Positions 1 through 64,000 of a stretch of 64,000 nucleotides of DNA are shown piece by piece. The position numbers and the translations under genes were made by a program. The notes below the pieces were generated by a model, which saw only the letters and a list, made by a program, of their open reading frames with translations, ran no database searches and was not told the origin of the DNA. Source of the DNA: Verrucomicrobiota bacterium (GTDB taxonomy: Bacteria > Verrucomicrobiota > Verrucomicrobiia > Limisphaerales > UBA1096); contig JASMKO010000057.1 of the NCBI GenBank assembly GCA_030749225.1, positions 4,724-68,723 of the forward strand, read 5' to 3'. Position 1 is the stretch's first letter. Each line of letters opens with the position of its first letter.

Positions 1-232
1 GGTTCTCGGCCTCCTTGTTGAGTTCAATCCACTCCTGCTGATCCTCCGGCACGTTGTCCTCGGCGAAGATGGCATCCACCGGACACTCCGGCACGCAGGC
101 ATCACAGTCGATGCAGGTGTCCGGATTGATCAGCAACCGATCCGGTGCCTCATGGAATGCCTCCACCGGGCAAACATCCACGCAACTGGTATAAACACAA
201 TCTACACACGCTCCTGTTACTACAAATGCCAT
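1..232 (-). CDS. fdxA: 7Fe-type ferredoxin (FdxA-like); 3' end runs off the window
   Basis: Not in the ORF track because there is no stop inside the window. The reverse complement from the ATG at 232-230 reads MAFVVTGACVDCVYTSCVDVCPVEAFHEAPDRLLINPDTCIDCDACVPECPVDAIFAEDNVPEDQQEWIELNKEAEN. It carries CxxCxxxxCxxxCP plus CxxCxxCxxxCP cluster motifs. Confidence 0.85.
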   Translation of the reverse strand, partial: MAFVVTGACVDCVYTSCVDVCPVEAFHEAPDRLLINPDTCIDCDACVPECPVDAIFAEDNVPEDQQEWIELNKEAEN

Positions 233-363
233 AATCTAATCGTTTTTCTTCTTTAATCTAATTAACGCCAAAGCAGGGAGTTTAGATTGCTTTGAAAACG
301 AGACAAGAAATCAGTTAAGAATGCAAACAGGTCTCATTATCACTTTACTGCTTGGTGCAACGG

Positions 364-384
364 TTAGTCGATGTAAACGAACTC
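364..384. repeat. Left copy of a 21-bp direct repeat (TTAGTCGATGTAACGAACTC-type; actual sequence ttagtcgatgtaaacgaactc). It is an orphan copy of the codons EFVYID+stop of a DUF1553 gene
   Basis: Matches 12882-12902 at 20 of 21 positions, with 19 contiguous, in the same orientation. It sits in AT-rich non-coding DNA with no ORF attached. Confidence 0.7.
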
Positions 385-738
385 AATATGTGTTATTTGA
401 TCAACATTTTCAGTGTTTTTTGAAAACACAAAACCTTAATCACACTTTTTAAGGCCATCAAAGTTGCCTGTTTGTCAGCAAATGAATTGCATCAATATTG
501 GTTCAAACGGACAGCTTTTCCATGATCTATGAAAACCAAATCCAGCTGACTTCACTGCGCAGTATTAGCAACAGCCCAAAGGCATTGCACTCTGAGCTAA
601 ATCTTGTAAACCACTTCGATTACCCCTCTAAGCGACTGGTGTTGTGAATTTTAGGAAGCCCTCATCCCTTCCCCACCTTCCCTTTTGCTGGCACACCTAT
701 GTTTCTGCTGCCATTATTTCTTTACCACGATTTCTGTA

Positions 739-789
739 ATGAAACACATACTAACAACAATCGCAGCCGTGGTTCTGGTGAGGTGTTGA
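739..789 (+). pseudogene. Head-only remnant of the ANK-lipoprotein signal peptide (MKHILTTIAAVVLVRC*)
   Basis: atgaaacacatactaacaacaatcgcagccgtggttctggtgaggtgttga is a close copy of the 'head' repeat at 2132 and 3342. The lipobox Gly is mutated to Arg and a stop follows immediately. The next 9 nt (786-794, TTGAAAGCT) match the 'tail' repeat. Confidence 0.5.
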
Positions 790-810
790 AAGCTTTAAGA
801 TAAGTCCAAA

Positions 811-1704
811 ATGAAAATAAATTGTTCAAACTGCAATCAACGCTTGGAAATACCTGAAGAACTTGCTGGGCAGACCATTGAGTGCCCTGCTTGTAATACC
901 AGCTTGGTTGTGGCATCCATCGAAGTACCTCCACCTGCAACACCTCAAATTAGGGTTACAGCACCGCAAGCAAGCGCACCACAAAAACCTCCGACAAAAA
1001 GAAAAATCGCAGCACCACCCATAGCTGCTTCCCCCAAGAAAACAAAATCACTGATTCCCAAGATAGCCATTGGTGCTATTGCAGGTGTTGCTGTCGTGGT
1101 TTTGATTATGATTTTTTCAGGTGCCTCGAAGGATGTTTCGGAATCTAACCCAACAACAGGCAGAATTGAATGGAAGCCGCAGGGATCGTCATCTCAACCA
1201 TTTGAATCAGTTGCGCAATTTGCCGAACAGAGAGCTACAGGAAAGAAGCTATCTAACGCGATAAGAAATAACGATATTGAAGAAGTAAAAACTTTATTGG
1301 CTGATGGCATAGACCTAAACCAATCCACCTACGGAGCCTTTGGGTCGCCATTGAGTCAGGCGATATCATCAGGCCAAAAAGAGATTGTTGAATTGCTTAT
1401 TACTAATGGCGCAGATGTAAATGCGAAGCGTTTTCAGAACATAACTTATTTACATGATGCTGCCTATGAACATAGAAAGGAAATCGTCGAACTTCTAATT
1501 GCCAATGGAGCGGATGTGAATGCTAAGGCCAGAGATGACATCAAAGGCACAACACCTCTGGATTCCGCCAATATGGGATTTGGATCAAAAAGAGGTAGAG
1601 TTAATTTACCTGCAAATCTCAAAAAAAATCGCACTGAAATTGCTGACATTATTCGCAAACACGGCGGCAAGACAGCTGAAGAATTAAAAGCTGAAGGGAA
1701 ATAA
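811..1704 (+). CDS. Zinc-ribbon / single-TM / ankyrin-repeat protein with the conserved ...RKHGGKTAEELKAEGK C-terminus
   Basis: The N-terminus MKINCSNCNQRLEIPEELAGQTIECPACNTSL is a CxxC...CxxC zinc ribbon. It is followed by a Pro-rich linker, a TM helix (IAIGAIAGVAVVVLIMIF) and ANK repeats (IVELLITNGADVNAK / IVELLIANGADVNAK). Confidence 0.85.
   Translation: MKINCSNCNQRLEIPEELAGQTIECPACNTSLVVASIEVPPPATPQIRVTAPQASAPQKPPTKRKIAAPPIAASPKKTKSLIPKIAIGAIAGVAVVVLIMIFSGASKDVSESNPTTGRIEWKPQGSSSQPFESVAQFAEQRATGKKLSNAIRNNDIEEVKTLLADGIDLNQSTYGAFGSPLSQAISSGQKEIVELLITNGADVNAKRFQNITYLHDAAYEHRKEIVELLIANGADVNAKARDDIKGTTPLDSANMGFGSKRGRVNLPANLKKNRTEIADIIRKHGGKTAEELKAEGK
1651..1704 (+). repeat. Junction repeat, tail-only copy (IRKHGGKTAEELKAEGK*)
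   Basis: attcgcaaacacggcggcaagacagctgaagaattaaaagctgaagggaaataa aligns with the tails at 3105-3160 and 11046-11101. Confidence 0.8.
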
Positions 1705-1712
1705 GAAAAACA

Positions 1713-2135
1713 ATGCTTATGCCTATAAAACCGAGAAACTTAATTGGGTTCTTCTTAGGCATACCGTTTATATGGATAGGATGTGACCATTTCATCAGAC
1801 CAGAAATATTTGATCTAATTGTTCCGAATTATTTGGGGTTCCCACGTTTCTGGACAATAGCTAGCGGAGTGTTTGAAATTCTTCTTGGGATAGGAATCAT
1901 GCTACCTCCTTGCCGTCGATCGACAGCTCGTTTTTTAACGTTTTTTTTGATGTGTGTTTATTTGGCTAATTTAAATATGTGGTTAAACGACATACCATTT
2001 AATGGTACAGTACTTAGTCAAAATGGTCACATTATCAGGCTCCTAGTTCAGTTAGCGCTAATTTGCATTGGTCTTTGGCTTGCTGAATTAATAGGAGGAA
2101 ATACCAGTAGAGAATTGAAAGCTGAAGGCAAATGA
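1713..2135 (+). CDS. DoxX-like small membrane protein that carries an ANK-type ...SRELKAEGK tail
   Basis: 140 aa with 4 predicted TM segments. The motif HFIRPEIFDLIVPNYLGFPRFWTIASGVFEILLGIGIMLPP resembles the DoxX-like family. The last 14 aa (IGGNTSRELKAEGK) parallel the ANK tail HGGKTGEELKAEGK. The stop overlaps the next ATG as ATGA. Confidence 0.6.
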   Translation: MLMPIKPRNLIGFFLGIPFIWIGCDHFIRPEIFDLIVPNYLGFPRFWTIASGVFEILLGIGIMLPPCRRSTARFLTFFLMCVYLANLNMWLNDIPFNGTVLSQNGHIIRLLVQLALICIGLWLAELIGGNTSRELKAEGK

Positions 2136-2215
2136 AAAACCTCCTACCCACAACAATCGCAGCCGTGGTGCTGGTGGGGTGTAGGGAGTCGCAGCAGTTG
2201 GCTCCTGCACCAGAA
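2112..2215 (+). repeat. Junction repeat, tail plus head copy
   Basis: gaattgaaagctgaaggcaaATGAaaaacctcctacccacaacaatcgcagccgtggtgctggtggggtgt...gtcgcagcagttggctcctgcaccagaa is about 90% identical by eye to 3342-3445. Confidence 0.85.
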
Positions 2216-3160
2216 GCAAAACCAGCTGAACCAGTTATCGAAGCCGCACAGTCAGCGGAGTTCTCCAAACCGTTGTCGGAAGCAAATAGTGCGCTAATGG
2301 ATGCGGCCAAGAGAGGAAACATTGAAGCAATCAAACAACACTTGACCGATGGTGCGGATGTGAACGTGAAGGGAATTGGGGGAATGGCGCCTTTGCATCG
2401 TGCGGCTCGTGAAGGACACAAGGAAGCCTCAGAACTTCTCATCACCAATGGCGCGGATGTAAACGCGAAGGATAAGAGGGGAAGGACTCCTTTGCATCGT
2501 ACGGCTCGTGAAGGACACAAGGAAGTCGCCGAACTGCTGATTGCCAAAGATGCAGATGTGAATGCGAAGAGTGAGTCCGGTTTATTTAAAGGCGAAACAC
2601 CGCTAGATGAAGCCATCAAGCGCAAACGGCCCGAAGTCGCCGACCTTCTTCGCAAACACGGAGGTAAATACAGTTCAATCGCCGTAGCTGCTAAAGCAGG
2701 AGATGTTGAAGCATTAAAGAAGTTTTTGGCTGATGGCGTGGATGCAAGTGCGATAGGCCTTTTGTCTGCGGCGGCTTCTGGGGGTCACAAGGAATTCGTA
2801 GAACTACTGATTGCCAATGGTGCGGATGTTGCTGCCAAGAATGAATATGGCAGTACTCCTTTGCATAGTGCGGCAACCAAGGAAATAGCCGAATTACTGA
2901 TCGCCAACGGTGCAGACATAAATGCGAAGATTAATGATGGATCGTCACCTTTGCTTGCCGCGGCTATAAAAGGTCACAAGGAAGTCGCTAGGCTATTGAT
3001 CGCTAATGGCGCGGATGTGAATGCAAGGAGTGAATCTGTTCTTGGAAAGGACAAGACAGCGTTAGATTGGGCCGTTGATCAAGGCTACACTGAAATCGCC
3101 GACCTCCTCCGCAAACACGGCGGCAAGACGGGTGAAGAATTGAAAGCTGAAGGGAAATGA
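2132..3160 (+). CDS. Ankyrin-repeat lipoprotein (two fused ANK modules)
   Basis: MKNLLPTTIAAVVLVGC has a lipobox (LVGC). There are multiple ANK repeats (TPLH..A...GH.E.AELLI.NGADVNAK). An internal cap LLRKHGGK lies mid-protein, and the C-terminus is LLRKHGGKTGEELKAEGK. Confidence 0.9.
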   Translation: MKNLLPTTIAAVVLVGCRESQQLAPAPEAKPAEPVIEAAQSAEFSKPLSEANSALMDAAKRGNIEAIKQHLTDGADVNVKGIGGMAPLHRAAREGHKEASELLITNGADVNAKDKRGRTPLHRTAREGHKEVAELLIAKDADVNAKSESGLFKGETPLDEAIKRKRPEVADLLRKHGGKYSSIAVAAKAGDVEALKKFLADGVDASAIGLLSAAASGGHKEFVELLIANGADVAAKNEYGSTPLHSAATKEIAELLIANGADINAKINDGSSPLLAAAIKGHKEVARLLIANGADVNARSESVLGKDKTALDWAVDQGYTEIADLLRKHGGKTGEELKAEGK

Positions 3161-3166
3161 AACACT
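3105..3166 (+). repeat. Junction repeat, tail plus the first 9 nt of the head
   Basis: ctcctccgcaaacacggcggcaagacgggtgaagaattgaaagctgaagggaaATGAaacac. Confidence 0.85.
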
Positions 3167-3333
3167 TAATACAGACACTGCTGAAATTTGGTAAACGTTC
3201 CTTCAAAGCAAATTATGGTGAAGCCGTTTCTGTGACACGCAAAATCTACAATTCTGTTGTTATGGTAACGGCAACCATACTTTTCGTCTTTATTATGTAT
3301 GGGTTGATGGACATGGTGTTTTTGTCCAAGTGA
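3157..3333 (+). CDS. Possible 58-aa single-TM protein that starts with the head ATG (below the ORF-track cutoff)
   Basis: The ATG at 3157 overlaps the upstream TGA as ATGA. Translation: MKHLIQTLLKFGKRSFKANYGEAVSVTRKIYNSVVMVTATILFVFIMYGLMDMVFLSK*. I recognise no homology. Confidence 0.3.
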   Translation: MKHLIQTLLKFGKRSFKANYGEAVSVTRKIYNSVVMVTATILFVFIMYGLMDMVFLSK

Positions 3334-3341
3334 ATTTAATA

Positions 3342-3935
3342 ATGAAACACCTCCTACTCACAACAATCGCAGCCGTGCTTCTGGTGGGGTGTGGTGAGTC
3401 GCAGCAATTGGCTCCTGCACCAGAATCAAAACCCACTGAACCAGTTCCAGAAGCTACACAACCAAACCAGTCGACAGACAAAACACCAGACATATCAATT
3501 CACGATGCTGCTTGGAACGGAAACATTGAGGCAGTTAAACAGCATATTGCTGCTGGTACGGATTTGAATGCTAAGGATGAACTTGTCGGAAGGACCCCAT
3601 TGCATTGGGCGGCAACTAATAATGTTCGTAGGGAAATCGTCGAACTGCTAATCGCCAATGGTGCCGATGTGAATGCGATGGACAGCATGGCCGGTATGAC
3701 GCCTTTACATCGTGCGACTTTGGATGGTTACAAGGAAATCGCGGAAGAGTTTATCGCCAACGGTGCGGATGTGAATGCGAAAGATAACAATAACGAAACA
3801 CCTCCTACTCACAACAATCGCAACCGTGGTGCTAGCGGGGAGGGCCAAGTATGTCGATTTACGCGAGGCAATGCCATCGCGCTCCATCTTCCCGTAGCGG
3901 TTTCAAAGTGTCGTCATCCGATACCTTCGGCTTGA
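3342..3935 (+). pseudogene. Truncated/chimeric ankyrin-repeat lipoprotein gene
   Basis: The start is intact (MKHLLLTTIAAVLLVGCGESQQLAPAPE) and about 3 ANK repeats follow. At 3792 the ANK frame runs into another head copy whose ATG is mutated to ACG (aacgaaacacctcctactcacaacaatcgcaaccgtggtgctagcgggg). From there the reading is out of frame (…DNNNETPPTHNNRNRGASGEG…) and no terminal cap is present. Confidence 0.65.
3792..3840 (+). repeat. Junction repeat, head-only copy (start codon ATG changed to ACG) embedded in the truncated ANK gene
   Basis: Aligns with 2131-2180, 3341-3390 and 11098-11148. Confidence 0.8.
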
Positions 3936-3967
3936 TCTTCTGCTGAACACCCACCAAACTTTCGGCT

Positions 3968-6523
3968 GTGATTTCAAACAATATATTCCGTCTTAGCTGC
4001 GCGCTTGTTGTCTTCAACTCCAATTGTTTGACCCAACTTTTCGGGCAAGGTTCCAAAGTGGATTATGAGCGTGCAATTGGATTAAGGGATAGGGTTCGAA
4101 ATAAAGTCTTCAAGAAGCATGTCAATCCCAAGTGGTCTCCCGATGGAGACCGTTTCTGGTATCGCAACGATTTGTCGACCGACCGACGTGAGTTTGTCTT
4201 GGTGGATACAAGCAAGGGCGAACGTCGATTGGCGTTCGACCATGTCAAGGTTGCCGCGACCTTGGCCAATGCTCTTGGTCAATCGGTAGATGCTGAGAAA
4301 CTTCCCATCGATAAGTTGGCTTTTACCGATAACCCGAATCGCTTACGCTTAATAGGAAAGGGTAATAGTTGGGAACTGGACCTTAAAACTAGCGAGTTAG
4401 GTGAATTCACTTCATCCGTTAAAGAGCTTATGTCGCTTGAGCCACCCGAAGCCATTCGCCCGTCCGGCAGTAACGGGCAAGAAACCTATGTCACATTCCG
4501 CAATGTAACGGATCAGATCATTCGCTTGGTTTGGGTGTCAGGCGATGGCGGACGGCATCTTTACGAGGTGATTGGCGATAAATCAGAATTCAAACAACAC
4601 ACTTATGCAAATCATGTGTGGCTCATTGAAACTGACGAAGGCAAACGGCTCGGCATCTATGAGGCGAAACCCGGAAACCCAACCGTGATTATCGATGGCC
4701 GTACGAAGGCCTTGAAAAAGAGTACAGTCAAGTCCGATGAAGACGACGAGCAACCTGAACACGAAAAATACAGTTCGCCCCGAGGCTTGCGTTCGCCTGA
4801 TGGCATATGGGAGGTGTCGATCAAAGAACATAACATTTGGATTCGGGGCAAGGACGGTCAGCATTTTCAACTCAGCAAAGATGGCACTGATGAGGATGGT
4901 TATCGCAGAGGTGATGTCCACTGGTCACCTGACTCGAAACGGTTGACAGCTTTGCGAACGCTCAAGGAAGAGGAGCATCTAGTTAATGTTGTTGAGTCGT
5001 CCCCAAAGGATCAATTGCAACCTAAGTTGCATTCGTTCCGATATCTTAAACCGGGCGATCGAGTGGCAAAACAACGGCCCAAGTTGTTTAATGTTGGGGA
5101 AAGACAAGAAATCCAGATTGAACAGGGTCTATTTGACAATCCGTGGCGTATCAATCGCATTCGCTGGGCCAAGAACTCACGGGAGTTTACCTTTGAGTAC
5201 AACGAGCGAGGACATCAGGTGCTTAGAATCATTTCCGTAAACTCGCGGAATGGAAAAACCAAGCCGGTCGTTGAAGAAACCAGCAACACGTTTGTCGATT
5301 ATTCCCAGAAACATTATGAATACTGGCTTGGCGATGGTGAAGAATTGATTTGGATGAGTGAACGTAACGGATGGAATCATCTCTACCTTTTCGACACGCG
5401 AGAAAAGAAACTGAAAAACGCCATCACACAAGGCGATTGGGTGGTAAGAAAGGTTGAGCATATCGACGAAGCCAGACGACAAATATGGTTTCAGGCAATG
5501 GGAATTTATCCGGAACAGGATCCCTATTACATACATCACTGCCGTGTTAATCTCGATGGCACCGGCTTGACTGTTTTAACCGAAGGAAATGGAACGCACG
5601 AATTACAGTGGTCTCCGAGTCGACGGTTCTTTGTCGATAAATGGTCACGAGTGGATCAACCACCTGTGCACGAGCTGCGTTCAGCTGATGGGGAATTCAT
5701 TTGCGAACTGGAACGAGCTGATTGTGTGCAACTATATAGAACCGGGTGGAAATTGCCCGAGCGTTTTGTAACCAAAGGCCGAGATGGGGAAACTGACATC
5801 TTTGGAGTAATATGGCGTCCGACTAATTTTGATCCGACGAAACGCTATCCGGTGATAGAAAACATCTATGCTGGGCCACATAGCTTCTATGTGCCAAAAG
5901 CATTCCGTGATTACTACGGTCAACAGCGAATGGCCGAGCTGGGATTCATTCTAGTCCAAATTGATGGGATGGGAACCAACTGGCGTTCGAAAAAGTTTCA
6001 CGATGTTTGCTGGCAAAACATTAAGGATGCCGGCTTTCCGGATCGAATATTATGGATTAGAGCTGCGGCCAAAGAATACCCGGAAATGGATTTGTCTATC
6101 GTCGGTATTTACGGTGGTTCAGCAGGAGGTCAAAACACAATGAGCGGTTTGCTGCATCATGGGGACTTTTATAAAGTCGGCGTTTCAGACTGCGGTTGTC
6201 ATGACAACCGTATGGATAAAATCTGGTGGAATGAAGCATGGATGGGTTGGCCAATCGGCCCGGAATACTCTGAAAACAGTAATGTCACTCATGCCCACAA
6301 ACTAAAGGGTAAGTTATTGTTGATTGTGGGTGAACTTGATCGGAATGTCGATCCTGCAAGCACTATACAAGTCGTTGATGCTTTGATAAAAGCGGACAAG
6401 GATTTTGACTTTCTTCTTATCCCAGGAACAGGTCACGGCGCAGCCGGAACTCCCTACGGTCGTCGCAGGCAAATGGATTATTTTGTAGAACACATCCTCA
6501 AAATGAAACCTAGATGGGAGTGA
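3968..6523 (+). CDS. S9-family serine peptidase (dipeptidyl-peptidase IV / prolyl oligopeptidase-like)
   Basis: 851 aa. The N-terminal region is beta-propeller-like. The C-terminal alpha/beta-hydrolase part carries the nucleophile motif IYGGSAGGQNT, then GELDRNVD and GTGHG, consistent with a Ser-Asp-His triad order. The N-terminus is hydrophobic and signal-like. The start (GTG at 3968) is uncertain. Confidence 0.88.
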   Translation: MISNNIFRLSCALVVFNSNCLTQLFGQGSKVDYERAIGLRDRVRNKVFKKHVNPKWSPDGDRFWYRNDLSTDRREFVLVDTSKGERRLAFDHVKVAATLANALGQSVDAEKLPIDKLAFTDNPNRLRLIGKGNSWELDLKTSELGEFTSSVKELMSLEPPEAIRPSGSNGQETYVTFRNVTDQIIRLVWVSGDGGRHLYEVIGDKSEFKQHTYANHVWLIETDEGKRLGIYEAKPGNPTVIIDGRTKALKKSTVKSDEDDEQPEHEKYSSPRGLRSPDGIWEVSIKEHNIWIRGKDGQHFQLSKDGTDEDGYRRGDVHWSPDSKRLTALRTLKEEEHLVNVVESSPKDQLQPKLHSFRYLKPGDRVAKQRPKLFNVGERQEIQIEQGLFDNPWRINRIRWAKNSREFTFEYNERGHQVLRIISVNSRNGKTKPVVEETSNTFVDYSQKHYEYWLGDGEELIWMSERNGWNHLYLFDTREKKLKNAITQGDWVVRKVEHIDEARRQIWFQAMGIYPEQDPYYIHHCRVNLDGTGLTVLTEGNGTHELQWSPSRRFFVDKWSRVDQPPVHELRSADGEFICELERADCVQLYRTGWKLPERFVTKGRDGETDIFGVIWRPTNFDPTKRYPVIENIYAGPHSFYVPKAFRDYYGQQRMAELGFILVQIDGMGTNWRSKKFHDVCWQNIKDAGFPDRILWIRAAAKEYPEMDLSIVGIYGGSAGGQNTMSGLLHHGDFYKVGVSDCGCHDNRMDKIWWNEAWMGWPIGPEYSENSNVTHAHKLKGKLLLIVGELDRNVDPASTIQVVDALIKADKDFDFLLIPGTGHGAAGTPYGRRRQMDYFVEHILKMKPRWE

Positions 6524-6560
6524 TATCTTCACTGGCCGCTCTAAACCACCCCGTGGCCAC

Positions 6561-6663
6561 CTACTTCCTCTGCGAACTCGGTGGCAAGTCCAATGGGGAA
6601 CTGGAAGCTGAGGGCAAATGAGACATCTTCCTACTCACAACAATCACCGCCGTGCTTCTGATG
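6561..6663 (+). repeat. Junction repeat, degenerate tail plus head copy downstream of the peptidase gene
   Basis: ctacttcctctgcgaactcggtggcaagtccaatggggaactggaagctgagggcaaATGAgacatcttcctactcacaacaatcaccgccgtgcttctgatgg. The tail reads ...LCELGGKSNGELEAEGK*. The head has a 1-nt insertion, so it is frameshifted. Confidence 0.75.
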
Positions 6664-6815
6664 GATCCAAATTGGCCGCCTATGGCATCAATTGCCCGCT
6701 GTCCCCAGGGTGCAGACCGCCGGTTTCAGAAAGGATTGGGTTTCGTTTTCGGTGATCCCGACGGCGGTATTCACAGCAAAAAATTGCGGGATCTCTCAAT
6801 GAGATGAATTGAAGC

Positions 6816-9530
6816 TTACAGTGATGATTGATTAAGGGGATCGCTTTCAAACCATCTTGTCCACCATTCTGGTTTATAGATGATACGAAAGATGCTGGTG
6901 TATTCATCGGTCCATAATGGCGAATCTTCTTGCGCACTTAGTTTTGTGCGCGGATAATTATAATCCTCGATTTGCCGGATAAATTTTTCATTGTCCGATA
7001 GCAATATCCAGGTGCAGTCATAAATCCAATCCTCCCCAACACTCTCACCGTTATCACTGTTCACCACAACCATCATCATGTTCATCTCCATGGCCAGACG
7101 TCGCACCACGGTTTTGAGATCCAGATATTTGTTGGAAACATGGATCGCTATGACGCCTTGTGGATGGGTGTGTTCTCTGTAAAGCCCCATTGATTCCTTA
7201 GTCAATAGATGCACCGGTATAGAGTCGCTGCTAAAAGCATCCAACACCAGCAAGTCAAAGTTTTGTTTATTGCCTTTATTAAGCTCTTGTTCCATCGACA
7301 ACCGGGCGTCACCTAAGACAATTTCCACTTCTGCTCCGCGGATTTGGGCATTGGTTAGAAATGTGAATTGACTTTGATCTTCCGATGACAGGTTTATCAC
7401 TTGTGGATTGATGTCATAGAAGCGATAGCTGTCACCAACCTGCGCATAGCCTGCAACCGTTCCAACACCTAGCCCTATCACACCCACGCGTTTTCTCTCG
7501 GCTTGGGTATGTTGCATCGACAATCCCACGCCGCTTTCTGGCGTGTAGTATGTGGTAGTTCGATTGCAAATTTCCAGCGCCTCATACTGAATGCCATGTG
7601 TAATCCGACCGCTCCATAGTGCTAGATAGGGTTCATCGGAGTCGTCGAAATATCGGGTTATCATAAGTGTGCCATAAAAATTTCTGTCCAAATGTACGGC
7701 ATCCTGCTGTGTCTTGATACCCTGAATGGTTAAGCCCATGCCCAGAGTCCCCAATGCCGGCACAAGTAGCAGAAGATAGCCGGCATATCGAAGCCCCCAT
7801 CCTTCTTGGTGTTTCGTGCTAAACCAAAAAATGCAATTAAGAGGAAGGGTTACGGCCACGGCGATCAACAATAATCGTATCCATTGTTCGCCTGGGAGAT
7901 TGCTAATCTTGAGCCATTCAGAAATGTTAATACCAATAGTAAAATCCACCATCTTCTCCATAGTCCAAAGCGAAACCAGTACTATCAGCACCTGTGCACT
8001 CAAAATAGAGAAAATAATCATCCTAAAAGATCTGCAGCATGTCGCGAGGGAACCGGAATATGACCTCAATAAACTTAACCCCCGCCATTTCACGGCAGTT
8101 GAATCCTCAGAATTGAGTCCCTGCAACGTCAAGACCAGTAATCCAACTGCCCAAAGTGAAATGTGATACTCCCAGTAACCATGGAACAGCATTGGAGCCA
8201 GTAAAGCCACGAAAAAGCCACCCAAGGCGCCGCCAGCAGAAATAGTCAAATAATACATGGTGAGTTGGGCCGGTTTCGGGCGAAGTCTGTACAACTCACC
8301 GTGGCATATCATGCAACTCAAGAATAGCGCACCGCAGAAAACCAATATTTGCCCAACAATGTGGAAATCTACCCCTCGAAACATCACCCATAACACGCCT
8401 GCCCAAAACAGTATCAACAGCGGTATGTAGATTTCTCGAATATACCAGCGTGGGCTATGGAAACTAATTATGAAGGTAACTAGGTATAGGGCCAACGGCA
8501 GCATCCAGAGGAAGGGCACCACTGCCATATCCTGACACAACTTGTTGGTGGTGCCCATGAGTATGGCAGTGCCGCAGGCCGGCAAAGCGAGCCAGAAACA
8601 CAATATCACCAACCTTCGCAACCGGCTTTCATTCTCTTCTAGTATGGTTTTCTCTCTTTTGGCTTCGTCATTATCCAGATTTGGCACAGATCGCAATGAC
8701 CATGCCAGATAGCCGCATACCAGCACGTAAAACACCATCCCAATCGACCACCAGTTGATCTGCGCAGTACGCGTCGTCCACGGCTCCACCAGCAATGGAA
8801 ATCCGAGTAGTGCCAGAAGTGAGCCAACATTGGAAAGCGCATAGAGTCGGTAAGGTGAGCATCCTGGATTAGCCTTCGCAAACCAAGCCTGTACCAGTGG
8901 GCTAGTGGCCGAGAGAACGAGGTATGGCAGGCCAATACTTTCAGTCAGTAGCAGCAAAATTTGTACTGTTGGAGATTCGTTGCCTCTCGGTTTGAGGCTT
9001 TCGTTTGGTGTTATGGGTAGCGTGATGGTGGCTAATAAAAGTAATACTCCATGTATAATCACCTGTTTGCGTATCGGTAAAAAACGATTCACGAGGTGAG
9101 CATACGCATAACCGACTAGTAACAGAGATTGGAAGAACAGCAGGCAGGTTGTCCACACACTGGGCGCACCGCCGAACCAAGGCAGTATGTACTTGCCGGT
9201 CAATGGTTGGACAAAAAACAGCAGGAGCGCACCCATAAAAATTGTCACGGCAAAGACAGGTAGACTCGGGGGCACGGGTTGAAGTCTCGTTTGAGTCACT
9301 CTCAAAGAGAACAGGCCACCAATTAATGAAAAAAACAATGTAAAAGCCTTGATTATGAGTATAATCGATGAGGGCAAGCTTGTAGGCAAATCATCTTCTC
9401 CGCAGAGGACGGACTGCGCAACAAACCTCACATCATTGATTATAATGTGCCTCCGTTCTTTTGCCAGACCATCCAATACTATCCAGAGTTTGAGAGTGCC
9501 TTGAGCCGTAAGAAAGAAGCTGTACTCCAC
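6816..9530 (-). CDS. Polytopic membrane protein fused to a spermidine-synthase-like (class I methyltransferase-fold) domain
   Basis: About 600 aa of TM-rich sequence includes VQPLTGKYILPWFGGAPSVWTTCLLFFQ. The C-terminal part has GVIGLGVGTVAGYA (a SAM/dcSAM-binding Gly-rich loop) and DLLVLDAFSSDSIPVHLLTKE, as in spermidine-synthase-like proteins. The true start is probably internal to the track ORF. Confidence 0.75.
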   Translation of the reverse strand: MEYSFFLTAQGTLKLWIVLDGLAKERRHIIINDVRFVAQSVLCGEDDLPTSLPSSIILIIKAFTLFFSLIGGLFSLRVTQTRLQPVPPSLPVFAVTIFMGALLLFFVQPLTGKYILPWFGGAPSVWTTCLLFFQSLLLVGYAYAHLVNRFLPIRKQVIIHGVLLLLATITLPITPNESLKPRGNESPTVQILLLLTESIGLPYLVLSATSPLVQAWFAKANPGCSPYRLYALSNVGSLLALLGFPLLVEPWTTRTAQINWWSIGMVFYVLVCGYLAWSLRSVPNLDNDEAKREKTILEENESRLRRLVILCFWLALPACGTAILMGTTNKLCQDMAVVPFLWMLPLALYLVTFIISFHSPRWYIREIYIPLLILFWAGVLWVMFRGVDFHIVGQILVFCGALFLSCMICHGELYRLRPKPAQLTMYYLTISAGGALGGFFVALLAPMLFHGYWEYHISLWAVGLLVLTLQGLNSEDSTAVKWRGLSLLRSYSGSLATCCRSFRMIIFSILSAQVLIVLVSLWTMEKMVDFTIGINISEWLKISNLPGEQWIRLLLIAVAVTLPLNCIFWFSTKHQEGWGLRYAGYLLLLVPALGTLGMGLTIQGIKTQQDAVHLDRNFYGTLMITRYFDDSDEPYLALWSGRITHGIQYEALEICNRTTTYYTPESGVGLSMQHTQAERKRVGVIGLGVGTVAGYAQVGDSYRFYDINPQVINLSSEDQSQFTFLTNAQIRGAEVEIVLGDARLSMEQELNKGNKQNFDLLVLDAFSSDSIPVHLLTKESMGLYREHTHPQGVIAIHVSNKYLDLKTVVRRLAMEMNMMMVVVNSDNGESVGEDWIYDCTWILLSDNEKFIRQIEDYNYPRTKLSAQEDSPLWTDEYTSIFRIIYKPEWWTRWFESDPLNQSSL

Positions 9531-9679
9531 AGTATAAAGAAACTAAGCGACACAAACGCCAAGCAAGCAAAACCGCTCGTCCAAAGGCGATAACATCTTG
9601 TAAATGGCCAAGTGCAATGTTTTACAGCAATAAAAAACGCCTTGAAAGTAGCCACCGTTCCGATGACTGTTGCCTTGCT

Positions 9680-11101
9680 ATGAAGTCCTTACTGCTCGCA
9701 ACTAACCTAGCGGTGTTGTTGGTGGGATGTGCCCCAAGTGTAGATATTTGGGAAGCTGCGTGGATGGGAGACGTCGAAGCCGTCAAATCGCAATTGGCTG
9801 CTGGCGCGGATTTGAACAAAAAGGATAGTTTTGGAAGAACTCCTTTGTATTATTCGGCCTTGGAAGGTCACACGCAAGTTGCTGAACTGCTTATCTCCAA
9901 AGGTGCAGATGTGAATGCGAAGACTAATACTGGTAGAACTCCTTTGCATTATGGGGCTCGTGCAGGTCATAAGGAAATCATCGAACTACTTATCTCCAAG
10001 GGTGCGCTTGTGAATGCAAAGGTTGTTGATGGCAAAACACCCCTGGATTGGGCAGAAAAGTTATATGAATGGGAATTACCCGAAGTAAAAGCAGCCAAAA
10101 AAGAAGCTGCCGACCTTCTGCGCAAACATGGTGGCAAAACGGGTGAAAAATACTTAATTCATTTAGCAGCAAGAGAAGGTAATATCAAGGCTGCCAAACA
10201 ATATCTGCTTGATGGTGTGAATGCGAAAGATGGGATTGGTAGGACTCCTTTGCATCTGTCGGCTATGGGTGGTCACCATGAAGTCGGCGAACTGCTTATA
10301 GCAAATGGCGCGGATGTGAATGCAAAGGATAATAAGGCAGCAACTCCTTTGCATTATGTGCTAAGGGGAACGAAAGTTGCCGAACTGCTTATAACAAACG
10401 GCGCGGATGTGAATGCAAGGGATAATAAGGGAGCGACTCCTTTGCATTTTACGGCTACTTATGGCCGTAAGGAAGTCGCCGAACTACTCATTGCCAATGG
10501 TGCGGATATCAATCAGAAGGATGCAGATGGCTGGACTCCTTTGCATTTTGCAGCGAATTGGGGTCACAAGGCAATCGTTGAACTACTCATTGCCAATGGT
10601 GCGGGGATAAAAGTAAGTTCTAGTGAACCCAAAGGCAATACACCGCTAGGTATTGCCATCCAGAATAGCTATCCCGAAATCGTCGAGCTTCTCATCGACA
10701 AAGGTACGGATGTGAATGCGAAAGATGTTGGGGGAGGGACTCTTTTGGGCTGGGCGGCTCGTTTTGGTCACGCGAAAGTTGCTGAACTGCTTATCGCCAA
10801 AGGTGCAGATGTGAATGCGAAGGATAAGTATGGAAGGACTCCTTTGCATCGTGTGACTACGTACGGAGGCCGCCGTCGAACGCGGCTTGGTAAGACTTAT
10901 TTAGCTCTGGAAGATTACGTGGAAATTACTGAACTACTTGTTGCCAAAGGTGCGGATGTGAATGCAATCATTGCGTCTGGTCGATACCAAGGAAAGACGT
11001 TGTTAGATCGAGCCGGTGAACAAAAGCAACCCGAAATTGCCGCACTCCTCCGCAAGCACGGCGGCAAGACAGGTGAAGAATTGAAAGCTGAAGGGAAATA
11101 A
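9680..11101 (+). CDS. Ankyrin-repeat lipoprotein (two or more fused ANK modules)
   Basis: I reset the start to ATG 9680 (MKSLLLATNLAVLLVGC, lipobox). There are more than 10 ANK repeats. An internal cap LLRKHGGKTGEK lies mid-protein, and the C-terminus is LLRKHGGKTGEELKAEGK. Confidence 0.9.
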   Translation: MKSLLLATNLAVLLVGCAPSVDIWEAAWMGDVEAVKSQLAAGADLNKKDSFGRTPLYYSALEGHTQVAELLISKGADVNAKTNTGRTPLHYGARAGHKEIIELLISKGALVNAKVVDGKTPLDWAEKLYEWELPEVKAAKKEAADLLRKHGGKTGEKYLIHLAAREGNIKAAKQYLLDGVNAKDGIGRTPLHLSAMGGHHEVGELLIANGADVNAKDNKAATPLHYVLRGTKVAELLITNGADVNARDNKGATPLHFTATYGRKEVAELLIANGADINQKDADGWTPLHFAANWGHKAIVELLIANGAGIKVSSSEPKGNTPLGIAIQNSYPEIVELLIDKGTDVNAKDVGGGTLLGWAARFGHAKVAELLIAKGADVNAKDKYGRTPLHRVTTYGGRRRTRLGKTYLALEDYVEITELLVAKGADVNAIIASGRYQGKTLLDRAGEQKQPEIAALLRKHGGKTGEELKAEGK

Positions 11102-11148
11102 AACACCTCCTACTCACAACAATCGCAGCCGTGCCGGTGGTGGGGTGT
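11046..11148 (+). repeat. Junction repeat, tail plus head copy (head start codon lost: ATG changed to ATA)
   Basis: ctcctccgcaagcacggcggcaagacaggtgaagaattgaaagctgaagggaaATAAaacacctcctactcacaacaatcgcagccgtgccggtggtggggtgt. Confidence 0.85.
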
Positions 11149-11340
11149 AATTCAACTCGCACTGAACTAAGCCATCTCCCGGGTATCTCAATTCATCAAG
11201 CTGCCACTAGAGGGGACATTAAAGCCGCTAAACAGCACTTGATGGCCGGGGTAAGCCCTGATTAAAAGCCAAAAGCGGATGGGTACCATTACACTACGCT
11301 TCTGGTGGGCGCCATTATGACATCGTTAAACCATATGGTG
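11098..11340 (+). pseudogene. Decayed ankyrin-repeat lipoprotein gene
   Basis: The start codon is mutated. The frame reads IKHLLLTTIAAVPVVGCNSTRTELSHLPGISIHQAATRGDIKAAKQHLMAGVSPD* and stops at 11265. A shifted frame then reads ...GWVPLHYASGGRHYDIVK..., which is an ANK remnant. Confidence 0.65.
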
Positions 11341-11554
11341 GTAGAGAAGGCCCAAGGCATCCAGAGAAGGCCGCCGCAACAGTAAAGACCAGCCGACAAG
11401 TAAATGGGTCTCTTCACGGCTTGGTTGACTCTAACACCCCGCAGTCCTACCCCTCAAAATGAAATAAGAAGGCCGCACAGGGCAGAGCGACCTCGGCCAT
11501 TCTTTTGAAGAAAAATAATTTGATAAATAATAAATAAGACATATAATTGCCGCC

Positions 11555-12010
11555 ATGAATGCGACAGCCGGATTAGTTCTAGCCATCCTCATCTTTGGGG
11601 CGGCGATGTTCATGCTGGGGCAGATTATCCCCGGCATCTTGGTGTTGACCAAGGTCTTGGCGGTGTTTCTGGTCGTCGTCCTTGGCATTGTGGTTCCCGT
11701 GCAGGCGGCTAGCCTGAAACTGGCGATCCGCGCAATCTTCAGGGAGGACGTGCCGTTCAAGGCCTCCTACGTCTTGATGGCAATCCTGCTCATCGTTTAT
11801 GTCGTGATCATGATGGTGGCCTTTAATACGCCCATCATGGCCTACGCGGGGCAGTTTATCGTCGGATCTTTTCTCTTGGGCAAATTCGTCGAGATGGATG
11901 GGGAATCGATCGGCATCCTGAAAGGTGCGTTGGTCTCGCTGCTGACCACGGCCATCACCTACGGAATCTGGTTCGTAGCCGGCACCACGATCATGGGGAT
12001 GCTGAGATAG
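11555..12010 (+). CDS. Hypothetical small integral membrane protein (about 4 TM)
   Basis: 151 aa and strongly hydrophobic (LVLAILIFGAAMFMLGQIIPGILVLTKVLAVFLVVVLGIVV...). The antisense ORF 11579-12064 is Arg/Asp/His-rich and looks non-coding. Confidence 0.5.
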   Translation: MNATAGLVLAILIFGAAMFMLGQIIPGILVLTKVLAVFLVVVLGIVVPVQAASLKLAIRAIFREDVPFKASYVLMAILLIVYVVIMMVAFNTPIMAYAGQFIVGSFLLGKFVEMDGESIGILKGALVSLLTTAITYGIWFVAGTTIMGMLR

Positions 12011-12167
12011 AGGCTGCTGACTCCTAGAGATCGTCGCAGCAAGTGTTGTGAGGGTCGGCGGCATCGCAACGATCCGGCTCGAGCGGCTTGGTTTTCTTCT
12101 GCCGCATCAGCCGCTCGTACTCCTCCCGCTTGACGGTGAACTGGCAGTGGCGTTTCATTGGGTTGAT

Positions 12168-12659
12168 ATGTCAGAAGAACCATTGCAATCCACGCAGGCT
12201 ATCCCTGACCTCGTTACCAAGGCTATCCCTGACGACGAGCGCCTATGGGTCCCGCAGGCCGACAAGATTTGGTTCCGGCCACTGATTTTGAACACCACCA
12301 ATGGAGAGTGGGTTAACCTATTGCGAATTGCCAAAGGCGGTGTGATGAATCGCCACCGCCACCCCGCGCCGGTCTACGGCTACGTGCTAAAGGGCGAGTG
12401 GCGCTACCTCGAGCATGACTGGGTGGCCAAGCCGGGTACGTTCGTCTTCGAGCCGCCCGGCGAGATTCACACGCTTGTGGTCGACGAGGAAGTGGAGGAA
12501 ATGATCACGCTCTTTCATGTTTTCGGCGCGTTGGTGTACTATGACGAGGACGACAACCTCATCCAGCATGACGATGTGCACACAAAGATCGAGATGTGCC
12601 GTGCGCACTTCGAGCAGGTTGGCCTCGGTGCTGATTACGTCAAGCAGTTCATCCGCTAA
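12168..12659 (+). CDS. Cupin-fold protein, 2,4'-dihydroxyacetophenone-dioxygenase-like family
   Basis: I reset the start to ATG 12168 (MSEEPLQ...). Supporting motifs are LWVPQADKIWFRPLILNTTNGEWVNLLRIAKGGVMNRHRHPAPVYGYVLKGEWRYLEHDW and GEIHTLVV, which match the cupin metal-ligand pattern. Confidence 0.7.
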   Translation: MSEEPLQSTQAIPDLVTKAIPDDERLWVPQADKIWFRPLILNTTNGEWVNLLRIAKGGVMNRHRHPAPVYGYVLKGEWRYLEHDWVAKPGTFVFEPPGEIHTLVVDEEVEEMITLFHVFGALVYYDEDDNLIQHDDVHTKIEMCRAHFEQVGLGADYVKQFIR

Positions 12660-12881
12660 ACACGCTATTCACTTGGGGGAAAGACAGGTTCTGGGTCGAA
12701 ATGAGAATTTTTTCTCACTCTCACTCGCTCGTCTTCTCCAGCCCGACATCCTCTGTCAGTTCCTTGGCTCGCTGGCGAGAGACGTTAATTATCCTGTTTT
12801 TGAGGTCATTTTTTCAAAGCAGGTCATAGTCCTTCCACAGCCCGAGTTCCGGGGCCCCCTCCCCCAAATCTGGCTAGGTCT

Positions 12882-12902
12882 TCAGTCGATGTAAACGAAC
12901 TC
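12882..12902. repeat. Right copy of the 21-bp direct repeat; it forms the functional 3' end (EFVYID*) of the DUF1553 gene
   Basis: tcagtcgatgtaaacgaactc versus ttagtcgatgtaaacgaactc at 364-384. Confidence 0.7.
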
Positions 12903-15785
12903 GTTGGCGTTAAGCAGGATGCGGCAAAAGCCGTTGAGAGCAACGTCAGCATCAGTCCCTTGGCCCAGCAGACGACTGAAAAACTGAGTCTCCTCTGCGG
13001 TTGGCGGGCGGCCAAGCGCCAACCGACAGGCCAGGCGCACTTTTTCCTCCGCGCTATCCCCTGCCTCGCGCTGGATGCGCTTGGCCAAGGCGGCGGCTTC
13101 CTCGTTCACAAAGTCGCCGTTAAACAGCGACAACGCCTGCAACGGAGTGACAGAGGTGCGGCGGCGAGGCCGTGAGTCGTCGCATACAGTCGAGTCAAAC
13201 GCCTGCATGAACGGCATGTTCAGTGTTCGCTGCTGGTAGATGTAAATACTGCGCTTGCGGCCGGCGTGGTCGAGCTGCGTGTCCCACTTGTTCTCGGAGT
13301 ACTTCACCGTCTGAGCGATGTCGCCCGGCAGCGGCGGGAAAATCGGCAGACCGTACTGCTCCAGGTTCAGCCGACCACTCACCGCGAGCACGTTGTCGCG
13401 GATCGACTCGGCGTCGAGCCGCCGCTGCTCGCGGCGCCACCACAGGTTGTTCAACGGATCGACCGCCAAGCCCGCCTCATTTTTCACCAGCGACAACTGT
13501 CGATAGGTGCTGGAAGTGACGATCAGTCGGTGCATTGACTTCAGGCTCCAACCGCTGTCGACGAAGCGCCCGGCCAGCCAGTCGAGTAATCCTGTGTGTG
13601 TCGCGCCACCGCTGAGTTTGCCGAAGTCGCTTGGTGTTCGTACCATGCCACGGCCGAAGTGCCAGTACCACAGGCGGTTCATCATCACGCGGGAGGTGAG
13701 CGGGTTGTCCCGTTTGGCGATCCACTTGGCCAAGGCCATGCGGCGGCTCCGCGTGGGCCAGCGCTTGAACGGGTCAAGCCGGACAGCCGCCGGTTTAGTG
13801 TGGCCGGCTATAATGCTCGGAAAACCGGCCTTCACTACCGGGCCGTGGTTGTCGTACTCACCGCGCAGCTTGACGGTGGTAACCGGCACACCCGGCTCGT
13901 ACGGCGGCCCGAACGAATGCCGCAACGACATGGCGACAGGCTTAAGCCGCTTGAGGTGCTGTTTGACGAAGCGCTCCCGGTTCTCCAGACGGTAAAACAG
14001 ATCCCGCTCGTTCTTTGTGAACAGGTCGTTGGAGTAGTCGTAGATTTGATCGCGCAGTTTTTTACCACTGGCTGCGGCCGGATTGATGAACGTCCCGAGC
14101 ATCGCGCCGGCGCCGCCGACCTCGAATCCGTATCCCTCGCCGGTGTGTTCTGCGGAAAATATGACCACGACCGAGCCAGCTTGGTCGTCGAGGAACTTGG
14201 CCAAGTCAGTACGAGAGAGGCTGCTTCGCAGAAAACTCTTGTCGAAGTGCAACGCCGGGGCTTGCCCAAGCCGCGTGAGCCTGGGCTGCCGACTCACCTC
14301 CACTTGGCCAAGCGCAGTCTTGGTGATCTTGTCCACCCACACGCTGACTCGGTCGCCCTCGGCCGGGTTGGGTGTCTCGGCGTTCGCGTCCAGGTCGGCT
14401 GCATCAAGCCAGAACCTCAGATCTTCAGCGGGCGGCCCGGACATCACCCCCTCACCGTGGTACTTGGCCTTCACATAGCGGTCGAGCTCGCCAAGCTTCT
14501 CGCTGTTAAGCGGTTGTCCGTAAATCATCACCTCTGCAAACGCCCCCTTGTGGCCGGCGTTTTTAGGCTGGCCGGTGCCCTCGGTATAGTCGCCGAGGCT
14601 GATGTACTCCGGTTTCGGAAGATCGCCGTACCACTTGCCGTTGTTCGAGCCGCTCTTACTGCCAAGCGCCCCGGCCGGCCGGCTGTCGGTGTGGAAAGTC
14701 CAGACTGTGCCATCGCTCGACGCGACGGTATAGTGCGGCTGGCCGTCGGTCACGTTCGTGGTGTCGTAAAGGTAGTCGTTACCCAGGCCGCCGCCATAAA
14801 TCTGCAGGCCGAACCCGGCATTGCGCCTGGCGGTGCGTGGCTCCAGTTGCTGTCTCAACTCGGCCAGTTTCGACTTGGCCTCGCCGACCTGATGCTGCAG
14901 CCGAGCACGCTTGTCGTTGATCAACACCTCCTCATGGGCACGATAAAACCGCGCCGACAAGGAGCCGCCGATCTGGAAACCGTCGCCCCGTTCAGGAGGC
15001 GGCAGCTGCACCGTCGAAAAGAACGCCTGCATGCGATAGAAGTCGGCAATCGGGATGGCGTCATGCTTGTGGTCGTGGCACTGCGCACAGCCCATGGTGA
15101 GCCCGAGAAACACGGAACTGACCGTCGAGGTCATCTCGCTGAGCAGCTCGTGCCGGGAGCGGTCGCCGCGCGGCTCGGTAAACGGCGCAAGCCGCAAAAA
15201 CGTCAGCGCGACTGTGCGCTCGGCATCCATCCCCGGCAGTTCGCCGGCGCCCATGATCTCGTTGAACTCGTCGCCGGCAATTTGTTCACGGATAAACAGG
15301 TCGTAAGGCTTGTCGCGGTTGAGCGAGTCGATGACGTAGTCGCGGTAGCGCCAAGCGTGCGGCATGTCGGGGTCGCCCTCGTAGCCGGCGGTATCGGCAT
15401 ACCGTGCCAAGTCGAGCCAGTAGCGCGCCCACCGTTCGCCATAACGCGGATCGTTGAGCAGCCGATCGACGAGCCGTTCGTAGGCAAGCGGGCTGCGGTC
15501 GTTGACGAAGGCGTCGGCGGCGTTCGGCTCCGGCGGCACACCAAGCAGGTCGAAATACAACCGCCGTACCAGCGTACGGCGCTTGGCCAACGGTGCAGGC
15601 TCGATACTTTTCGCCTCCAGCCGGGAGAGAATGAACGCGTCGATCGGGTTACTGACCCAGTTGGTGTTCGTCACCCCTGGGGGGACGATCGGAACGAGCG
15701 GCGTGAATGGCCAGCGCTTGGCCTGATCCGCGTGGCCAATCGCTCCCAACAACAGCGTGGCGGCGATGGTTGTAGAAAATCGCAT
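12882..15785 (-). CDS. DUF1549 (PSCyt2) / DUF1553 (PSD1) domain protein with a central LamG-like insert
   Basis: I reset the start to ATG 15785 (MRFSTTIAATLLLGAIGHA, a signal peptide). NPIDAFILSRLEAKSIEPAPLAKRRTLVRRLYFDLLGVPP is DUF1549-type. CAQCHDHKHDAIPIADFYRMQAFF and the C-terminal ...LLNANEFVYID are DUF1553-type. Confidence 0.9.
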   Translation of the reverse strand: MRFSTTIAATLLLGAIGHADQAKRWPFTPLVPIVPPGVTNTNWVSNPIDAFILSRLEAKSIEPAPLAKRRTLVRRLYFDLLGVPPEPNAADAFVNDRSPLAYERLVDRLLNDPRYGERWARYWLDLARYADTAGYEGDPDMPHAWRYRDYVIDSLNRDKPYDLFIREQIAGDEFNEIMGAGELPGMDAERTVALTFLRLAPFTEPRGDRSRHELLSEMTSTVSSVFLGLTMGCAQCHDHKHDAIPIADFYRMQAFFSTVQLPPPERGDGFQIGGSLSARFYRAHEEVLINDKRARLQHQVGEAKSKLAELRQQLEPRTARRNAGFGLQIYGGGLGNDYLYDTTNVTDGQPHYTVASSDGTVWTFHTDSRPAGALGSKSGSNNGKWYGDLPKPEYISLGDYTEGTGQPKNAGHKGAFAEVMIYGQPLNSEKLGELDRYVKAKYHGEGVMSGPPAEDLRFWLDAADLDANAETPNPAEGDRVSVWVDKITKTALGQVEVSRQPRLTRLGQAPALHFDKSFLRSSLSRTDLAKFLDDQAGSVVVIFSAEHTGEGYGFEVGGAGAMLGTFINPAAASGKKLRDQIYDYSNDLFTKNERDLFYRLENRERFVKQHLKRLKPVAMSLRHSFGPPYEPGVPVTTVKLRGEYDNHGPVVKAGFPSIIAGHTKPAAVRLDPFKRWPTRSRRMALAKWIAKRDNPLTSRVMMNRLWYWHFGRGMVRTPSDFGKLSGGATHTGLLDWLAGRFVDSGWSLKSMHRLIVTSSTYRQLSLVKNEAGLAVDPLNNLWWRREQRRLDAESIRDNVLAVSGRLNLEQYGLPIFPPLPGDIAQTVKYSENKWDTQLDHAGRKRSIYIYQQRTLNMPFMQAFDSTVCDDSRPRRRTSVTPLQALSLFNGDFVNEEAAALAKRIQREAGDSAEEKVRLACRLALGRPPTAEETQFFSRLLGQGTDADVALNGFCRILLNANEFVYID

Positions 15786-15823
15786 CGTCGTTTCTGCTTC
15801 GACGGAAATTAGACGCGCTGGGA

Positions 15824-15839
15824 CACGATTGCAATCGTG
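15824..15839. promoter_or_regulatory. Perfect 16-bp palindrome CACGATTGCAATCGTG in a 101-bp divergent intergenic region (candidate operator)
   Basis: I read it directly from the sequence. It lies between the divergent starts at 15785 (-) and 15887 (+). Confidence 0.35.
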
Positions 15840-15886
15840 CAGTTGAAGCATTGAAAACCGCCCCGATTTAGGTACGTTCCCGGCAC

Positions 15887-18800
15887 ATGACCAGTTCGCC
15901 CGAAAACCAGAACCGCTGTAAACCGCGCATTTTTTTACGCGCGGGGCTGTTGCTGCTGGCTCTGCTCTTTGCCACCCCGCCCAGTCAGGCGGTGACACTG
16001 ATCAACTACGAATCGGACTGGAAACTGTGGCGCGGCCGCAAAACCCCCAGCCGACCCGACTATTGGGCCTGGACCAAGGCAGCCCATGACGACTCGGACT
16101 GGGAAACCGCCCCGACCCCAGTATTCTTCGGCGAGAAGGTCACCGGCGGCACCGAACTGGAGGACATGAAGAGCCGCTACAACTCTTTTTTCCTCCGGCG
16201 CAAGTTCCACGCACCCGATCCGGACACAATTACCTCGATGACCCTGCGAGCCAAGGTGGACGACGGATTCGTCGCCTATATCAACGGCACTGAGGTGGCG
16301 CGGCACAATGTCGAAACCGAAAAACCCAAGTACAGCTCGGCTGCCTCCAAGGCAGCATCGGAGCCACTGCGTTTCCGCAACTATGCACTGAAAAACCCGG
16401 TTGACTTTCTTGTCGACGGCGAAAACACGATTGCCGTGATTGTGCTCAACCAGCGGCGCACCAGCCCGGACGCATTGTTCGATGCACGCCTTTCTGCAGT
16501 TTCGGTAGAAAGCGTCCCGCCCAAGGTAGCATCGGTCGATCCGCCACCCGGACTGACTTCGAACCTGAGCCGTGTCCTCATCACCTTTACGGAGCCAGTC
16601 ACCGGCTTGGATGCCGCCGACCTGCTGGCAAACGGCGTGCCAGCGCAGTCGGTCGAGGGCAGCGGCCGGTCGTGGCTGTTTCAACTCGGCAGCCTGCCCC
16701 AAGGCAAGGTGCGCCTCCACTGGGCCAACGGCCACGGCATCACCGACCAAGCGCAGAACCCAAACGCGTTCAACGCCACCGATACGGACAACCGCTGGAG
16801 CTACACCCACGCTGACGACAACCCGCCGTACGTCAAGCGAACCAACCCGCCGGCCGGGCTCACGGTGAAGTCGCTCGACGCAATTGAGGTGGAGTTCAGC
16901 ATGAACGTCAGTGGCGTGGACGCCAACGACCTCCAGATCAACGGTCAGCCGGCCCAGAGCGTGACCGGGATCAGTAAAAGCCGCTACCGGTTTGCGCTTG
17001 GCCAAACCCCCGGCCCCAAAGTGAAAATCTCCTGGAACCCGGACGCAGGCATCACCGGCACGAACCCGTTCAAGAAAGCCTTCCTGCCGCTTGGCTGGTT
17101 TTACCGAGTAGACCCCAACGCGCCACCGCCACCGCGCATCGTGATCTCCGAGATCATGTATCACCCAATCGAGGAACCGGACTTTGACAAGCGCGGCATG
17201 CCGGTGCTCGACCTGTCAGAGGACGTGCATGAGTTCATTGAACTGCACAACTTCAGCCGTGAAACTGTTGCTCTTGACAACTGGCGGATCAGCGGCGGCA
17301 TCGACTACGCCTTCCCGTCGGGAACCAAGATCGAGAGCGGTGACTACCTAGTCGTGGCGAAAAACCCCGAGCGCTTGACCGCCATCAAGGAATACCGCCT
17401 ATCCAGCGTGACGGTGCTGGGACCGTACACAGGCGTGCTTAGCAACAACGGCGAGCGAGTGAGCGTGGAGAACGACGGCGGCAACGCCGAGGACACCGTC
17501 CGCTACTCGGCCCAATTTCCCTGGCCCATGGGCGCAGACTCTATCGGCGCGGGGCCGAAGTGGTCCGGCATCGACCCGATGAAACACCAATATCGCGGCA
17601 TGTCACTGGAGCGGATCAACTTCTCCTTACCGGGCAGTGACCCTGCCAACTGGGTAGCGTCGCCTCTCGAGAAAAACGCCACGCCGGGCCGGTCGAACCA
17701 CATTGCCCGAAAGCGCTCGATGCCGGCACCCATTGTTACCTCCATCCGCGCGGCTGACCCCAACGGGGACACTCTGATCAGCAAACTCGAGGCCGTAACG
17801 ATCGCGGCCAAATTCTCCACAAATGAAACACTCACCGATGTCACGCTGGAATATTTTTACGACAACCTCGAAAAGGAGGGTGAAACCTTGGCCAAGCGGG
17901 AGATGAAACTGGAGCAAGGCAGTTGGACACACACGCTTCCCAAGAAACCAGACCGGACACTGGTGCGCTATCGTATCCTGGCCGACCTGGGCCAAGGTCT
18001 ACAGAAAATTTCGCCCCGCAAGAGCGATCCATACCAGTGGCACTCCTATTTCGTAATGCCGAAATTTAGCAATACACGAAAATACTTCGAGCTACTCATT
18101 CCGCGGAACGGCACCAGCCAACTCTCGAAAAACATGACTGCCAACCCGCGCAGCGGCTACCGCCCTGCGAAGGATGTCGTCCCACGAGGCCCGTGGAACG
18201 ACACCGTGCACGGCATCCTTGTTTATAACGGCGAGGTGCGCGATGTGTATGCCCGCTGGAACGGAAGCTTCTACCGCCGAAACAGCGGGCGCAACTCCTG
18301 GAAGGTACGCCTGCCGCGCTACAACCAGTTCGATGGCCAGAGCGACTTACTGTTCATGGACAAGGACAACGTGACCGTTGCCGGCCACACGCTGTACCGA
18401 GAACTGGGCCTGCCTACCTCGCACACCGAGTGGGTCGATGTCGCCATCAACAAGCGCAAGATGCGGCGCCTAATGGTGGAGGATCACAACGACCGTTTGC
18501 TCGAAAATTACCATGAGGACCAGGCCCGCCGAAACCCCGACACGGAGGTCGAGCCCAACGGCCACATCTTCAAGTCGAGTGGCATCCTGCAGAACCTCGG
18601 CCCGTACGGCCGGGGCGACGGCGGCAAACTGGGAACCAACGACGGCTGGGCGTCGTTGCAACGTTACGAGTGGATTTACTCTTCCAAAAACCAAGACTGG
18701 AAGGGACACACCGAACTGAAGGAAATGATCGATGGCCTAGCCAAGAACAAGAGCAACCGCGCTCGCCTCAAGAAATGGTTTGAGGCCAACTGGGACATCG

Positions 18801-21265
18801 AGTCACTCATGAGCTACATCGCCGTGCGCAACTGGATGGGCACGTGGGATGACACGGTCCACAATTTCTACATCTGGCGCCGGGCCGATGGGCGATGGGC
18901 ATTGTTACCGTGGGACTTCGACAACGACATGCGCAACGACTACATCAGCCGGTCCATCTTTATCGGCGAGGCCGGCAACCCCAACACCACCCACGGCACG
19001 CACACCATCAAAGATGCGTTCTTCAAAGCATTCCGGACAGAGTACAAAGAACACCTTTACTACCTGAACAACACGCTGCTCACACCGGAGAGCATCGGCC
19101 GCATGGGCCTGACCAGCTACACCGCATTCGCCCGTGGACGCCAGTCCAACGTCAACAAACAATGCGGCAATGTTAAAATCCCCAGCCAGCCCACCGCCGA
19201 ACAATTGACCGGCGGCGGCTCCGTCTACGCCCCAGCGTCGATGGTGGTATCAGCATTCTATAGTACGGACGCAGCAGCCACCCATGCCGAGACAATTTGG
19301 GAAATCCGCGCCGCCGACGCCTCATTCACCTATCCTGTTTTTAAGGCCAGAACTTCCGAAAAGCTGACTGAGATGCCGGTGCCATTTGATCTGCTTGAAT
19401 TCGGACGCACCTACTTTTGGAGAGCAACATACATTGACTCAAACGGACGCAAATCGCTGCCCAACAGCGAGGCCGGCTTCCGCTATGGCGGCCACGCGCG
19501 GTCGGAGGATCTCATTTCCCTCACCGACACGGAATGGAAATACAATGCCGACGGCAAAAACCTTGGCACGACCTGGCGCAAGGCCGAGTACGACGACTCC
19601 GCTTGGCCAAGTGGCAAGTCGTATCTAGGCCGCGCCACCTCCCGGCAAAAATACAAGATGACCACCACCCTCAAAATGGGGCCGAAGACGTTTTATTTCC
19701 GCAAAAAGTTCAACTTCGAGCCGCCGGCCGGCGGTGGTGAGTTGCAAATCAGATACCTTATCGATGATGGCGCGGTCTTTTACCTCAACGGCAAGCATAT
19801 TCACCGCGTGAACATGAAAGAGCGCGGCAGTATCAGCTACACCACGCGAGCCTTGAGTTCCGTAACCGACGCCGAGTTGAGCGGCAGCATCACACTCCCT
19901 GGAAAAACACTTAAGCAGGGGGAAAACCTCCTTGCAGTCGAGGTACACCAATACTCGACTAACGACAGGGATCTCGCATTCGGCATGAGCTTGAGCGCCA
20001 CCGTCGAGAGCCTACCCGACGGCGTCATCCTCAACGAGTTGATGGCCGCTAACCGCGGCTCGGTGACGAACGCCGACGCGAACCCCGACTGGATCGAGTT
20101 GCACAACCCAACCGACCGCGACATCGACCTTGGAGGTGCCGGCCTCGGCGACGGAGTCGCCCTTGAACCGACCTTCTTTTTCCCGGCGCAAACCATCCTG
20201 CCGACCAAGGGCCACCTCGTCGTCTGGTGCGACAACCAACAGGAAGCTCCCGGGCTACATACCGGGTTTGCGCTCGATGCCGATGGCCAGAATATCGCGC
20301 TGTGGTGGCCAAGCGATGAGGGGTTGAAAATCCAAGACGCCATCGGCTTCGGTCCTCAAGCCGGCGACTTCTCCATCGGGCGCGAGCCGGATGGCCTTGG
20401 CCCGTGGACACTCACCACCCCCACCCCAGGCTTGACCAATACCAAGTCGGACCTCGGCAGCAACCAGTCGCTCTCGATAAACGAATGGATGGCCCGGCCG
20501 GAGAATGGCAGCGACTGGCTCGAACTGTTCAACAAATCCACACTACCGGTCGCGATCGGCGGGCTGAAGCTGAGCGACGACTCGGCCCAGCCCGACAAGA
20601 CCGTCCTGCCGCCGCTCTCGTTCATCGGCCCAGGCGGATTCCTACGCTTGGCCGCGGACAACGCCCCCGCCGACGGGCCAACCCACCTCGGCTTCCGCCT
20701 GAGCGGTAGAGGCGAGGAAATCATCCTAATCGACACCAAGGACAAGGAGATCGACTCGGTGCTGTTTGGTGAGCAAACTAGGGGTGCCTCCTCAGGCCGT
20801 TACCCCGACGGAGCCAAGTCGATTGTTTTTTTCCCGAACAGCGCCACGCCGGGACGGGCCAACCTGATCCTCGGCGACGCGGACGAGGATGGCCTGCCGA
20901 ACCTTTGGGAGGACCAGTTCGGCCTCAACCCCAACGAATCGGCCGATGCCGCGCTCGATTCGGACCACGACGGTCACACCAACCTCGAGGAATACCTCGC
21001 CGGCACCCGGCCAGACGACGACTCCAGCGTTCTGGCACTGAGCCTTGCTCTGCACGAGCAAAACATAACCATCTCGTTCGAGGCGCAGACCGGACGGGCG
21101 TATGTGCTGTGGAGCACCGCTGATATCGCTGGAGGCAAGTGGATACAAGTGAAGACCTTCCCGTCCGAGGACGGCAAGCGCACGGTTACCTTCGGGATTC
21201 CCGCCGTACAACTGCCGCTACCCAACGGCTATTACCGACTCACGATCCCCGCGGCAAACGACTGA
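15887..21265 (+). CDS. Giant secreted CotH-kinase-like protein with three lamin-tail (LTD) domains, Ig-like repeats and a C-terminal TSP3/calcium-type Asp-rich segment
   Basis: The signal peptide ends ...LLLLALLFATPPSQA. LTD-like segments are IVISEIMYHP...HEFIELHN, VILNELMAAN...DWIELHNPTD and LSINEWMARPENGSDWLELFN. The CotH-like core is WKVRLPRYNQFDGQSDLLFMDKDN...HTLYRELGLPTSHTEWVDVAINKRKM. The Asp-rich end is DADEDGLPNLWEDQFGLNPNESADAALDSDHDGHTNLEEY. Confidence 0.88.
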   Translation: MTSSPENQNRCKPRIFLRAGLLLLALLFATPPSQAVTLINYESDWKLWRGRKTPSRPDYWAWTKAAHDDSDWETAPTPVFFGEKVTGGTELEDMKSRYNSFFLRRKFHAPDPDTITSMTLRAKVDDGFVAYINGTEVARHNVETEKPKYSSAASKAASEPLRFRNYALKNPVDFLVDGENTIAVIVLNQRRTSPDALFDARLSAVSVESVPPKVASVDPPPGLTSNLSRVLITFTEPVTGLDAADLLANGVPAQSVEGSGRSWLFQLGSLPQGKVRLHWANGHGITDQAQNPNAFNATDTDNRWSYTHADDNPPYVKRTNPPAGLTVKSLDAIEVEFSMNVSGVDANDLQINGQPAQSVTGISKSRYRFALGQTPGPKVKISWNPDAGITGTNPFKKAFLPLGWFYRVDPNAPPPPRIVISEIMYHPIEEPDFDKRGMPVLDLSEDVHEFIELHNFSRETVALDNWRISGGIDYAFPSGTKIESGDYLVVAKNPERLTAIKEYRLSSVTVLGPYTGVLSNNGERVSVENDGGNAEDTVRYSAQFPWPMGADSIGAGPKWSGIDPMKHQYRGMSLERINFSLPGSDPANWVASPLEKNATPGRSNHIARKRSMPAPIVTSIRAADPNGDTLISKLEAVTIAAKFSTNETLTDVTLEYFYDNLEKEGETLAKREMKLEQGSWTHTLPKKPDRTLVRYRILADLGQGLQKISPRKSDPYQWHSYFVMPKFSNTRKYFELLIPRNGTSQLSKNMTANPRSGYRPAKDVVPRGPWNDTVHGILVYNGEVRDVYARWNGSFYRRNSGRNSWKVRLPRYNQFDGQSDLLFMDKDNVTVAGHTLYRELGLPTSHTEWVDVAINKRKMRRLMVEDHNDRLLENYHEDQARRNPDTEVEPNGHIFKSSGILQNLGPYGRGDGGKLGTNDGWASLQRYEWIYSSKNQDWKGHTELKEMIDGLAKNKSNRARLKKWFEANWDIESLMSYIAVRNWMGTWDDTVHNFYIWRRADGRWALLPWDFDNDMRNDYISRSIFIGEAGNPNTTHGTHTIKDAFFKAFRTEYKEHLYYLNNTLLTPESIGRMGLTSYTAFARGRQSNVNKQCGNVKIPSQPTAEQLTGGGSVYAPASMVVSAFYSTDAAATHAETIWEIRAADASFTYPVFKARTSEKLTEMPVPFDLLEFGRTYFWRATYIDSNGRKSLPNSEAGFRYGGHARSEDLISLTDTEWKYNADGKNLGTTWRKAEYDDSAWPSGKSYLGRATSRQKYKMTTTLKMGPKTFYFRKKFNFEPPAGGGELQIRYLIDDGAVFYLNGKHIHRVNMKERGSISYTTRALSSVTDAELSGSITLPGKTLKQGENLLAVEVHQYSTNDRDLAFGMSLSATVESLPDGVILNELMAANRGSVTNADANPDWIELHNPTDRDIDLGGAGLGDGVALEPTFFFPAQTILPTKGHLVVWCDNQQEAPGLHTGFALDADGQNIALWWPSDEGLKIQDAIGFGPQAGDFSIGREPDGLGPWTLTTPTPGLTNTKSDLGSNQSLSINEWMARPENGSDWLELFNKSTLPVAIGGLKLSDDSAQPDKTVLPPLSFIGPGGFLRLAADNAPADGPTHLGFRLSGRGEEIILIDTKDKEIDSVLFGEQTRGASSGRYPDGAKSIVFFPNSATPGRANLILGDADEDGLPNLWEDQFGLNPNESADAALDSDHDGHTNLEEYLAGTRPDDDSSVLALSLALHEQNITISFEAQTGRAYVLWSTADIAGGKWIQVKTFPSEDGKRTVTFGIPAVQLPLPNGYYRLTIPAAND

Positions 21266-21271
21266 CGGTTG

Positions 21272-23263
21272 ATGAGCAACTTGTTGTCCACCCTAGACTC
21301 GGCTGGGCTGGAATTGATCCTTCCGGCGGGGCTTCTGCTGATCGCCGTCGTGCCCTTCCTTGCCCAAGCGACCCGCCTTCAGGCCACCGGCCTAGTGGCG
21401 TTTCCCCTCGCTCTGACCGCCGCTTTGGGGCTTTTCAAGTACACCTTGGACACCCGCAACGATGCAGCCCGCGACGCGCTGCTGAAGGCGGCCCCAGCAC
21501 AGACAAAGCTCGAGCCAGTCACCGCTCCGAACAACACATACACCTCGTCGCAAACATGCCGCGCCTGCCATCCCTCAGAATACCGCAGTTGGCACCACAG
21601 CTACCATCGTACGATGACCCAGTTGGCCAAGCCGGGGGCAATCCTATCCAAGTGGCACGGCACCAAACTGCCGCTTGGTCAAGCGCAACTGCTGCTTGAG
21701 AAAAAGCAGGGAGAGTACTGGGCTACCACAGTCGACGCGGACGGCAATGAGCAGAACCGGCAACGTGTGACCATGACCACAGGTTCACATCACCTGCAGG
21801 TTTATTGGACCGGCAACCAAACCGGCAACATGCAACACCCCTTCCCCTACGGCTGGCTAATAGCGGATCAGAAATGGGCACCGGTGCAAGACACGTTTCT
21901 GCACGACCCGAACCTCCCAATCGGAGGTGCGAAATGGAATGATAGCTGCATCAAATGCCACGCGGTTGCAGGCCGACCTGGGCCGGACAATCGCAACAGA
22001 ACTTTCCACTCCGAGACTGCGGAACTAGGCATCTCCTGCGAAGCATGTCACGGTCCAGCCGGTGCACACATAGCGCATTACCAGAATCCCGCCAAACGAT
22101 ACCTGGCGCACCTGGGCGACGGCACGACCCATGGCATCCTGAACCCCGGCGGCGGTTTAGACCACCGGTTGTCAGCGCAAGTCTGCGGCCAGTGTCACGC
22201 CTACCAGTATACCCCCAACAAGATGGACTGGCTCAGGAATGGTCCGCAATTCCTGCCGGGCAACCCGCTGAAAGCAAACACGACAGTTGTGCACGCCAGC
22301 TCCTTTGCCGGCACACAGCCAGCTCAGGGAGAGGAGACCAAAGCGTTTCTCTCCCGACACGGCCATCCCCACCCCGGCGACGACTGGTTGAACGACCGGT
22401 TCTGGCCGGATGGTATGGTGCGTGTCGCCGGCCGCGAGTATAATGGCCTGCTCGACACGCCCTGCTTTCAGCGAGGCAAAATGTCCTGCCTCTCCTGCCA
22501 CTCGATGCACGGTTACCATGACAACAACGACCAACTCGCCCCGCGCATGGCGACCAACGAGGCCTGCTTCCAGTGCCATGGTGATCTGCGCAGAAATCTG
22601 ACCGAACACACCAACCACTCCGCCGAATCGGAGGGTAGTCGTTGCTACAACTGCCACATGCCCCATACCACTTACGGCCTGCTTGGCGCCATCCGCAGTC
22701 ACCAGATCGATTCCCCCAAAGTTGCAACGCAATTGGATACAGGGCGCCCCAATGCCTGCAACCTCTGCCACCTCGACCGGACACTTGGGTGGACCCGGCG
22801 CCATCTGGCCGAATGGTACGGCCATCCAGAGCCGCAACTCGACAACGACGACAAGTCGACCTCGTCGATGCTCAGGATGCTGCTCCAAGGCGACGCCGGC
22901 CAACGTGCGATTGCTGCATGGCACATGGGTTGGGAACCGGCGCGCGGTGCCTCCGGCGACGACTGGCAGACGCCATGGTTAATTCGCACGATGGACGACC
23001 GCTACGCGGCGGTTCGCCATATTGCCCACAAGGCACTTACGGTCCATCCCTCCTTAGCCGACATGCCGTTCGACTATACCGCCTCATTGGCCAAGCGCGC
23101 GGGACAAATCGACGCAATCCGGCGCCGCTGGACAGCCGCTGAACTGCTTGTTAAAGCGCCGGCAGCCGAACTTCTGCTCGACGCCCGGGGCCACCCGCTG
23201 GAAGATGCTGCCAGCCGATTGACCGCCCAACGCAACAACCGCCCGATGATCCTCCAAGAATGA
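21272..23263 (+). CDS. Membrane-anchored multiheme c-type cytochrome (8 CxxCH motifs) with a helical-repeat C-terminal region
   Basis: The CxxCH motifs are CRACH, CIKCH, CEACH, CGQCH, CLSCH, CFQCH, CYNCH and CNLCH. There are two N-terminal hydrophobic helices. It starts 6 nt after the CotH stop. Confidence 0.85.
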   Translation: MSNLLSTLDSAGLELILPAGLLLIAVVPFLAQATRLQATGLVAFPLALTAALGLFKYTLDTRNDAARDALLKAAPAQTKLEPVTAPNNTYTSSQTCRACHPSEYRSWHHSYHRTMTQLAKPGAILSKWHGTKLPLGQAQLLLEKKQGEYWATTVDADGNEQNRQRVTMTTGSHHLQVYWTGNQTGNMQHPFPYGWLIADQKWAPVQDTFLHDPNLPIGGAKWNDSCIKCHAVAGRPGPDNRNRTFHSETAELGISCEACHGPAGAHIAHYQNPAKRYLAHLGDGTTHGILNPGGGLDHRLSAQVCGQCHAYQYTPNKMDWLRNGPQFLPGNPLKANTTVVHASSFAGTQPAQGEETKAFLSRHGHPHPGDDWLNDRFWPDGMVRVAGREYNGLLDTPCFQRGKMSCLSCHSMHGYHDNNDQLAPRMATNEACFQCHGDLRRNLTEHTNHSAESEGSRCYNCHMPHTTYGLLGAIRSHQIDSPKVATQLDTGRPNACNLCHLDRTLGWTRRHLAEWYGHPEPQLDNDDKSTSSMLRMLLQGDAGQRAIAAWHMGWEPARGASGDDWQTPWLIRTMDDRYAAVRHIAHKALTVHPSLADMPFDYTASLAKRAGQIDAIRRRWTAAELLVKAPAAELLLDARGHPLEDAASRLTAQRNNRPMILQE

Positions 23264-23778
23264 GCCAGCACAAACCCTCACGACGCGAACGCAGCGAACA
23301 AACCGCGCAACAGGCCCGAAACGCCCCAGCCCAACCGACATCCCGCGACATCTCGGCGCAGTCCACGTTGGAGGAGCGACGGCACTACCGGCTTGGCTGG
23401 TGGTCGCTGTTCCTGTTCGTCTGCCTCGGCATCCTGCTCGAGGGGTTGCTGGCGTTCCGGGTCGGCTGGTATCTGGATGTCGGTGACAACGAGACGCACC
23501 GACTGATGCTCCGGCTAGGCCACGCGCATGGAACGTTGTTATCGGTGCTCAATATCGCGTTTGCCGCCTCGTTACCCCGACTGGGTATGCCGGCCGGCGC
23601 CCGCGTGCTGGCTTCCCGATGCCTTGCCGCTGCAACCCTGCTAGTTCCTGGCGGCTTCATCCTCGGTGGCCTGATCACCCACGGAGCGGATCCAGGGCTG
23701 GGCATCATCCTCCTACCGGCCGGCGCCGTCCTGCTGTTGGTTGGCATCTTTGCGGTTGCCCGCCACACAGGGAAATAA
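23260..23778 (+). CDS. Hypothetical 4-TM membrane protein, translationally coupled to the cytochrome gene
   Basis: The ATG overlaps the upstream TGA as ATGA. A basic N-terminus is followed by four hydrophobic segments. Confidence 0.55.
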   Translation: MSQHKPSRRERSEQTAQQARNAPAQPTSRDISAQSTLEERRHYRLGWWSLFLFVCLGILLEGLLAFRVGWYLDVGDNETHRLMLRLGHAHGTLLSVLNIAFAASLPRLGMPAGARVLASRCLAAATLLVPGGFILGGLITHGADPGLGIILLPAGAVLLLVGIFAVARHTGK

Positions 23779-23783
23779 CTGTC

Positions 23784-25196
23784 TCAGCCCGGGAGGTGCT
23801 TCAACACAAGAAGAACGTAAAGCGTGGCCAATGCGATGTGGAGTAACGCGAATGGCAACGCTTTTTTCACGAAGCCCATGAAGGAAATCTTCAGGTCGTG
23901 CTTGTGCATGATGGTCACCGCCACGAGCGTCGATGCGGAGCCGATCGGCGTCAGGTTGCCGCCAAGGTTCGCGCCGAAAATCACCGACCACCACATGCCG
24001 GGATCGACTGCGGGATCCATCGACTTGAGGATGTTGGAGAGCACCGCCGCAAGCGGGATGTTGTCGGTCACGCTGCTGGCCACCGCAGAGGAGACGAGCA
24101 ACAGGCCACCACCCAACCTGGGACCCATGCTGATGATCGGCTCGATGCCCTTGCCGATCAGATCCAAAACCATCGCCTGCTCCATCGCATAGATGGCGAC
24201 AAACAGGTAGACGAAAAAAAACAACAAATCCCAGTCGATGCCACTATAAAACTTACCGACGCTCGACTTGAATTTGCAAAGCATGATCACGGCAAACATC
24301 ATCGCCACAAAGCCCATCCCCAGATCGCCGATCGGCCAGCCGTCAAACGATGCGGTGGCAATAAAACAAATGAACAGCACCAGCATCGCCGCGCCGAACC
24401 AAAAGAATCCCATGCTCTCGATGCCGTCCCTCTCGTCGAAACTCGAAACTTGGCCAAGCGCAACAGCGCGCTCCTCGTCAGTCTTTAGCGACTCGATCCC
24501 AAACACCTTGGCGCCCATCACTATGGTGGCGGTGGTAGCCACGACAACATACGGCGCAGCCTTGAGGAAGAAGGTCACAAACCCGATCCCCGCCGTGGTG
24601 CCGACGATGATATTCGGCACCGACGAGATCAACGTGAGCAGACCGCCAATGTTCGTCAACAATCCCTCTACGAGCAGGAAGCCCAGTAGCTTATCCCGTT
24701 GACCAAGCTTGCCGAGCGAGACGGCGCTCAGCGACCCGACGATGATCATAGCCGTGACATTGTTGAGCACGGCGCTGAACACCACGGTCATCACCCCGTA
24801 AAACCAGAGCAACCGCCGCGGATCACCCTTCGACGCCTTGGTCAGCTTAATGGCGATGAAGGTGAACAGCCCCGACTTGCTAGTGACATCCACAAACAGG
24901 CTCGAGCCGAGAATGATCGTGATCACCCCCCACTCGATCCCAGGGATGAACACCGGCAGTTTCATCTCGTGCCCGTTGGGGAGATGCACCGCACCAAATG
25001 GCAGGATGTGGGTGAACGCACCCAGCAACAGCGCCACCACCGCCGTCACCCCGACGATCACCGATTTCTTCGCGTGAATCTTCTCCTCCAGCGCAAGGCA
25101 CAACACCATGGCCACCAGCAACCCGGTGAACAGATAGGTAACCTCGGCGGCGACATGACCAGTAGCGGCAATCATCATGAATTCCATTCCTGCCAC
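23784..25196 (-). CDS. ArsB/NhaD-superfamily ion transporter (Na+/H+ antiporter NhaD-like / anion permease)
   Basis: 470 aa with about 11-12 TM segments. The sequence pattern (…TAMIIVGSLSAVSL…, …DNIPLAAVLSNIL…, …GANLGGNLTPIGSASTLVAV…) is typical of this superfamily. Confidence 0.75.
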   Translation of the reverse strand: MAGMEFMMIAATGHVAAEVTYLFTGLLVAMVLCLALEEKIHAKKSVIVGVTAVVALLLGAFTHILPFGAVHLPNGHEMKLPVFIPGIEWGVITIILGSSLFVDVTSKSGLFTFIAIKLTKASKGDPRRLLWFYGVMTVVFSAVLNNVTAMIIVGSLSAVSLGKLGQRDKLLGFLLVEGLLTNIGGLLTLISSVPNIIVGTTAGIGFVTFFLKAAPYVVVATTATIVMGAKVFGIESLKTDEERAVALGQVSSFDERDGIESMGFFWFGAAMLVLFICFIATASFDGWPIGDLGMGFVAMMFAVIMLCKFKSSVGKFYSGIDWDLLFFFVYLFVAIYAMEQAMVLDLIGKGIEPIISMGPRLGGGLLLVSSAVASSVTDNIPLAAVLSNILKSMDPAVDPGMWWSVIFGANLGGNLTPIGSASTLVAVTIMHKHDLKISFMGFVKKALPFALLHIALATLYVLLVLKHLPG

Positions 25197-25200
25197 CTCA

Positions 25201-26061
25201 CTACAGCATCAGCAGTGGCGTCGATCGCAACTCGACCGCGAGCGGATACGCGATCCCATGCATTGCCAACTGTTCGTCGTCCTTCGTATACATGACCAGC
25301 AGGTCTATTTCATTCTCCTCAACCAACTCGCGATAATCGGCAAGCAGATGCCCGAGCTTCACACGGCTCTCCACCTTGATTTGAGAATCTTCTCCGGCCA
25401 GGCCAGCGCGGCACGACTCGATATACTCCATCGGATCCTCCAGCAGTCGCGCCCGGATCTCCTCTCGAGCAATTTCGGTGTCGAGGTCCGGGATTTTGCC
25501 TATCGCTGCGATGTAACGCTCAAACACTGTGTCGTCCTCGACATGCGCAAGGAAAAGTGTCCCGTTGTCCTGTGTGAAGTTCGCCGCGTGGCTGACCAGG
25601 CGGTGGTCCCCGGCCAGGTGATCCGTCACCGCCATGACCCGGTCGGTGTTCTGGAGCGCGTGCTCCGGCACGTCAGCCCGACAGGGGTGCGGCAGAACCA
25701 ACACTGGCGTCGAGGTCGCCTGCGTCAGCACATCCACATGACGACCAAGGCTGTGCGGCCACTCCCCGGCGGTGCCGTGAAGGTCACGGTAGGTCACGAC
25801 CAGATCCGGCTTGGTCTGCTCCACTGCGCTCAACACCTCCCGGATACCGAACGGCGTGTCGCTTCCAAACAACTCCCACTCCGGCCCGCCCCCGGCCTCC
25901 AACGCCGAGAGAAAACCCTTTGCCAGATAGAGAAAATCATCCTGCGCCTCCTCCTTGAGGTCATGCACTATTAACACCCGGCCAATCTCAACCGGCTGCC
26001 GCGTGAACACCTCCCGGGATGCGGCGTTAAAGACGCTCTCGAATCGATCCAGTGTGGACAT
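25201..26061 (-). CDS. Tandem universal stress protein (UspA-family) domain protein
   Basis: 286 aa with two Usp-like halves (…VLIVHDL… ; …DRVMAVTDHLAGD…DLLVMYTKD…). It lies immediately upstream of the transporter. Confidence 0.7.
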   Translation of the reverse strand: MSTLDRFESVFNAASREVFTRQPVEIGRVLIVHDLKEEAQDDFLYLAKGFLSALEAGGGPEWELFGSDTPFGIREVLSAVEQTKPDLVVTYRDLHGTAGEWPHSLGRHVDVLTQATSTPVLVLPHPCRADVPEHALQNTDRVMAVTDHLAGDHRLVSHAANFTQDNGTLFLAHVEDDTVFERYIAAIGKIPDLDTEIAREEIRARLLEDPMEYIESCRAGLAGEDSQIKVESRVKLGHLLADYRELVEENEIDLLVMYTKDDEQLAMHGIAYPLAVELRSTPLLML

Positions 26062-26132
26062 GCCGCCGACAGAATAGAAGAGATGATAAAACCCTCAAGC
26101 CGGAATACTGCCCCTTCTGCCTGGCTAAGCAC

Positions 26133-27014
26133 TCATTCACCATGCCACTGGTTTAAGCGCTTGGCCAATCGGGCTTCGGTTCCGGAAGGGCTAATGAGGT
26201 TGGGCAGATCAGTCTTGAGCTGCTCCAACGTCGGGATTTCGCCCCAAGCAGTGACACCGAACACTTCTGCCATTGGCTGAGCCTCAAGGCCCAGTTCGCG
26301 GTTGCGCTTGGTAAAGCGGTGCTCGAGCGTCGAACGCCATTCCTCCTTCGATGCGGGCACATCCATGTCGTGCCGCCCGACCCACGGCAGCCACTCGGTC
26401 ACCTGCGACTGGTGGCACCAGGTCATGTCTACCATTAGCTCAAACGCCGTGCTGACATCCACCGCCAAGTCGTACGAGTTGGCCCCGAACATGTACGAAT
26501 CATATGCGGTTAAGATGACCGGCACCCTGCACGGCTTCGGTTCGGCGTCGTCGGACGGGTATTCCGGCGTGAAGGCGTGCGGCACGTTAATCATGTAGGC
26601 CACCTTGCGCACTGCCTCCGCCACGGCGACGTGATCCACGTGCAGTCCAGCGATCGAATCGGACGGCACCGGCGGGGCGAACAGGTAGTCTGGCTCGAAA
26701 TCGCGGATCGCCTTCCAGAGCGCCGCCAACAAATCGCTGTCCACATTCAGGCATGCCTCGCGCGGCGCCCGCCCATCCGGCAGCAGTAGCGGTTCCACCT
26801 CGCACTGCGCCAGCTTCGCCGATTCCATCTGCTCGGACAGCCGGACGCGCGCCGTCTCCTCCCTCGACATCCGGTGATGCCCCGCCGCCCCGTCGGTGCA
26901 GATAACCAGTCGCGCGCAAAAGTCGGCTCCCAGTTGCCGGCGCCACATCTCGAACGTGCCGGCAGCAGCAAACTCGTAGTCATCAAAATGCGCGTGTACG
27001 AACAGTGCCTTCAT
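26133..27014 (-). CDS. PIG-L/LmbE-family deacetylase
   Basis: I reset the start to ATG 27014 (MKALFVHAHFDDYEFAAAG). AHxDDxE and HVDH motifs are present. Confidence 0.65.
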   Translation of the reverse strand: MKALFVHAHFDDYEFAAAGTFEMWRRQLGADFCARLVICTDGAAGHHRMSREETARVRLSEQMESAKLAQCEVEPLLLPDGRAPREACLNVDSDLLAALWKAIRDFEPDYLFAPPVPSDSIAGLHVDHVAVAEAVRKVAYMINVPHAFTPEYPSDDAEPKPCRVPVILTAYDSYMFGANSYDLAVDVSTAFELMVDMTWCHQSQVTEWLPWVGRHDMDVPASKEEWRSTLEHRFTKRNRELGLEAQPMAEVFGVTAWGEIPTLEQLKTDLPNLISPSGTEARLAKRLNQWHGE

Positions 27015-27074
27015 GAATACCAAAAAAAGGAGAGCCATCACCGGCTCTCCTACAAATTCAATTCACTCTAAGGG

Positions 27075-27341
27075 CTACTCCTTCGGCTTGGCAGCTTCCT
27101 TTTCCTTGGCCTCCTTGGCGTTGCCCACGCCGGCACCAATCAGCCCCCCGACTCCGGCACCGACCAACGCTCCCTTACCAGCCTCGCCGCTCTGGTTGCC
27201 AATAACAGCCCCCGCTGCTGCGCCAATCGCCGCACCCAATCCGGCGCCAACTGCTGTTTTTCTTCCCGGTTCCGTGGCGCAACCGCTGAAAAGCAGTCCT
27301 GCCGTCACCGCCACCAACAAGCTATGTCTAATCGTTGTCAT
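27075..27341 (-). CDS. Small glycine-zipper lipoprotein
   Basis: MTTIRHSLLVAVTAGLLFSGC has a lipobox. It is followed by GAGLGAAIGAAAGAVIG...GALVGAGVGGLIGAGVG, a glycine zipper, and a Lys/Glu-rich tail. Confidence 0.7.
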   Translation of the reverse strand: MTTIRHSLLVAVTAGLLFSGCATEPGRKTAVGAGLGAAIGAAAGAVIGNQSGEAGKGALVGAGVGGLIGAGVGNAKEAKEKEAAKPKE

Positions 27342-27512
27342 ATCTTTTCAATTACCCGCCGGAGTTATCCCAAACTAAATCTGGCCTGTACAAGCCAAAA
27401 CACGCCGAACTAATCCTTGGGCAACTATTTATCCAGCCTCGATTTGCTCACTCCGCAGTACCAAACGCTCGACGAGCCCTTGATTTGAGTGTTTCATCCG
27501 CGGCCACATATC

Positions 27513-30500
27513 ATGCGTAATCTAGCATTTTTTCTAGCAACATTGATCGCGCTTGGCCAGGCGCAGGCAGCCAAACCGCATGCCCTGTTTGTCGTCGGCA
27601 CACACCATTATAGTCCGCACGAAACAATGCCTGCGCTGGCCAGTCAACTCGATGCGCTTGGCTGGAAGACCTCTGTGCTCAACCCCGGGTACAATCCGGA
27701 AAAAAACAGTAAGGGAATCGACGGTCTTGAACTGTTACAGGAGGCCGATGTCGCGATTTTCTACACTCGTTTTCTCACGCTGCCTCCGGATCAGTTTCGT
27801 ATGATCCGCCTTTACCTCGAGGCCGGGAAGCCAGTCGTGGGATTCCGGACCAGCACCCATGCATTCGACTATCCCAAAGGCAACAGCTTGGCCAAATGGA
27901 ACAATGGCTTCGGCCGCGATGCGCTTGGTTCCCAATACTTCGCCCATCTGCAGGGCGACACAACCGTCACCTTGGCCAAGGGCGCCGGAGGTCACCCAAT
28001 CCTTACCGGCATCAATCTGGCCAAACCGATTGCCGCCGCTGGCACATTATACCTCTCCGACCCTGCCCAAGGCTCACAGTCGCTCCTACGCGGCGCAGGC
28101 CAATCCAGCAAACCGGGCAAAAAGACCAACCGATTCGGAACATTCGAAATCAAGCCGACCATGACACAGGATGTCGCCTGGACTTGGAAAAACAAATGGG
28201 GTGGTCGCGTCTTCTACACAACCCTAGGCCACAAGAACAGCTTCGAGAACAGGAACCTGCTGCGACTCTTCATCAATGGAATTTGCTGGGCCGCAGGCGA
28301 AAAGGTACCCCCGGCAAAAACAAGAATTCTTCCCTTGGCCAGACTCAAGTCGCGTGCGGCCAAGGGCAAAAAAGCGGCGACTCGTGCCGATGCCCGCAAC
28401 AAGCAAACCGGAGTGAAACCGGAACCTAAGAGTCCGGAGTTGGCTCAGTACGCATTGTTCGAAAAAACGGCAACTCGCCCTCCAGTAACCTCTCCCGTTA
28501 ACACCCGGTTGCCGCTGAAAATCAAACATGGCATGAACATCGCCTTCATCGGCAACACGCTGCTCGACCGCTCACAGGACTTTGGATACCTAGAGGCACT
28601 GCTGCACCAGGCGCATCCGAACCACGACCTGACGGTTCGCAACCTCGCCTGGCCAGCCGATGCGCTTGGCCTGCAACCGCGCCCGGCGAACTTTGCCGAC
28701 ACTGACCAACACCTGGTTTTCGTGAAGGCCGACCTGGTCTTCGCGACCTTCGGGTTTAACGAGTCATTCGCGGGGCCAGGCGGCTTGGCCAAGTTTCGGA
28801 ACGACCTCGCCGGCTACATCGCGGCAACCAAGGCCAAGGCGTTCAACGGCAAAACCGGACCGCAACTCGTGCTGCTCTCGCCGATTGCCAACGAAGATAT
28901 TGAGGGCGTCCGTGCCGCCGTCAATAACGCGAACCTGCGACTTTACACCGAGGCCATGCGGGACATCGCGGCGAAGCAGCAGATCGGCTTCGTCGATCTT
29001 TTCTCCCCCACCGAGAAGGCAATGGCAGCAGCGGGACACGACCTGACGTTCAACGGCTGCCACCTCAACGACGACGGCTACCGGCTGTTTGCCGACAAGG
29101 TGTTCAAGGCAGTGTTCGGCATCGAGCCTCCGATGGTCGATGAGGAAATCCGTGCGGCGGTCCTAGAAAAAAACAAACAGTTCTTCCGCCGCTTCCGGCC
29201 GGTGAACACGTTTTACTACACTGGCGGACGCAATCGCAGCTACGGCTACCTCGACTTCCTGCCGGCGATGCGCAACTTCGACCTCATGAGCGCCAACCGT
29301 GACCAGCGCATCTGGGACATCACCGAGGGCAAACAGGTGACGACGGTAATCGATGACTCGAACATCCCGCCGCTGCCGCCGACCACGCAGAGCCGCGGTG
29401 CCAACCGCCTGCTCTCGCCCCAGGACGAACTCGGCGAATTTGAAGTTGATCCGCGCTTTGAGGTGAACCTGTTTGCCAGCGAAACAGATTTCCCCGACCT
29501 GGCTTGCCCGATCCAAATGCGATGGGATGCCCGAGGCCGACTGTGGGTTAGTTGCTCAACGACCTATCCGCACGTTTATCCGGGCAATGAACCCAACGAC
29601 AAGTTGATCATCCTTGAGGACACCGACGGCGACGGGCGGGCTGACACATCGAGCGTTTTCGCCGATAATCTGCAGATCCCGTTGTCGTTCGAGTTTGGCG
29701 ACGGCGGCGTGTTCGTGTCGGAGGAACCGCACTTAACGTTCATCCGGGATACCGACGGCGACGGCGACGGCGACACCCGCGAGAAGCTGCTCACCGGTTT
29801 TGGCTGTGAAGATTCGCACCACGCGCTGCACGACTTCGCATGGACACCGGACGGCGACCTGATTTTCCGTGAGGGGATTTTTCATCACAGCCAAATCGAG
29901 ACGCCGTACGGCCCGGTGCGCCAGCAGAACAGCGGCTGGTTCCGCTTCGAGCCGAGGCAACACCGGCTCACCGCATTTGGCACCCACCCGAGCACCAACC
30001 CGTGGGGTGTGACCTTCGATGACTGGGGGCAGCACATGGCCAGCTTCCCGATTTACGCGCAGGCATTCCACGCGCTGGACCCGACCTACCCGGCGCAACA
30101 CCCGCGCCCGAACGGCCTGCGCGCCTACTCCGGCACATGTGGGCAGGAGTTTGTGGATTTCCCCAACTGGCCGGAGGAGATGCAGGGCGGCTTCGTGAAG
30201 GTGCGCTACAAGCCAAGCAACCGTGTCGAGTTCCATCGATGGCATGAGTCCGAGTTCGGCTATGACGAGGAATACGTCAGCAACATCATTTTCTCCCGCA
30301 ACCTCAGCTTCATTCCAGTGGACCTGCGCTACGGGCCGGACGGCGCGATGTACGTGTGCGACTGGTACAACCCGGTCAAGGGTCATGCACAATACTCGCT
30401 GCGCGACGAGCGGCGCGACCGGGTGAGCGGTCGGATCTTCCGCATCATGCCCAAGGGAGCCAAGCCACAGCAGATGCCGCGGATCGCCGGCGCGCCGCTT

Positions 30501-31499
30501 GGCCAACTGCTTGCCATCCTCAAGCGCCCCGAGTACCGCTACCGTTACTGGAGCAAACGCGAACTGCGCGATCGCGACCCAGCCAAGGTCAAGGCCGCGC
30601 TTGATGCGTGGGTGGCCAAGCTCGACCCGGCCGACCCGCGCCATCGACACCATCAGGTCGAGGCCATCTGGCTTTATCGCGGCATCGACGCCGTGAATGC
30701 AGAACTGCTCGCCGAGCTGCTAGAGTGTGACAACCACAACGCCCGTGCCGCGGCGACGCACCAATTGCGATACTGGCACGATCAACTCCAAGACGGCCAA
30801 GCGCTGCTCCGCAAACGCGCCAACGACCCAAACGGCCTCGTGCGCATGGAGGCCGCCATCGCCGCAAGCTACATCGGCACACCCGCCGCGTTAGATGCAC
30901 TGCTCGACACCTTAAAACATCCAAGTATTGGCCACCTCAGCTATGCCATCCGCACCGCGCTTGGCTCACGCACGATCGAGCCGTTGTGGAAAGGTAACGT
31001 GGACCTCGCCGCCGCACACCCGGAACTGCCGAAGTTCATGGCTGCCTTCGATCTCCGCCAGAAAATGTCGCCCAAGCGCAACACTTCTGCCAAGGACGCA
31101 GAGTTTGATTCGCAGAAAAACGTGAAGGTTGTGAGAATCTCGGCGGTGAAGGAGCGGATGCTGTACGACGTCACCCGGTTCGAGGTGCGCGCCGGACAGC
31201 CGGTGCGGATCGACTTCACCAACCCGGATGCCACCGCGCACAACATCGTGATCGTCACCCCTGGTGCCGAGGAAGAAATTGGCCTCGCGGCCAACGAGAT
31301 GGCCAAGAATCCAAAGCAGGCGGAACGCGGCCAGTACATTCCAAAGTCAAAAAAAGTGCTGCATGCCACCCAGATGGTCGCCCCTCTCTCGGCAACGGCT
31401 CTCCGCTTCACCGCACCAAAAAAGCCCGGCGACTACCCATACATCTGCACCTTCCCCGGCCACTGGATCATCATGAAGGGTGTAATGGTCGTGAAGTAG
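27513..31499 (+). CDS. Multidomain periplasmic megaprotein: ThuA-like, SGNH/GDSL hydrolase-like, PVC 'membrane-bound dehydrogenase' beta-propeller-like domain, HEAT repeats and a C-terminal azurin-like cupredoxin
   Basis: I reset the start to ATG 27513 (MRNLAFFLATLIALGQAQA). The ThuA part is FVVGTHHY...RVFYTTLGHKNSFEN. The SGNH part is IAFIGNTLLDRSQ...FGFNESFAG...CHLNDDGY. The dehydrogenase part is FEVNLFASETDFPDLACPIQMRWDARGRLWVS...DTDGDGRAD. The cupredoxin part is AHNIVIV...YPYICTFPGHWIIMKG, matching the azurin ligand pattern H...CxxxxHxxxM. Confidence 0.85.
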   Translation: MRNLAFFLATLIALGQAQAAKPHALFVVGTHHYSPHETMPALASQLDALGWKTSVLNPGYNPEKNSKGIDGLELLQEADVAIFYTRFLTLPPDQFRMIRLYLEAGKPVVGFRTSTHAFDYPKGNSLAKWNNGFGRDALGSQYFAHLQGDTTVTLAKGAGGHPILTGINLAKPIAAAGTLYLSDPAQGSQSLLRGAGQSSKPGKKTNRFGTFEIKPTMTQDVAWTWKNKWGGRVFYTTLGHKNSFENRNLLRLFINGICWAAGEKVPPAKTRILPLARLKSRAAKGKKAATRADARNKQTGVKPEPKSPELAQYALFEKTATRPPVTSPVNTRLPLKIKHGMNIAFIGNTLLDRSQDFGYLEALLHQAHPNHDLTVRNLAWPADALGLQPRPANFADTDQHLVFVKADLVFATFGFNESFAGPGGLAKFRNDLAGYIAATKAKAFNGKTGPQLVLLSPIANEDIEGVRAAVNNANLRLYTEAMRDIAAKQQIGFVDLFSPTEKAMAAAGHDLTFNGCHLNDDGYRLFADKVFKAVFGIEPPMVDEEIRAAVLEKNKQFFRRFRPVNTFYYTGGRNRSYGYLDFLPAMRNFDLMSANRDQRIWDITEGKQVTTVIDDSNIPPLPPTTQSRGANRLLSPQDELGEFEVDPRFEVNLFASETDFPDLACPIQMRWDARGRLWVSCSTTYPHVYPGNEPNDKLIILEDTDGDGRADTSSVFADNLQIPLSFEFGDGGVFVSEEPHLTFIRDTDGDGDGDTREKLLTGFGCEDSHHALHDFAWTPDGDLIFREGIFHHSQIETPYGPVRQQNSGWFRFEPRQHRLTAFGTHPSTNPWGVTFDDWGQHMASFPIYAQAFHALDPTYPAQHPRPNGLRAYSGTCGQEFVDFPNWPEEMQGGFVKVRYKPSNRVEFHRWHESEFGYDEEYVSNIIFSRNLSFIPVDLRYGPDGAMYVCDWYNPVKGHAQYSLRDERRDRVSGRIFRIMPKGAKPQQMPRIAGAPLGQLLAILKRPEYRYRYWSKRELRDRDPAKVKAALDAWVAKLDPADPRHRHHQVEAIWLYRGIDAVNAELLAELLECDNHNARAAATHQLRYWHDQLQDGQALLRKRANDPNGLVRMEAAIAASYIGTPAALDALLDTLKHPSIGHLSYAIRTALGSRTIEPLWKGNVDLAAAHPELPKFMAAFDLRQKMSPKRNTSAKDAEFDSQKNVKVVRISAVKERMLYDVTRFEVRAGQPVRIDFTNPDATAHNIVIVTPGAEEEIGLAANEMAKNPKQAERGQYIPKSKKVLHATQMVAPLSATALRFTAPKKPGDYPYICTFPGHWIIMKGVMVVK

Positions 31500-31506
31500 T
31501 TCACAA

Positions 31507-31542
31507 AAACGCCGTTGGCCAAGCGCTTGACCAACGGCGTTT
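31507..31542. terminator. Bidirectional intrinsic terminator between convergent genes
   Basis: A 12-bp stem pairs AAACGCCGTTGG (31507-31518) with CCAACGGCGTTT (31531-31542). The loop is ccaagcgcttga. It is A-rich 5' and gives a U-run on the minus-strand transcript (…GCGUUUUUG). The HIP-like motif sits at the stem/loop boundary. Confidence 0.6.
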
Positions 31543-31570
31543 CGTGAAGGAAAAAAAATCTGTTTGCCGA

Positions 31571-32317
31571 CTACTTCGCCTCGGGAGCGGCTAGAAGTGC
31601 CTCCACCTTCTCTTCAAGGTCTCCCCGGGCGTTGGTATCGACAAGGTTACCCTGTTTGTCTAGCAACCACATCGCCGGGATGCTGCGGATGCCGTGCGCT
31701 GTCGAGATGCTGTTCTTCCACCCCTTGCCATCGAAATATTGCGGCCACGGCATCTTCTCTTTTTTGACGAACTTGCGCAGTGCACTCTCCTTGCTGTCGA
31801 GGGAGATGCCAACGATCTCGAAACCTTTCGGATGCAATTTTTTGTAGGCCCGCTTGACGTTGGGCAACTCAGCCACACACGGGCCACACCAGGTCGCCCA
31901 GAAATCGACCAGCACCACCTTGCCCTTCATTTTTGACACGTCGACCTTTTTGCCGTCGATGGAGGTGAACTTGATGTCCACCGGCTTGCCGATGCGGTCG
32001 TCCGCCTCCCGCTTGGCCGCAGCCAGCCGAACGTCCTTGCCAGTGATGTCCTTGATGATCGCCTTGACCAAAGTGACGCTTTTGCCACAGGTCTGGTCGT
32101 CGTTGCGGCATTCAGCCACGGTCATCTTGCAGCCGCAGTCGCACCCCTCCGCATTGGCGCGCTTCATGATTTCCGCCTGCTCCTTCTTGCTGAACTGCAT
32201 CAGGTCGATGGACGGTATTTTCTCGTATGCCGTCGGCTTGTTTTCGGATTGCGCCTGTGGCGCAACAGCACCAGCCAGCAACACGGCGGCGATGTATAGG
32301 ATGGATAGTGATCTCAC
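31571..32317 (-). CDS. TlpA/ResA-like periplasmic thiol:disulfide oxidoreductase with a Cys-rich N-terminal domain
   Basis: The signal peptide is MRSLSILYIAAVLLAGAVAPQAQS. The N-domain contains EGCDCGCKMTVAECRNDDQTCG. The thioredoxin-fold active site is LVDFWATWCGPCV. Confidence 0.85.
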   Translation of the reverse strand: MRSLSILYIAAVLLAGAVAPQAQSENKPTAYEKIPSIDLMQFSKKEQAEIMKRANAEGCDCGCKMTVAECRNDDQTCGKSVTLVKAIIKDITGKDVRLAAAKREADDRIGKPVDIKFTSIDGKKVDVSKMKGKVVLVDFWATWCGPCVAELPNVKRAYKKLHPKGFEIVGISLDSKESALRKFVKKEKMPWPQYFDGKGWKNSISTAHGIRSIPAMWLLDKQGNLVDTNARGDLEEKVEALLAAPEAK

Positions 32318-32388
32318 AACTGGGAAAGATTCACCAACGTGCCTTCCCGTGACAAGCTTTATCGTGATCCAAATATCTGTCCCCGCAT

Positions 32389-34344
32389 TTAACGGCGGCG
32401 GCCTCGAGACGCAGGCATCGACTGGATAAACCCTTCGATGACGGAGGAGATCTCATCCGCACTCAATTTGCCGTCGCTGTTTTTGTCGCCGTCGCCGGAC
32501 CATTTTTCGGCGGCGGATTGAACCTCCTCGGCAGTGATTTCACGGTCACCGTCGGAGTCGGTCGCGTAGCTGAAGGCCCGGGCAATGACACCGCTCGGGC
32601 CAATGGGTCCACCGAAGCGATCAGCGGGGCGTCGTTGGCCCCCACGATCCGCTTGGCCACCGATCCGGCCTCCACGCTCACTGGGCTGTTCGCCGAGCAA
32701 CTTGGCAAAACCTTGAATCAGGTCTGGTCGACCAACCGATTTTTCATCACCGGCCCATGCGGCATGCAGTTGTGTCCAAATCTCCTGGAACTTCCCCTTG
32801 GCCAAGCCGGACTCGGCCTTGGAGTGCGCAAGGAATTTTTCCGTGACGCGCTTGGCCAAAGCGGACGCGTCAACGGTCGGTCGAGCAATCACGCCGGCAC
32901 CAGCCGGGCGGCGACCACCAGCACCACCGGGACGACCACCGCGACTGCGCATGAGACGTGCGGTAACTTCCGGTGTATCGCCGTACTGCTGCTGTGCCTT
33001 GGCCAAAGCGGTTTTCAACGCGGCAATCCGCTCGCTGTGCTCCGGCTTAGCGGCGAGATCACTCAGTTCATGCGGGTCGTTTTTCAGGTCGTACAGCGCG
33101 GCGCGATCCTCCTTCGGACGGTAAAACATTTTCCACCGGTCGTCGCGGATAGTGCGCTGGTCGTCCATGTAAGCCGTGAATAGATGATCTCGCACCTTGG
33201 CCTGTTTGCCGTGGATCACTCCAGCCAGGTTTTTGCCCTCGACCTCACCGGGGATAGGCAGGCCAGTCAGCCCGCAGAGCGTCGGGTAAATGTCGTACAG
33301 GTAAACAAGTGCATCCGACGAACCTTTCGGAACACCGGCGCCGCTGGCAAAAATTTGCACGCGCGTCGTGTGCTCGTAAGCGTTGTGTTTGCCGGACTGG
33401 CCGTGGCTGTTCATCGCCATGCCGTGATCGGTGGCGAACAGGACGATCGTGTTGTCCGCTTGGCCGGTTTTTTCGAGCGTGTCGAGTACGCGGCCGATGT
33501 GGTGGTCGAGGTGGGAAATCAGACCGTAGTACGTCGCGTACTGTTGCTTGGCGCGATCCACCGGCGAAGTATCACCGCCTTGGCGACCACGGCCACCGCG
33601 ACCACCACTACGCCGACCGCTGTCTTGTCGCTTGTCGGCCAGATCCGGACGAAGCGCGGAGTGGTTCGGCGGGAGCATGATTTTTTTCGGGTCATACATC
33701 GTTGCCCACTTGCCCGGCGGCGTCACCGGGGAGTGCGGCGCGGTGAACGGGATGTAGCAAAAAAACGGCTGATCCGTTTTCGACTCTCGCTCGATGAAGT
33801 CAATCGCCGCATCGGCGAACAGGTCGGTGGAAAACGTCTCGCCGGCGTCGTACGGCACCATCAACCCGGCAATCATCCGGTGAACCGGCACGTTGACATG
33901 CGTTCTCGCCGCGCCGCCGAAGAACACCGCCTCGGCCTCGTCGAAACATTTCTCGAACGACAACTCGCCGTTGTGCCACTTGCCGCTACAGAACGTCCGG
34001 TAGCCAGCTTTCTGGAACACCTGCGGCATCAGCACCCCGGAGTCGAGTTGCAGCGGGGCACGGAACAGCGGCTTGCCACTCATGATCATCGCACGGCTCG
34101 GCAGGCAGGTGGCAAAAGTCATCGAGCCCTGGATGTACGCCTGGTTGAACACGAAGCCACTGTTGATGATGCGATCCATGTTGGGCGTCCGGATGTCCGG
34201 GTTTCCCAGCGCGCCGAAAGCATCCGGCCGCTGGTCGTCGGTGAAGATGAACAGCACGTTCGGCCGCTTGGCCGCGGCCGCCGCGCTTGTCGAGGCAATC
34301 GCGCCGATCAGCGCAACAAGGAGAGTCAGGGTTCGTTTTGTCAT
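32389..34344 (-). CDS. Cys-type sulfatase (arylsulfatase-A family) with RGG-rich inserts and a C-terminal EF-hand-like pair
   Basis: I reset the start to ATG 34344 (MTKRTLTLLVALIGA...). Supporting motifs are PNVLFIFTDDQRPD and the CxPxR formylglycine motif (TCLPSRAMIMSG). The C-terminus has DSDGDREITAEEV and DKNSDGKLSADEI. Confidence 0.88.
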   Translation of the reverse strand: MTKRTLTLLVALIGAIASTSAAAAAKRPNVLFIFTDDQRPDAFGALGNPDIRTPNMDRIINSGFVFNQAYIQGSMTFATCLPSRAMIMSGKPLFRAPLQLDSGVLMPQVFQKAGYRTFCSGKWHNGELSFEKCFDEAEAVFFGGAARTHVNVPVHRMIAGLMVPYDAGETFSTDLFADAAIDFIERESKTDQPFFCYIPFTAPHSPVTPPGKWATMYDPKKIMLPPNHSALRPDLADKRQDSGRRSGGRGGRGRQGGDTSPVDRAKQQYATYYGLISHLDHHIGRVLDTLEKTGQADNTIVLFATDHGMAMNSHGQSGKHNAYEHTTRVQIFASGAGVPKGSSDALVYLYDIYPTLCGLTGLPIPGEVEGKNLAGVIHGKQAKVRDHLFTAYMDDQRTIRDDRWKMFYRPKEDRAALYDLKNDPHELSDLAAKPEHSERIAALKTALAKAQQQYGDTPEVTARLMRSRGGRPGGAGGRRPAGAGVIARPTVDASALAKRVTEKFLAHSKAESGLAKGKFQEIWTQLHAAWAGDEKSVGRPDLIQGFAKLLGEQPSERGGRIGGQADRGGQRRPADRFGGPIGPSGVIARAFSYATDSDGDREITAEEVQSAAEKWSGDGDKNSDGKLSADEISSVIEGFIQSMPASRGRRR

Positions 34345-34422
34345 GACAGGTGGTTTTGGAAAACGGCCGGGGTTGGAAAAGGTTACAGAAAGATGCCGCT
34401 TACAATTGGCCAAGCGCGTCCG

Positions 34423-36030
34423 CTATTGCCGGCGCTTGGCTTGGATGATGACGTAAGGCGGCTTGTCGAAGGTCGAGCCATCGCCAAGGACGCGCGGGTC
34501 TCGGGCTTTCTTCAAGCGCCCCATCAACTGCTTGTTCAGGCTCTCTTTGACTGCGGCAAACTTCTTGTCGCCAGCCACATTGTTGACTTGATCGGGGTCG
34601 TCAACAAGCACGTACAACTCTTCGTGCGGGCGCTTGGCGAAAGCGTAGTCGTAGTACCACTTCCACTTCTCGTCGTTGCGTCGTTCAATGATCCAAGCCT
34701 TGGTCGGGCTGGCGTCGAGATCGCCGTAAGTGATGAAGGTGTTATTTTCCAACAACCGATATTCAGGTGCGCTGTCCGGGGTAAGGTTGTACGGGTTGCC
34801 CATCGGCCAGCGGTCTGGCGCGAAGTTGATGATGTACAGATAGTCCGTGGTGCGTAGCGCGCGCTGCGGATACGGCAACTGCCCGTCGCGGACCTTCGCG
34901 ACATGGCGTTCGCGGCCGGTTATCACCCAGTTGCGTTTCCTGTCCACGAGCCCCTGAGCCTCTGACTTGAGCACCGGCACGAGGCTTTTGCCAGTCATCA
35001 CTTTCGGGGCACTCACGCCGCCGATCTCGAGAAAGGTCGGCGCCAAGTCCATGAGGTTGACGAAGTCATCCACCACGCGGCCACCCGGCTGGCCCGGCCA
35101 CCAGATCGCCAACGGCACCTGCACTCCGAAATCGTACAGGTTGCATTTGCCGCCGGGAAAACCGGGCGCACCGTGGTCGCCGCTGACAACGACCACCGTG
35201 TTGTCCAGTTCCCCCACCGCCTCGAGCCGCTTGAGGATCAGCCCAAGCGCGGTATCGAACGCCTGCACCTCGCCGAGGTAGTCCGCAAAGTCCTGCCGCA
35301 CCTCGTGCACGTCCGGCAAAAACTTGGGCAGCCTGCCCTTGAGATCGTCCGGGTCGATGCCCCACAAGGTCTTGCCGGAGCCTTTCGTCCATTTGCGATG
35401 CACAAGCGTCGGGCCGAACCAGTAGCAGAACGGCTTGTCGCCATCGCGGTCGGCAAGGAACGCGTTGAAATTCCCGATCACCTCGTCATAGAGCAACTGC
35501 TTGGCGTCCTTGCCCGACATGCCGCCGGCCACGCGCTTGGTGGTCACTTGTGAGAAACCGTTGAACCGGCTGCCACTTTTTTCGTAACCATGTTTGCCCG
35601 CGCCATAGGGGGCATCCCTTGGCGTGCCGGGACTCCAAACCTTGTACGTCTCTCCAATGTGATAGCCGGCATCGCGCAACATCAGCGGATAAACAGGAAT
35701 AGCCGAATCCCACTTGGCCCCCTGCAAAATCGCGCCCATGCCGGTGCGAAAAAAGTATTGGCCGGAGAGCAGCGAACTCCGGCACGGCGTGCACGACGGC
35801 GCCGTGACGAAGGCATGCTTGAAGAGCACCCCCTTGTCGGCGATGCGATCGAACGTCGGCGTCTTGACGACCATGTTCGGCCCCGGCCGCGCCTCCACCT
35901 TGGCGTAGGCGCTGGCGTATTTACCCCAGTCATCGGCAAAGGCAAACAGGATGTTCGGCCGCTTCTCCTTGGCCAAGCCGACCAACGGCAGCAGCGCGCT
36001 CAAGGCAAAAAACAGGATGCGTGTTTTCAT
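34423..36030 (-). CDS. Cys-type sulfatase
   Basis: I reset the start to ATG 36030 ([20 protein letters not shown]). Supporting motifs are [24 protein letters not shown] (CxPxR) and VVVSGDHG. Confidence 0.9.
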
Positions 36031-36084
36031 GATGGCAATCGGGTGCCGATTGTGGCCAAGCGCTTGGCCAAAGCAAGCCACTTG

Positions 36085-37617
36085 TCACCGCTCGCCACTC
36101 ACAAGTGCACGGTGTTTCGCGAACGGCTTGCGGAGAGATTTTGAGAGGTCGTCCTGCAAAGATTGCACTTCGCGGTAGACAGCAACGTTTTCGTCGTTTG
36201 GCTCGGCGGTTTCACGCGTGTTCAGTTTCACAAACCGATCGGTGATTTCCTCGATGCTCACGTTGTTGCCCTGATGGTTGCGGAGACTCCACAACGCCTG
36301 CAGTGCCGCACCGTACGCTGCCCCCTCGCCCACCTTGAGCGTGACAACTTGTGCGTTGAAAACATCGGCCATGATCTGCCGCCAAAGTTTGGAGTTCGCC
36401 CCACCGCCAGTGGCGCGAATCTGCGTTGGCTTGACACCGAGTTTCTCTAGCCGGCGAAGGCCATAGTTCATGCCCAGCGTCACGCCCTCCATCGTCGCGC
36501 GTGCAAAATGTTTTTCGGTGAATGTCCCGGCGCGTACGCCGAAGTAGACGCCGGTTCCATCCGGCACATTCGGCGTGCGCTCACCCTCAAGGTACGGGAG
36601 CAGCAGCAACCCGTCGGAACCGACCGGGGCCTTGCGCGCGGCGGCCTCGTACTGGGCATGCGTCCACTTGAAATCCTTGCGAATCAACTCAGTCGCCACA
36701 GTAACGTTCATTGTGCAGAGTAACGGTAGCCATCGATTAGTCGAGTCGCAGAACGCCGCAATCTCGCCTTTCGGATCGACCACCGGTTTTCCTGTGCAGG
36801 CGTAGATTGTGCCGCTTGTGCCAAAGCTCGCGGTCACGACACCCGGGCGCGTGTTGCCGGTGCCAATCGCACCCATCATGTTGTCGCCTCCACCGGCGCT
36901 AACCACCACGTCGGTGTTTAGGCCCAACCGCTTGGCGGTCGATGTCTGTAACGCGCCAGCCGACTGATCGCTGGAGATGAGCCGGGGCAATTTGCCCTCC
37001 AAGCCGGCGTCGATCGCTCTCAACGTTTTCCCCGACCACTTGCGCGTGCGGACATTAAGCAGAGCCGTACCACTGGCATCGCCGTACTCCATAACGGCGT
37101 TTCCGGTAAGCCAGTAGTTCAGATAATCGTGCGGTAGCAGCACGGTGGCCAGCCGCTTGAAACGCTTCGGCTCATTTTTCTTTAGCCAAAGAATTTTGCC
37201 GGCGGTGAAGCCGGGCAGCACGGCGTTGCCGAGTTCCTTGATCGAGCCTTTCAGTCCGCCGAGCTTGGACATGATCTCGTCGCATTCGTCGGCCGTGGCA
37301 GTATCGCACCACAGCTTGGCCGGGCGGATCACTTCGCCCTTTTTGTCGAGCGGCACGAAGCCGTGCTGCTGGCCGCTGACCCCGATCGCACGCACCTCGC
37401 CGGCCATGGCCTTGGCCTCTTTGAGCGCGGTGCGGATGCCCGCCTGGGTGGCGTCGATCCAGTCGGCGGGATGCTGCTCCTTGGCCCCGGCGGGCAGACC
37501 GCCGATCAGGCCGTAAGCCCTGGAGCCTTCGCCCAGTACCTTGCCGTTCTTGGCGTCCACCACCAATGCCTTGGTGGATTGCGTGCCACTGTCGATGCCG
37601 ATGACTAATTCCCTCAT
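36085..37617 (-). CDS. xylB: Xylulokinase (FGGY carbohydrate kinase)
   Basis: I reset the start to ATG 37617 (MRELVIGIDSGTQSTKALVVD...). FGGY N- and C-domain motifs are present (…GVSGQQHGFVPLD…, …GGGANSKLWRQIMADVF…). Confidence 0.88.
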   Translation of the reverse strand: MRELVIGIDSGTQSTKALVVDAKNGKVLGEGSRAYGLIGGLPAGAKEQHPADWIDATQAGIRTALKEAKAMAGEVRAIGVSGQQHGFVPLDKKGEVIRPAKLWCDTATADECDEIMSKLGGLKGSIKELGNAVLPGFTAGKILWLKKNEPKRFKRLATVLLPHDYLNYWLTGNAVMEYGDASGTALLNVRTRKWSGKTLRAIDAGLEGKLPRLISSDQSAGALQTSTAKRLGLNTDVVVSAGGGDNMMGAIGTGNTRPGVVTASFGTSGTIYACTGKPVVDPKGEIAAFCDSTNRWLPLLCTMNVTVATELIRKDFKWTHAQYEAAARKAPVGSDGLLLLPYLEGERTPNVPDGTGVYFGVRAGTFTEKHFARATMEGVTLGMNYGLRRLEKLGVKPTQIRATGGGANSKLWRQIMADVFNAQVVTLKVGEGAAYGAALQALWSLRNHQGNNVSIEEITDRFVKLNTRETAEPNDENVAVYREVQSLQDDLSKSLRKPFAKHRALVSGER

Positions 37618-37689
37618 ACCGATGCGAGTAATTGCGGCGGAGGAAATACCACGCAGTGGGATTGGAGCCAATAAAGAAGGGCCGCAGGC

Positions 37690-38673
37690 TTACTCCTGCT
37701 GGGCGGTTTCGATCTCGCCGTTGATAGCGGCCAACTCGAGGAACAGTTTCTCTAGATCGCGGTAGTAGGTTTCAGCGTCGAGTGTTTTCTTGAGCGAACG
37801 CATCGTTTCGATCTTGGCCTCGGTGGCGAGCCGCTTTTTTCGGAGCGGCTCGGGGACGTCTTTCTCCGTCGGGGGGATCACGGGGAAAACCAAGCGCGAC
37901 AACTTGCCGTCGGCGCTGCTTTTGCCCTTGGCCTTCTTCTGCGTGCGCACGCCACGAAACCAGTCGGCTGGTGTGCCCATGCCGTCGCCGTTGTCGTCGA
38001 GCAGTGCGTTCTCGGAAACCAGGCGATCGTTTTCACGGTAGAATTCAGCAGCCTTGCGCGAGGCAATTAGGAACGCCTCGAGTACCGACACCGCGCCGTC
38101 CTTGTCGAAGTCGGCTTCCGCCTGGCCAAGCGCAGCCGCCATGTAGCCGCCAAAGCGGCAGAAGTTTTGCTCGTAGCCGCTCTTGGTCGCTGTGGCCACG
38201 ACGCGGTTCGGGCCTGAGAGTGACCGGATGAACGGCGCGCTGCAGGAACTGGCGTTGATGAACACAAGCGGCCCACGATGCGGCTTGAGCCAATGCTTAA
38301 AATCCGCATCCGAGACGTCGTTGCCAACGAGGTTGAACTTGGCAGCCTTGCCGTCGAACGTGCCGTGTCCGACGAGTATAATCCAAATTTCACCGCCCGG
38401 CTTTTCAGTCCATTTTTTAAGCGTCGACTCGACGGTCTTTCGCGCGCTGTTGTCTTCCGGCTTGTTGGTAATGTGCACCATCTCGGCGGCGTTGCCGTCG
38501 AAAGCCTTGGCCAAGTCCTCACCCCACTCGGCGAACAGGCTGGTGTATTCTTCCTCACCGCCGGCCCCAGTAATAATCATCACGCGGCGCTCCCCGGCGT
38601 CATTGAACACAGCGACCTCCGAGGCCGGCTTGGCCAGAGGCAACAGTAGCAGGCTCAGCAAAAAAAATCTCAC
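37690..38673 (-). CDS. Secreted protein with a possible caspase-fold (clan CD, legumain/C13-like) His-Cys dyad; last gene of the MoxR operon
   Basis: The GTG start at 38673 overlaps the upstream TGA as GTGA. The signal-like N-terminus is VRFFLLSLLLLPLAKPASE. The candidate dyad is IILVGHGTFDG plus LVFINASSCSAPF. LLDDNGDG and a C-terminal coiled-coil-like tail follow. The family call is an inference from motif spacing only. Confidence 0.5.
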   Translation of the reverse strand: MRFFLLSLLLLPLAKPASEVAVFNDAGERRVMIITGAGGEEEYTSLFAEWGEDLAKAFDGNAAEMVHITNKPEDNSARKTVESTLKKWTEKPGGEIWIILVGHGTFDGKAAKFNLVGNDVSDADFKHWLKPHRGPLVFINASSCSAPFIRSLSGPNRVVATATKSGYEQNFCRFGGYMAAALGQAEADFDKDGAVSVLEAFLIASRKAAEFYRENDRLVSENALLDDNGDGMGTPADWFRGVRTQKKAKGKSSADGKLSRLVFPVIPPTEKDVPEPLRKKRLATEAKIETMRSLKKTLDAETYYRDLEKLFLELAAINGEIETAQQE

Positions 38674-41012
38674 GGCAGCCAGTGCCTCCTTCGCAGCCAC
38701 CACTCCGTGACCAGCAGCAGCAGCGCGGCGGCGAACATCCACGGCAGATGCCACAGCGGGGTTGGAAACGATTCCATCACGTCCGCCTTTTTCGTCGGCA
38801 ACTCTTTCGCCCATCGAGCCAAATCGCTGACAGCGAGCACGCGACCGCCGGTGCGCTCGGCCAAGTCCTCCATGAGCGCTTCGTTGGGCTGCAGCGAGCG
38901 GAACTCGTCCGCCGCCGGGTTACTGGCCCAGCCAACCTCGACGTCGCCGATCACCTTGCCGTCCTCGTCGCGCACCTTGGCTCGCGCCACGTAGCCGCCC
39001 TCCTCGCGCGGAATGTAGAGCGACTCGAACGCGCCAGTTTCGGTGCCGGCCGGCTCGACCGACAAGTCGATGGCCTTTGATTCGTCACCAGCCGGCAACA
39101 CCCTCAACTCGACGTTGGCAAAGCCAAGCGGCTTGAATTCCTCGTTGCGCGCACGGACGGTCAACTTGCGACCGAGCCCCGCCGCGCCGGTTTCGGTCTC
39201 CGTGGCAAGTTGCACGCGGTTGGGCACATCGGCGACAAGCCAGCGGATCATCTGCCGCCAAGCACGCGACAAGTCCTCGCGTTTGCCGTCGCCGGCCATC
39301 TGCCAACGCCACATGTCGCCGACAAGCAGCGCCGCCGACTTGCCGTGGCCATAACGCTGCACCACAAGCGCCGGCAGTTTGCGGCCGTTTTCATCCAGCA
39401 TCGAAGCCATCACGCTGGCACCGGGCTTAATCCGGTCGACCTGGTTGAGCACGCGAAACTTTGGCATGTCCTCGAGGCGATCCTTCTCGTTTGCCTCGGT
39501 TTTCCGAATGCGGACCCACTGGCTTAGCCAACCCTCGCGGGTCAGGCCAAATTCCATATTGTCCACGGGTGAAACTGAGCCGCTGCGCTGCAGATAGACC
39601 GGCAGCAGCTCGGCGATAGGAGTGTTTTCGTATTTACCCTGCGTGAACGACTCCTGGCCGCCAAGCATCATGAAACCGGCGCCGCGCTCGGAGACGTAGC
39701 GGCGAATCAACTCGCGCTGGTGCGGCATGAAAAACGCCGACTCGAGGTCGTCCAGGATGATCGCGTGGTAGCCGAACAACTCGTCGGCGCTCTTCGGGAA
39801 GCCCTCCTTCAACTCGTCCTCGTCCTTCACGTTGAGGCGTTTGAGTCTGGGCTTGTCATAACTACCCTCCTCCTCCTCGTCACCGCGAAAACCTTTGAAA
39901 AGCGGGTTGCCGCTTTCGCCCTCTCGCCCAAGAAAAACAAATTTCGGCTCGCGCTTAGCAATACGGATCAGGCCAACCAGATCGATCTGCGGATCGTCGT
40001 CGAGCGCGCGCTTGAGAAACTTGTATTCCCAGTTGGGCCGACCAGCGACATAAAGGATGCGGTACGGTTCCTTACGCCGCTCAACCGCGACAATGCGGCG
40101 GTTGTTGGCCATGGTGGCCTCCTCTTCATCGGCCTGGCCTTCAGGACGTTCCGCCTGGCGAACCTCGACTGTGTAAAACGAAACACCAAGCGCCTCCGGT
40201 TTGACCTCAAACTCCACATGCATCGCTTGGCCGGGCAGCGGTCGCTGTGTCTCAAGCAGCGCGCCGTCGGGGGCGAGCAGGCGAACCTCGATTTGGTTGG
40301 CCGGAAAGCCGGTGGCCGCGAGGTTGCAATGGATCGATACCGGCGCATCCTCGAATGTCGATGTAGTCACCTGCACCGAGGTGATCGAGATGTCCTTGAT
40401 GTCTGATTTTTTGCCCATGACAACCGGATAAACCGGCCGCAGCGGGCCAAGGCCATCGTTGAGGCTCTCGAGGTCGGTGGCGTTGCCGTCGCTGAAAACC
40501 AGAATCCCGGCGAGCGGCCGACCGCTGAAGCGCTGGCCAAGGTTGCGCATCGATCCGATGAGGGAACTGGCGCGGCCCTTGAAGTCGAGCGAGGCAAAGT
40601 CACCGGTCGTGCGCAACCGCGTGTCGAACGCGTAGCGGCGAATCTGGAAATTCTCGTCGAGCGCCTCCTGCCAGTCGCCCGGCTGCGGCTTCAGAAGCTT
40701 GGCCAATTCCTCCGCGCGGGAGGTCGTGCTGCCAGCATCCCGGATGGCCATGCCCTGGCTGTTGTCAGCCAAGACGGCGATGAAGTTCGCCCCCGGCTTG
40801 GCCTCCTCCCGTACCCACTGTGGCTCAAGCAGACAAAAGCAAAGTAGCGCGATGCCAAGCGTCTTGAGCGTGATGCCGGTGAGCTTGAGATGCATCGGCA
40901 GGCGAGTGCGCCCGTAGCCCCACAGCGACACGAGGATCACCAACACCGCCACCCCCAGTGCCACTGACAGCCACTCGGGACTCTTAAAAACGATGAAACC
41001 GGATTCAGACAT
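38670..41012 (-). CDS. Membrane-anchored Bat-operon protein with a class-I glutamine-amidotransferase-like fold domain
   Basis: 780 aa. There are N-terminal TM helices. The pattern ILYVAGRPNWEYKFLKRAL...YHAIILDDLESAFF...GAGFMMLGG is typical of the large conserved membrane proteins that follow BatA/DUF58/MoxR in PVC and Bacteroidota genomes. A C-terminal TM is present. Confidence 0.65.
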   Translation of the reverse strand: MSESGFIVFKSPEWLSVALGVAVLVILVSLWGYGRTRLPMHLKLTGITLKTLGIALLCFCLLEPQWVREEAKPGANFIAVLADNSQGMAIRDAGSTTSRAEELAKLLKPQPGDWQEALDENFQIRRYAFDTRLRTTGDFASLDFKGRASSLIGSMRNLGQRFSGRPLAGILVFSDGNATDLESLNDGLGPLRPVYPVVMGKKSDIKDISITSVQVTTSTFEDAPVSIHCNLAATGFPANQIEVRLLAPDGALLETQRPLPGQAMHVEFEVKPEALGVSFYTVEVRQAERPEGQADEEEATMANNRRIVAVERRKEPYRILYVAGRPNWEYKFLKRALDDDPQIDLVGLIRIAKREPKFVFLGREGESGNPLFKGFRGDEEEEGSYDKPRLKRLNVKDEDELKEGFPKSADELFGYHAIILDDLESAFFMPHQRELIRRYVSERGAGFMMLGGQESFTQGKYENTPIAELLPVYLQRSGSVSPVDNMEFGLTREGWLSQWVRIRKTEANEKDRLEDMPKFRVLNQVDRIKPGASVMASMLDENGRKLPALVVQRYGHGKSAALLVGDMWRWQMAGDGKREDLSRAWRQMIRWLVADVPNRVQLATETETGAAGLGRKLTVRARNEEFKPLGFANVELRVLPAGDESKAIDLSVEPAGTETGAFESLYIPREEGGYVARAKVRDEDGKVIGDVEVGWASNPAADEFRSLQPNEALMEDLAERTGGRVLAVSDLARWAKELPTKKADVMESFPTPLWHLPWMFAAALLLLVTEWWLRRRHWLP

Positions 41013-41049
41013 TTAGTAAACGCAACGCCCTTTACTTCGTCCTCTGCGT

Positions 41050-44000
41050 TTAATTATCCGTACTGTTCTTCTCCTTGCGGCCGCCAAGGCGCTCGTAGTA
41101 GCGGCGGACAAGTTCGGAGTATTGCTCCGGCACGGGGTCGTGATCGACCGGGACGAGTTCGCGCTTGGGCTGGCGCAATGAAAGCTCCTGCTCAAGCCGC
41201 TTGTTTATCTCGGTCATTGGACGGAGAATTTGCATGTCCACCAAGTCCCATTTCGGCGGTTTGCCATTTTCCTTGTTTTCACGGCGAATGTCGCGGGCGC
41301 GCTGACGCACCTCGGAAACCTGGTTGCGCAGCTCGGGAATCTCGATGACTTCCTCGACTTCGCGGAGCCGATCCTCCCAGTCACGATAGTCGAGCCCGGT
41401 CAGTGGACCGTCAAAATCGAAGTTATCCAAGTCCCGGAACAGGTCGGAGCCACCGCTGCCGCCGGCATTGTCGCGGTTGCCGTCAGGGCGACGGTCAGAC
41501 AGTTCATTGGGGTCACGCGGTTGCCCACCGCGGCCTTGGGCTGTTTGCGGATTATCCTGATCGTTGGGACGCCGCCCCCGGCCTTGACCCGGTCGGTCTT
41601 GCTGTTCCTCCTGCGCTTGGCCTCTGCCCTGGCGTTGTTGATTCTCCTGCGACTCACCGCCGGGCTGGCGCTGGCCTCTACCCTGCTGTTGTTGATTCTC
41701 CTGCTGTTCAGCGTCCTGTTGTTCGCCTGAACCTTCGCGGGGTTCACCTTCCCGGTTTTCACCTTCCTGCGGGCGCTGCCCTTGGCCACGAGAATTCTGC
41801 TCGTCACCTTCCTGTTCGCGTTCGCCCTCGCGACCCCGACGCCCCCGTTGTTGGCCTTGACGATCGTTCATGGCCTGTTCCATCTCGCGCTCCACTTCCT
41901 CGCGCAACTCATTGAGCCGGTCAGCAGCGAAGCGCATGGCATCCTCGTCGCTGCCGATAATTTTCTCGGCGGCATCCTCAACCGTTCCGCGCAACTCGGA
42001 GATGTTCTCGGTCAACTCACGCTGAATGTCATCGGTCTCATTGGGCAGATTGTTGCGCATAAGCAACGACAACTGGTCGAGCGACTCGTCCATGTTTTCC
42101 TGCCGGGCGCGACGAACGCCATCTTCCAACTCCTCTGAGAGCAGTTTCTCCGAGTTCTCAGCCTCGAGGGAGACCTGCTCCATTTGCTGCAGCAACTCAT
42201 CGAGCTGCCCCTTCTGCGACTCGGCCATGTCGAGCGCCTCCTTGAGGTCGCCCTCATCGCTGAGGGAGCGGAATGTTTTCTGCCGATCCTCCTCGATCGC
42301 CTTGTTCAATTCGTTTTGATTGCTGTCGAGCTCACGCGCGTCCTGGCGCATCTCACGCATGGCATCGGCAAATTCGTTGGCGGTCTGTTCCTTGTAATCC
42401 TCCCTGACCTCGTCGAGGTTTCGACTGGCGCGAGAGCCGGAGTTGGCAGCCTGCGAAAGCTGCTGCTGCTCGAGTTTGCGGGCGGTCTCCTCCATCTGCT
42501 CGCGAGCCTCCTCAAGTTGCTGACGCGACTCGGCAAGCTCGTCATTCTGGCTGCTATCCATCCTCTGCTGAACTTCGTCGAGATCGTCGATAAGGTTGCG
42601 CTGCTCATCCTGCAGGCGCTTGAGTTCGCGCTCGATGCGTTCGCGCTCGGCATCATCCTCGGCGTCAAGCAGCGCGATCTGAAGTTCCTGCAGCCGCTGG
42701 TTCAGATCCGACTGCCGCCGCGCGAGTTCCTTGAGGCGGTTCAAGGTCTGCCGTTGCTCGGCACGCTCGCCCTGCTGCTGGGCCTGTTGCTGCTGGCGCT
42801 CAGCCTTGCTCTCCAACTCGTAGTTGTTACGCGTGTCCTGCATCTCGAGTTGGTCAAGCTGGCGCTGGGCGCGGTTGCTGTTGCCGCGGCCCTGCTGCTG
42901 CTGGCGCTGTTGACGAGCCTGCTGGCGGGAGACGCGGAACTCGTTCTCGCGCAGTTTCTGCAAATGCTGGAGGGCGGTCTGCTCGTCGATGATCGCATCG
43001 GAGAGCGCTTGGCCAACTGCTTCGCCGCTGGCGTCCTTGGCCTTGGCGAGGCTGTCTGCCGCGGCCTCCATCGCCTCGTTGGCCTGATACGCCTGGCCAC
43101 CGGACTCGGAGTCCTGCAGTAACGCCGACGCCTGCTCGAGCATGCCAAGTAACTCGCCCTGCGAGTCGAGTACGACCTGGATATCCTCGGCCAATTTTTC
43201 GTCTTCGCTATCGCGGCGCTTGAGATTCCACGTGGCGCTGATGATGTCCTTCTGCGTGTCGAGCAAATTGGCGATGGACTGCTGTTGTTCGCCACCCTGT
43301 TCACCGCCCTCTCCCTGCTGTTGTTGCTGCTGGCGCATGCCCTCTGTAGCGGATCGGTTCTGGCGGAAAATTTCCTCGAACGGCCGCACTGTGGCGAAGA
43401 ACAGGTCGCTGAATCCCCGGCGCAACCCGCCATCCCGGCCACGGTCGTCGGCCCACAGGAAATAGCTCACCACCTGCCCCACCTCGACGCCCAGATCCTC
43501 CATGCGAAGCACGTGGGCAACAGCGAGTTTATTGGTGGCCAAGCCGGAGGCAGTAAGGGAGACATACTGCGGTTCCTCGCCAGCCAACTGGTAGCCGAAG
43601 CCGGCGTCAGCCAACCCGAAGTCGTCACGCGCAACGCCCTGCAGGCGCATCTCCTCGATGGCTGACACCTCGGTGTCGCCCGCAGGCGCCTCGAACTTCA
43701 GCGCCGGAGGGGCGTTCTCGAGCACGTTGAAAACATACCGGGATGGAAAGCGGTTGACCCGTCCCTCGGAATCCTCAAGATGCAATTCGTAGCGGAACTC
43801 GCCCGGCTCACTGAAGTCGCTCAGGAGTTGGAACTGCGGGCTGCCATCGGCGTGTTGCTCCAGCGGAATGTCGTCGCCCTCGCCTTCGCGGGCCTTGAGC
43901 ACTGCCGACTTGAGCGGCTTGTTGAACTGAAAATCGAACGTCAGGCCGGTACCCTCGACGGCGGTGAGGCGGCGTGTGTTGTTAATAACCTTGTCCTCGC

Positions 44001-44835
44001 GGCCGGTGAACTCGGGGTAGTCGAGCCTAGCCTGCGACGACTTCAGCTCCGGGTACTCGAACACGGTCATCCGGTAAAGGTCACCTCCCTGGCCATCGTA
44101 TACAACTTGGTACACGGCATTCGTCTGCACATTGGCCAGACGATAGCTGTACGTGGGGTCGTCAAGGCTCTGCACCATTGTCATCCAGCGTTGGTTTCGG
44201 CCCGGTTCCTTCACGACTAACTTCACGTCGGACTTGTTGCTGGTGAACTTGGCCGAGACAATTAGGCTGGTCCCGCGCTCCACCTCCACGTCACCCGGCT
44301 CCACCACGACACTGTCCTTGGCCAAGCGAACCGTTTGCGACTCGGTGGTGTCAGACATCTGCCAAAAAGCGAGCAGGAATACGGACAGCGCCGCGCCGTG
44401 ATACAGATGCGTCAAAGCCAGGCGACCGTTGGCCTCGAGTTCCCAGCCCTGCTCTCGGCCGGCCTTGAGGGCGTCGGACAGCACACGTTGCTGCAGAAAA
44501 TTCAGCTTGTCGGGATCGTTCTTTTCGATCTGCTCCGAGGCAGTCTCAAGCAGCTTGTTGAGGCCGGGATGGTGCCGCTCGATCATGCGGACGATCTCGG
44601 CCAGCGTCAACCAGTCCACCATTAGCACTTTCACGAAAACCAGCGTCGCCAGTGCAGCGGCTGATACCCCGATGATCGACCACACGAAACCCGTCGCCTG
44701 GCCAAGCGACAGCACGGCCAAGCTGGCCACGGCGCAGGCGGCCCAGCACTTGGCCAAGCCGGAGTAGAGTTTCTGCCGCCGATGCTGGTGGCGGTAGAAC
44801 GTCAACTGATCCTGGAGTGTATTCGGATTGTTCAT
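41050..44835 (-). CDS. DUF4175-like giant membrane/coiled-coil protein with a Gln/Glu/Arg-rich low-complexity region
   Basis: I reset the start to ATG 44835, which overlaps the upstream stop as ATGA (MNNPNTLQDQLTFYRHQHRRQ...). N-terminal TM helices are followed by a long coiled coil rich in Q, E and R. The conserved C-terminal end is ...VPVDHDPVPEQYSELVRRYYERLGG. Confidence 0.7.
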   Translation of the reverse strand: MNNPNTLQDQLTFYRHQHRRQKLYSGLAKCWAACAVASLAVLSLGQATGFVWSIIGVSAAALATLVFVKVLMVDWLTLAEIVRMIERHHPGLNKLLETASEQIEKNDPDKLNFLQQRVLSDALKAGREQGWELEANGRLALTHLYHGAALSVFLLAFWQMSDTTESQTVRLAKDSVVVEPGDVEVERGTSLIVSAKFTSNKSDVKLVVKEPGRNQRWMTMVQSLDDPTYSYRLANVQTNAVYQVVYDGQGGDLYRMTVFEYPELKSSQARLDYPEFTGREDKVINNTRRLTAVEGTGLTFDFQFNKPLKSAVLKAREGEGDDIPLEQHADGSPQFQLLSDFSEPGEFRYELHLEDSEGRVNRFPSRYVFNVLENAPPALKFEAPAGDTEVSAIEEMRLQGVARDDFGLADAGFGYQLAGEEPQYVSLTASGLATNKLAVAHVLRMEDLGVEVGQVVSYFLWADDRGRDGGLRRGFSDLFFATVRPFEEIFRQNRSATEGMRQQQQQQGEGGEQGGEQQQSIANLLDTQKDIISATWNLKRRDSEDEKLAEDIQVVLDSQGELLGMLEQASALLQDSESGGQAYQANEAMEAAADSLAKAKDASGEAVGQALSDAIIDEQTALQHLQKLRENEFRVSRQQARQQRQQQQGRGNSNRAQRQLDQLEMQDTRNNYELESKAERQQQQAQQQGERAEQRQTLNRLKELARRQSDLNQRLQELQIALLDAEDDAERERIERELKRLQDEQRNLIDDLDEVQQRMDSSQNDELAESRQQLEEAREQMEETARKLEQQQLSQAANSGSRASRNLDEVREDYKEQTANEFADAMREMRQDARELDSNQNELNKAIEEDRQKTFRSLSDEGDLKEALDMAESQKGQLDELLQQMEQVSLEAENSEKLLSEELEDGVRRARQENMDESLDQLSLLMRNNLPNETDDIQRELTENISELRGTVEDAAEKIIGSDEDAMRFAADRLNELREEVEREMEQAMNDRQGQQRGRRGREGEREQEGDEQNSRGQGQRPQEGENREGEPREGSGEQQDAEQQENQQQQGRGQRQPGGESQENQQRQGRGQAQEEQQDRPGQGRGRRPNDQDNPQTAQGRGGQPRDPNELSDRRPDGNRDNAGGSGGSDLFRDLDNFDFDGPLTGLDYRDWEDRLREVEEVIEIPELRNQVSEVRQRARDIRRENKENGKPPKWDLVDMQILRPMTEINKRLEQELSLRQPKRELVPVDHDPVPEQYSELVRRYYERLGGRKEKNSTDN

Positions 44836-46925
44836 GTTATCATGACTGGTTCTGCTGGCCGACTGCCCCTGGCGGCCAGAACGGTCTCTAGAGTGACAAA
44901 CAAAAGCACCGCCGCCAAGGCCCATTGCCAGTATTCACGGCGGTGCGCCTCGGTCTTTTCCGCTGCTACGGCGGCGGAAATTTCACCGGGAGAGGCAACC
45001 GGATCGGTCATCGGCAAGCCGAGTTTTTTAAATTGATCCATGACAATCGGCTCGGTGCGGCTCTCCGCCACCGTGAGGTTGACCGCAAACGTCTCCGACC
45101 AGTCACTGCCCTTCGCGGTATGCAGGCCGGGGGTGGCCGGCGTGAAAAACTTGTCGACCGATATCGCCGTCGCCCCGTCGCCGGGCGGTATGACGGTGAC
45201 GTCGCCACCGACCTGGCCGTTGTTGAACCGCGTCACGTCAACCTCGCTGCCAACGACGAACTGCCGCGACTGGGTTTTGCCCTCAAGCACCGGCTGGAGG
45301 ATCGAGTAGAGCAGTGGGATGAACTTGGTCGAGAGCGCCAGTTGGCTGTCGACCGGTGTCCAGCCGGAGTTCATCACCAGCAACCGGCCGTCACCGCGCC
45401 GCGCCGCAAGCCACGCCGGTGCGCCGGAGTCGAAGCGCGCGAGCACGTCGATGCCCTCGTCAGGCAGGTTTTGCAGCTCACGATGTTTCCAGAAGTGGAG
45501 GTTTGTGAAATCGCTGAATCGCGCGTCGCGGAACACCGCCAAAACCGGGTGGTCCAGCTTGAGCGACTGCAGCAGCGCGTAGTCACTCGACGCGATGTCG
45601 CGGATGACCACGCCGTCCGCACCAAGCCACTGTCCAAGGTTCGCAGTCTGGCCCGGCGACTGCACGATCATCAACACCGTGGCACCGCCCCCGATCGCCT
45701 GGTCAAGCGCTTGGGCCAGCGGGTCGTCGACGGCATCACCGATGACGAACAGGTCGGCCTCCGGTAACGGGCCGGTCGATTTGCCGCTGACCGCCTCGAC
45801 CTGAAAATCGAGAGTACTCGACTGATGAAACGCACTCGCAAGATAAAACAGTGTGCCCTCGGCATTGTTGGGTTTGTCCTCTCCAACGTACACAATGCGC
45901 ACAGTCTGTTGACGATTCTGCGCAAAATGAAACTGATTGTCGAACTCCGCCGCGTCGCCCCGGATGGCCAGTCGTTCGACGGACTTCCCGGCCCATTCGC
46001 CCGGCAACTCGATCACCCGGCTACGGCCCGGCGGAACGTGCACTTTTTGGCTGAGAGTCTCGCCGGCAGTCGTGTGTGCCAAAAACTCCAGCTCATCGCC
46101 AATGCCGTTGGCCGAGTTGCTGATGCGGAATGAAGGCACGGCTTCAACCGCAGCCCAGGGCGAGCGGGAGGCGACCTGCTCGATACCGGCGTTGCCTTGG
46201 TCGTCCTCGCCGATCTGCTCGAGCCTCACCTTGATGCCGGTGGGCCATTCGTAGCCCTGCATGTCGTCGAGACGGCTGCCCTTTTGCAGGTCGCTAATGA
46301 CGATAATCTCGCGCCTGGCCAAAGGCTGTTCGTCCGCTTCCAACTCGTCCGCTCCCGGCTCGTCCCCATCGATCAACTCGCCGGCGAGTACTAGCGCCTG
46401 GCCAAGGTTGCTCCCGCCGAAGCCCGGCTTGGCCAGGCGCTCGAGTTGGGCGTTCACTTCCGCCCCGGACGAGCTGCCGAGCCACGACTGGACCTCGGCT
46501 AGCAACTCCGTGGAGTCGTCATAGGCGATTAGCGTGAAACGGTCGCCGGGGCCGAGTTGGCCAAGCGTAGTCTGCACTCCGGCCTTGGCCTGCGCCCACA
46601 GGTCGGCGCGCTGCATGCTGGCGCTGCGGTCGAGCAGCACGGTGATCCATTGGCGGTCGCGTCGGGCGGCGTCGGCCGGGTCATCTACCGTGACGAACGG
46701 CCGCGCAAAAACGAATGCCAGCAACAACAGCGCCAAGCAGCGCAACAGCAACAGTAGCAGATGCGTCGGCCGCCGCTTGCGATCGACCGGCGGCTTGGTC
46801 TTGTCGAGGAACATCAGGCTGCCAAATTCCTGCTTGTTCTTCGGCCGGTCGTGCAGCAGGTGCAGGATGATCGGGATGGCCAGGCCAAGCGCGCCCAACA
46901 GGTAAAGCGGTGTCAGGAAACTCAT
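44832..46925 (-). CDS. BatA-like protein (N-terminal double-TM 'aerotolerance regulator' domain plus vWA-like domain)
   Basis: The N-terminus MSFLTPLYLLGALGLAIPIILHLL matches the BatA N-terminal signature. WITVLLDRSASM is vWA MIDAS-like. A C-terminal TM is present. Confidence 0.8.
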   Translation of the reverse strand: MSFLTPLYLLGALGLAIPIILHLLHDRPKNKQEFGSLMFLDKTKPPVDRKRRPTHLLLLLLRCLALLLLAFVFARPFVTVDDPADAARRDRQWITVLLDRSASMQRADLWAQAKAGVQTTLGQLGPGDRFTLIAYDDSTELLAEVQSWLGSSSGAEVNAQLERLAKPGFGGSNLGQALVLAGELIDGDEPGADELEADEQPLARREIIVISDLQKGSRLDDMQGYEWPTGIKVRLEQIGEDDQGNAGIEQVASRSPWAAVEAVPSFRISNSANGIGDELEFLAHTTAGETLSQKVHVPPGRSRVIELPGEWAGKSVERLAIRGDAAEFDNQFHFAQNRQQTVRIVYVGEDKPNNAEGTLFYLASAFHQSSTLDFQVEAVSGKSTGPLPEADLFVIGDAVDDPLAQALDQAIGGGATVLMIVQSPGQTANLGQWLGADGVVIRDIASSDYALLQSLKLDHPVLAVFRDARFSDFTNLHFWKHRELQNLPDEGIDVLARFDSGAPAWLAARRGDGRLLVMNSGWTPVDSQLALSTKFIPLLYSILQPVLEGKTQSRQFVVGSEVDVTRFNNGQVGGDVTVIPPGDGATAISVDKFFTPATPGLHTAKGSDWSETFAVNLTVAESRTEPIVMDQFKKLGLPMTDPVASPGEISAAVAAEKTEAHRREYWQWALAAVLLFVTLETVLAARGSRPAEPVMIT

Positions 46926-47869
46926 GCAGCATTCCTCGCGTTCGAGCGGCGTTGCCGGACAACAGCGCGTGCGGGGCGTTCCTCGAGGAAGCGTTGCAAC
47001 ACCCGCTCGAGTGGTTCGGTAGTGGTCACGCGGAACCCAGGGATGCCCTGCGCGCTGAACATCGCATCGAGCGCGGCATTGTGCGCGTTGTATTGTTGCT
47101 GATACGCCTCCCGGGCCATGCCCGGATCGAGGATGAGGTTGCGGCCGCTCTCCATGTCCTCGAAGATCGCGGCGTCCTCAAAATCGAAATCAACCTCACG
47201 CGGATGCAGCACCTGCACGGCGCGGACGTCGTGCCCGGCGGCAGTGAACAGGCTCAGGCAGCGCTCCATCTCGTCAAGCGGCGAGAGAAAATCGGACACG
47301 AGCACGATCATGCCGCGCTTGCCGACGAGCGAAGCGAGTTTCTCCATCGCCTGGCAAAGGTCAGTGGCGTTGCCGGCCGGCTGGGTCTCGAGCCGGCCGA
47401 GGATAGTTTTCAACTGGTCCTGCCGGTAGCGCGGCGGGATGAACTCGCGCACGTCACGGTCGAACGTCGCCAGGCCGACGGCATCGCGCTGCTGTGTGAG
47501 GAACCACGCCAGCGACGCGGCGAACGTGCGGCCGTAGTCGCTTTTTTTGACGCCGACATCGTCGCCGCCGAACTCCATCGACCTGGAAAAATCAACCATG
47601 AACGTGCAGCGCAGGTTGGTTTCGTCCTCGAATTTCTTGATAAACTCACGGTCGGTCCGCGCCATCACCTTCCAGTCCAGGAAGCGGACGTCGTCGCCGG
47701 GCGAGTATTGGCGGTACTCGGTGAACTCGGTGGAAAAACCGGTGCGTGGACTGCGGTGCAGCCCGCTCATGAATCCCTCGACCACAGCCCGCGCCCGGAG
47801 TGAAAGGCTACTGATTTCCATCAGGGCCTTCGGGTCCAAAAAACGGTGCTTTGTGGCGGTTCGATTCAC
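46922..47869 (-). CDS. DUF58 (vWA-like) protein, MoxR partner
   Basis: The GTG start overlaps the MoxR stop as GTGA. The DUF58 signature is GLHRSPRTGFSTEFTEYRQYSPGDDVRFLDWKVMARTD. Confidence 0.85.
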   Translation of the reverse strand: MNRTATKHRFLDPKALMEISSLSLRARAVVEGFMSGLHRSPRTGFSTEFTEYRQYSPGDDVRFLDWKVMARTDREFIKKFEDETNLRCTFMVDFSRSMEFGGDDVGVKKSDYGRTFAASLAWFLTQQRDAVGLATFDRDVREFIPPRYRQDQLKTILGRLETQPAGNATDLCQAMEKLASLVGKRGMIVLVSDFLSPLDEMERCLSLFTAAGHDVRAVQVLHPREVDFDFEDAAIFEDMESGRNLILDPGMAREAYQQQYNAHNAALDAMFSAQGIPGFRVTTTEPLERVLQRFLEERPARAVVRQRRSNARNAA

Positions 47870-48870
47870 GGGACGGGAACGGTCTCAAGAAGTTTCTCGA
47901 CGACTTGATCGGCGTCGACGCCCTCCGCCTCGGCCTTAAAGTTGGGCAGGATGCGGTGGCGCAGCACCGGCACGGCGAGCGCCTTGACGTCGTCTGGCGT
48001 GACGTGGGAACGGCCCTGCAAGAGCGCGCGCGCCTTGCCGGCGAGGATCAGCGCCTGGCCGGCGCGAAGGCCCGCGCCCCAGTTGACCCAATCGTTGACA
48101 AAGTCCGGCGTGCCGGCCTGACCGGGACGTGAACTCGCCGCCAGACGCACGGCGTACCGCACGACCGAGTCGGCCACCGGCACCTTGCGCACGACGCACT
48201 GTATGCGCAGCACCTCCCCGGCGCTGAACACCGGGCTTGTCTGCACTTCTTCGCGCCGAGTGGTCTCGTTGACCACACGCACCTCTTCCTCCTCCGGCAG
48301 GTAGTCGATGAAAACATTGAGCAGAAAGCGGTCGAGTTGCGCCTCCGGCAGCGGATAGGTGCCCTCCATCTCGATCGGGTTCTGTGTGGCCAGCACAAAA
48401 AACGGCTGCGGCAACTCGCGGCTCGTGCCGCCGACGCTAACCTGTTTTTCCTGCATCGCCTCGAGCAGTGCGGCCTGCGTCTTGGGGGGCGTGCGGTTGA
48501 TCTCGTCAGCCAGCAGGACGTTGGTGAACACCGGCCCCTTGACAAAGCGCAGCTCCCGGCCGTGCTCGCCGTCGGTGAGAATCTCGGTGCCGGTGATGTC
48601 CGCCGGCATGAGGTCGGGCGTAAACTGGATGCGATGAAAACCGAGGTCAAAAATCCCGGCGATGGCGCGCACCATCAGCGTCTTGGCCAGGCCCGGCACA
48701 CCGGTGATGAGGCAGTTGCCACCGGCGAAGAGCGTGACAAGAATCTCCTCGACCGCCGCCTTCTGCCCGATGATGACGCGGCCCAATTCCTGTTCGATTT
48801 TATCGCGGCCGGCAGCGATCTGCTCGACTGCCTTCCGGTCCTCCTCGTGTGTGGTTTCAGTATTTTCCAT
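47866..48870 (-). CDS. moxR: MoxR-family AAA+ ATPase
   Basis: The Walker A region is ITGVPGLAKT. Also present are HRIQFTPDLMPADITGTEIL and VLLADEINRTPPKTQAALLEAMQE (Walker B / sensor). Confidence 0.95.
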   Translation of the reverse strand: MENTETTHEEDRKAVEQIAAGRDKIEQELGRVIIGQKAAVEEILVTLFAGGNCLITGVPGLAKTLMVRAIAGIFDLGFHRIQFTPDLMPADITGTEILTDGEHGRELRFVKGPVFTNVLLADEINRTPPKTQAALLEAMQEKQVSVGGTSRELPQPFFVLATQNPIEMEGTYPLPEAQLDRFLLNVFIDYLPEEEEVRVVNETTRREEVQTSPVFSAGEVLRIQCVVRKVPVADSVVRYAVRLAASSRPGQAGTPDFVNDWVNWGAGLRAGQALILAGKARALLQGRSHVTPDDVKALAVPVLRHRILPNFKAEAEGVDADQVVEKLLETVPVP

Positions 48871-48872
48871 AT

Positions 48873-49718
48873 CTAGTGAGTCATTGCGTAAAAAATGATG
48901 TTGATTCCCATCGGGTATGCCTTGGGCTCAGAGAATTCCTTGAAATACCACTCACCGGCACGGCTCTCTTCCTCCCAACCGTCGCCGAGGTCGGTGTTGT
49001 GGCAGATGATCGTCATAAGCCGGCCATCGTCGTCGTAAACTCCACGATAGTGTGGTATCTCAGCGTCACGCCGCTCCCAAGTGATGCCATACGGTGCACC
49101 CTGCATCGCCGTGCGGGGATTTGGCACCTGCGGTTTCTCCTTCAGCGGGAACACGCACTGGAACACTTCGTGCCCAAGCGGCAACTCAACAATCTCCCGA
49201 GACGGGAACACACGCTTGAACTCGCGCTCAAAGTTTTCCCATTCTGACTCACCCCAGAAATCATCCACCATCAGGAAACCACCGGTGAGCAGGTATTTGC
49301 GAAGCGCCCTGACCTCATCATCGCTGAAGGTTAATTCCCCCGGCTCAATAATGTAAATAAACGGGTAATCAAACAGCTTCTCCTCAGTGAGGTTGAGCAC
49401 CGTGCCGTCAGGATCCACCTTGAGTGCGGTGAGTTGCTTCAGCCGAAACGACATGTTGAGGTCACTTTCGGGATAGTCGATCGACCACTTGCCGCGGCCA
49501 CGCCAGCCCCCACCCCACGAATCGTACTGGATCCGGGCGAAGGTAAACGTGTCGTGTGGTAGTTCCTCATCTCGATCCCAGTTCTCCACTCCACCGCGTT
49601 CATCGTGCTCACCACGATGCCAATCGCGCTCGCTCCAGGCCGCAAGCGTCACAAGCATTAACATGGCAATCACTAGCCCAAGCCCAAAGCGGTGAGTCGG
49701 ATGGCGCAGAAGGTTCAT
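48873..49718 (-). CDS. DUF4159 domain protein
   Basis: FTFARIQYDSWGGGWRGRGKWSIDYPESDLNMSFRLKQLT...YPFIYIIEPGELTFSDDEVRALRKYLLTGGFLMVDDFWG is characteristic of DUF4159. Confidence 0.8.
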   Translation of the reverse strand: MNLLRHPTHRFGLGLVIAMLMLVTLAAWSERDWHRGEHDERGGVENWDRDEELPHDTFTFARIQYDSWGGGWRGRGKWSIDYPESDLNMSFRLKQLTALKVDPDGTVLNLTEEKLFDYPFIYIIEPGELTFSDDEVRALRKYLLTGGFLMVDDFWGESEWENFEREFKRVFPSREIVELPLGHEVFQCVFPLKEKPQVPNPRTAMQGAPYGITWERRDAEIPHYRGVYDDDGRLMTIICHNTDLGDGWEEESRAGEWYFKEFSEPKAYPMGINIIFYAMTH

Positions 49719-52291
49719 TCCACCTTGGCCTCCTCGACGGGTGGCTCAGGCTTGGCCAAGCGAGTGAGCAGTTTCTGCGCGGCGCGGAACCGCGGAGCAT
49801 CCTCGAGCGCCTGCAGAATGTGGCGCTTGGCCTCAGCCGGCGCCGTGTCGGCCAGCGCGGTGGCCAGCCGGAAATGCAGATCCACCGGATCGGCCGGATC
49901 TAGCAACAGCAGCCTCTTAAGCGGCCGGATGGTCGCCGCCGTGTTACCGGATTGCTGTGCACTCAGGGCCATGTATCGGTGGCCGATGGGCGATAGCGGG
50001 TTGGCGGAGAAGAAACGCTTGGCCAGGCGATCAACCGCCTCCCAGTTTTCGCGCTCAGCGTGAATCTCCATCAACCGCCCATACAGTTTCGTCGCCGCGT
50101 CCTCGATGGCCGCCCATTGCTCCAGCACGGCCAATTCATCCTCCGCCTGGCCAAGCTCGCGGTGGGCGCGGGCGAGCATGCCGTAAGGTGAACCACCGCC
50201 GCGCTGCCTCGGATGTAATCGTATCGAGCGCTCGATCAGTGGGATGGCTTCGAGGAATTTTTCCTCCTCGATGAGGTTGGCGCAGGTGTTGTTTAGCGCC
50301 CAGATGTTGTCCGGATTAGCCTCGAGCCAGTCGACAATGGCGTTCTTGTCAAGCGGATTGACCTCGAGCGGGGTCGGCTTGGCCAAGTCCGCCTCCGGAG
50401 CGAACGCCTTGGCCAAGCCAGTGGCAAACGCGGTGAAACCCTCCTCGAGCTTGGCCAATGGGGCAGCGTGCTGCTCGATGGCGATGTTGATGAACACACC
50501 CTCACCAAGGTCGCGCAAAATGTTGCTGATGCACGCCTCGCCAAAATGTTCAACAAGATACTCGACCACGAGCGACGACTGGTAGTAGGCAAACTGCATG
50601 TGCTCCGGGCTCTTGGGGACGAGAAATGCCATGCTAAGCCGCTCGAGCGGGGTCATCTCCCCATTGAGGATGAAGTCTCGGTATTCCGGTGTCATCTGCT
50701 CGCCCCACGAACGGTGCCGCAGCCGCTCCTCGTAGACCGAGATGCCCTCGCTAAACCAGCGTGGCATCTTGTTGCGCGTCTTTTGCAAGGTAATCACATG
50801 GCAGTACTCGTGCCACAGCAGCGACTGCCAGTTCTGCTGGAAGCCGACGAGCGACTTCGGGCTGTTGGCCGTGATTAATTTGCCAAAGCAAACCCCCATG
50901 TAACCGTCGCCGCCCGGGATGCCGAACGTCCGCACGGCAAAATCCTTTTTCTCGGGGAAAATCTCGACGATCACCGGCCCCTCAACCTGTGTGTCGTATT
51001 TCTTCGAAAACAGCCCGCGGGCCTCGGTGAGCAGGTCGATTGCCTCGTCGCCGTACAGCGCCGCTTCGTCGCGGGTCATCCGCAGCAGGAAGCCGTTGCG
51101 CTCGATGGTCACGTATTTTTTCAGCGAATCATGCAGCGTGAGCAGGTTAAACGTCGTGACGTCGTAGCCGTCGGCCTCGTGCGCCTCCCCGGCCAGCCGC
51201 CATCCCTCCTCATCCTCGCCCAGCCGCAACAGATCCTGCGCAAGCTGCGTCTTGGCCGGGATGTAATCTTTGCTAAACTTGAGCGCCTGGCGCTGGTGCG
51301 CTGCGCCCTCGGCAAAAAGGTATTTCGACGACAGTTTTTTGCCGATCTCGTGATCGACCAGCGGGTTGGTCTTCCAATATTTCAAGCCGTTGGCCCGCGC
51401 CTTCTCGGCCCTGGTCGGCTCGTTGCGGATGATGTGGAGCGCGGCCTGCAGCGCCCAGCTTGCGGCATGGTGCGGGTTGACCTTGAAGATCGCCTTGAGG
51501 ATGCCGTTGGCCACATCGTACTGCTCGGCGTCGGCCTGGTTGTGCGCCTGCAACAGCAACGACGGGACGTGGTCGGGGTTGTTGAACATCGCCGTGTGCA
51601 GCGGCTCCTCCATCTGCGACGGGTCGCTCTCGGCGTAGGCCTTGGCCAGCCCATACAGCAGGTCGGCGTCCTCGGGATAATGCCCAATCGCCTTCGTAAA
51701 CGTCCTACCGGCGAGCTTGAAGTCGCGCTTGGCCAAGGCCAGTTCGCCGACCGCCAGCAGCGCCTCCCGGTTGTCGGGGCTCGACTTGAGCACACGGTCA
51801 AACAGGTTCTCCTTCACCTGCTTGGGGTCGGAAACGGCGGCCTTGAGCAGCGCGCGCCCGATATAGACGAGCGTGTTCTCGTCGCTAATGCCGCGTTGGC
51901 CATTGAGGAACTGCATGATGATCTGCAGCATCTGGCCGGCCGACTCAGTGTCGCCGTTGGCCTCGTAGGCAAGATGAAAGAGCCAAAGCGCCTCGGCATT
52001 GTATCGGTACCGGTAATCCTCCAGCAATTGGGTGGCAAACTGCTTGGCCTCAGGATACTGGCCGGTGGCCAGGCGCGCGCGCAGCAGCAGCAGCCGCCAG
52101 CCACTGTCATACTCCTTTTCGGCGATCGCCTGCTCGCAGGACTCAATCGCCTTGGCGAACTCGCCGATGGCGAAAAACTCGCGGGCCTCCTTCAGCGTCG
52201 CCGCCCGCGCTTGGCCAAACGTTAGGCAGGCCAATGCCAGCAGCATGCAATACGGGAAAAAACAAGGCATCGAACCCACCACCCTCATCAT
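49715..52291 (-). CDS. TPR-repeat protein with a gluzincin (peptidase-MA-like) HExxH...E domain; first gene of the MoxR operon
   Basis: A signal-like N-terminus is followed by TPR repeats on both sides of LLWHEYCHVITLQKTRNKMPRWFSEGISVYEE. That segment is HExxH plus a downstream Glu, similar to the M1-type WLNEG motif. Confidence 0.7.
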   Translation of the reverse strand: MMRVVGSMPCFFPYCMLLALACLTFGQARAATLKEAREFFAIGEFAKAIESCEQAIAEKEYDSGWRLLLLRARLATGQYPEAKQFATQLLEDYRYRYNAEALWLFHLAYEANGDTESAGQMLQIIMQFLNGQRGISDENTLVYIGRALLKAAVSDPKQVKENLFDRVLKSSPDNREALLAVGELALAKRDFKLAGRTFTKAIGHYPEDADLLYGLAKAYAESDPSQMEEPLHTAMFNNPDHVPSLLLQAHNQADAEQYDVANGILKAIFKVNPHHAASWALQAALHIIRNEPTRAEKARANGLKYWKTNPLVDHEIGKKLSSKYLFAEGAAHQRQALKFSKDYIPAKTQLAQDLLRLGEDEEGWRLAGEAHEADGYDVTTFNLLTLHDSLKKYVTIERNGFLLRMTRDEAALYGDEAIDLLTEARGLFSKKYDTQVEGPVIVEIFPEKKDFAVRTFGIPGGDGYMGVCFGKLITANSPKSLVGFQQNWQSLLWHEYCHVITLQKTRNKMPRWFSEGISVYEERLRHRSWGEQMTPEYRDFILNGEMTPLERLSMAFLVPKSPEHMQFAYYQSSLVVEYLVEHFGEACISNILRDLGEGVFINIAIEQHAAPLAKLEEGFTAFATGLAKAFAPEADLAKPTPLEVNPLDKNAIVDWLEANPDNIWALNNTCANLIEEEKFLEAIPLIERSIRLHPRQRGGGSPYGMLARAHRELGQAEDELAVLEQWAAIEDAATKLYGRLMEIHAERENWEAVDRLAKRFFSANPLSPIGHRYMALSAQQSGNTAATIRPLKRLLLLDPADPVDLHFRLATALADTAPAEAKRHILQALEDAPRFRAAQKLLTRLAKPEPPVEEAKVE

Positions 52292-52567
52292 ACCGTTCTG
52301 TCGCGGATAAAGTTACTGTCGCTCTGGAAAAAACGTGTCACCGGTTCGCGACCACCGTCCGTTTGCAGCCCCGTTTATACAAGACAAATCGCCGTTCAAA
52401 CGTTGCATCGAGGCCAAGCGTTGACCGTTTTTCCGTCAAGACGCCCAAGCCAAGTGCCCTCCCGGCGTGCTCCGGCGGATCGTCGCCGCCGCCTGGCCAC
52501 GCGGTATCGGGAGGGGGCCCTCCAAAAAAACTTGCCTCAACGGCAGCCAAGCCCGGACAGTCGGCGC

Positions 52568-52948
52568 ATGGATCAGCCGGATCAACTGCGGGAACTCTTT
52601 CGAATGCAAAAGGCGCTCAACAAGCGGATCGGCGTACGCACCGATGAGTTCAACGACGAACAGAAAACCGAGTGGGTGCTCAACTACTGCCGCGCCATGT
52701 CGCAGGAACTCGCCGAGCTGACCGACAGCGTGCCGTGGAAATGGTGGGCCAAGTACCAAAAACTCGACGAGCAAAATGCCCGAGTCGAAGTGGTCGACCT
52801 TTTTCATTTTCTCATCAGTCTCGCACAGACCCTCGGTATGAGCGCAGACGATGTGTTTACTGCATACGAGAAAAAGAATGAGGTCAACTTCCAGCGGCAG
52901 GACAGCGGCTACACCGAGAAGGACGAGGCCGACTCGAGACACATTTGA
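52568..52948 (+). CDS. All-alpha NTP-pyrophosphohydrolase, dimeric dUTPase-like
   Basis: I reset the start to ATG 52568 (MDQPDQLRELFRMQKALNKRIG...). The pattern ...NYCRAMSQELAELTDSVPWKWW...EVVDLFHFLISLA is typical of the dimeric dUTPase/MazG-like family. Confidence 0.6.
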   Translation: MDQPDQLRELFRMQKALNKRIGVRTDEFNDEQKTEWVLNYCRAMSQELAELTDSVPWKWWAKYQKLDEQNARVEVVDLFHFLISLAQTLGMSADDVFTAYEKKNEVNFQRQDSGYTEKDEADSRHI

Positions 52949-52964
52949 GGCCGCCTCTCGATTG

Positions 52965-53516
52965 ATGAGTGATCCCAACGCAGACATCGCCCGGGTGCTG
53001 GTTTCCGAGGAGGCAATCCGGCGGCGTGTCGGCGAACTGGCGGCACAGGTGCAGTCGGACTTCGCCGGGCGCGACCTCGTCGTGGTCGGACTGCTCACCG
53101 GAACGCTGATGTTCCTGGCCGACCTCGTCCGCGAAATCGATCTGCCGCTGCGGCTCGACTTCATCGGCGTCTCCAGCTACGGTGACAGCACCGAGTCGGG
53201 CCAACTCGTGTTCACCAAGGAACTCAAGCTCGATGTGGCAAACCGGGACGTGCTGCTCGTCGACGACATCCTCGACACCGGCAAAACCCTCCGAGCCGTA
53301 ATCAAGAAACTGGAAGCCATGCAGCCATGCCACATCAGCACCTGCGTACTGCTCTCCAAGAAGGCGCGACGCGAATATGACATCCCCGCCGACTACGTCG
53401 GCTTCGAGATCCCCAACGAGTTCGTCGTCGGCTACGGCCTCGACCACGCGGAAAAGTACCGCAACCTGCCAAGCATCGGCGTGCTGAAGGGGTTCGCAGT
53501 CAGTGGTGAGCAGTGA
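52965..53516 (+). CDS. hpt: Hypoxanthine(-guanine) phosphoribosyltransferase
   Basis: I reset the start to ATG 52965. Supporting motifs are VVGLLTGTLMFLADLVREI, FIGVSSYG, and the PRPP motif VLLVDDILDTGKTL. Confidence 0.9.
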   Translation: MSDPNADIARVLVSEEAIRRRVGELAAQVQSDFAGRDLVVVGLLTGTLMFLADLVREIDLPLRLDFIGVSSYGDSTESGQLVFTKELKLDVANRDVLLVDDILDTGKTLRAVIKKLEAMQPCHISTCVLLSKKARREYDIPADYVGFEIPNEFVVGYGLDHAEKYRNLPSIGVLKGFAVSGEQ

Positions 53517-53520
53517 GCAA

Positions 53521-53766
53521 ATGACTATCACCGTGAAATTCTGGTCGTACTTCCGCGACTACGCCGGCTGCCCGGAAGCGGCAATCGAAATCGATAACGG
53601 TGCTACCTTGGCCAAGTTTCACGAGATCGTTTGCGATCAATTTCCAAAACTGGCGGACGCCAAAAACAGCACACTAAAGGCGGTTGGACTGGAATACGAG
53701 GACGACGGGTTCGTCCTGAGTGACGGGGACGAGGTGTCGTTTTTCCCGCCAGTGCAGGGCGGCTGA
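53521..53766 (+). CDS. moaD: MoaD/ThiS-family sulfur-carrier protein
   Basis: 81 aa ending in ...FFPPVQGG (C-terminal Gly-Gly). It lies directly upstream of moaE. Confidence 0.8.
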   Translation: MTITVKFWSYFRDYAGCPEAAIEIDNGATLAKFHEIVCDQFPKLADAKNSTLKAVGLEYEDDGFVLSDGDEVSFFPPVQGG

Positions 53767-53769
53767 ACG

Positions 53770-54162
53770 ATGAAGACCGAGCTGACCATCACGACCGACC
53801 CGATCGACGAGGCGGCCTTGGCCAAGCGCCGCGTGATGGACAACGGCATGGGGGCAGTCGTTTGTTTTCTGGGCGTCGTGCGCGGGAACGAGGGCAATGA
53901 AACGATCGCCGCGATCGAGTACGAGGCGTTCGAGCCGATGGCGCGACGCCAGTTTGAGTTCTTGTTCGACGCGCTTGGGCAACGCTGGCCTGTGGAGGCG
54001 GTGCGCGTGGTTCATCGCATCGGCACAGTGCCGGTGAACGAGCCGTCGCTCTGGGTGGAGGTGATTGCACCGCACCGCGCGGAGGCATTCGATGCCTGCC
54101 AATTCCTCATCGACGAGATGAAACAGAAGGTGCCGATCTGGAAAAAGCCGATCCCGATTTAG
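53770..54162 (+). CDS. moaE: Molybdopterin synthase catalytic subunit
   Basis: GAVVCFLGVVRGNEGNETIAAIEYEAFEPMA...SLWVEVIAPHRAEAFDACQFLIDEMKQKVPIWKK is MoaE-like. Confidence 0.85.
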   Translation: MKTELTITTDPIDEAALAKRRVMDNGMGAVVCFLGVVRGNEGNETIAAIEYEAFEPMARRQFEFLFDALGQRWPVEAVRVVHRIGTVPVNEPSLWVEVIAPHRAEAFDACQFLIDEMKQKVPIWKKPIPI

Positions 54163-54223
54163 CCAACCGCGAATCAACGCCAATCGACACGAATCTCTAG
54201 GCGTTCATTCGCTGTTTTAAAAT

Positions 54224-55558
54224 TCAGCCCAACACTTCGCGGGCGTAGACGAGAGCCTGATCGCGGGTGGTAAGGTCACCGGCGAGTTGGCGTTGGCGGA
54301 TGTCATCAAGCAACTTCCCCAGCTCCGGCCCCGGCGCTTGGCCAAGTGCGATTAGGGCCGCACCGTCGACGAGTGGTTGCTGCAAATCCGGCTGCTTTCG
54401 GAACTCGGCGAACTTGGCCTCGAGAAACTCGAAGTTCTCCAGCTTGCCGCTTGAGGCGAGGCTGTCGAGCCGGTGCAGCGCCAACTCATCCCGGAAAGTC
54501 GGGCGGAGGAACAGCTTTCGCAGCGTGGCCGAGCGCATTTGTGGCGCGTCCTTCAACTGGTTGTGGTGGCACACGCAGGTTTTCACCGCCGCACTGTCGG
54601 CCTTGGGGAAGCGCAGGCGATTCATGATTTCCTGCACCATCTCGACGCCGATGGTTTCATGGCCGAGAAACCGAATGCGCCCTTCGTCGCGGGTCTGCGT
54701 CACCGGTTTGGCGATGTCGTGCAGCAGCACGGCCCAGATAAGCGTCGTGTCCGCGTCGTCCGGCAGATGACTGAGCATGAGGCGAATGTGGGTGAACACA
54801 TCTCCCTCAGGATGATATTCCGGCGGCTGTTCGCAGCCGCGTGTGGCGGCCAGCTCCGGCAGAACCTCAGGCAGCAGCCGGCTTTCGTGCAGCAGGTCGA
54901 GCCCGCGCGCAGCGTGCGGCGGTCGGAACAGTTTAATCAACTCGTCGCGGCGGCGCTCTGCGCTCACCTCACGGATTGCGGCGGCGTGCTGCCGCACGGC
55001 AGTCAAAGTCCCCGGTTCGAGGCCGAAGCCCAACTGCGCCGCGAACCGCACAGCGCGCAGCATGCGCAACCGGTCCTCGCCGAAGCGTTGCGCCGGGTCG
55101 CCGATGGTGCAAATACGCCGGGCCTCGAGGTCGGCTTGGCCGCCGACCCAGTCGTGCAGTTCGTCGGCAAGCGGGTCGTAAAACAGGCCGTTGATGGTGA
55201 AGTCGCGCCGCAGGGCATCCTCGCGCGCGTCGGTGAATCGCACGCTGCTGGGCCGCCGTCCGTCGGCGTACCCGCCCTCGGCCCGGAAAGTGGCCACCTG
55301 ATACTCATGCCCGCCCTCAAGCACGATGATTACACCGAACTGTTTGCCCACCGGGATGATCTTGCGGAACAGCCGCTTGATGTCGTCCGGCTTGGCATCG
55401 GTGGCTATGTCGTAGTCAGTTGGCGCTTGGCCAAGCCTGACGTCACGCACACAGCCGCCGACCCAAAACGCCTGAAACCCGGCCCCGACCAGGCGATTGG
55501 CCAAGCGGAGCGCGCCGGCCTCGAGGCTGTCGACTGGGAGGTTGGCTGTGTCGGGCAT
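54224..55558 (-). CDS. cca: CCA-adding tRNA nucleotidyltransferase (PolyA-pol head plus HD domain)
   Basis: I reset the start to ATG 55558 (MPDTANLPV...). Supporting motifs are FWVGGCVRDVRLGQAPTDYDIATDA, RADGR.P...F..DALRRDFTINGLFYD, and the HD domain LLHDIAKP. The track ORF's extra 150 N-terminal aa are low-complexity and overlap ptsI. Confidence 0.85.
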   Translation of the reverse strand: MPDTANLPVDSLEAGALRLANRLVGAGFQAFWVGGCVRDVRLGQAPTDYDIATDAKPDDIKRLFRKIIPVGKQFGVIIVLEGGHEYQVATFRAEGGYADGRRPSSVRFTDAREDALRRDFTINGLFYDPLADELHDWVGGQADLEARRICTIGDPAQRFGEDRLRMLRAVRFAAQLGFGLEPGTLTAVRQHAAAIREVSAERRRDELIKLFRPPHAARGLDLLHESRLLPEVLPELAATRGCEQPPEYHPEGDVFTHIRLMLSHLPDDADTTLIWAVLLHDIAKPVTQTRDEGRIRFLGHETIGVEMVQEIMNRLRFPKADSAAVKTCVCHHNQLKDAPQMRSATLRKLFLRPTFRDELALHRLDSLASSGKLENFEFLEAKFAEFRKQPDLQQPLVDGAALIALGQAPGPELGKLLDDIRQRQLAGDLTTRDQALVYAREVLG

Positions 55559-55730
55559 GGCGAATCGGCTCGGGCCGTTGGGACAGTTTTCGCCCGAAAA
55601 CCAGTCGTAATCAAGCCGCAGAACGCACCAGCCATGGTGCCGGCGGCCTGTTTCGCTAATTGCCTTTTCGGAGTTCGGAGCCTCGACTACCCTCCCGCGG
55701 GTGCTGGAACAGCGCAAGACAGGTGAAAAA

Positions 55731-57479
55731 ATGCTGCGCGGCATCCCCGCATCGCAGGGGGTGAGCCGCAGCAATGTGGTGGTGCTGGATCGTACGCGGA
55801 TCAACCCGGCCAAGAGGAGCATCGTTGAGGCCGACTTGGCCAAGGAGGAGGACCGGCTCAAGGCGTCGCTGACGGAAACACGAAGCCAGATTGTCACCAT
55901 GCAGAATCGGCTGCGCGAGGCGATGGGCGCCAAGGAGGCATTGATCTTCGACGCGCACCTGCTCGTGCTGGAGGACCCGATGCTGCTCGAGGAAGTGTCG
56001 CGGTTCATCCGGAAGGATCTGGTCTCGGCCGAGTACGCATTTTACTCGGCGTCGGAAAAATATGCCGACGCCCTGTCCAATGTGGACGACGCCTACCTGA
56101 GCGAGCGCGCCGCCGACGTCCGCGACGTGACGCAGCGCGTGCTGGCCAACCTCATGGGCCGGCCGACCTGCGCTGGGCTTGGCGACCTGGCCGAGCCGTG
56201 CATCGTGGTAGCCCACGATCTGACGCCCTCCGACACGGCGATGATGGACTCGACAAAGGTGCTTGGATTCGTCACCGAGGTCGGCAGCCGCACATCGCAC
56301 ACCGCCATCCTCGCTCGGTCGCTGCGCATCCCGGCGGTACTCGGGCTGGGCGGGATGATCGGCGAACTGCGGAGCGGCCAGTCGGTGTTGATCGACGGCT
56401 TCAACGGCTTTGTCGTCATCGAGCCGTCGGACGAGACGCTATTTGAGTACGGCCAACTGGTCGAACGGCAGGCCTCGATCGAGGAGAGCCTTGAGATCAT
56501 CCACGACGACGAGGCGGAAACGAAGGACGGCCATCGGATCATCCTCTCCGCCAACATTGAGTTGGCGACCGACGTCGAGGGTGTCCTGCAATGTGGCGCG
56601 ACCGGCGTCGGCCTGTTCCGAACCGAGTTCCTGTTCATCAACCGCAGCGACCTGCCGAACGAGGAGGAACAGTTCGCCGCCTACCGCCAAGTGACCGAGT
56701 CGCTTGCGCCTGCCCCGGTGATCATCCGCACACTCGACCTCGGCGGCGACAAGTTGCTCTCGCACGTCAACGTAGCCGAGGAGATGAATCCGTTCCTTGG
56801 CTGGCGCGCCATCCGACTCTGCCTCGAGGAGAAGGATTTGTTCCGCACGCAGCTCCGAGCCATCCTGCGAGCCAGCGTCTTTGGCAACTTGAAAATCATG
56901 TATCCGATGGTCTCCGGCGTTGAGGAACTCGAGGCCGCCAACGTGCTGCTCGACGAATGCCGCGAACAACTCCGCGCGGAAGGCGCGGCCTTTGCCGACA
57001 CCATCGAGATCGGGGTGATGATCGAGACGCCGTCCGCAGCGATGATCGCAGACAGCCTCGCGCGGCGCGTGCAATTTTTCAGCATCGGCACCAACGACCT
57101 AATCCAGTACGCGCTGGCCGTCGACCGGTTGAATGAGAAGATCGCCCACCTTTACGAACCGACGCACCCGGGCATTCTGCGCCTGATCAAGGCCACGGTG
57201 GACGCCGGCCAGGCACACGGCATCTGGACCGGGGTCTGCGGCGAGATGGCCGGCGAGATGGCCGCCGTGCCGCTACTGCTGGGACTGGGCGTCGCCGAGT
57301 TGAGCGTAACTCCGTCGATTGTACCGCGCGTGAAGATGCTCATCCGCAGCATTGAGATGGCGCAGGCACGGGAGCTGGCGGCCTTCGCGCTGGACAGCGA
57401 TTCGCCGAAGGAAATCCTCGCCCGCGCCGAGGCCTTGGCCAAAGCGGCCGTGCCGGATTTTTTCGAGGGAGCGGCGTAA
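55731..57479 (+). CDS. ptsI: Phosphoenolpyruvate-protein phosphotransferase (PTS Enzyme I)
   Basis: I reset the start to ATG 55731 (MLRGIPASQGV...). The phospho-His region is GSRTSHTAILARSLRIPAV. The PEP-utilizer C-terminal part is FFSIGTNDLIQY...GVCGEMAG. Confidence 0.9.
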   Translation: MLRGIPASQGVSRSNVVVLDRTRINPAKRSIVEADLAKEEDRLKASLTETRSQIVTMQNRLREAMGAKEALIFDAHLLVLEDPMLLEEVSRFIRKDLVSAEYAFYSASEKYADALSNVDDAYLSERAADVRDVTQRVLANLMGRPTCAGLGDLAEPCIVVAHDLTPSDTAMMDSTKVLGFVTEVGSRTSHTAILARSLRIPAVLGLGGMIGELRSGQSVLIDGFNGFVVIEPSDETLFEYGQLVERQASIEESLEIIHDDEAETKDGHRIILSANIELATDVEGVLQCGATGVGLFRTEFLFINRSDLPNEEEQFAAYRQVTESLAPAPVIIRTLDLGGDKLLSHVNVAEEMNPFLGWRAIRLCLEEKDLFRTQLRAILRASVFGNLKIMYPMVSGVEELEAANVLLDECREQLRAEGAAFADTIEIGVMIETPSAAMIADSLARRVQFFSIGTNDLIQYALAVDRLNEKIAHLYEPTHPGILRLIKATVDAGQAHGIWTGVCGEMAGEMAAVPLLLGLGVAELSVTPSIVPRVKMLIRSIEMAQARELAAFALDSDSPKEILARAEALAKAAVPDFFEGAA

Positions 57480-57509
57480 CGCCGACGCGACGGCGCTTGG
57501 CCAAGTCCC

Positions 57510-60500
57510 TCACGGCTGCCACGCCTTGAATTCCGGCAGGCGGCGCACGTCAGTGAAACGCGGATCCTTGACCACCCGCTGGTAAATATTGTCCGCCGCC
57601 GCGTTGCTAGCACGGCGCTGCCTGTCAAGCGCGAGCGCCTTGGCCAATGTGGCCCACGAATCCGCCGTCCGATCTCGCTGGGACGCCTGGACCGCCGCAA
57701 GGTCATACCAGCCCTCGGGGCTATCCGGCATTTTGCGAGTCAACACGACCAACGATGCCTCAAGTTGTTTCTGACTACCGAGCTGATTAAAAAACTGAGC
57801 AGCCATCAACAAGTTGGTCGTATTAATCGTCGGCTGCTCAATAACTTTTGCCAGCACACCGACACCCCTTTGCGCTTGGCCAAGCTGCACATGCGTGGTC
57901 GCCAGATCCAGCGCGAGCTCGAAATTGGCCGGCTCGGCAGCCAGCTGGATCTCAAGCTGACGAAGTTCATCACGGGCGATCTTGTTTTGCTGCTCGGCCT
58001 TCGTGCCCTGGCCCAAGTTTTGATAGACCGACCCGATGGTAAAACGGGTGCTGATCTCGAGCCCAGGCTGCTGCACCAGCGCATCGATTAGCTTGAGCGC
58101 CTGATCGTTCTGCTTCAATCGCAGGTAGATCGTGGCCAACTCAAGTGTCACCTTGGGGTCGTCGGGATTTGCCGCGTGCCGCTGTTGCAGCCCGACGAGT
58201 TGCTGCTGAATCTGCTGGATCTCCGGGTCACTCAGCCCCAGCCCCTTTTCGGCAGCCGGCGGCTTGCCATCGAGTACGCCGTTAAATTCATGAATACCAC
58301 GGATCAGGTGCCTGAGCATGGGGCTTTCGGGATCAAACCGCTCGTAGGTGGTGACCAAGTGGATGGCGTCGTCGCGCCGGGCCGTCGCCGTCGCCTTGTC
58401 ACCCGCCCTGAATTCATCATACCCCAGCGAGAGCAGCAACTGGGTAAAGTGCGACAGCACCTCCGGACTATACGGGCAGAACGCCCAGGCCTGCTTGAGG
58501 GCAAAGACATATTCGCGAGTCATCCGATCCTGCTTTTGTTTCATCTCGTCTCGCTTAGCCGCATCAGCCTCCTTCGTAATGGCAAGCTTGTAGTTGTTGA
58601 TGCGCCAGCGATAGATGTCAGCGATCGACGTGCGCAGCTTGCTGAAGGACTTCTGCGCCGGTTCGTCACGGACGAAAGCGGGATCACCGGTATAACCATT
58701 GAGATTCTTTCGCTGGTATGTCTTGACGGCCCAGTCGCCGATCTCCTTGACAGATGTGTCATCAGTAATCCAGTTACCGGTAAGTCGTTCCTGATAATTC
58801 GCCCAGAACAAGCGATCCTTCCGCATCATCTCATCCGTGATTTCCGGAATCTCCTCACGATTAAGTTTCAGAATGATCCCATAAGGCGTGAGGTGCGGAT
58901 ACATCCACTCCAACGGAAAGCTGACCTCAATGAAAAAGTCACGTTCCGGATTTTTATCGAACAAAAGCTTGGCCAGCTTGGAGTTGATCTGCATAACCGA
59001 AACCTGCCCGGCCACGGACACACGATCGCCAATTCGGTTGACAATCTCGCCCGGCTTCAGCGCGCCCGCTTTCTCGCGAGCATCTGCCTCCTGCAAATAT
59101 TCCGCAAAAGCCATCTCCGCCTCGAGTTGGGTCGGAGAATTCAGTTCTAGGTCGGGATATAACCCCGCTTGGCCTGGCGCAACAAAGTCGGCCAGCAACT
59201 CGTCAATCAACCGCCGGTTCAACCGCACTCGAGCCTGTCTCCAGCGGATGTAGCGGCCGTTCTCCTCGACTCGCCTTGGCTGCGCCTGACCAAGCGCGGT
59301 AACTTGCTCACGTAACGCGAGTGTTGTATTCGAAAACTCGACCCCAACAAACGCGGCTTCATCCCAAACCGGCTCACCATCAACGATTGCATTGAATTCG
59401 CTCGCCAGAATTTCGCGGAGTGTGTCGTCAGAAGGCGGGTTGGCACAGGCCTCCCTGCCCTTATCAGAAAGCTTCCCAAGAATGAACCGTGCTAAATCAT
59501 CCTCTTGCACGATGCGCCTGGCCAAAGCGCTTGGTTTCACAATTTGTTCCGGCTCAAAATAGGAACCCCTCGTGCGACGTTCCACCTCCCAGTCCGCTCC
59601 CATGCCAATCATCCACTTGTCAACGGCACCGGAAAGACCAAATAGGAAGTTAGTGCCCAATGCACCCGATGCAAATGGCAGATAAGTTGGATCGGCTAGG
59701 TTCCAGTCGATCTGTTGACTGCGCTGATAGTGAGCTCGAACGGTATCGAGATAAGTGCTGTCAGCGAGCGCATTTTGCGTAATCAGCGCCACATCGCGGC
59801 GGTCGAATTCTGGATCGCGCCGCTTGACCGGGTCGGTGAAGCTCTCGGCAAAAATCATGTAGGTCGGGTTGAATCGGCCGGGATCGGTGCCACCGAACAG
59901 GATAGCGTTCTCCGACATCTCCGGATAAATCGGACTACCATCCGCCTCCGTGTATGGCGGCGCGAACATATCGTGCCCGTACCAAAAACCAAACAGATGC
60001 CCGCGCTGCTCATTCTTCCCCCAGTGCGACAAAACCGACCACGCCGGCAACAGCGCCAGCAAGACCAGCACGAGTATCGGCGATAATGGTTGGCCCCGAT
60101 CCTTTCCTCCCGCATCACGGTGGACCAAGAATAGCGCAGTCAGAAACACCATTAAACAAAACGCAAAACCACGCGTCCAGTGATTCAAGAAAAACTGGGT
60201 CTCGGCCAATTCAGTGGACCAAGCAACCATCGCAAAGGCAGCGGCCACGACAAGCCCAATACCAAGCCATATTCGTGTTTCAATATACCGCCGCACCACT
60301 AGCGCACAAAAAAGCGTCAATCCAAAACCGATCCACATTGCGAGCAGCACGTGTGACGCCGCAAAAAACACCCGCGTCATGTCGCGTCCGTGCTTGTCCG
60401 GTGTCGGGTTGAGTAGAATCATAAGCAACCCAGCCAGGCAAATGTAAATGGCAAACGATCCGATCATCCAGCCACGCTCCCGATTTTTCATCTTCAACAG

Positions 60501-61748
60501 CAACGCAAACGGCAGAATCGCCAGAAGCATAAAAACACCGAATTCGTCCGCTGCCCCTTCGATATACATCTTAATCTGCCCAAGGAACTGGAAAAAATCA
60601 GTCGTCGGATTGGTCTGCTGATATTGACCACGGGTAAACGCATGCATGAAGCCAAGCCAAGTCCTTGGGTATCCCCAGTTGATCGGAGGATTGGTCATCG
60701 AGGCCAAGGGCATGAACAGGTAAAACGCCGCTCCCCCAGCGTAGGCCAAGCCGCTCCAAATAACCTTTAGCCCGTCGCGTAGTTCTCGAACCGGATTGAA
60801 GCCGCCCCTCCCTCCATCCTGTGCCATTGTTACCAGCCACATCAACCCCGCCACGGCAATAAAGCTTACGCCGAGCATATGAAAAAGCACCTGCATCGGT
60901 GCATTCCCACTGAACAACTCGGTCGCACCAACCGCCATCCCCACCAACACCAGTAGGTAAACCAGCGCGTTGATGGTGAAAAAATTTCGCCCCAGCCGCG
61001 GGTGCGCGAACAGGATCACCGTCTCGATTCCCATCGCCGCAACGATCAACGTCTGGTGGTTGCACAGGCAGATGCCAAACCAGAAAAACGTCCAGTACAA
61101 GTAACGCATTCGCGCCGTGTCCTGCGTCCAGCGGTACAGACAACACAACACGCCCATCAACGAGAGCACACTTAACGTGTAAACCTCCACGATCACCGCC
61201 TGACTCCACATGAACCCGCTGAAGCCGAGCATCAATCCCGCCACGCAGCCGCCCACGAGCGTGATGCGCTTGGTCAAGCGCTCCTCCACACCACCAAGCC
61301 ACTCAATGCTCTCAATGATTCGCGCTGAAGCACGGCAGGTCAGCAGCGCCAGCAAACCGCTCGACAATGCCGCTGCGAAAGCCGAAGACAACGCCACGCG
61401 AAACGCGATGTTTGAGATTGGCACCAGCTTAGTGAACAGCCATGTGTACAGTGTCCAGACCGGGTAGCCGGGCGGATGCGGCACACCTGCATACATCGAG
61501 CCAACTGCCAACTCGCCGCAGTCCTCCAACGTCAGGTCCGGCGAAATCGTGAGACAATAGCCAAGCAGCGTCACCAGCGTGGTAATGCCAAATGCCAGCC
61601 AATCCACAGGCCGGAAGAACGACTCCCCGGCAGCGAGTGCCTTGTCCGTCTTCAGCCAAGCCGGCATCGGGTCAGACGCAACCGGCCGCGCAGCAACCGG
61701 CTTTGGACGGCTGGACCGCTTCACTCGTTCTCTCTTGTTTTGCCCCAT
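57510..61748 (-). CDS. DUF2723 (TMEM260-like, putative glycosyltransferase-C fold) polytopic membrane protein with a long TPR C-terminal region
   Basis: I reset the start to ATG 61748 (MGQNKRERVK...). The DUF2723 signature is SPDLTLEDCGELAVGSMYAGVPHPPGYPVWTLYTW. There are more than 10 TM segments followed by TPR-like repeats. Confidence 0.78.
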   Translation of the reverse strand: MGQNKRERVKRSSRPKPVAARPVASDPMPAWLKTDKALAAGESFFRPVDWLAFGITTLVTLLGYCLTISPDLTLEDCGELAVGSMYAGVPHPPGYPVWTLYTWLFTKLVPISNIAFRVALSSAFAAALSSGLLALLTCRASARIIESIEWLGGVEERLTKRITLVGGCVAGLMLGFSGFMWSQAVIVEVYTLSVLSLMGVLCCLYRWTQDTARMRYLYWTFFWFGICLCNHQTLIVAAMGIETVILFAHPRLGRNFFTINALVYLLVLVGMAVGATELFSGNAPMQVLFHMLGVSFIAVAGLMWLVTMAQDGGRGGFNPVRELRDGLKVIWSGLAYAGGAAFYLFMPLASMTNPPINWGYPRTWLGFMHAFTRGQYQQTNPTTDFFQFLGQIKMYIEGAADEFGVFMLLAILPFALLLKMKNRERGWMIGSFAIYICLAGLLMILLNPTPDKHGRDMTRVFFAASHVLLAMWIGFGLTLFCALVVRRYIETRIWLGIGLVVAAAFAMVAWSTELAETQFFLNHWTRGFAFCLMVFLTALFLVHRDAGGKDRGQPLSPILVLVLLALLPAWSVLSHWGKNEQRGHLFGFWYGHDMFAPPYTEADGSPIYPEMSENAILFGGTDPGRFNPTYMIFAESFTDPVKRRDPEFDRRDVALITQNALADSTYLDTVRAHYQRSQQIDWNLADPTYLPFASGALGTNFLFGLSGAVDKWMIGMGADWEVERRTRGSYFEPEQIVKPSALARRIVQEDDLARFILGKLSDKGREACANPPSDDTLREILASEFNAIVDGEPVWDEAAFVGVEFSNTTLALREQVTALGQAQPRRVEENGRYIRWRQARVRLNRRLIDELLADFVAPGQAGLYPDLELNSPTQLEAEMAFAEYLQEADAREKAGALKPGEIVNRIGDRVSVAGQVSVMQINSKLAKLLFDKNPERDFFIEVSFPLEWMYPHLTPYGIILKLNREEIPEITDEMMRKDRLFWANYQERLTGNWITDDTSVKEIGDWAVKTYQRKNLNGYTGDPAFVRDEPAQKSFSKLRTSIADIYRWRINNYKLAITKEADAAKRDEMKQKQDRMTREYVFALKQAWAFCPYSPEVLSHFTQLLLSLGYDEFRAGDKATATARRDDAIHLVTTYERFDPESPMLRHLIRGIHEFNGVLDGKPPAAEKGLGLSDPEIQQIQQQLVGLQQRHAANPDDPKVTLELATIYLRLKQNDQALKLIDALVQQPGLEISTRFTIGSVYQNLGQGTKAEQQNKIARDELRQLEIQLAAEPANFELALDLATTHVQLGQAQRGVGVLAKVIEQPTINTTNLLMAAQFFNQLGSQKQLEASLVVLTRKMPDSPEGWYDLAAVQASQRDRTADSWATLAKALALDRQRRASNAAADNIYQRVVKDPRFTDVRRLPEFKAWQP

Positions 61749-61876
61749 CAGGAATGCGCCGTGGCGCGAAGGCGGCCAAGCTAACACCCGGCCGTGACTA
61801 AAATCCATCCCTGAATCCTTTCAAAAAACCATTGCCTGTTGCCACCTTGGACGGTTTCGCGGCAGAGTCGCCGCCA

Positions 61877-62374
61877 ATGGTGCTGCCTCACAAGATCGCC
61901 ACCCTGCTCTACTGCTTCGATGCCGCCGACCGGTTGCTACTGCTCGAGCGCGCGCAGGAACCCAACCTTGGCAAATGGAGTCCGCCTGGCGGTAAGGTAC
62001 ACGCCGACCACGGTGAGTCGCCGTACGCCTGCGCCTGCCGCGAGGCTCAGGAGGAGATGGGGCTTATCCTCCGCCCAGACCACCTTCACCTCACTGGCCT
62101 CATCAGTGAAGACGGCTACGAAGGCAGCACACACTGGTACATGTTTCTGTTCGAGGTACTGCCGCGCTTGGCCAAACTGCCGCCGCCCTGCCGAGAGGGA
62201 CGATTCGGTTTTTTTAACAACACTGAAATGGCGAATCTCGATGTGCCGCGCACCGATCGCGAACAACTTTGGCCGCTGTTCCAGCAGCACCGCGGTGGCT
62301 TCTTCTCCGGGCATTGCCACTGCCTCGCAGGTGATGCCTTCGAGTGGACAACAGAAGAATCAATCCATGTCTGA
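61877..62374 (+). CDS. NUDIX hydrolase
   Basis: The Nudix box is GGKVHADHGESPYACACREAQEEMGL (…Ex7REAQEExGL). The start could be ATG 61877 or TTG 61832. The 3' end overlaps tadA by 8 nt. Confidence 0.75.
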   Translation: MVLPHKIATLLYCFDAADRLLLLERAQEPNLGKWSPPGGKVHADHGESPYACACREAQEEMGLILRPDHLHLTGLISEDGYEGSTHWYMFLFEVLPRLAKLPPPCREGRFGFFNNTEMANLDVPRTDREQLWPLFQQHRGGFFSGHCHCLAGDAFEWTTEESIHV

Positions 62375-62864
62375 CGAACCAATCATCGATCTAAGCAGCG
62401 ACGATTACTTTATGGGCGAAGCCCTGCGGCAGGCCATGAAGGCATGGGACGCAGAAGAGGTGCCGATCGGCGCGGTGATCGTGCATGAAGGCCGGATCAT
62501 CGCCCGGGCATTCAACCAGGTGGAACTGCTCAAAGACGCCACCGCGCATGCCGAGATGCTCGCACTCACCGCCGCGGAGGAGGCACTCGGCAACTGGCGG
62601 CTTAACGGTTGCACGCTGTTCGTCACCAAGGAGCCATGCCCAATGTGCGCCGGGGCAATGGTACATTGCAGGCTCGACCGGGTGGTCTTCGGCGCACCCG
62701 ACCCCAAGGGTGGAGCCGGCGGCGGCGCGATGAACCTGTTGCAGCACGACGGCCTCAACCACCACTGCACCATCACCGCAGGCGTCGGCGAACAGCAATG
62801 CGTCACCGTCCTGCGCAAGTTCTTCGCGGAGCAGCGTGCCAAGAAAGCCGCCGAAAAAAATTAA
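62367..62864 (+). CDS. tadA: tRNA-specific adenosine deaminase
   Basis: I reset the start to ATG 62367 (MSDEPIIDL...). The CDA zinc motifs are HAEMLAL and TKEPCPMCAGA. The track ORF 61839-62864 is an in-frame upstream read-through with no support. Confidence 0.9.
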   Translation: MSDEPIIDLSSDDYFMGEALRQAMKAWDAEEVPIGAVIVHEGRIIARAFNQVELLKDATAHAEMLALTAAEEALGNWRLNGCTLFVTKEPCPMCAGAMVHCRLDRVVFGAPDPKGGAGGGAMNLLQHDGLNHHCTITAGVGEQQCVTVLRKFFAEQRAKKAAEKN

Positions 62865-62934
62865 CCGCCTGGCCAAACCGAGCGGACCTGACTCATTCCA
62901 CTTAAAAAAGAAGGAATAACCGCAGAGTAAAGCG

Positions 62935-63366
62935 TCAGACGTCAATAACGTCATCGTCATTGGGCCGGGTGCCCGTGCCTGCGGGTCCAGATGCCCGAAA
63001 ATTGCCGACCTGTGCGACGAATTTCTTTTTGACTCTCTCTCGGATGAGGGCGCGGAAGCCCGGCACCATCAGGGCGAAGCCAGCCAGGTCGGTCAGCAGT
63101 CCAGGTGTCAATAGCACGATGCCGCCGATCAACACCAGCAGCCCGTCGATCAACTCCGCCGTCGGCACCCGGCCGGCAGCCGTCTCGGCCTGTATCCGTG
63201 CGAGGATCGAGTAGCCTTGGCTCTTGGCCAAGTACGCCCCCCAAGCGCCAGTGAGGATCACGAGCATCAGCGTGGCGGGCAACCCCACACGACTACCGAC
63301 AACAGCCAATAGGTACAATTCCACCAGCGGAATTGTGATGAACAGGATGAGGAGTCTTCCGAACAT
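62935..63366 (-). CDS. fxsA: FxsA-family cytoplasmic membrane protein
   Basis: MFGRLLILFITIPLVELYLLAVVGSRVG...LLTPGLLTDLAGFALMVPGFR is the FxsA signature. Confidence 0.8.
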   Translation of the reverse strand: MFGRLLILFITIPLVELYLLAVVGSRVGLPATLMLVILTGAWGAYLAKSQGYSILARIQAETAAGRVPTAELIDGLLVLIGGIVLLTPGLLTDLAGFALMVPGFRALIRERVKKKFVAQVGNFRASGPAGTGTRPNDDDVIDV

Positions 63367-63372
63367 TCCCTC

Positions 63373-64000
63373 TCAATCTTGGCCAAGCGCCTGAGCCATG
63401 CGCTCACCGACACAGGCGTAGGTCTCTAGACCGTTGGCAGTGTTTTCCAACAGGTCGGCGTCGAATTCAACCCGACCTTTTTCGAACAGCACAACGACGC
63501 TGGAACCGCCGAAGGCAAAGTAGCCCTTCTCGTCGCCCTTGGCCACCGCCTCGCCGGGCATGTAGGTCTGCCGGATGCCGCCGACCATGGTTGCGCCAAT
63601 CTCGACGAACTGCACCTGGCCCAGCACAGGCGACTCGATCGATGTCACCACTCGCTTGTTCTCCCAAAAAATCGACGGCCGCGTGACGATCGCGATCGGG
63701 TTGACCGAGTAGAGCCAGCCGTTGATCAAGCGCGGAATACCGGCCTCGCCCGCGCACGGGAAATGAAACCGGTGATAGTCCACCGGACAAAGCCGCGAAA
63801 GCAGCATCGAGCCCCCATCGTAGCGCTTGGCCAAGCCTTCATCCCCGAGGAACCGCGCGAGGTCGAACGACTGGCTCTTGACGAAAAAATCGGTCTTGGC
63901 GGAGATGTCGACAAACGCCAAGTGACGCCCGTCCGCCGGGAACACCACCGAACCGGCGGCGGCATCGACCGGCCGCGCGCCGGGCTTGAGTTTGCGATAG
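63373..64000 (-). CDS. psd: Phosphatidylserine decarboxylase family proenzyme; 5' end runs off the window
   Basis: …VVFPADGRHLAF…, …CPVDYHRFHFP… and the self-cleavage-type motif GYFAFGGSSVVVLFE are present. The frame stays open upstream of the track's GTG at 63948, reading ...YRKLKPGARPVDAAAGS. Confidence 0.85.
   Translation of the reverse strand, partial: YRKLKPGARPVDAAAGSVVFPADGRHLAFVDISAKTDFFVKSQSFDLARFLGDEGLAKRYDGGSMLLSRLCPVDYHRFHFPCAGEAGIPRLINGWLYSVNPIAIVTRPSIFWENKRVVTSIESPVLGQVQFVEIGATMVGGIRQTYMPGEAVAKGDEKGYFAFGGSSVVVLFEKGRVEFDADLLENTANGLETYACVGERMAQALGQD

Follow-up and report, generated by a model that had tools for sequence, protein, structure and literature searches.

The palindromic octamer TTGGCCAA is hyperabundant in the 64,000-nucleotide stretch of verrucomicrobial DNA analyzed here (the window) and is a lineage-specific DNA word of the HIP (highly iterated palindrome) type. 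The reading that we favor, at a probability of roughly 55%, is that a protein recognizes this word, that its TGGCCA/GGCC core is probably methylated, and that selection or biased repair upholds it.

Abundance in the window

An exact search returned 51 TTGGCCAA sites in the whole window. Dinucleotide-preserving shuffles gave a mean of 1.46 sites and at most 5 (0/100 attained 51). Positions 12001 to 64000 hold 49 sites, compared to 1.09, 2.7, and 4.0 expected under Markov models of orders 1, 2, and 3, and the excess that an earlier note on this DNA had asked to be checked against a Markov background thus remains at all three orders. A maximal-order model is uninformative, as the 7-mers of TTGGCCAA derive almost only from the motif. 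The 49 start positions reported in that note are all exact; two further sites, at 4262 and 6247, fall outside the range that it covered. TTGGCCAA is the top-ranking 8-mer of the window, and CTTGGCCAAG is the top-ranking 10-mer (28 copies versus 0.07 expected). Among palindromic octamers, strong enrichment is limited to TTGGCCAA, the remainder when pooled being slightly under expectation, and the kilobase-scale spacing of the sites is random-like.

Features of the window (strand given as '.' for all; each site is an exact match to TTGGCCAA):
1..12000, contrast region: low-GC (45-49%) island with ankyrin-repeat genes, almost motif-free
4262..4269, site, T-L-A-N-A, DPP IV/S9 peptidase gene, low-GC island
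6247..6254, site, Trp-Pro frame, DPP IV/S9 peptidase gene, low-GC island
13081..13088, site, L-A-K frame, PSCyt2/PSD1 gene
13726..13733, site, L-A-K frame, PSCyt2/PSD1 gene
14197..14204, site, L-A-K frame, PSCyt2/PSD1 gene
14304..14311, site, L-G-Q frame, PSCyt2/PSD1 gene
15583..15590, site, L-A-K frame, PSCyt2/PSD1 gene
16998..17005, site, L-G-Q frame, LTD/CotH gene
17888..17895, site, L-A-K frame, LTD/CotH gene
19603..19610, site, Trp-Pro frame, LTD/CotH gene
21623..21630, site, L-A-K frame, multihaem cytochrome gene
23087..23094, site, L-A-K frame, multihaem cytochrome gene
24450..24457, site, L-G-Q frame, CitMHS transporter gene
26161..26168, site, L-A-K frame, PIG-L deacetylase gene; TTGGCCAG in L088
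27888..27895, site, L-A-K frame, ThuA/GDSL/DUF7133 gene; TTGACCAA in L088 (centre transition)
27972..27979, site, L-A-K frame, ThuA/GDSL/DUF7133 gene; kept in L088
28785..28792, site, L-A-K frame, ThuA/GDSL/DUF7133 gene; TTAGCCAA in L088, TTGGTCAA in L094
30499..30506, site, L-G-Q frame, ThuA/GDSL/DUF7133 gene; kept in L088
31506..31543, 38-nt near-perfect palindrome AAAAACGCCG-TTGGCCAA-GCGC-TTGACCAA-CGGCGTTT between convergent genes
32798..32805, site, L-A-K frame, sulfatase gene
32852..32859, site, L-A-K frame, sulfatase gene; kept in L088
32999..33006, site, L-A-K frame, sulfatase gene; kept in L088
34406..34413, site, at or just upstream of sulfatase start
35969..35976, site, L-A-K frame, second sulfatase gene; kept in L088
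36052..36071, tandem pair GTGGCCAA-GCGC-TTGGCCAA between xylulokinase and sulfatase genes
38507..38514, site, L-A-K frame, hypothetical gene
40699..40706, site, L-A-K frame, GATase1-like gene; kept in L088
43009..43016, site, V-G-Q frame, 1291-aa hypothetical gene; kept in L088
44318..44325, site, L-A-K frame, 1291-aa hypothetical gene; kept in L088
44750..44757, site, L-A-K frame, 1291-aa hypothetical gene
46557..46564, site, L-G-Q frame, BatA/VWA gene
49752..49759, site, L-A-K frame, TPR/peptidase-MA gene; kept in L082, L086
50379..50386, site, L-A-K frame, TPR/peptidase-MA gene; TTGGCCAG in L082, L086, gained in window lineage
50409..50416, site, L-A-K frame, TPR/peptidase-MA gene; kept in L082, L086
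50451..50458, site, L-A-K frame, TPR/peptidase-MA gene; lost in L082
51729..51736, site, L-A-K frame, TPR/peptidase-MA gene
52211..52218, site, F-G-Q frame, TPR/peptidase-MA gene; CTGGCCAA in L082, L086, gained in window lineage
53608..53615, site, L-A-K frame, ThiS gene
53818..53825, site, L-A-K frame, MoaE gene; kept in L082, L086
54338..54345, site, L-G-Q frame, Cca gene
55427..55434, site, L-G-Q frame, Cca gene; kept in L082, L086
55497..55504, site, L-A-N frame, Cca gene; TTGACCAA in L086 (centre transition)
55836..55843, site, D-L-A-K-E in PtsI; CCGGCCGG at same position in L086
57435..57442, site, L-A-K frame, PtsI
57497..57504, site, intergenic, between ptsI and TMEM260-like/TPR gene; kept in L082, L093
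57640..57647, site, L-A-K frame, TMEM260-like/TPR gene; TTGGCCAG in L082, L093, TTGACCAA in L086
57876..57883, site, L-G-Q frame, TMEM260-like/TPR gene; kept in L082, L086
62168..62175, site, L-A-K frame, NUDIX gene; kept in L082, L086
63224..63231, site, L-A-K frame, hypothetical gene
63379..63386, site, L-G-Q frame, hypothetical gene
63827..63834, site, L-A-K frame, hypothetical gene

Atypically composed DNA within this contig is very poor in sites: the island at 1..12000 carries 2 (observed/expected ratio [O/E], 4.7, versus 46 in the remaining window; P = 0.0009 for depletion).

Extent of the motif

The sites are preceded by C in 44/51 cases and followed by G in 34/51, and the outer GCG/CGC flank positions are occupied in ~50% of cases each. 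The 16-mer consensus GCGCTTGGCCAAGCGC that had been proposed for the motif is too strong, as neither it nor the 14-mer CGCTTGGCCAAGCG has a copy in 12001-64000, where the 12-mer GCTTGGCCAAGC occurs four times. The true unit is the octamer, and the C...G extension (CTTGGCCAAG) belongs to the high-GC lineage only. This extension exceeds what codon usage provides, since C is at -1 in 25 of 34 frame-0 sites versus a 40% background (p = 8e-5) and the AAG:AAA ratio is 29:3 inside the motif versus 474:253 outside (p = 0.002). Membership in a longer repeat was rejected, information being absent past +/-4 nt.

Two intergenic arrangements pair a perfect site with a one-off site at a separation of 12 nt. 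In the 31506..31543 palindrome (perfect site at 31515, one-off site at 31527), the predicted fold (-26/-32 kcal/mol; z, -4.5/-6.7) is a terminator-like hairpin; for the tandem pair at 36052..36071 (perfect site at 36064), fold prediction gave no significant structure. The "TTG start" called for the ORF at 34406 is the motif itself, and this site is therefore probably intergenic.

Reading frames and protein imprint

By frame, the 51 sites comprise 35 TTG-GCC-AAx, 12 xTT-GGC-CAA, and 2 Trp-Pro sites, with 2 to 4 intergenic, in line with the earlier observation that the motif occupies several frames as well as intergenic DNA. The motif settles in the most tolerant reading frame, Leu-Ala-Lys first and Leu-Gly-Gln second, imposing the minor codons TTG and CAA. 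It raises the frequencies of these tripeptides 4- to 5.6-fold: LAK has an O/E of 5.6 in the window and of 5.0 among high-GC relatives, whereas the motif-less 75% clade has 1.4 and the 80 control loci have 1.7; for LGQ, the O/E is 4.1-4.3 versus 1.0.

Codon or codon-pair preference, which had been named as an explanation that would undo the claim, was rejected as the cause. The 47 coding sites far exceed the 5.25 +/- 2.1 obtained by synonymous-codon shuffling and the 1.5 obtained by shuffling codon order, and LA[KN] tripeptides are encoded with TTG-GCC in 34/48 cases versus 3.8 expected, TTG being just 18% of Leu codons. A peptide repeat, an RNA element, and a mobile-element remnant were likewise rejected; TTGGCCAA acts as DNA. 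A local artefact of the window is contradicted by similar densities (0.5-1.4 sites per kb) in syntenic relatives, which share 84-88% nucleotide identity, and, among metagenomic DNA, at 36 unrelated loci. The proposal of a DNA-level, HIP1-like signature, neither protein repeat nor local artefact, has therefore survived each refutation named for it: loss of enrichment under Markov correction, codon-pair preference, and absence elsewhere.

Distribution among relatives

TTGGCCAA is genome-wide and clade-wide: unrelated contigs have it at ~1 per kb, and its frequency across the genomes of the clade is ~45 times that expected. Site density in relatives is 0.46-1.29 per kb (O/E, 19-79), and the 36 independent metagenomic loci, whose other genes include FtsK, MoeA, and PSCyt2/PSD1, hold 148 nonascertained sites versus 5.9 expected. 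A low-GC sister lineage (41-43% GC) keeps the bare octamer as its top 8-mer (O/E, 8-12). No sites were found in L090 and L091 (75% XylB identity), and the controls (80 loci; 1.28 Mb) have 0.033 per kb. The clade consists of uncultured Verrucomicrobiota, whose proteins are labeled Pedosphaera sp. or Verrucomicrobiota in public records; motif-bearing members include GCA_022451065.1 and GCA_964459315.1, and GCA_044224905.1 is a motif-less relative.

Conservation and turnover

Orthologous sites persist ~1.5 times as often as other same-frame octamers, a modest excess over ~33 sites (17/33 and 19/33 retained versus 11.1 and 13.1 expected; P ~0.02-0.03). L089 and L095 have 4/5 sites in common. Among distinct nonidentical orthologous words, 32/58 are one-off variants of TTGGCCAA. 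Sites decay chiefly via synonymous transitions to preferred codons (TTG to CTG and CAA to CAG); the opposite change restores them. This turnover largely explains why one-off variants are biased to the outer positions, as they also are for HIP1.

Inside the motif, GCC codons show a synonymous third-position change in 1/57 cases, versus 174/~1,200 outside, and replacement by GTC or ACC in 6/57, versus 39/~1,200 (Fisher p = 3e-4). Transitions at the central C/G are in excess, a signal of 6 events in which loss and gain are mostly not separable. These data are indirect evidence that the central cytosine is special; genome-wide, enrichment of TTGACCAA/TTGGTCAA is not above that of other transition variants.

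Proposed mechanism

Perfect symmetry over 8-10 bp with information declining from the centre would suit the target of a dimeric sequence-specific protein. The likeliest reader may be an orphan DNA methyltransferase that targets the TGGCCA/GGCC core, by analogy with HIP1, which is methylated by DmtA/DmtC (PMC4390886, PMC5861425), and with an alternate HIP, CAGGCCTG, which shares the GGCC core with the verrucomicrobial motif (10.64898/2026.06.24.733823, also the source of the uptake hypothesis). In the central CC, the C/T excess at the first C, next to the frozen second C, would fit a methylated, deamination-prone cytosine at TTGG(m)CCAA. A motif-regex screen of ~0.5 Mb of lineage DNA (at most ~1/10 genome, too small a sample to be informative) returned no methyltransferase, Vsr, or competence genes, its single match being spurious. 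The earlier note had named m5C methylation with very-short-patch (VSP) repair, or else a binding or uptake site, as what the motif may reflect; a simple VSP signature was not seen, as counts of T-containing "substrate" words show no depletion.

Abundance would be upheld by a site-restoring force that overrides codon preference, plus some amino acid preference; candidates for this force are selection favoring the tagged state and biased repair directed by methylation, alone or together. By analogy with HIP1 again, the use that we consider most likely would be a "self" mark on DNA in uptake, recombination, or repair. In the literature on HIP1, transformation is boosted in a methylation-dependent way (10.1101/2024.09.10.611283). 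The abundance, extensions, methyltransferases, and conservation of cyanobacterial HIP1 have been described (PMC4390886, PMC5861425); we found no earlier description of the Verrucomicrobiota TTGGCCAA motif in the literature. TTGGCCAA is the first apparent noncyanobacterial counterpart of the still-unexplained HIP1 palindrome, and it reshapes even the proteins of its hosts.

An abundant palindromic octamer

An exact search found 51 copies of the palindromic octamer TTGGCCAA in the window, of which it is the most frequent 8-mer. Dinucleotide-preserving shuffles contained 1.46 ± 1.21 copies and reached 51 in none of 100 runs. The earlier note had listed 49 sites by eye; all 49 were matched in the exact search, and two further sites lie outside the range it covered:

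4262, additional TTGGCCAA site (exact search)
6247, additional TTGGCCAA site (exact search)

The window falls into two parts, one of 45 to 49% GC with 2 sites (positions 1 to 12000) and one of ~60% GC with 49 sites (positions 12001 to 64000), the latter at a density of 0.94 per kb (942 per Mb). Markov models of this second part predict 1.09 (order 1), 2.7 (order 2), or 4.0 (order 3) copies, giving observed/expected ratios (O/E) of 46, 18, and 12, respectively, so the excess that the earlier note had estimated from base composition persists at all three orders. A maximal-order model, which expects about 43 copies, was rejected as an explanation of the count, since the 7-mers that make up the word are almost confined to the motif and the reasoning is circular. 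The analysis relied instead on lower orders and on coding-aware shuffles. The most frequent 10-mer of the window is CTTGGCCAAG (28 copies versus 0.07 expected), and the hexamer TGGCCA has 106 copies versus 17 expected. No other palindromic octamer comes near TTGGCCAA; the runner-up in the window, CCGGCCGG, has 11 copies versus 2.9 expected, and palindromic octamers as a class are slightly underrepresented when TTGGCCAA is left out.

Phylogenetic reach of the motif

The Pfam matches in the window (PSCyt2/PSD1, sulfatases, and the BatA-MoxR operon) are those usual in the PVC group, and homologues of its PtsI and XylB proteins, each from a metagenome-assembled genome, bear source names such as Pedosphaera sp., Verrucomicrobiales, and Verrucomicrobiota. 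We compared the window with loci at increasing distance. The control loci came from a MoxR protein search of genome contigs, in which the matches listed included only distant genomes (≤67% identity).

Occurrence of TTGGCCAA in loci compared with the window
L081: 99.9% nucleotide identity to the window; 61% GC; 18 sites in 14.6 kb
L082 to L088, L093, L094 (syntenic relatives): 84 to 88% nucleotide identity; 58 to 63% GC; 0.46 to 1.29 sites per kb, O/E 19 to 79
L089, L095 (marine, low-GC sister lineage): XylB 86 to 87% identical; 41 to 43% GC; TTGGCCAA the top 8-mer, O/E 8 to 12, no C...G extension
L090, L091 (outgroup): XylB 75% identical; 54 to 59% GC; 0 sites
80 control loci (other PVC members and other phyla): MoxR 51 to 67% identical; mixed GC; 0.033 sites per kb over 1.28 Mb

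We also scanned metagenomes with one 14-mer form of the motif. The scan returned 120 loci, of which 36 were motif dense (233 kb from many samples, 53 to 64% GC). These 36 loci hold 148 sites beyond the ascertaining ones, versus 5.9 expected, with the same flank logo, and the sites adjoin unrelated housekeeping genes (ftsK and moeA) as well as PSCyt2/PSD1 genes. As the word is dense both in syntenic relatives and in 36 unrelated loci, it is not confined to one locus, and the possibility of a local artifact absent from the rest of the genome, which the earlier note had allowed for, falls away. The word runs through the genome and the clade and stops at a sharp phylogenetic boundary. Its octamer core survives the shift to 41 to 43% GC in the sister lineage, and the C...G extension does not. 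The XylB gene illustrates the size of this shift within one clade, which is very large: the sister-lineage proteins are 86 to 87% identical to that encoded at 36085 to 37671 of the window, at 41 to 43% versus about 60% GC.

Taken with the enrichment and the shuffles described below, this clade-wide spread supports the central interpretation of the earlier note, and we consider it almost certain that TTGGCCAA is a DNA-level genome signature of the kind represented by HIP1, the highly iterated palindrome (HIP) of cyanobacteria.

Anatomy of the unit

Around the 51 sites, C occupies position −1 in 44 and G occupies position +1 in 34. The next three flank positions are each about 50% G/C/G, and conservation ends at ±4 nt. 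Direct-repeat searches returned nothing built around TTGGCCAA. The 16-mer consensus that the earlier note had proposed did not hold up, having zero copies in positions 12001 to 64000, the part counted, where the 12-mer GCTTGGCCAAGC occurs only four times; the unit is therefore the octamer with its C...G extension and no longer element. On the coding strand, this extension is symmetric and goes beyond codon usage. In the commonest frame, C stands at −1 in 25 of 34 sites against a third-position background of 40% (P = 8 × 10−5), and the Lys codon after the motif is AAG or AAA in a ratio of 29:3, compared with 474:253 elsewhere (P = 0.002).

Octamers one mismatch away from TTGGCCAA (one-off octamers) differ mainly at its outer positions (CTGGCCAA, 19 copies, and GTGGCCAA, 13 copies, with inner variants at ≤7, all in positions 12001 to 64000), and one-nucleotide variants are concentrated in the same way in the 36 metagenomic loci. 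At the kilobase scale, spacing of the sites over 52 kb is not separable from random (coefficient of variation [CV], 0.86 versus 0.98). Two intergenic places carry two copies 12 nt apart, in the form TTGGCCAA-GCGC-TTGRCCAA:

31506-31543, between convergent genes, paired copy with a strong hairpin; 38-nt near-perfect palindrome flanked by A5 and T3
36052-36071, intergenic, paired copy with no significant fold

The former folds at −26/−32 kcal/mol (z = −4.5/−6.7), and L088 and L094 retain this structure with arms that depart from the motif by one or two mismatches. It is probably a bidirectional terminator. Scanning for consensus terminators missed the motif hairpins, which were revealed by folding.

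Coding context and imprint on proteins

Genes were defined as the longest open reading frames, corrected by the gene table of an identical metagenomic contig. More than 90% of the copies are intragenic and in frame: 35 of the 51 sites are read as TTG-GCC-AAx (Leu-Ala-Lys/Asn), 12 as xTT-GGC-CAA (mostly Leu-Gly-Gln), and 2 as Trp-Pro, with 2 to 4 sites intergenic, in agreement with the several frames and intergenic positions reported in the earlier note. No copy lies in the MoxR gene (47866 to 48870) or the xylulokinase gene (36085 to 37671). The MoxR (AAA_3) gene belongs to a conserved BatA/VWA-DUF58-MoxR-DUF4159 operon (44832 to 49718) that precedes a TPR/peptidase-MA gene and is syntenic in all close relatives.

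Codon or codon-pair preferences do not account for the motif. Shuffling synonymous codons within genes left 5.25 ± 2.1 sites (maximum of 12 in 500 runs) and shuffling codon order left 1.5, compared with 47 observed in coding DNA. TTG makes up 18% of Leu codons, yet TTG-GCC encodes 34 of 48 LA[KN] tripeptides, versus 3.8 expected. The imprint extends to the amino acid level. LAK occurs 43 times in the window proteins versus 7.7 times expected from composition (O/E, 5.6) and LGQ has an O/E of 4.1, whereas LAR, LAE, VAK, and IAK are near 1. In the high-GC relatives, LAK and LGQ are similarly raised (O/E, 5.0 and 4.3), in contrast to the motif-less outgroup clade (1.4 and 1.2) and the 80 control loci (1.7 and 1.0). 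TTGGCCAA is therefore a DNA-level signal imposed on proteins, not the reverse.

Turnover of sites and substitutions at the center

When the window was aligned with its relatives, 59 orthologous positions had a perfect site in at least one lineage. Window sites were retained at 12/18 positions in L082, 12/17 in L093, 8/17 in L086, 9/16 in L088, and 7/15 in L094. With other octamers in the same reading frame as the baseline, nonoverlapping combinations of these comparisons gave 17/33 retained versus 11.1 expected and 19/33 versus 13.1 expected (P of about 0.02 to 0.03). In the low-GC sister lineage, 4 of 5 sites in L089 have an orthologous site in L095. The same conservation test was applied to HIP1 by Xu et al. 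(PMC5861425); conservation of TTGGCCAA above controls goes in the same direction, with a modest effect in a small sample.

Among the 58 distinct nonidentical orthologous words, 32 are one mismatch away from the motif and 13 are two away. The main variants on the coding strand are CTG-GCC-AA (11) and GGC-CAG (4), each the product of a synonymous transition that yields a codon preferred in the genome. When L086 serves as the outgroup, about 4 gains and 5 losses map to the window and L082 branches, and the gains arise from one-off sites through single transitions. Codon pressure thus seems to be balanced by a force that restores the word. For HIP1, the concentration of variants at outer positions was taken as an argument that the inner hexamer is a methylated core (PMC4390886). 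For TTGGCCAA, the same bias is largely accounted for by synonymous opportunity (TTG/CTG and CAA/CAG).

The center of the motif behaves differently from the same codons elsewhere. GCC codons in the window motifs changed synonymously at the third position in 1 of 57 comparisons (174 of ~1,200 elsewhere in the same genes), and they showed nonsynonymous transitions of the central G/C, to GTC or ACC, in 6 of 57 (39 of ~1,200 outside), giving ratios of GTC/ACC to third-position changes of 6:1 inside and 39:174 outside (P = 3 × 10−4 by Fisher's test). The six center transitions represent six separate sites; the events are few, and their polarity as loss or gain is mostly unassigned. The second C of the central CC is thus almost frozen though silent, and the first C interchanges with T above expectation despite the amino acid cost. 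This pattern would be in keeping with a cytosine at TTGG(m)CCAA that is hypermutable and perhaps methylated, or with the processing of T:G mismatches there. The T-containing words TTGACCAA/TTGGTCAA number 7 versus 1.5 to 2.1 expected in positions 12001 to 64000 and 14 versus 7.8 in the 36 loci, and genome-wide their counts are neither specially high nor low. That they are not depleted argues against a simple origin in very-short-patch (VSP) repair, which would deplete them.

Two differences between relatives were seen near ptsI. The ptsI site at 55836 to 55843 (D-L-A-K-E) is TTGGCCAA in the window and CCGGCCGG in L086, a symmetric four-base difference that yields another palindrome. Between ptsI and the TMEM260-like/TPR gene (about 57485 to 57497 of the window), L082 has an insertion of about 170 nt that is missing from the window, L086, and L093 and has its own copy of GCTTGGCCAAGC.

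DNA of foreign composition, phage-like contigs, and avoided palindromes

The first 12 kb of the window form a low-GC island of ankyrin-repeat genes, with 2 sites (O/E, 4.7). If the island had the site density of the remaining window, two or fewer sites would be improbable (P = 0.0009); DNA of foreign composition in the window did not acquire the word. The island (1 to 12000; 45 to 49% GC) has a GC3 of 0.33 to 0.51, compared with 0.7 to 0.8 in the rest of the window, and contains these paralogous genes:

811-1704, ankyrin-repeat gene
2132-3160, ankyrin-repeat gene
3330-3935, ankyrin-repeat gene
9617-11101, ankyrin-repeat gene

The paralogues have in common a lipoprotein-type signal peptide and a conserved module at the 3′-end/intergenic junction (repeat families D6, D8, and D9), and the 99-nt ankyrin periodicity gives rise to repeated words such as GATGTGAATGC. 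Related ankyrin genes are found at other places in the relatives L084 and L086. There is no tRNA gene anywhere in the window and hence none flanking the island.

Among IMG/VR viral contigs matching the 14-mer, two had TTGGCCAA as their top 8-mer:

L141 (IMGVR_UViG_3300008120_000302), 6 sites in 5.6 kb (part of the contig), tape-measure-protein match
L147 (IMGVR_UViG_3300033076_000093), 5 sites in 11 kb (part of the contig), 2252-aa protein with an LPD38 polyvalent-protein domain

These contigs may be phages or prophages of this clade, and the host word is thus present on some phage-like DNA at least.

Strong avoidance is seen for GGGCCC, the palindrome of an ApaI-type site, with 2 copies versus 23.7 expected in positions 12001 to 64000 and O/E of 0.12 in relatives (L082, L086, L088, and L094) and 0.23 in the 36 loci. 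It is outside the five most avoided palindromic hexamers of the control loci. In the 36 loci, avoidance extends to GAGCTC, AACGTT, and CAGCTG. The avoided palindromes suggest restriction pressure in the clade and stand in contrast to TGGCCA, which is enriched. Genes for a methyltransferase, Vsr, or competence were not seen in the window or across ~0.5 Mb of lineage DNA, a sample too small to establish absence. A pattern screen of all lineage DNA for m5C methyltransferase motif IV and Vsr gave one match, in L147, which Pfam showed to be spurious.

Comparison with known systems

TTGGCCAA has every feature of the HIP class open to test here: it is a hyperabundant palindromic octamer found in all frames and intergenic DNA, with a palindromic extension, outer-position variants, conservation, and clade-wide spread. 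HIP1 (GCGATCGC) is likewise a perfect palindromic octamer, with 300 to 2700 copies per Mb and a 15- to 300-fold excess (PMC4390886, PMC5861425), compared with ~940 per Mb and ~46-fold for TTGGCCAA. Both are clade limited, dispersed through all frames and intergenic DNA, and extended in some lineages by flanks that preserve the palindrome. In both, one-nucleotide variants are concentrated at the outermost positions (PMC4390886 for HIP1), and sites and their constituent codons are more conserved than controls (PMC5861425 for HIP1), the excess for TTGGCCAA being modest. HIP1 is also distributed periodically at 10 to 90 kb (PMC5861425). HIP1 has known cognate methyltransferases, and a DNA methyltransferase specific for its inner core is encoded in the genome (PMC4390886); for TTGGCCAA, the center transitions give an indirect hint of such an enzyme. 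Unlike HIP1, TTGGCCAA has A/T at its ends and a GC content of 50%, in a genome of 60% GC, and its phylum, by gene content and protein names, is Verrucomicrobiota; the differences in sequence and phylum rule out HIP1 proper.

Alternate HIPs have been described in single cyanobacterial lineages, namely CAGGCCTG in Synechococcus PCC 6312, with a GGCC core (10.64898/2026.06.24.733823), and GGGATCCC in Yellowstone Synechococcus strains, and GGCC is a known methylation target in cyanobacteria (10.64898/2026.06.24.733823; PMC6560206 for M.Ssp6803II). These are also lineage-specific palindromes, replacing the usual one, and CAGGCCTG and TTGGCCAA have the GGCC core in common but differ in their outer bases (CA..TG and TT..AA, respectively). 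The alternate HIPs sit in a phylum that otherwise uses HIP1, whereas no ancestral HIP is known for TTGGCCAA, and relatives at 75% XylB identity have nothing comparable.

The uptake sequences of Pasteurellaceae (USS) and Neisseriaceae (DUS) occur at ~1 copy per kb, are common to related species, are frame biased in genes, leave a peptide imprint, and occasionally form paired copies as terminator-like hairpins. TTGGCCAA resembles them in density, spread among relatives, proteome imprint, and occasional hairpin pairs, although only the pair at 31506 to 31543 folds strongly and that at 36052 to 36071 does not. USS and DUS have an asymmetric core of 9 to 12 nt that is read in one orientation, with uptake specificity shown by experiment; TTGGCCAA, unlike them, is a perfect palindrome with symmetric flanks. 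VSP repair by Dcm/Vsr may connect cytosine methylation and T:G mismatch repair with the frequencies of words around the methylated site. Its known effects on word counts in Escherichia coli are far smaller than 45-fold and include depletion of substrate words, unlike the 45-fold excess, the specification of all 8 to 10 positions, and the undepleted T variants seen here. Oriented motifs such as Chi and KOPS are strand skewed relative to replication, whereas the palindrome TTGGCCAA has no orientation.

Competing explanations

Several processes could give rise to such a word. One is a DNA uptake sequence spread by molecular drive without methylation, in which competent cells preferentially take up fragments carrying TTGGCCAA and recombination spreads it, as with USS and DUS. 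The density of about 1 per kb common to related species, a frame bias and tripeptide imprint resembling those of USS, the two intergenic pairs (one a strong hairpin between convergent genes), and the scarcity of sites in DNA of foreign composition all point in this direction. However, known uptake sequences are asymmetric 9- to 12-mers and TTGGCCAA is a perfect palindrome, the host-like density on at least one phage-like contig is not predicted by uptake bias, and the center-specific substitution pattern is left unexplained. No competence genes were seen in the window and ~0.5 Mb of lineage DNA, and the clade is uncultured. HIP1 itself is now proposed as an uptake signal (10.64898/2026.06.24.733823), and still we judge this explanation of TTGGCCAA unlikely. 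We regard as rather less likely a functionless by-product of context-specific mutation or repair bias, for example, a Vsr-like enzyme with a GGCC/TGGCCA cytosine methyltransferase that converts near matches. Single-transition gains from one-off sites, the near balance of gains (4) and losses (5) on the window and L082 branches, and the excess of C/T differences at the central cytosine are what it would produce, and a phage-like contig at host density is expected if any DNA replicating there is converted. Against it, the T-containing substrate words are not depleted (7 versus 1.5 to 2.1 expected), and repair of one cytosine alone cannot explain all 8 to 10 specified positions or a 45-fold excess. 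The bias would also need to be very strong to displace preferred codons and change amino acids, and the core is unchanged over a shift from 63 to 41% GC.

A binding site for an abundant, clade-specific chromosome-organizing or nucleoid-associated protein would suit the palindromic symmetry, whose graded information fits a dimeric binder, as well as the equal site density in coding and noncoding DNA and the conservation above background. Such a role was argued for HIP1 from its periodicity (PMC5861425). The spacing of TTGGCCAA in 52 kb is instead like random (CV, 0.86 versus 0.98), no candidate protein is known, and the center-specific pattern is again unexplained, so we hold this to be improbable. 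Two further explanations are rejected as having practically no likelihood. Selection at the peptide or codon level, for Leu-Ala-Lys peptides or particular codon pairs, would agree with the L-A-K/N reading of 35 of 51 sites, but not with the spread over other frames (12 sites in the G-Q frame, 2 in the W-P frame, and 2 to 4 intergenic), the shuffles, the use of TTG-GCC for LA[KN] (34 of 48 versus 3.8 expected), the unenriched neighbors LAR, LAE, VAK, and IAK, the LAK O/E of 1.4 to 1.7 in outgroups versus 5.0 to 5.6, or flanks that are symmetric on the DNA and not on the peptide. The two intergenic copies that form longer palindromes would suit relics of dispersed mobile or repetitive elements (REP/BIME or MITE); more than 90% of copies are nevertheless in genes and in frame, conservation stops at ±4 nt with no conserved intergenic unit of 20 nt or more, and copies lie at orthologous positions in relatives.

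A proposed methylated, protein-read word

TTGGCCAA is a free-standing, symmetric DNA word of 8 to 10 bp, present at ~1 per kb and lineage specific, that overrides codon preferences and some amino acid preferences, is moderately conserved, and turns over via one-off intermediates. The explanation that we favor, with a probability of roughly 0.55, is a composite in which a methylated, protein-read word of the HIP type is kept by a restoring force and used as a self tag. The reader would be a dimeric, sequence-specific protein, most likely an orphan methyltransferase acting on TGGCCA/GGCC, by analogy with HIP1, a methylation substrate of DmtA and DmtC (PMC4390886, PMC6105098), and with CAGGCCTG, the alternate HIP that has a GGCC core (10.64898/2026.06.24.733823). 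The restoring force could be selection for the tagged state, methyl-linked repair, or both. The most plausible use would be self-recognition in uptake or recombination; for HIP1, a methylation-dependent boost of transformation gives recent experimental support for such a role (10.1101/2024.09.10.611283). More tentatively, the word may belong to an independent HIP-type system in marine/aquatic Verrucomicrobiota, a methylation-linked self tag for uptake or recombination whose drive overwrites codon choice and adds ~35 LAK per 17,000 residues; we see this fuller account as possible but doubtful.

Significance

In our literature search, with most subscription journals outside its scope, neither TTGGCCAA nor any other HIP-like word turned up as described for Verrucomicrobiota. 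To our knowledge, hyperabundant palindromes have so far been treated as a cyanobacterial peculiarity. The function of HIPs is still disputed, with methyl-directed repair, nucleoid structure, and an uptake or recombination signal all proposed, and the question of HIP1 is 30 years old. A second, unrelated case that differs in sequence and phylum, is sharply bounded phylogenetically, and includes a sister lineage far removed in GC content would supply a natural replicate for comparative genomics to find the responsible genes. As a k-mer, TTGGCCAA is also nearly diagnostic of this uncultured clade and can serve to bin its contigs and possibly its phages, and it illustrates how much influence a signal at the DNA level can have on proteins. 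If the system is indeed an independent one of the HIP type, the function of HIP1 would become testable by comparison, and genes that co-occur with the word in both phyla (methyltransferase, reader, or uptake machinery) would point to the mechanism.
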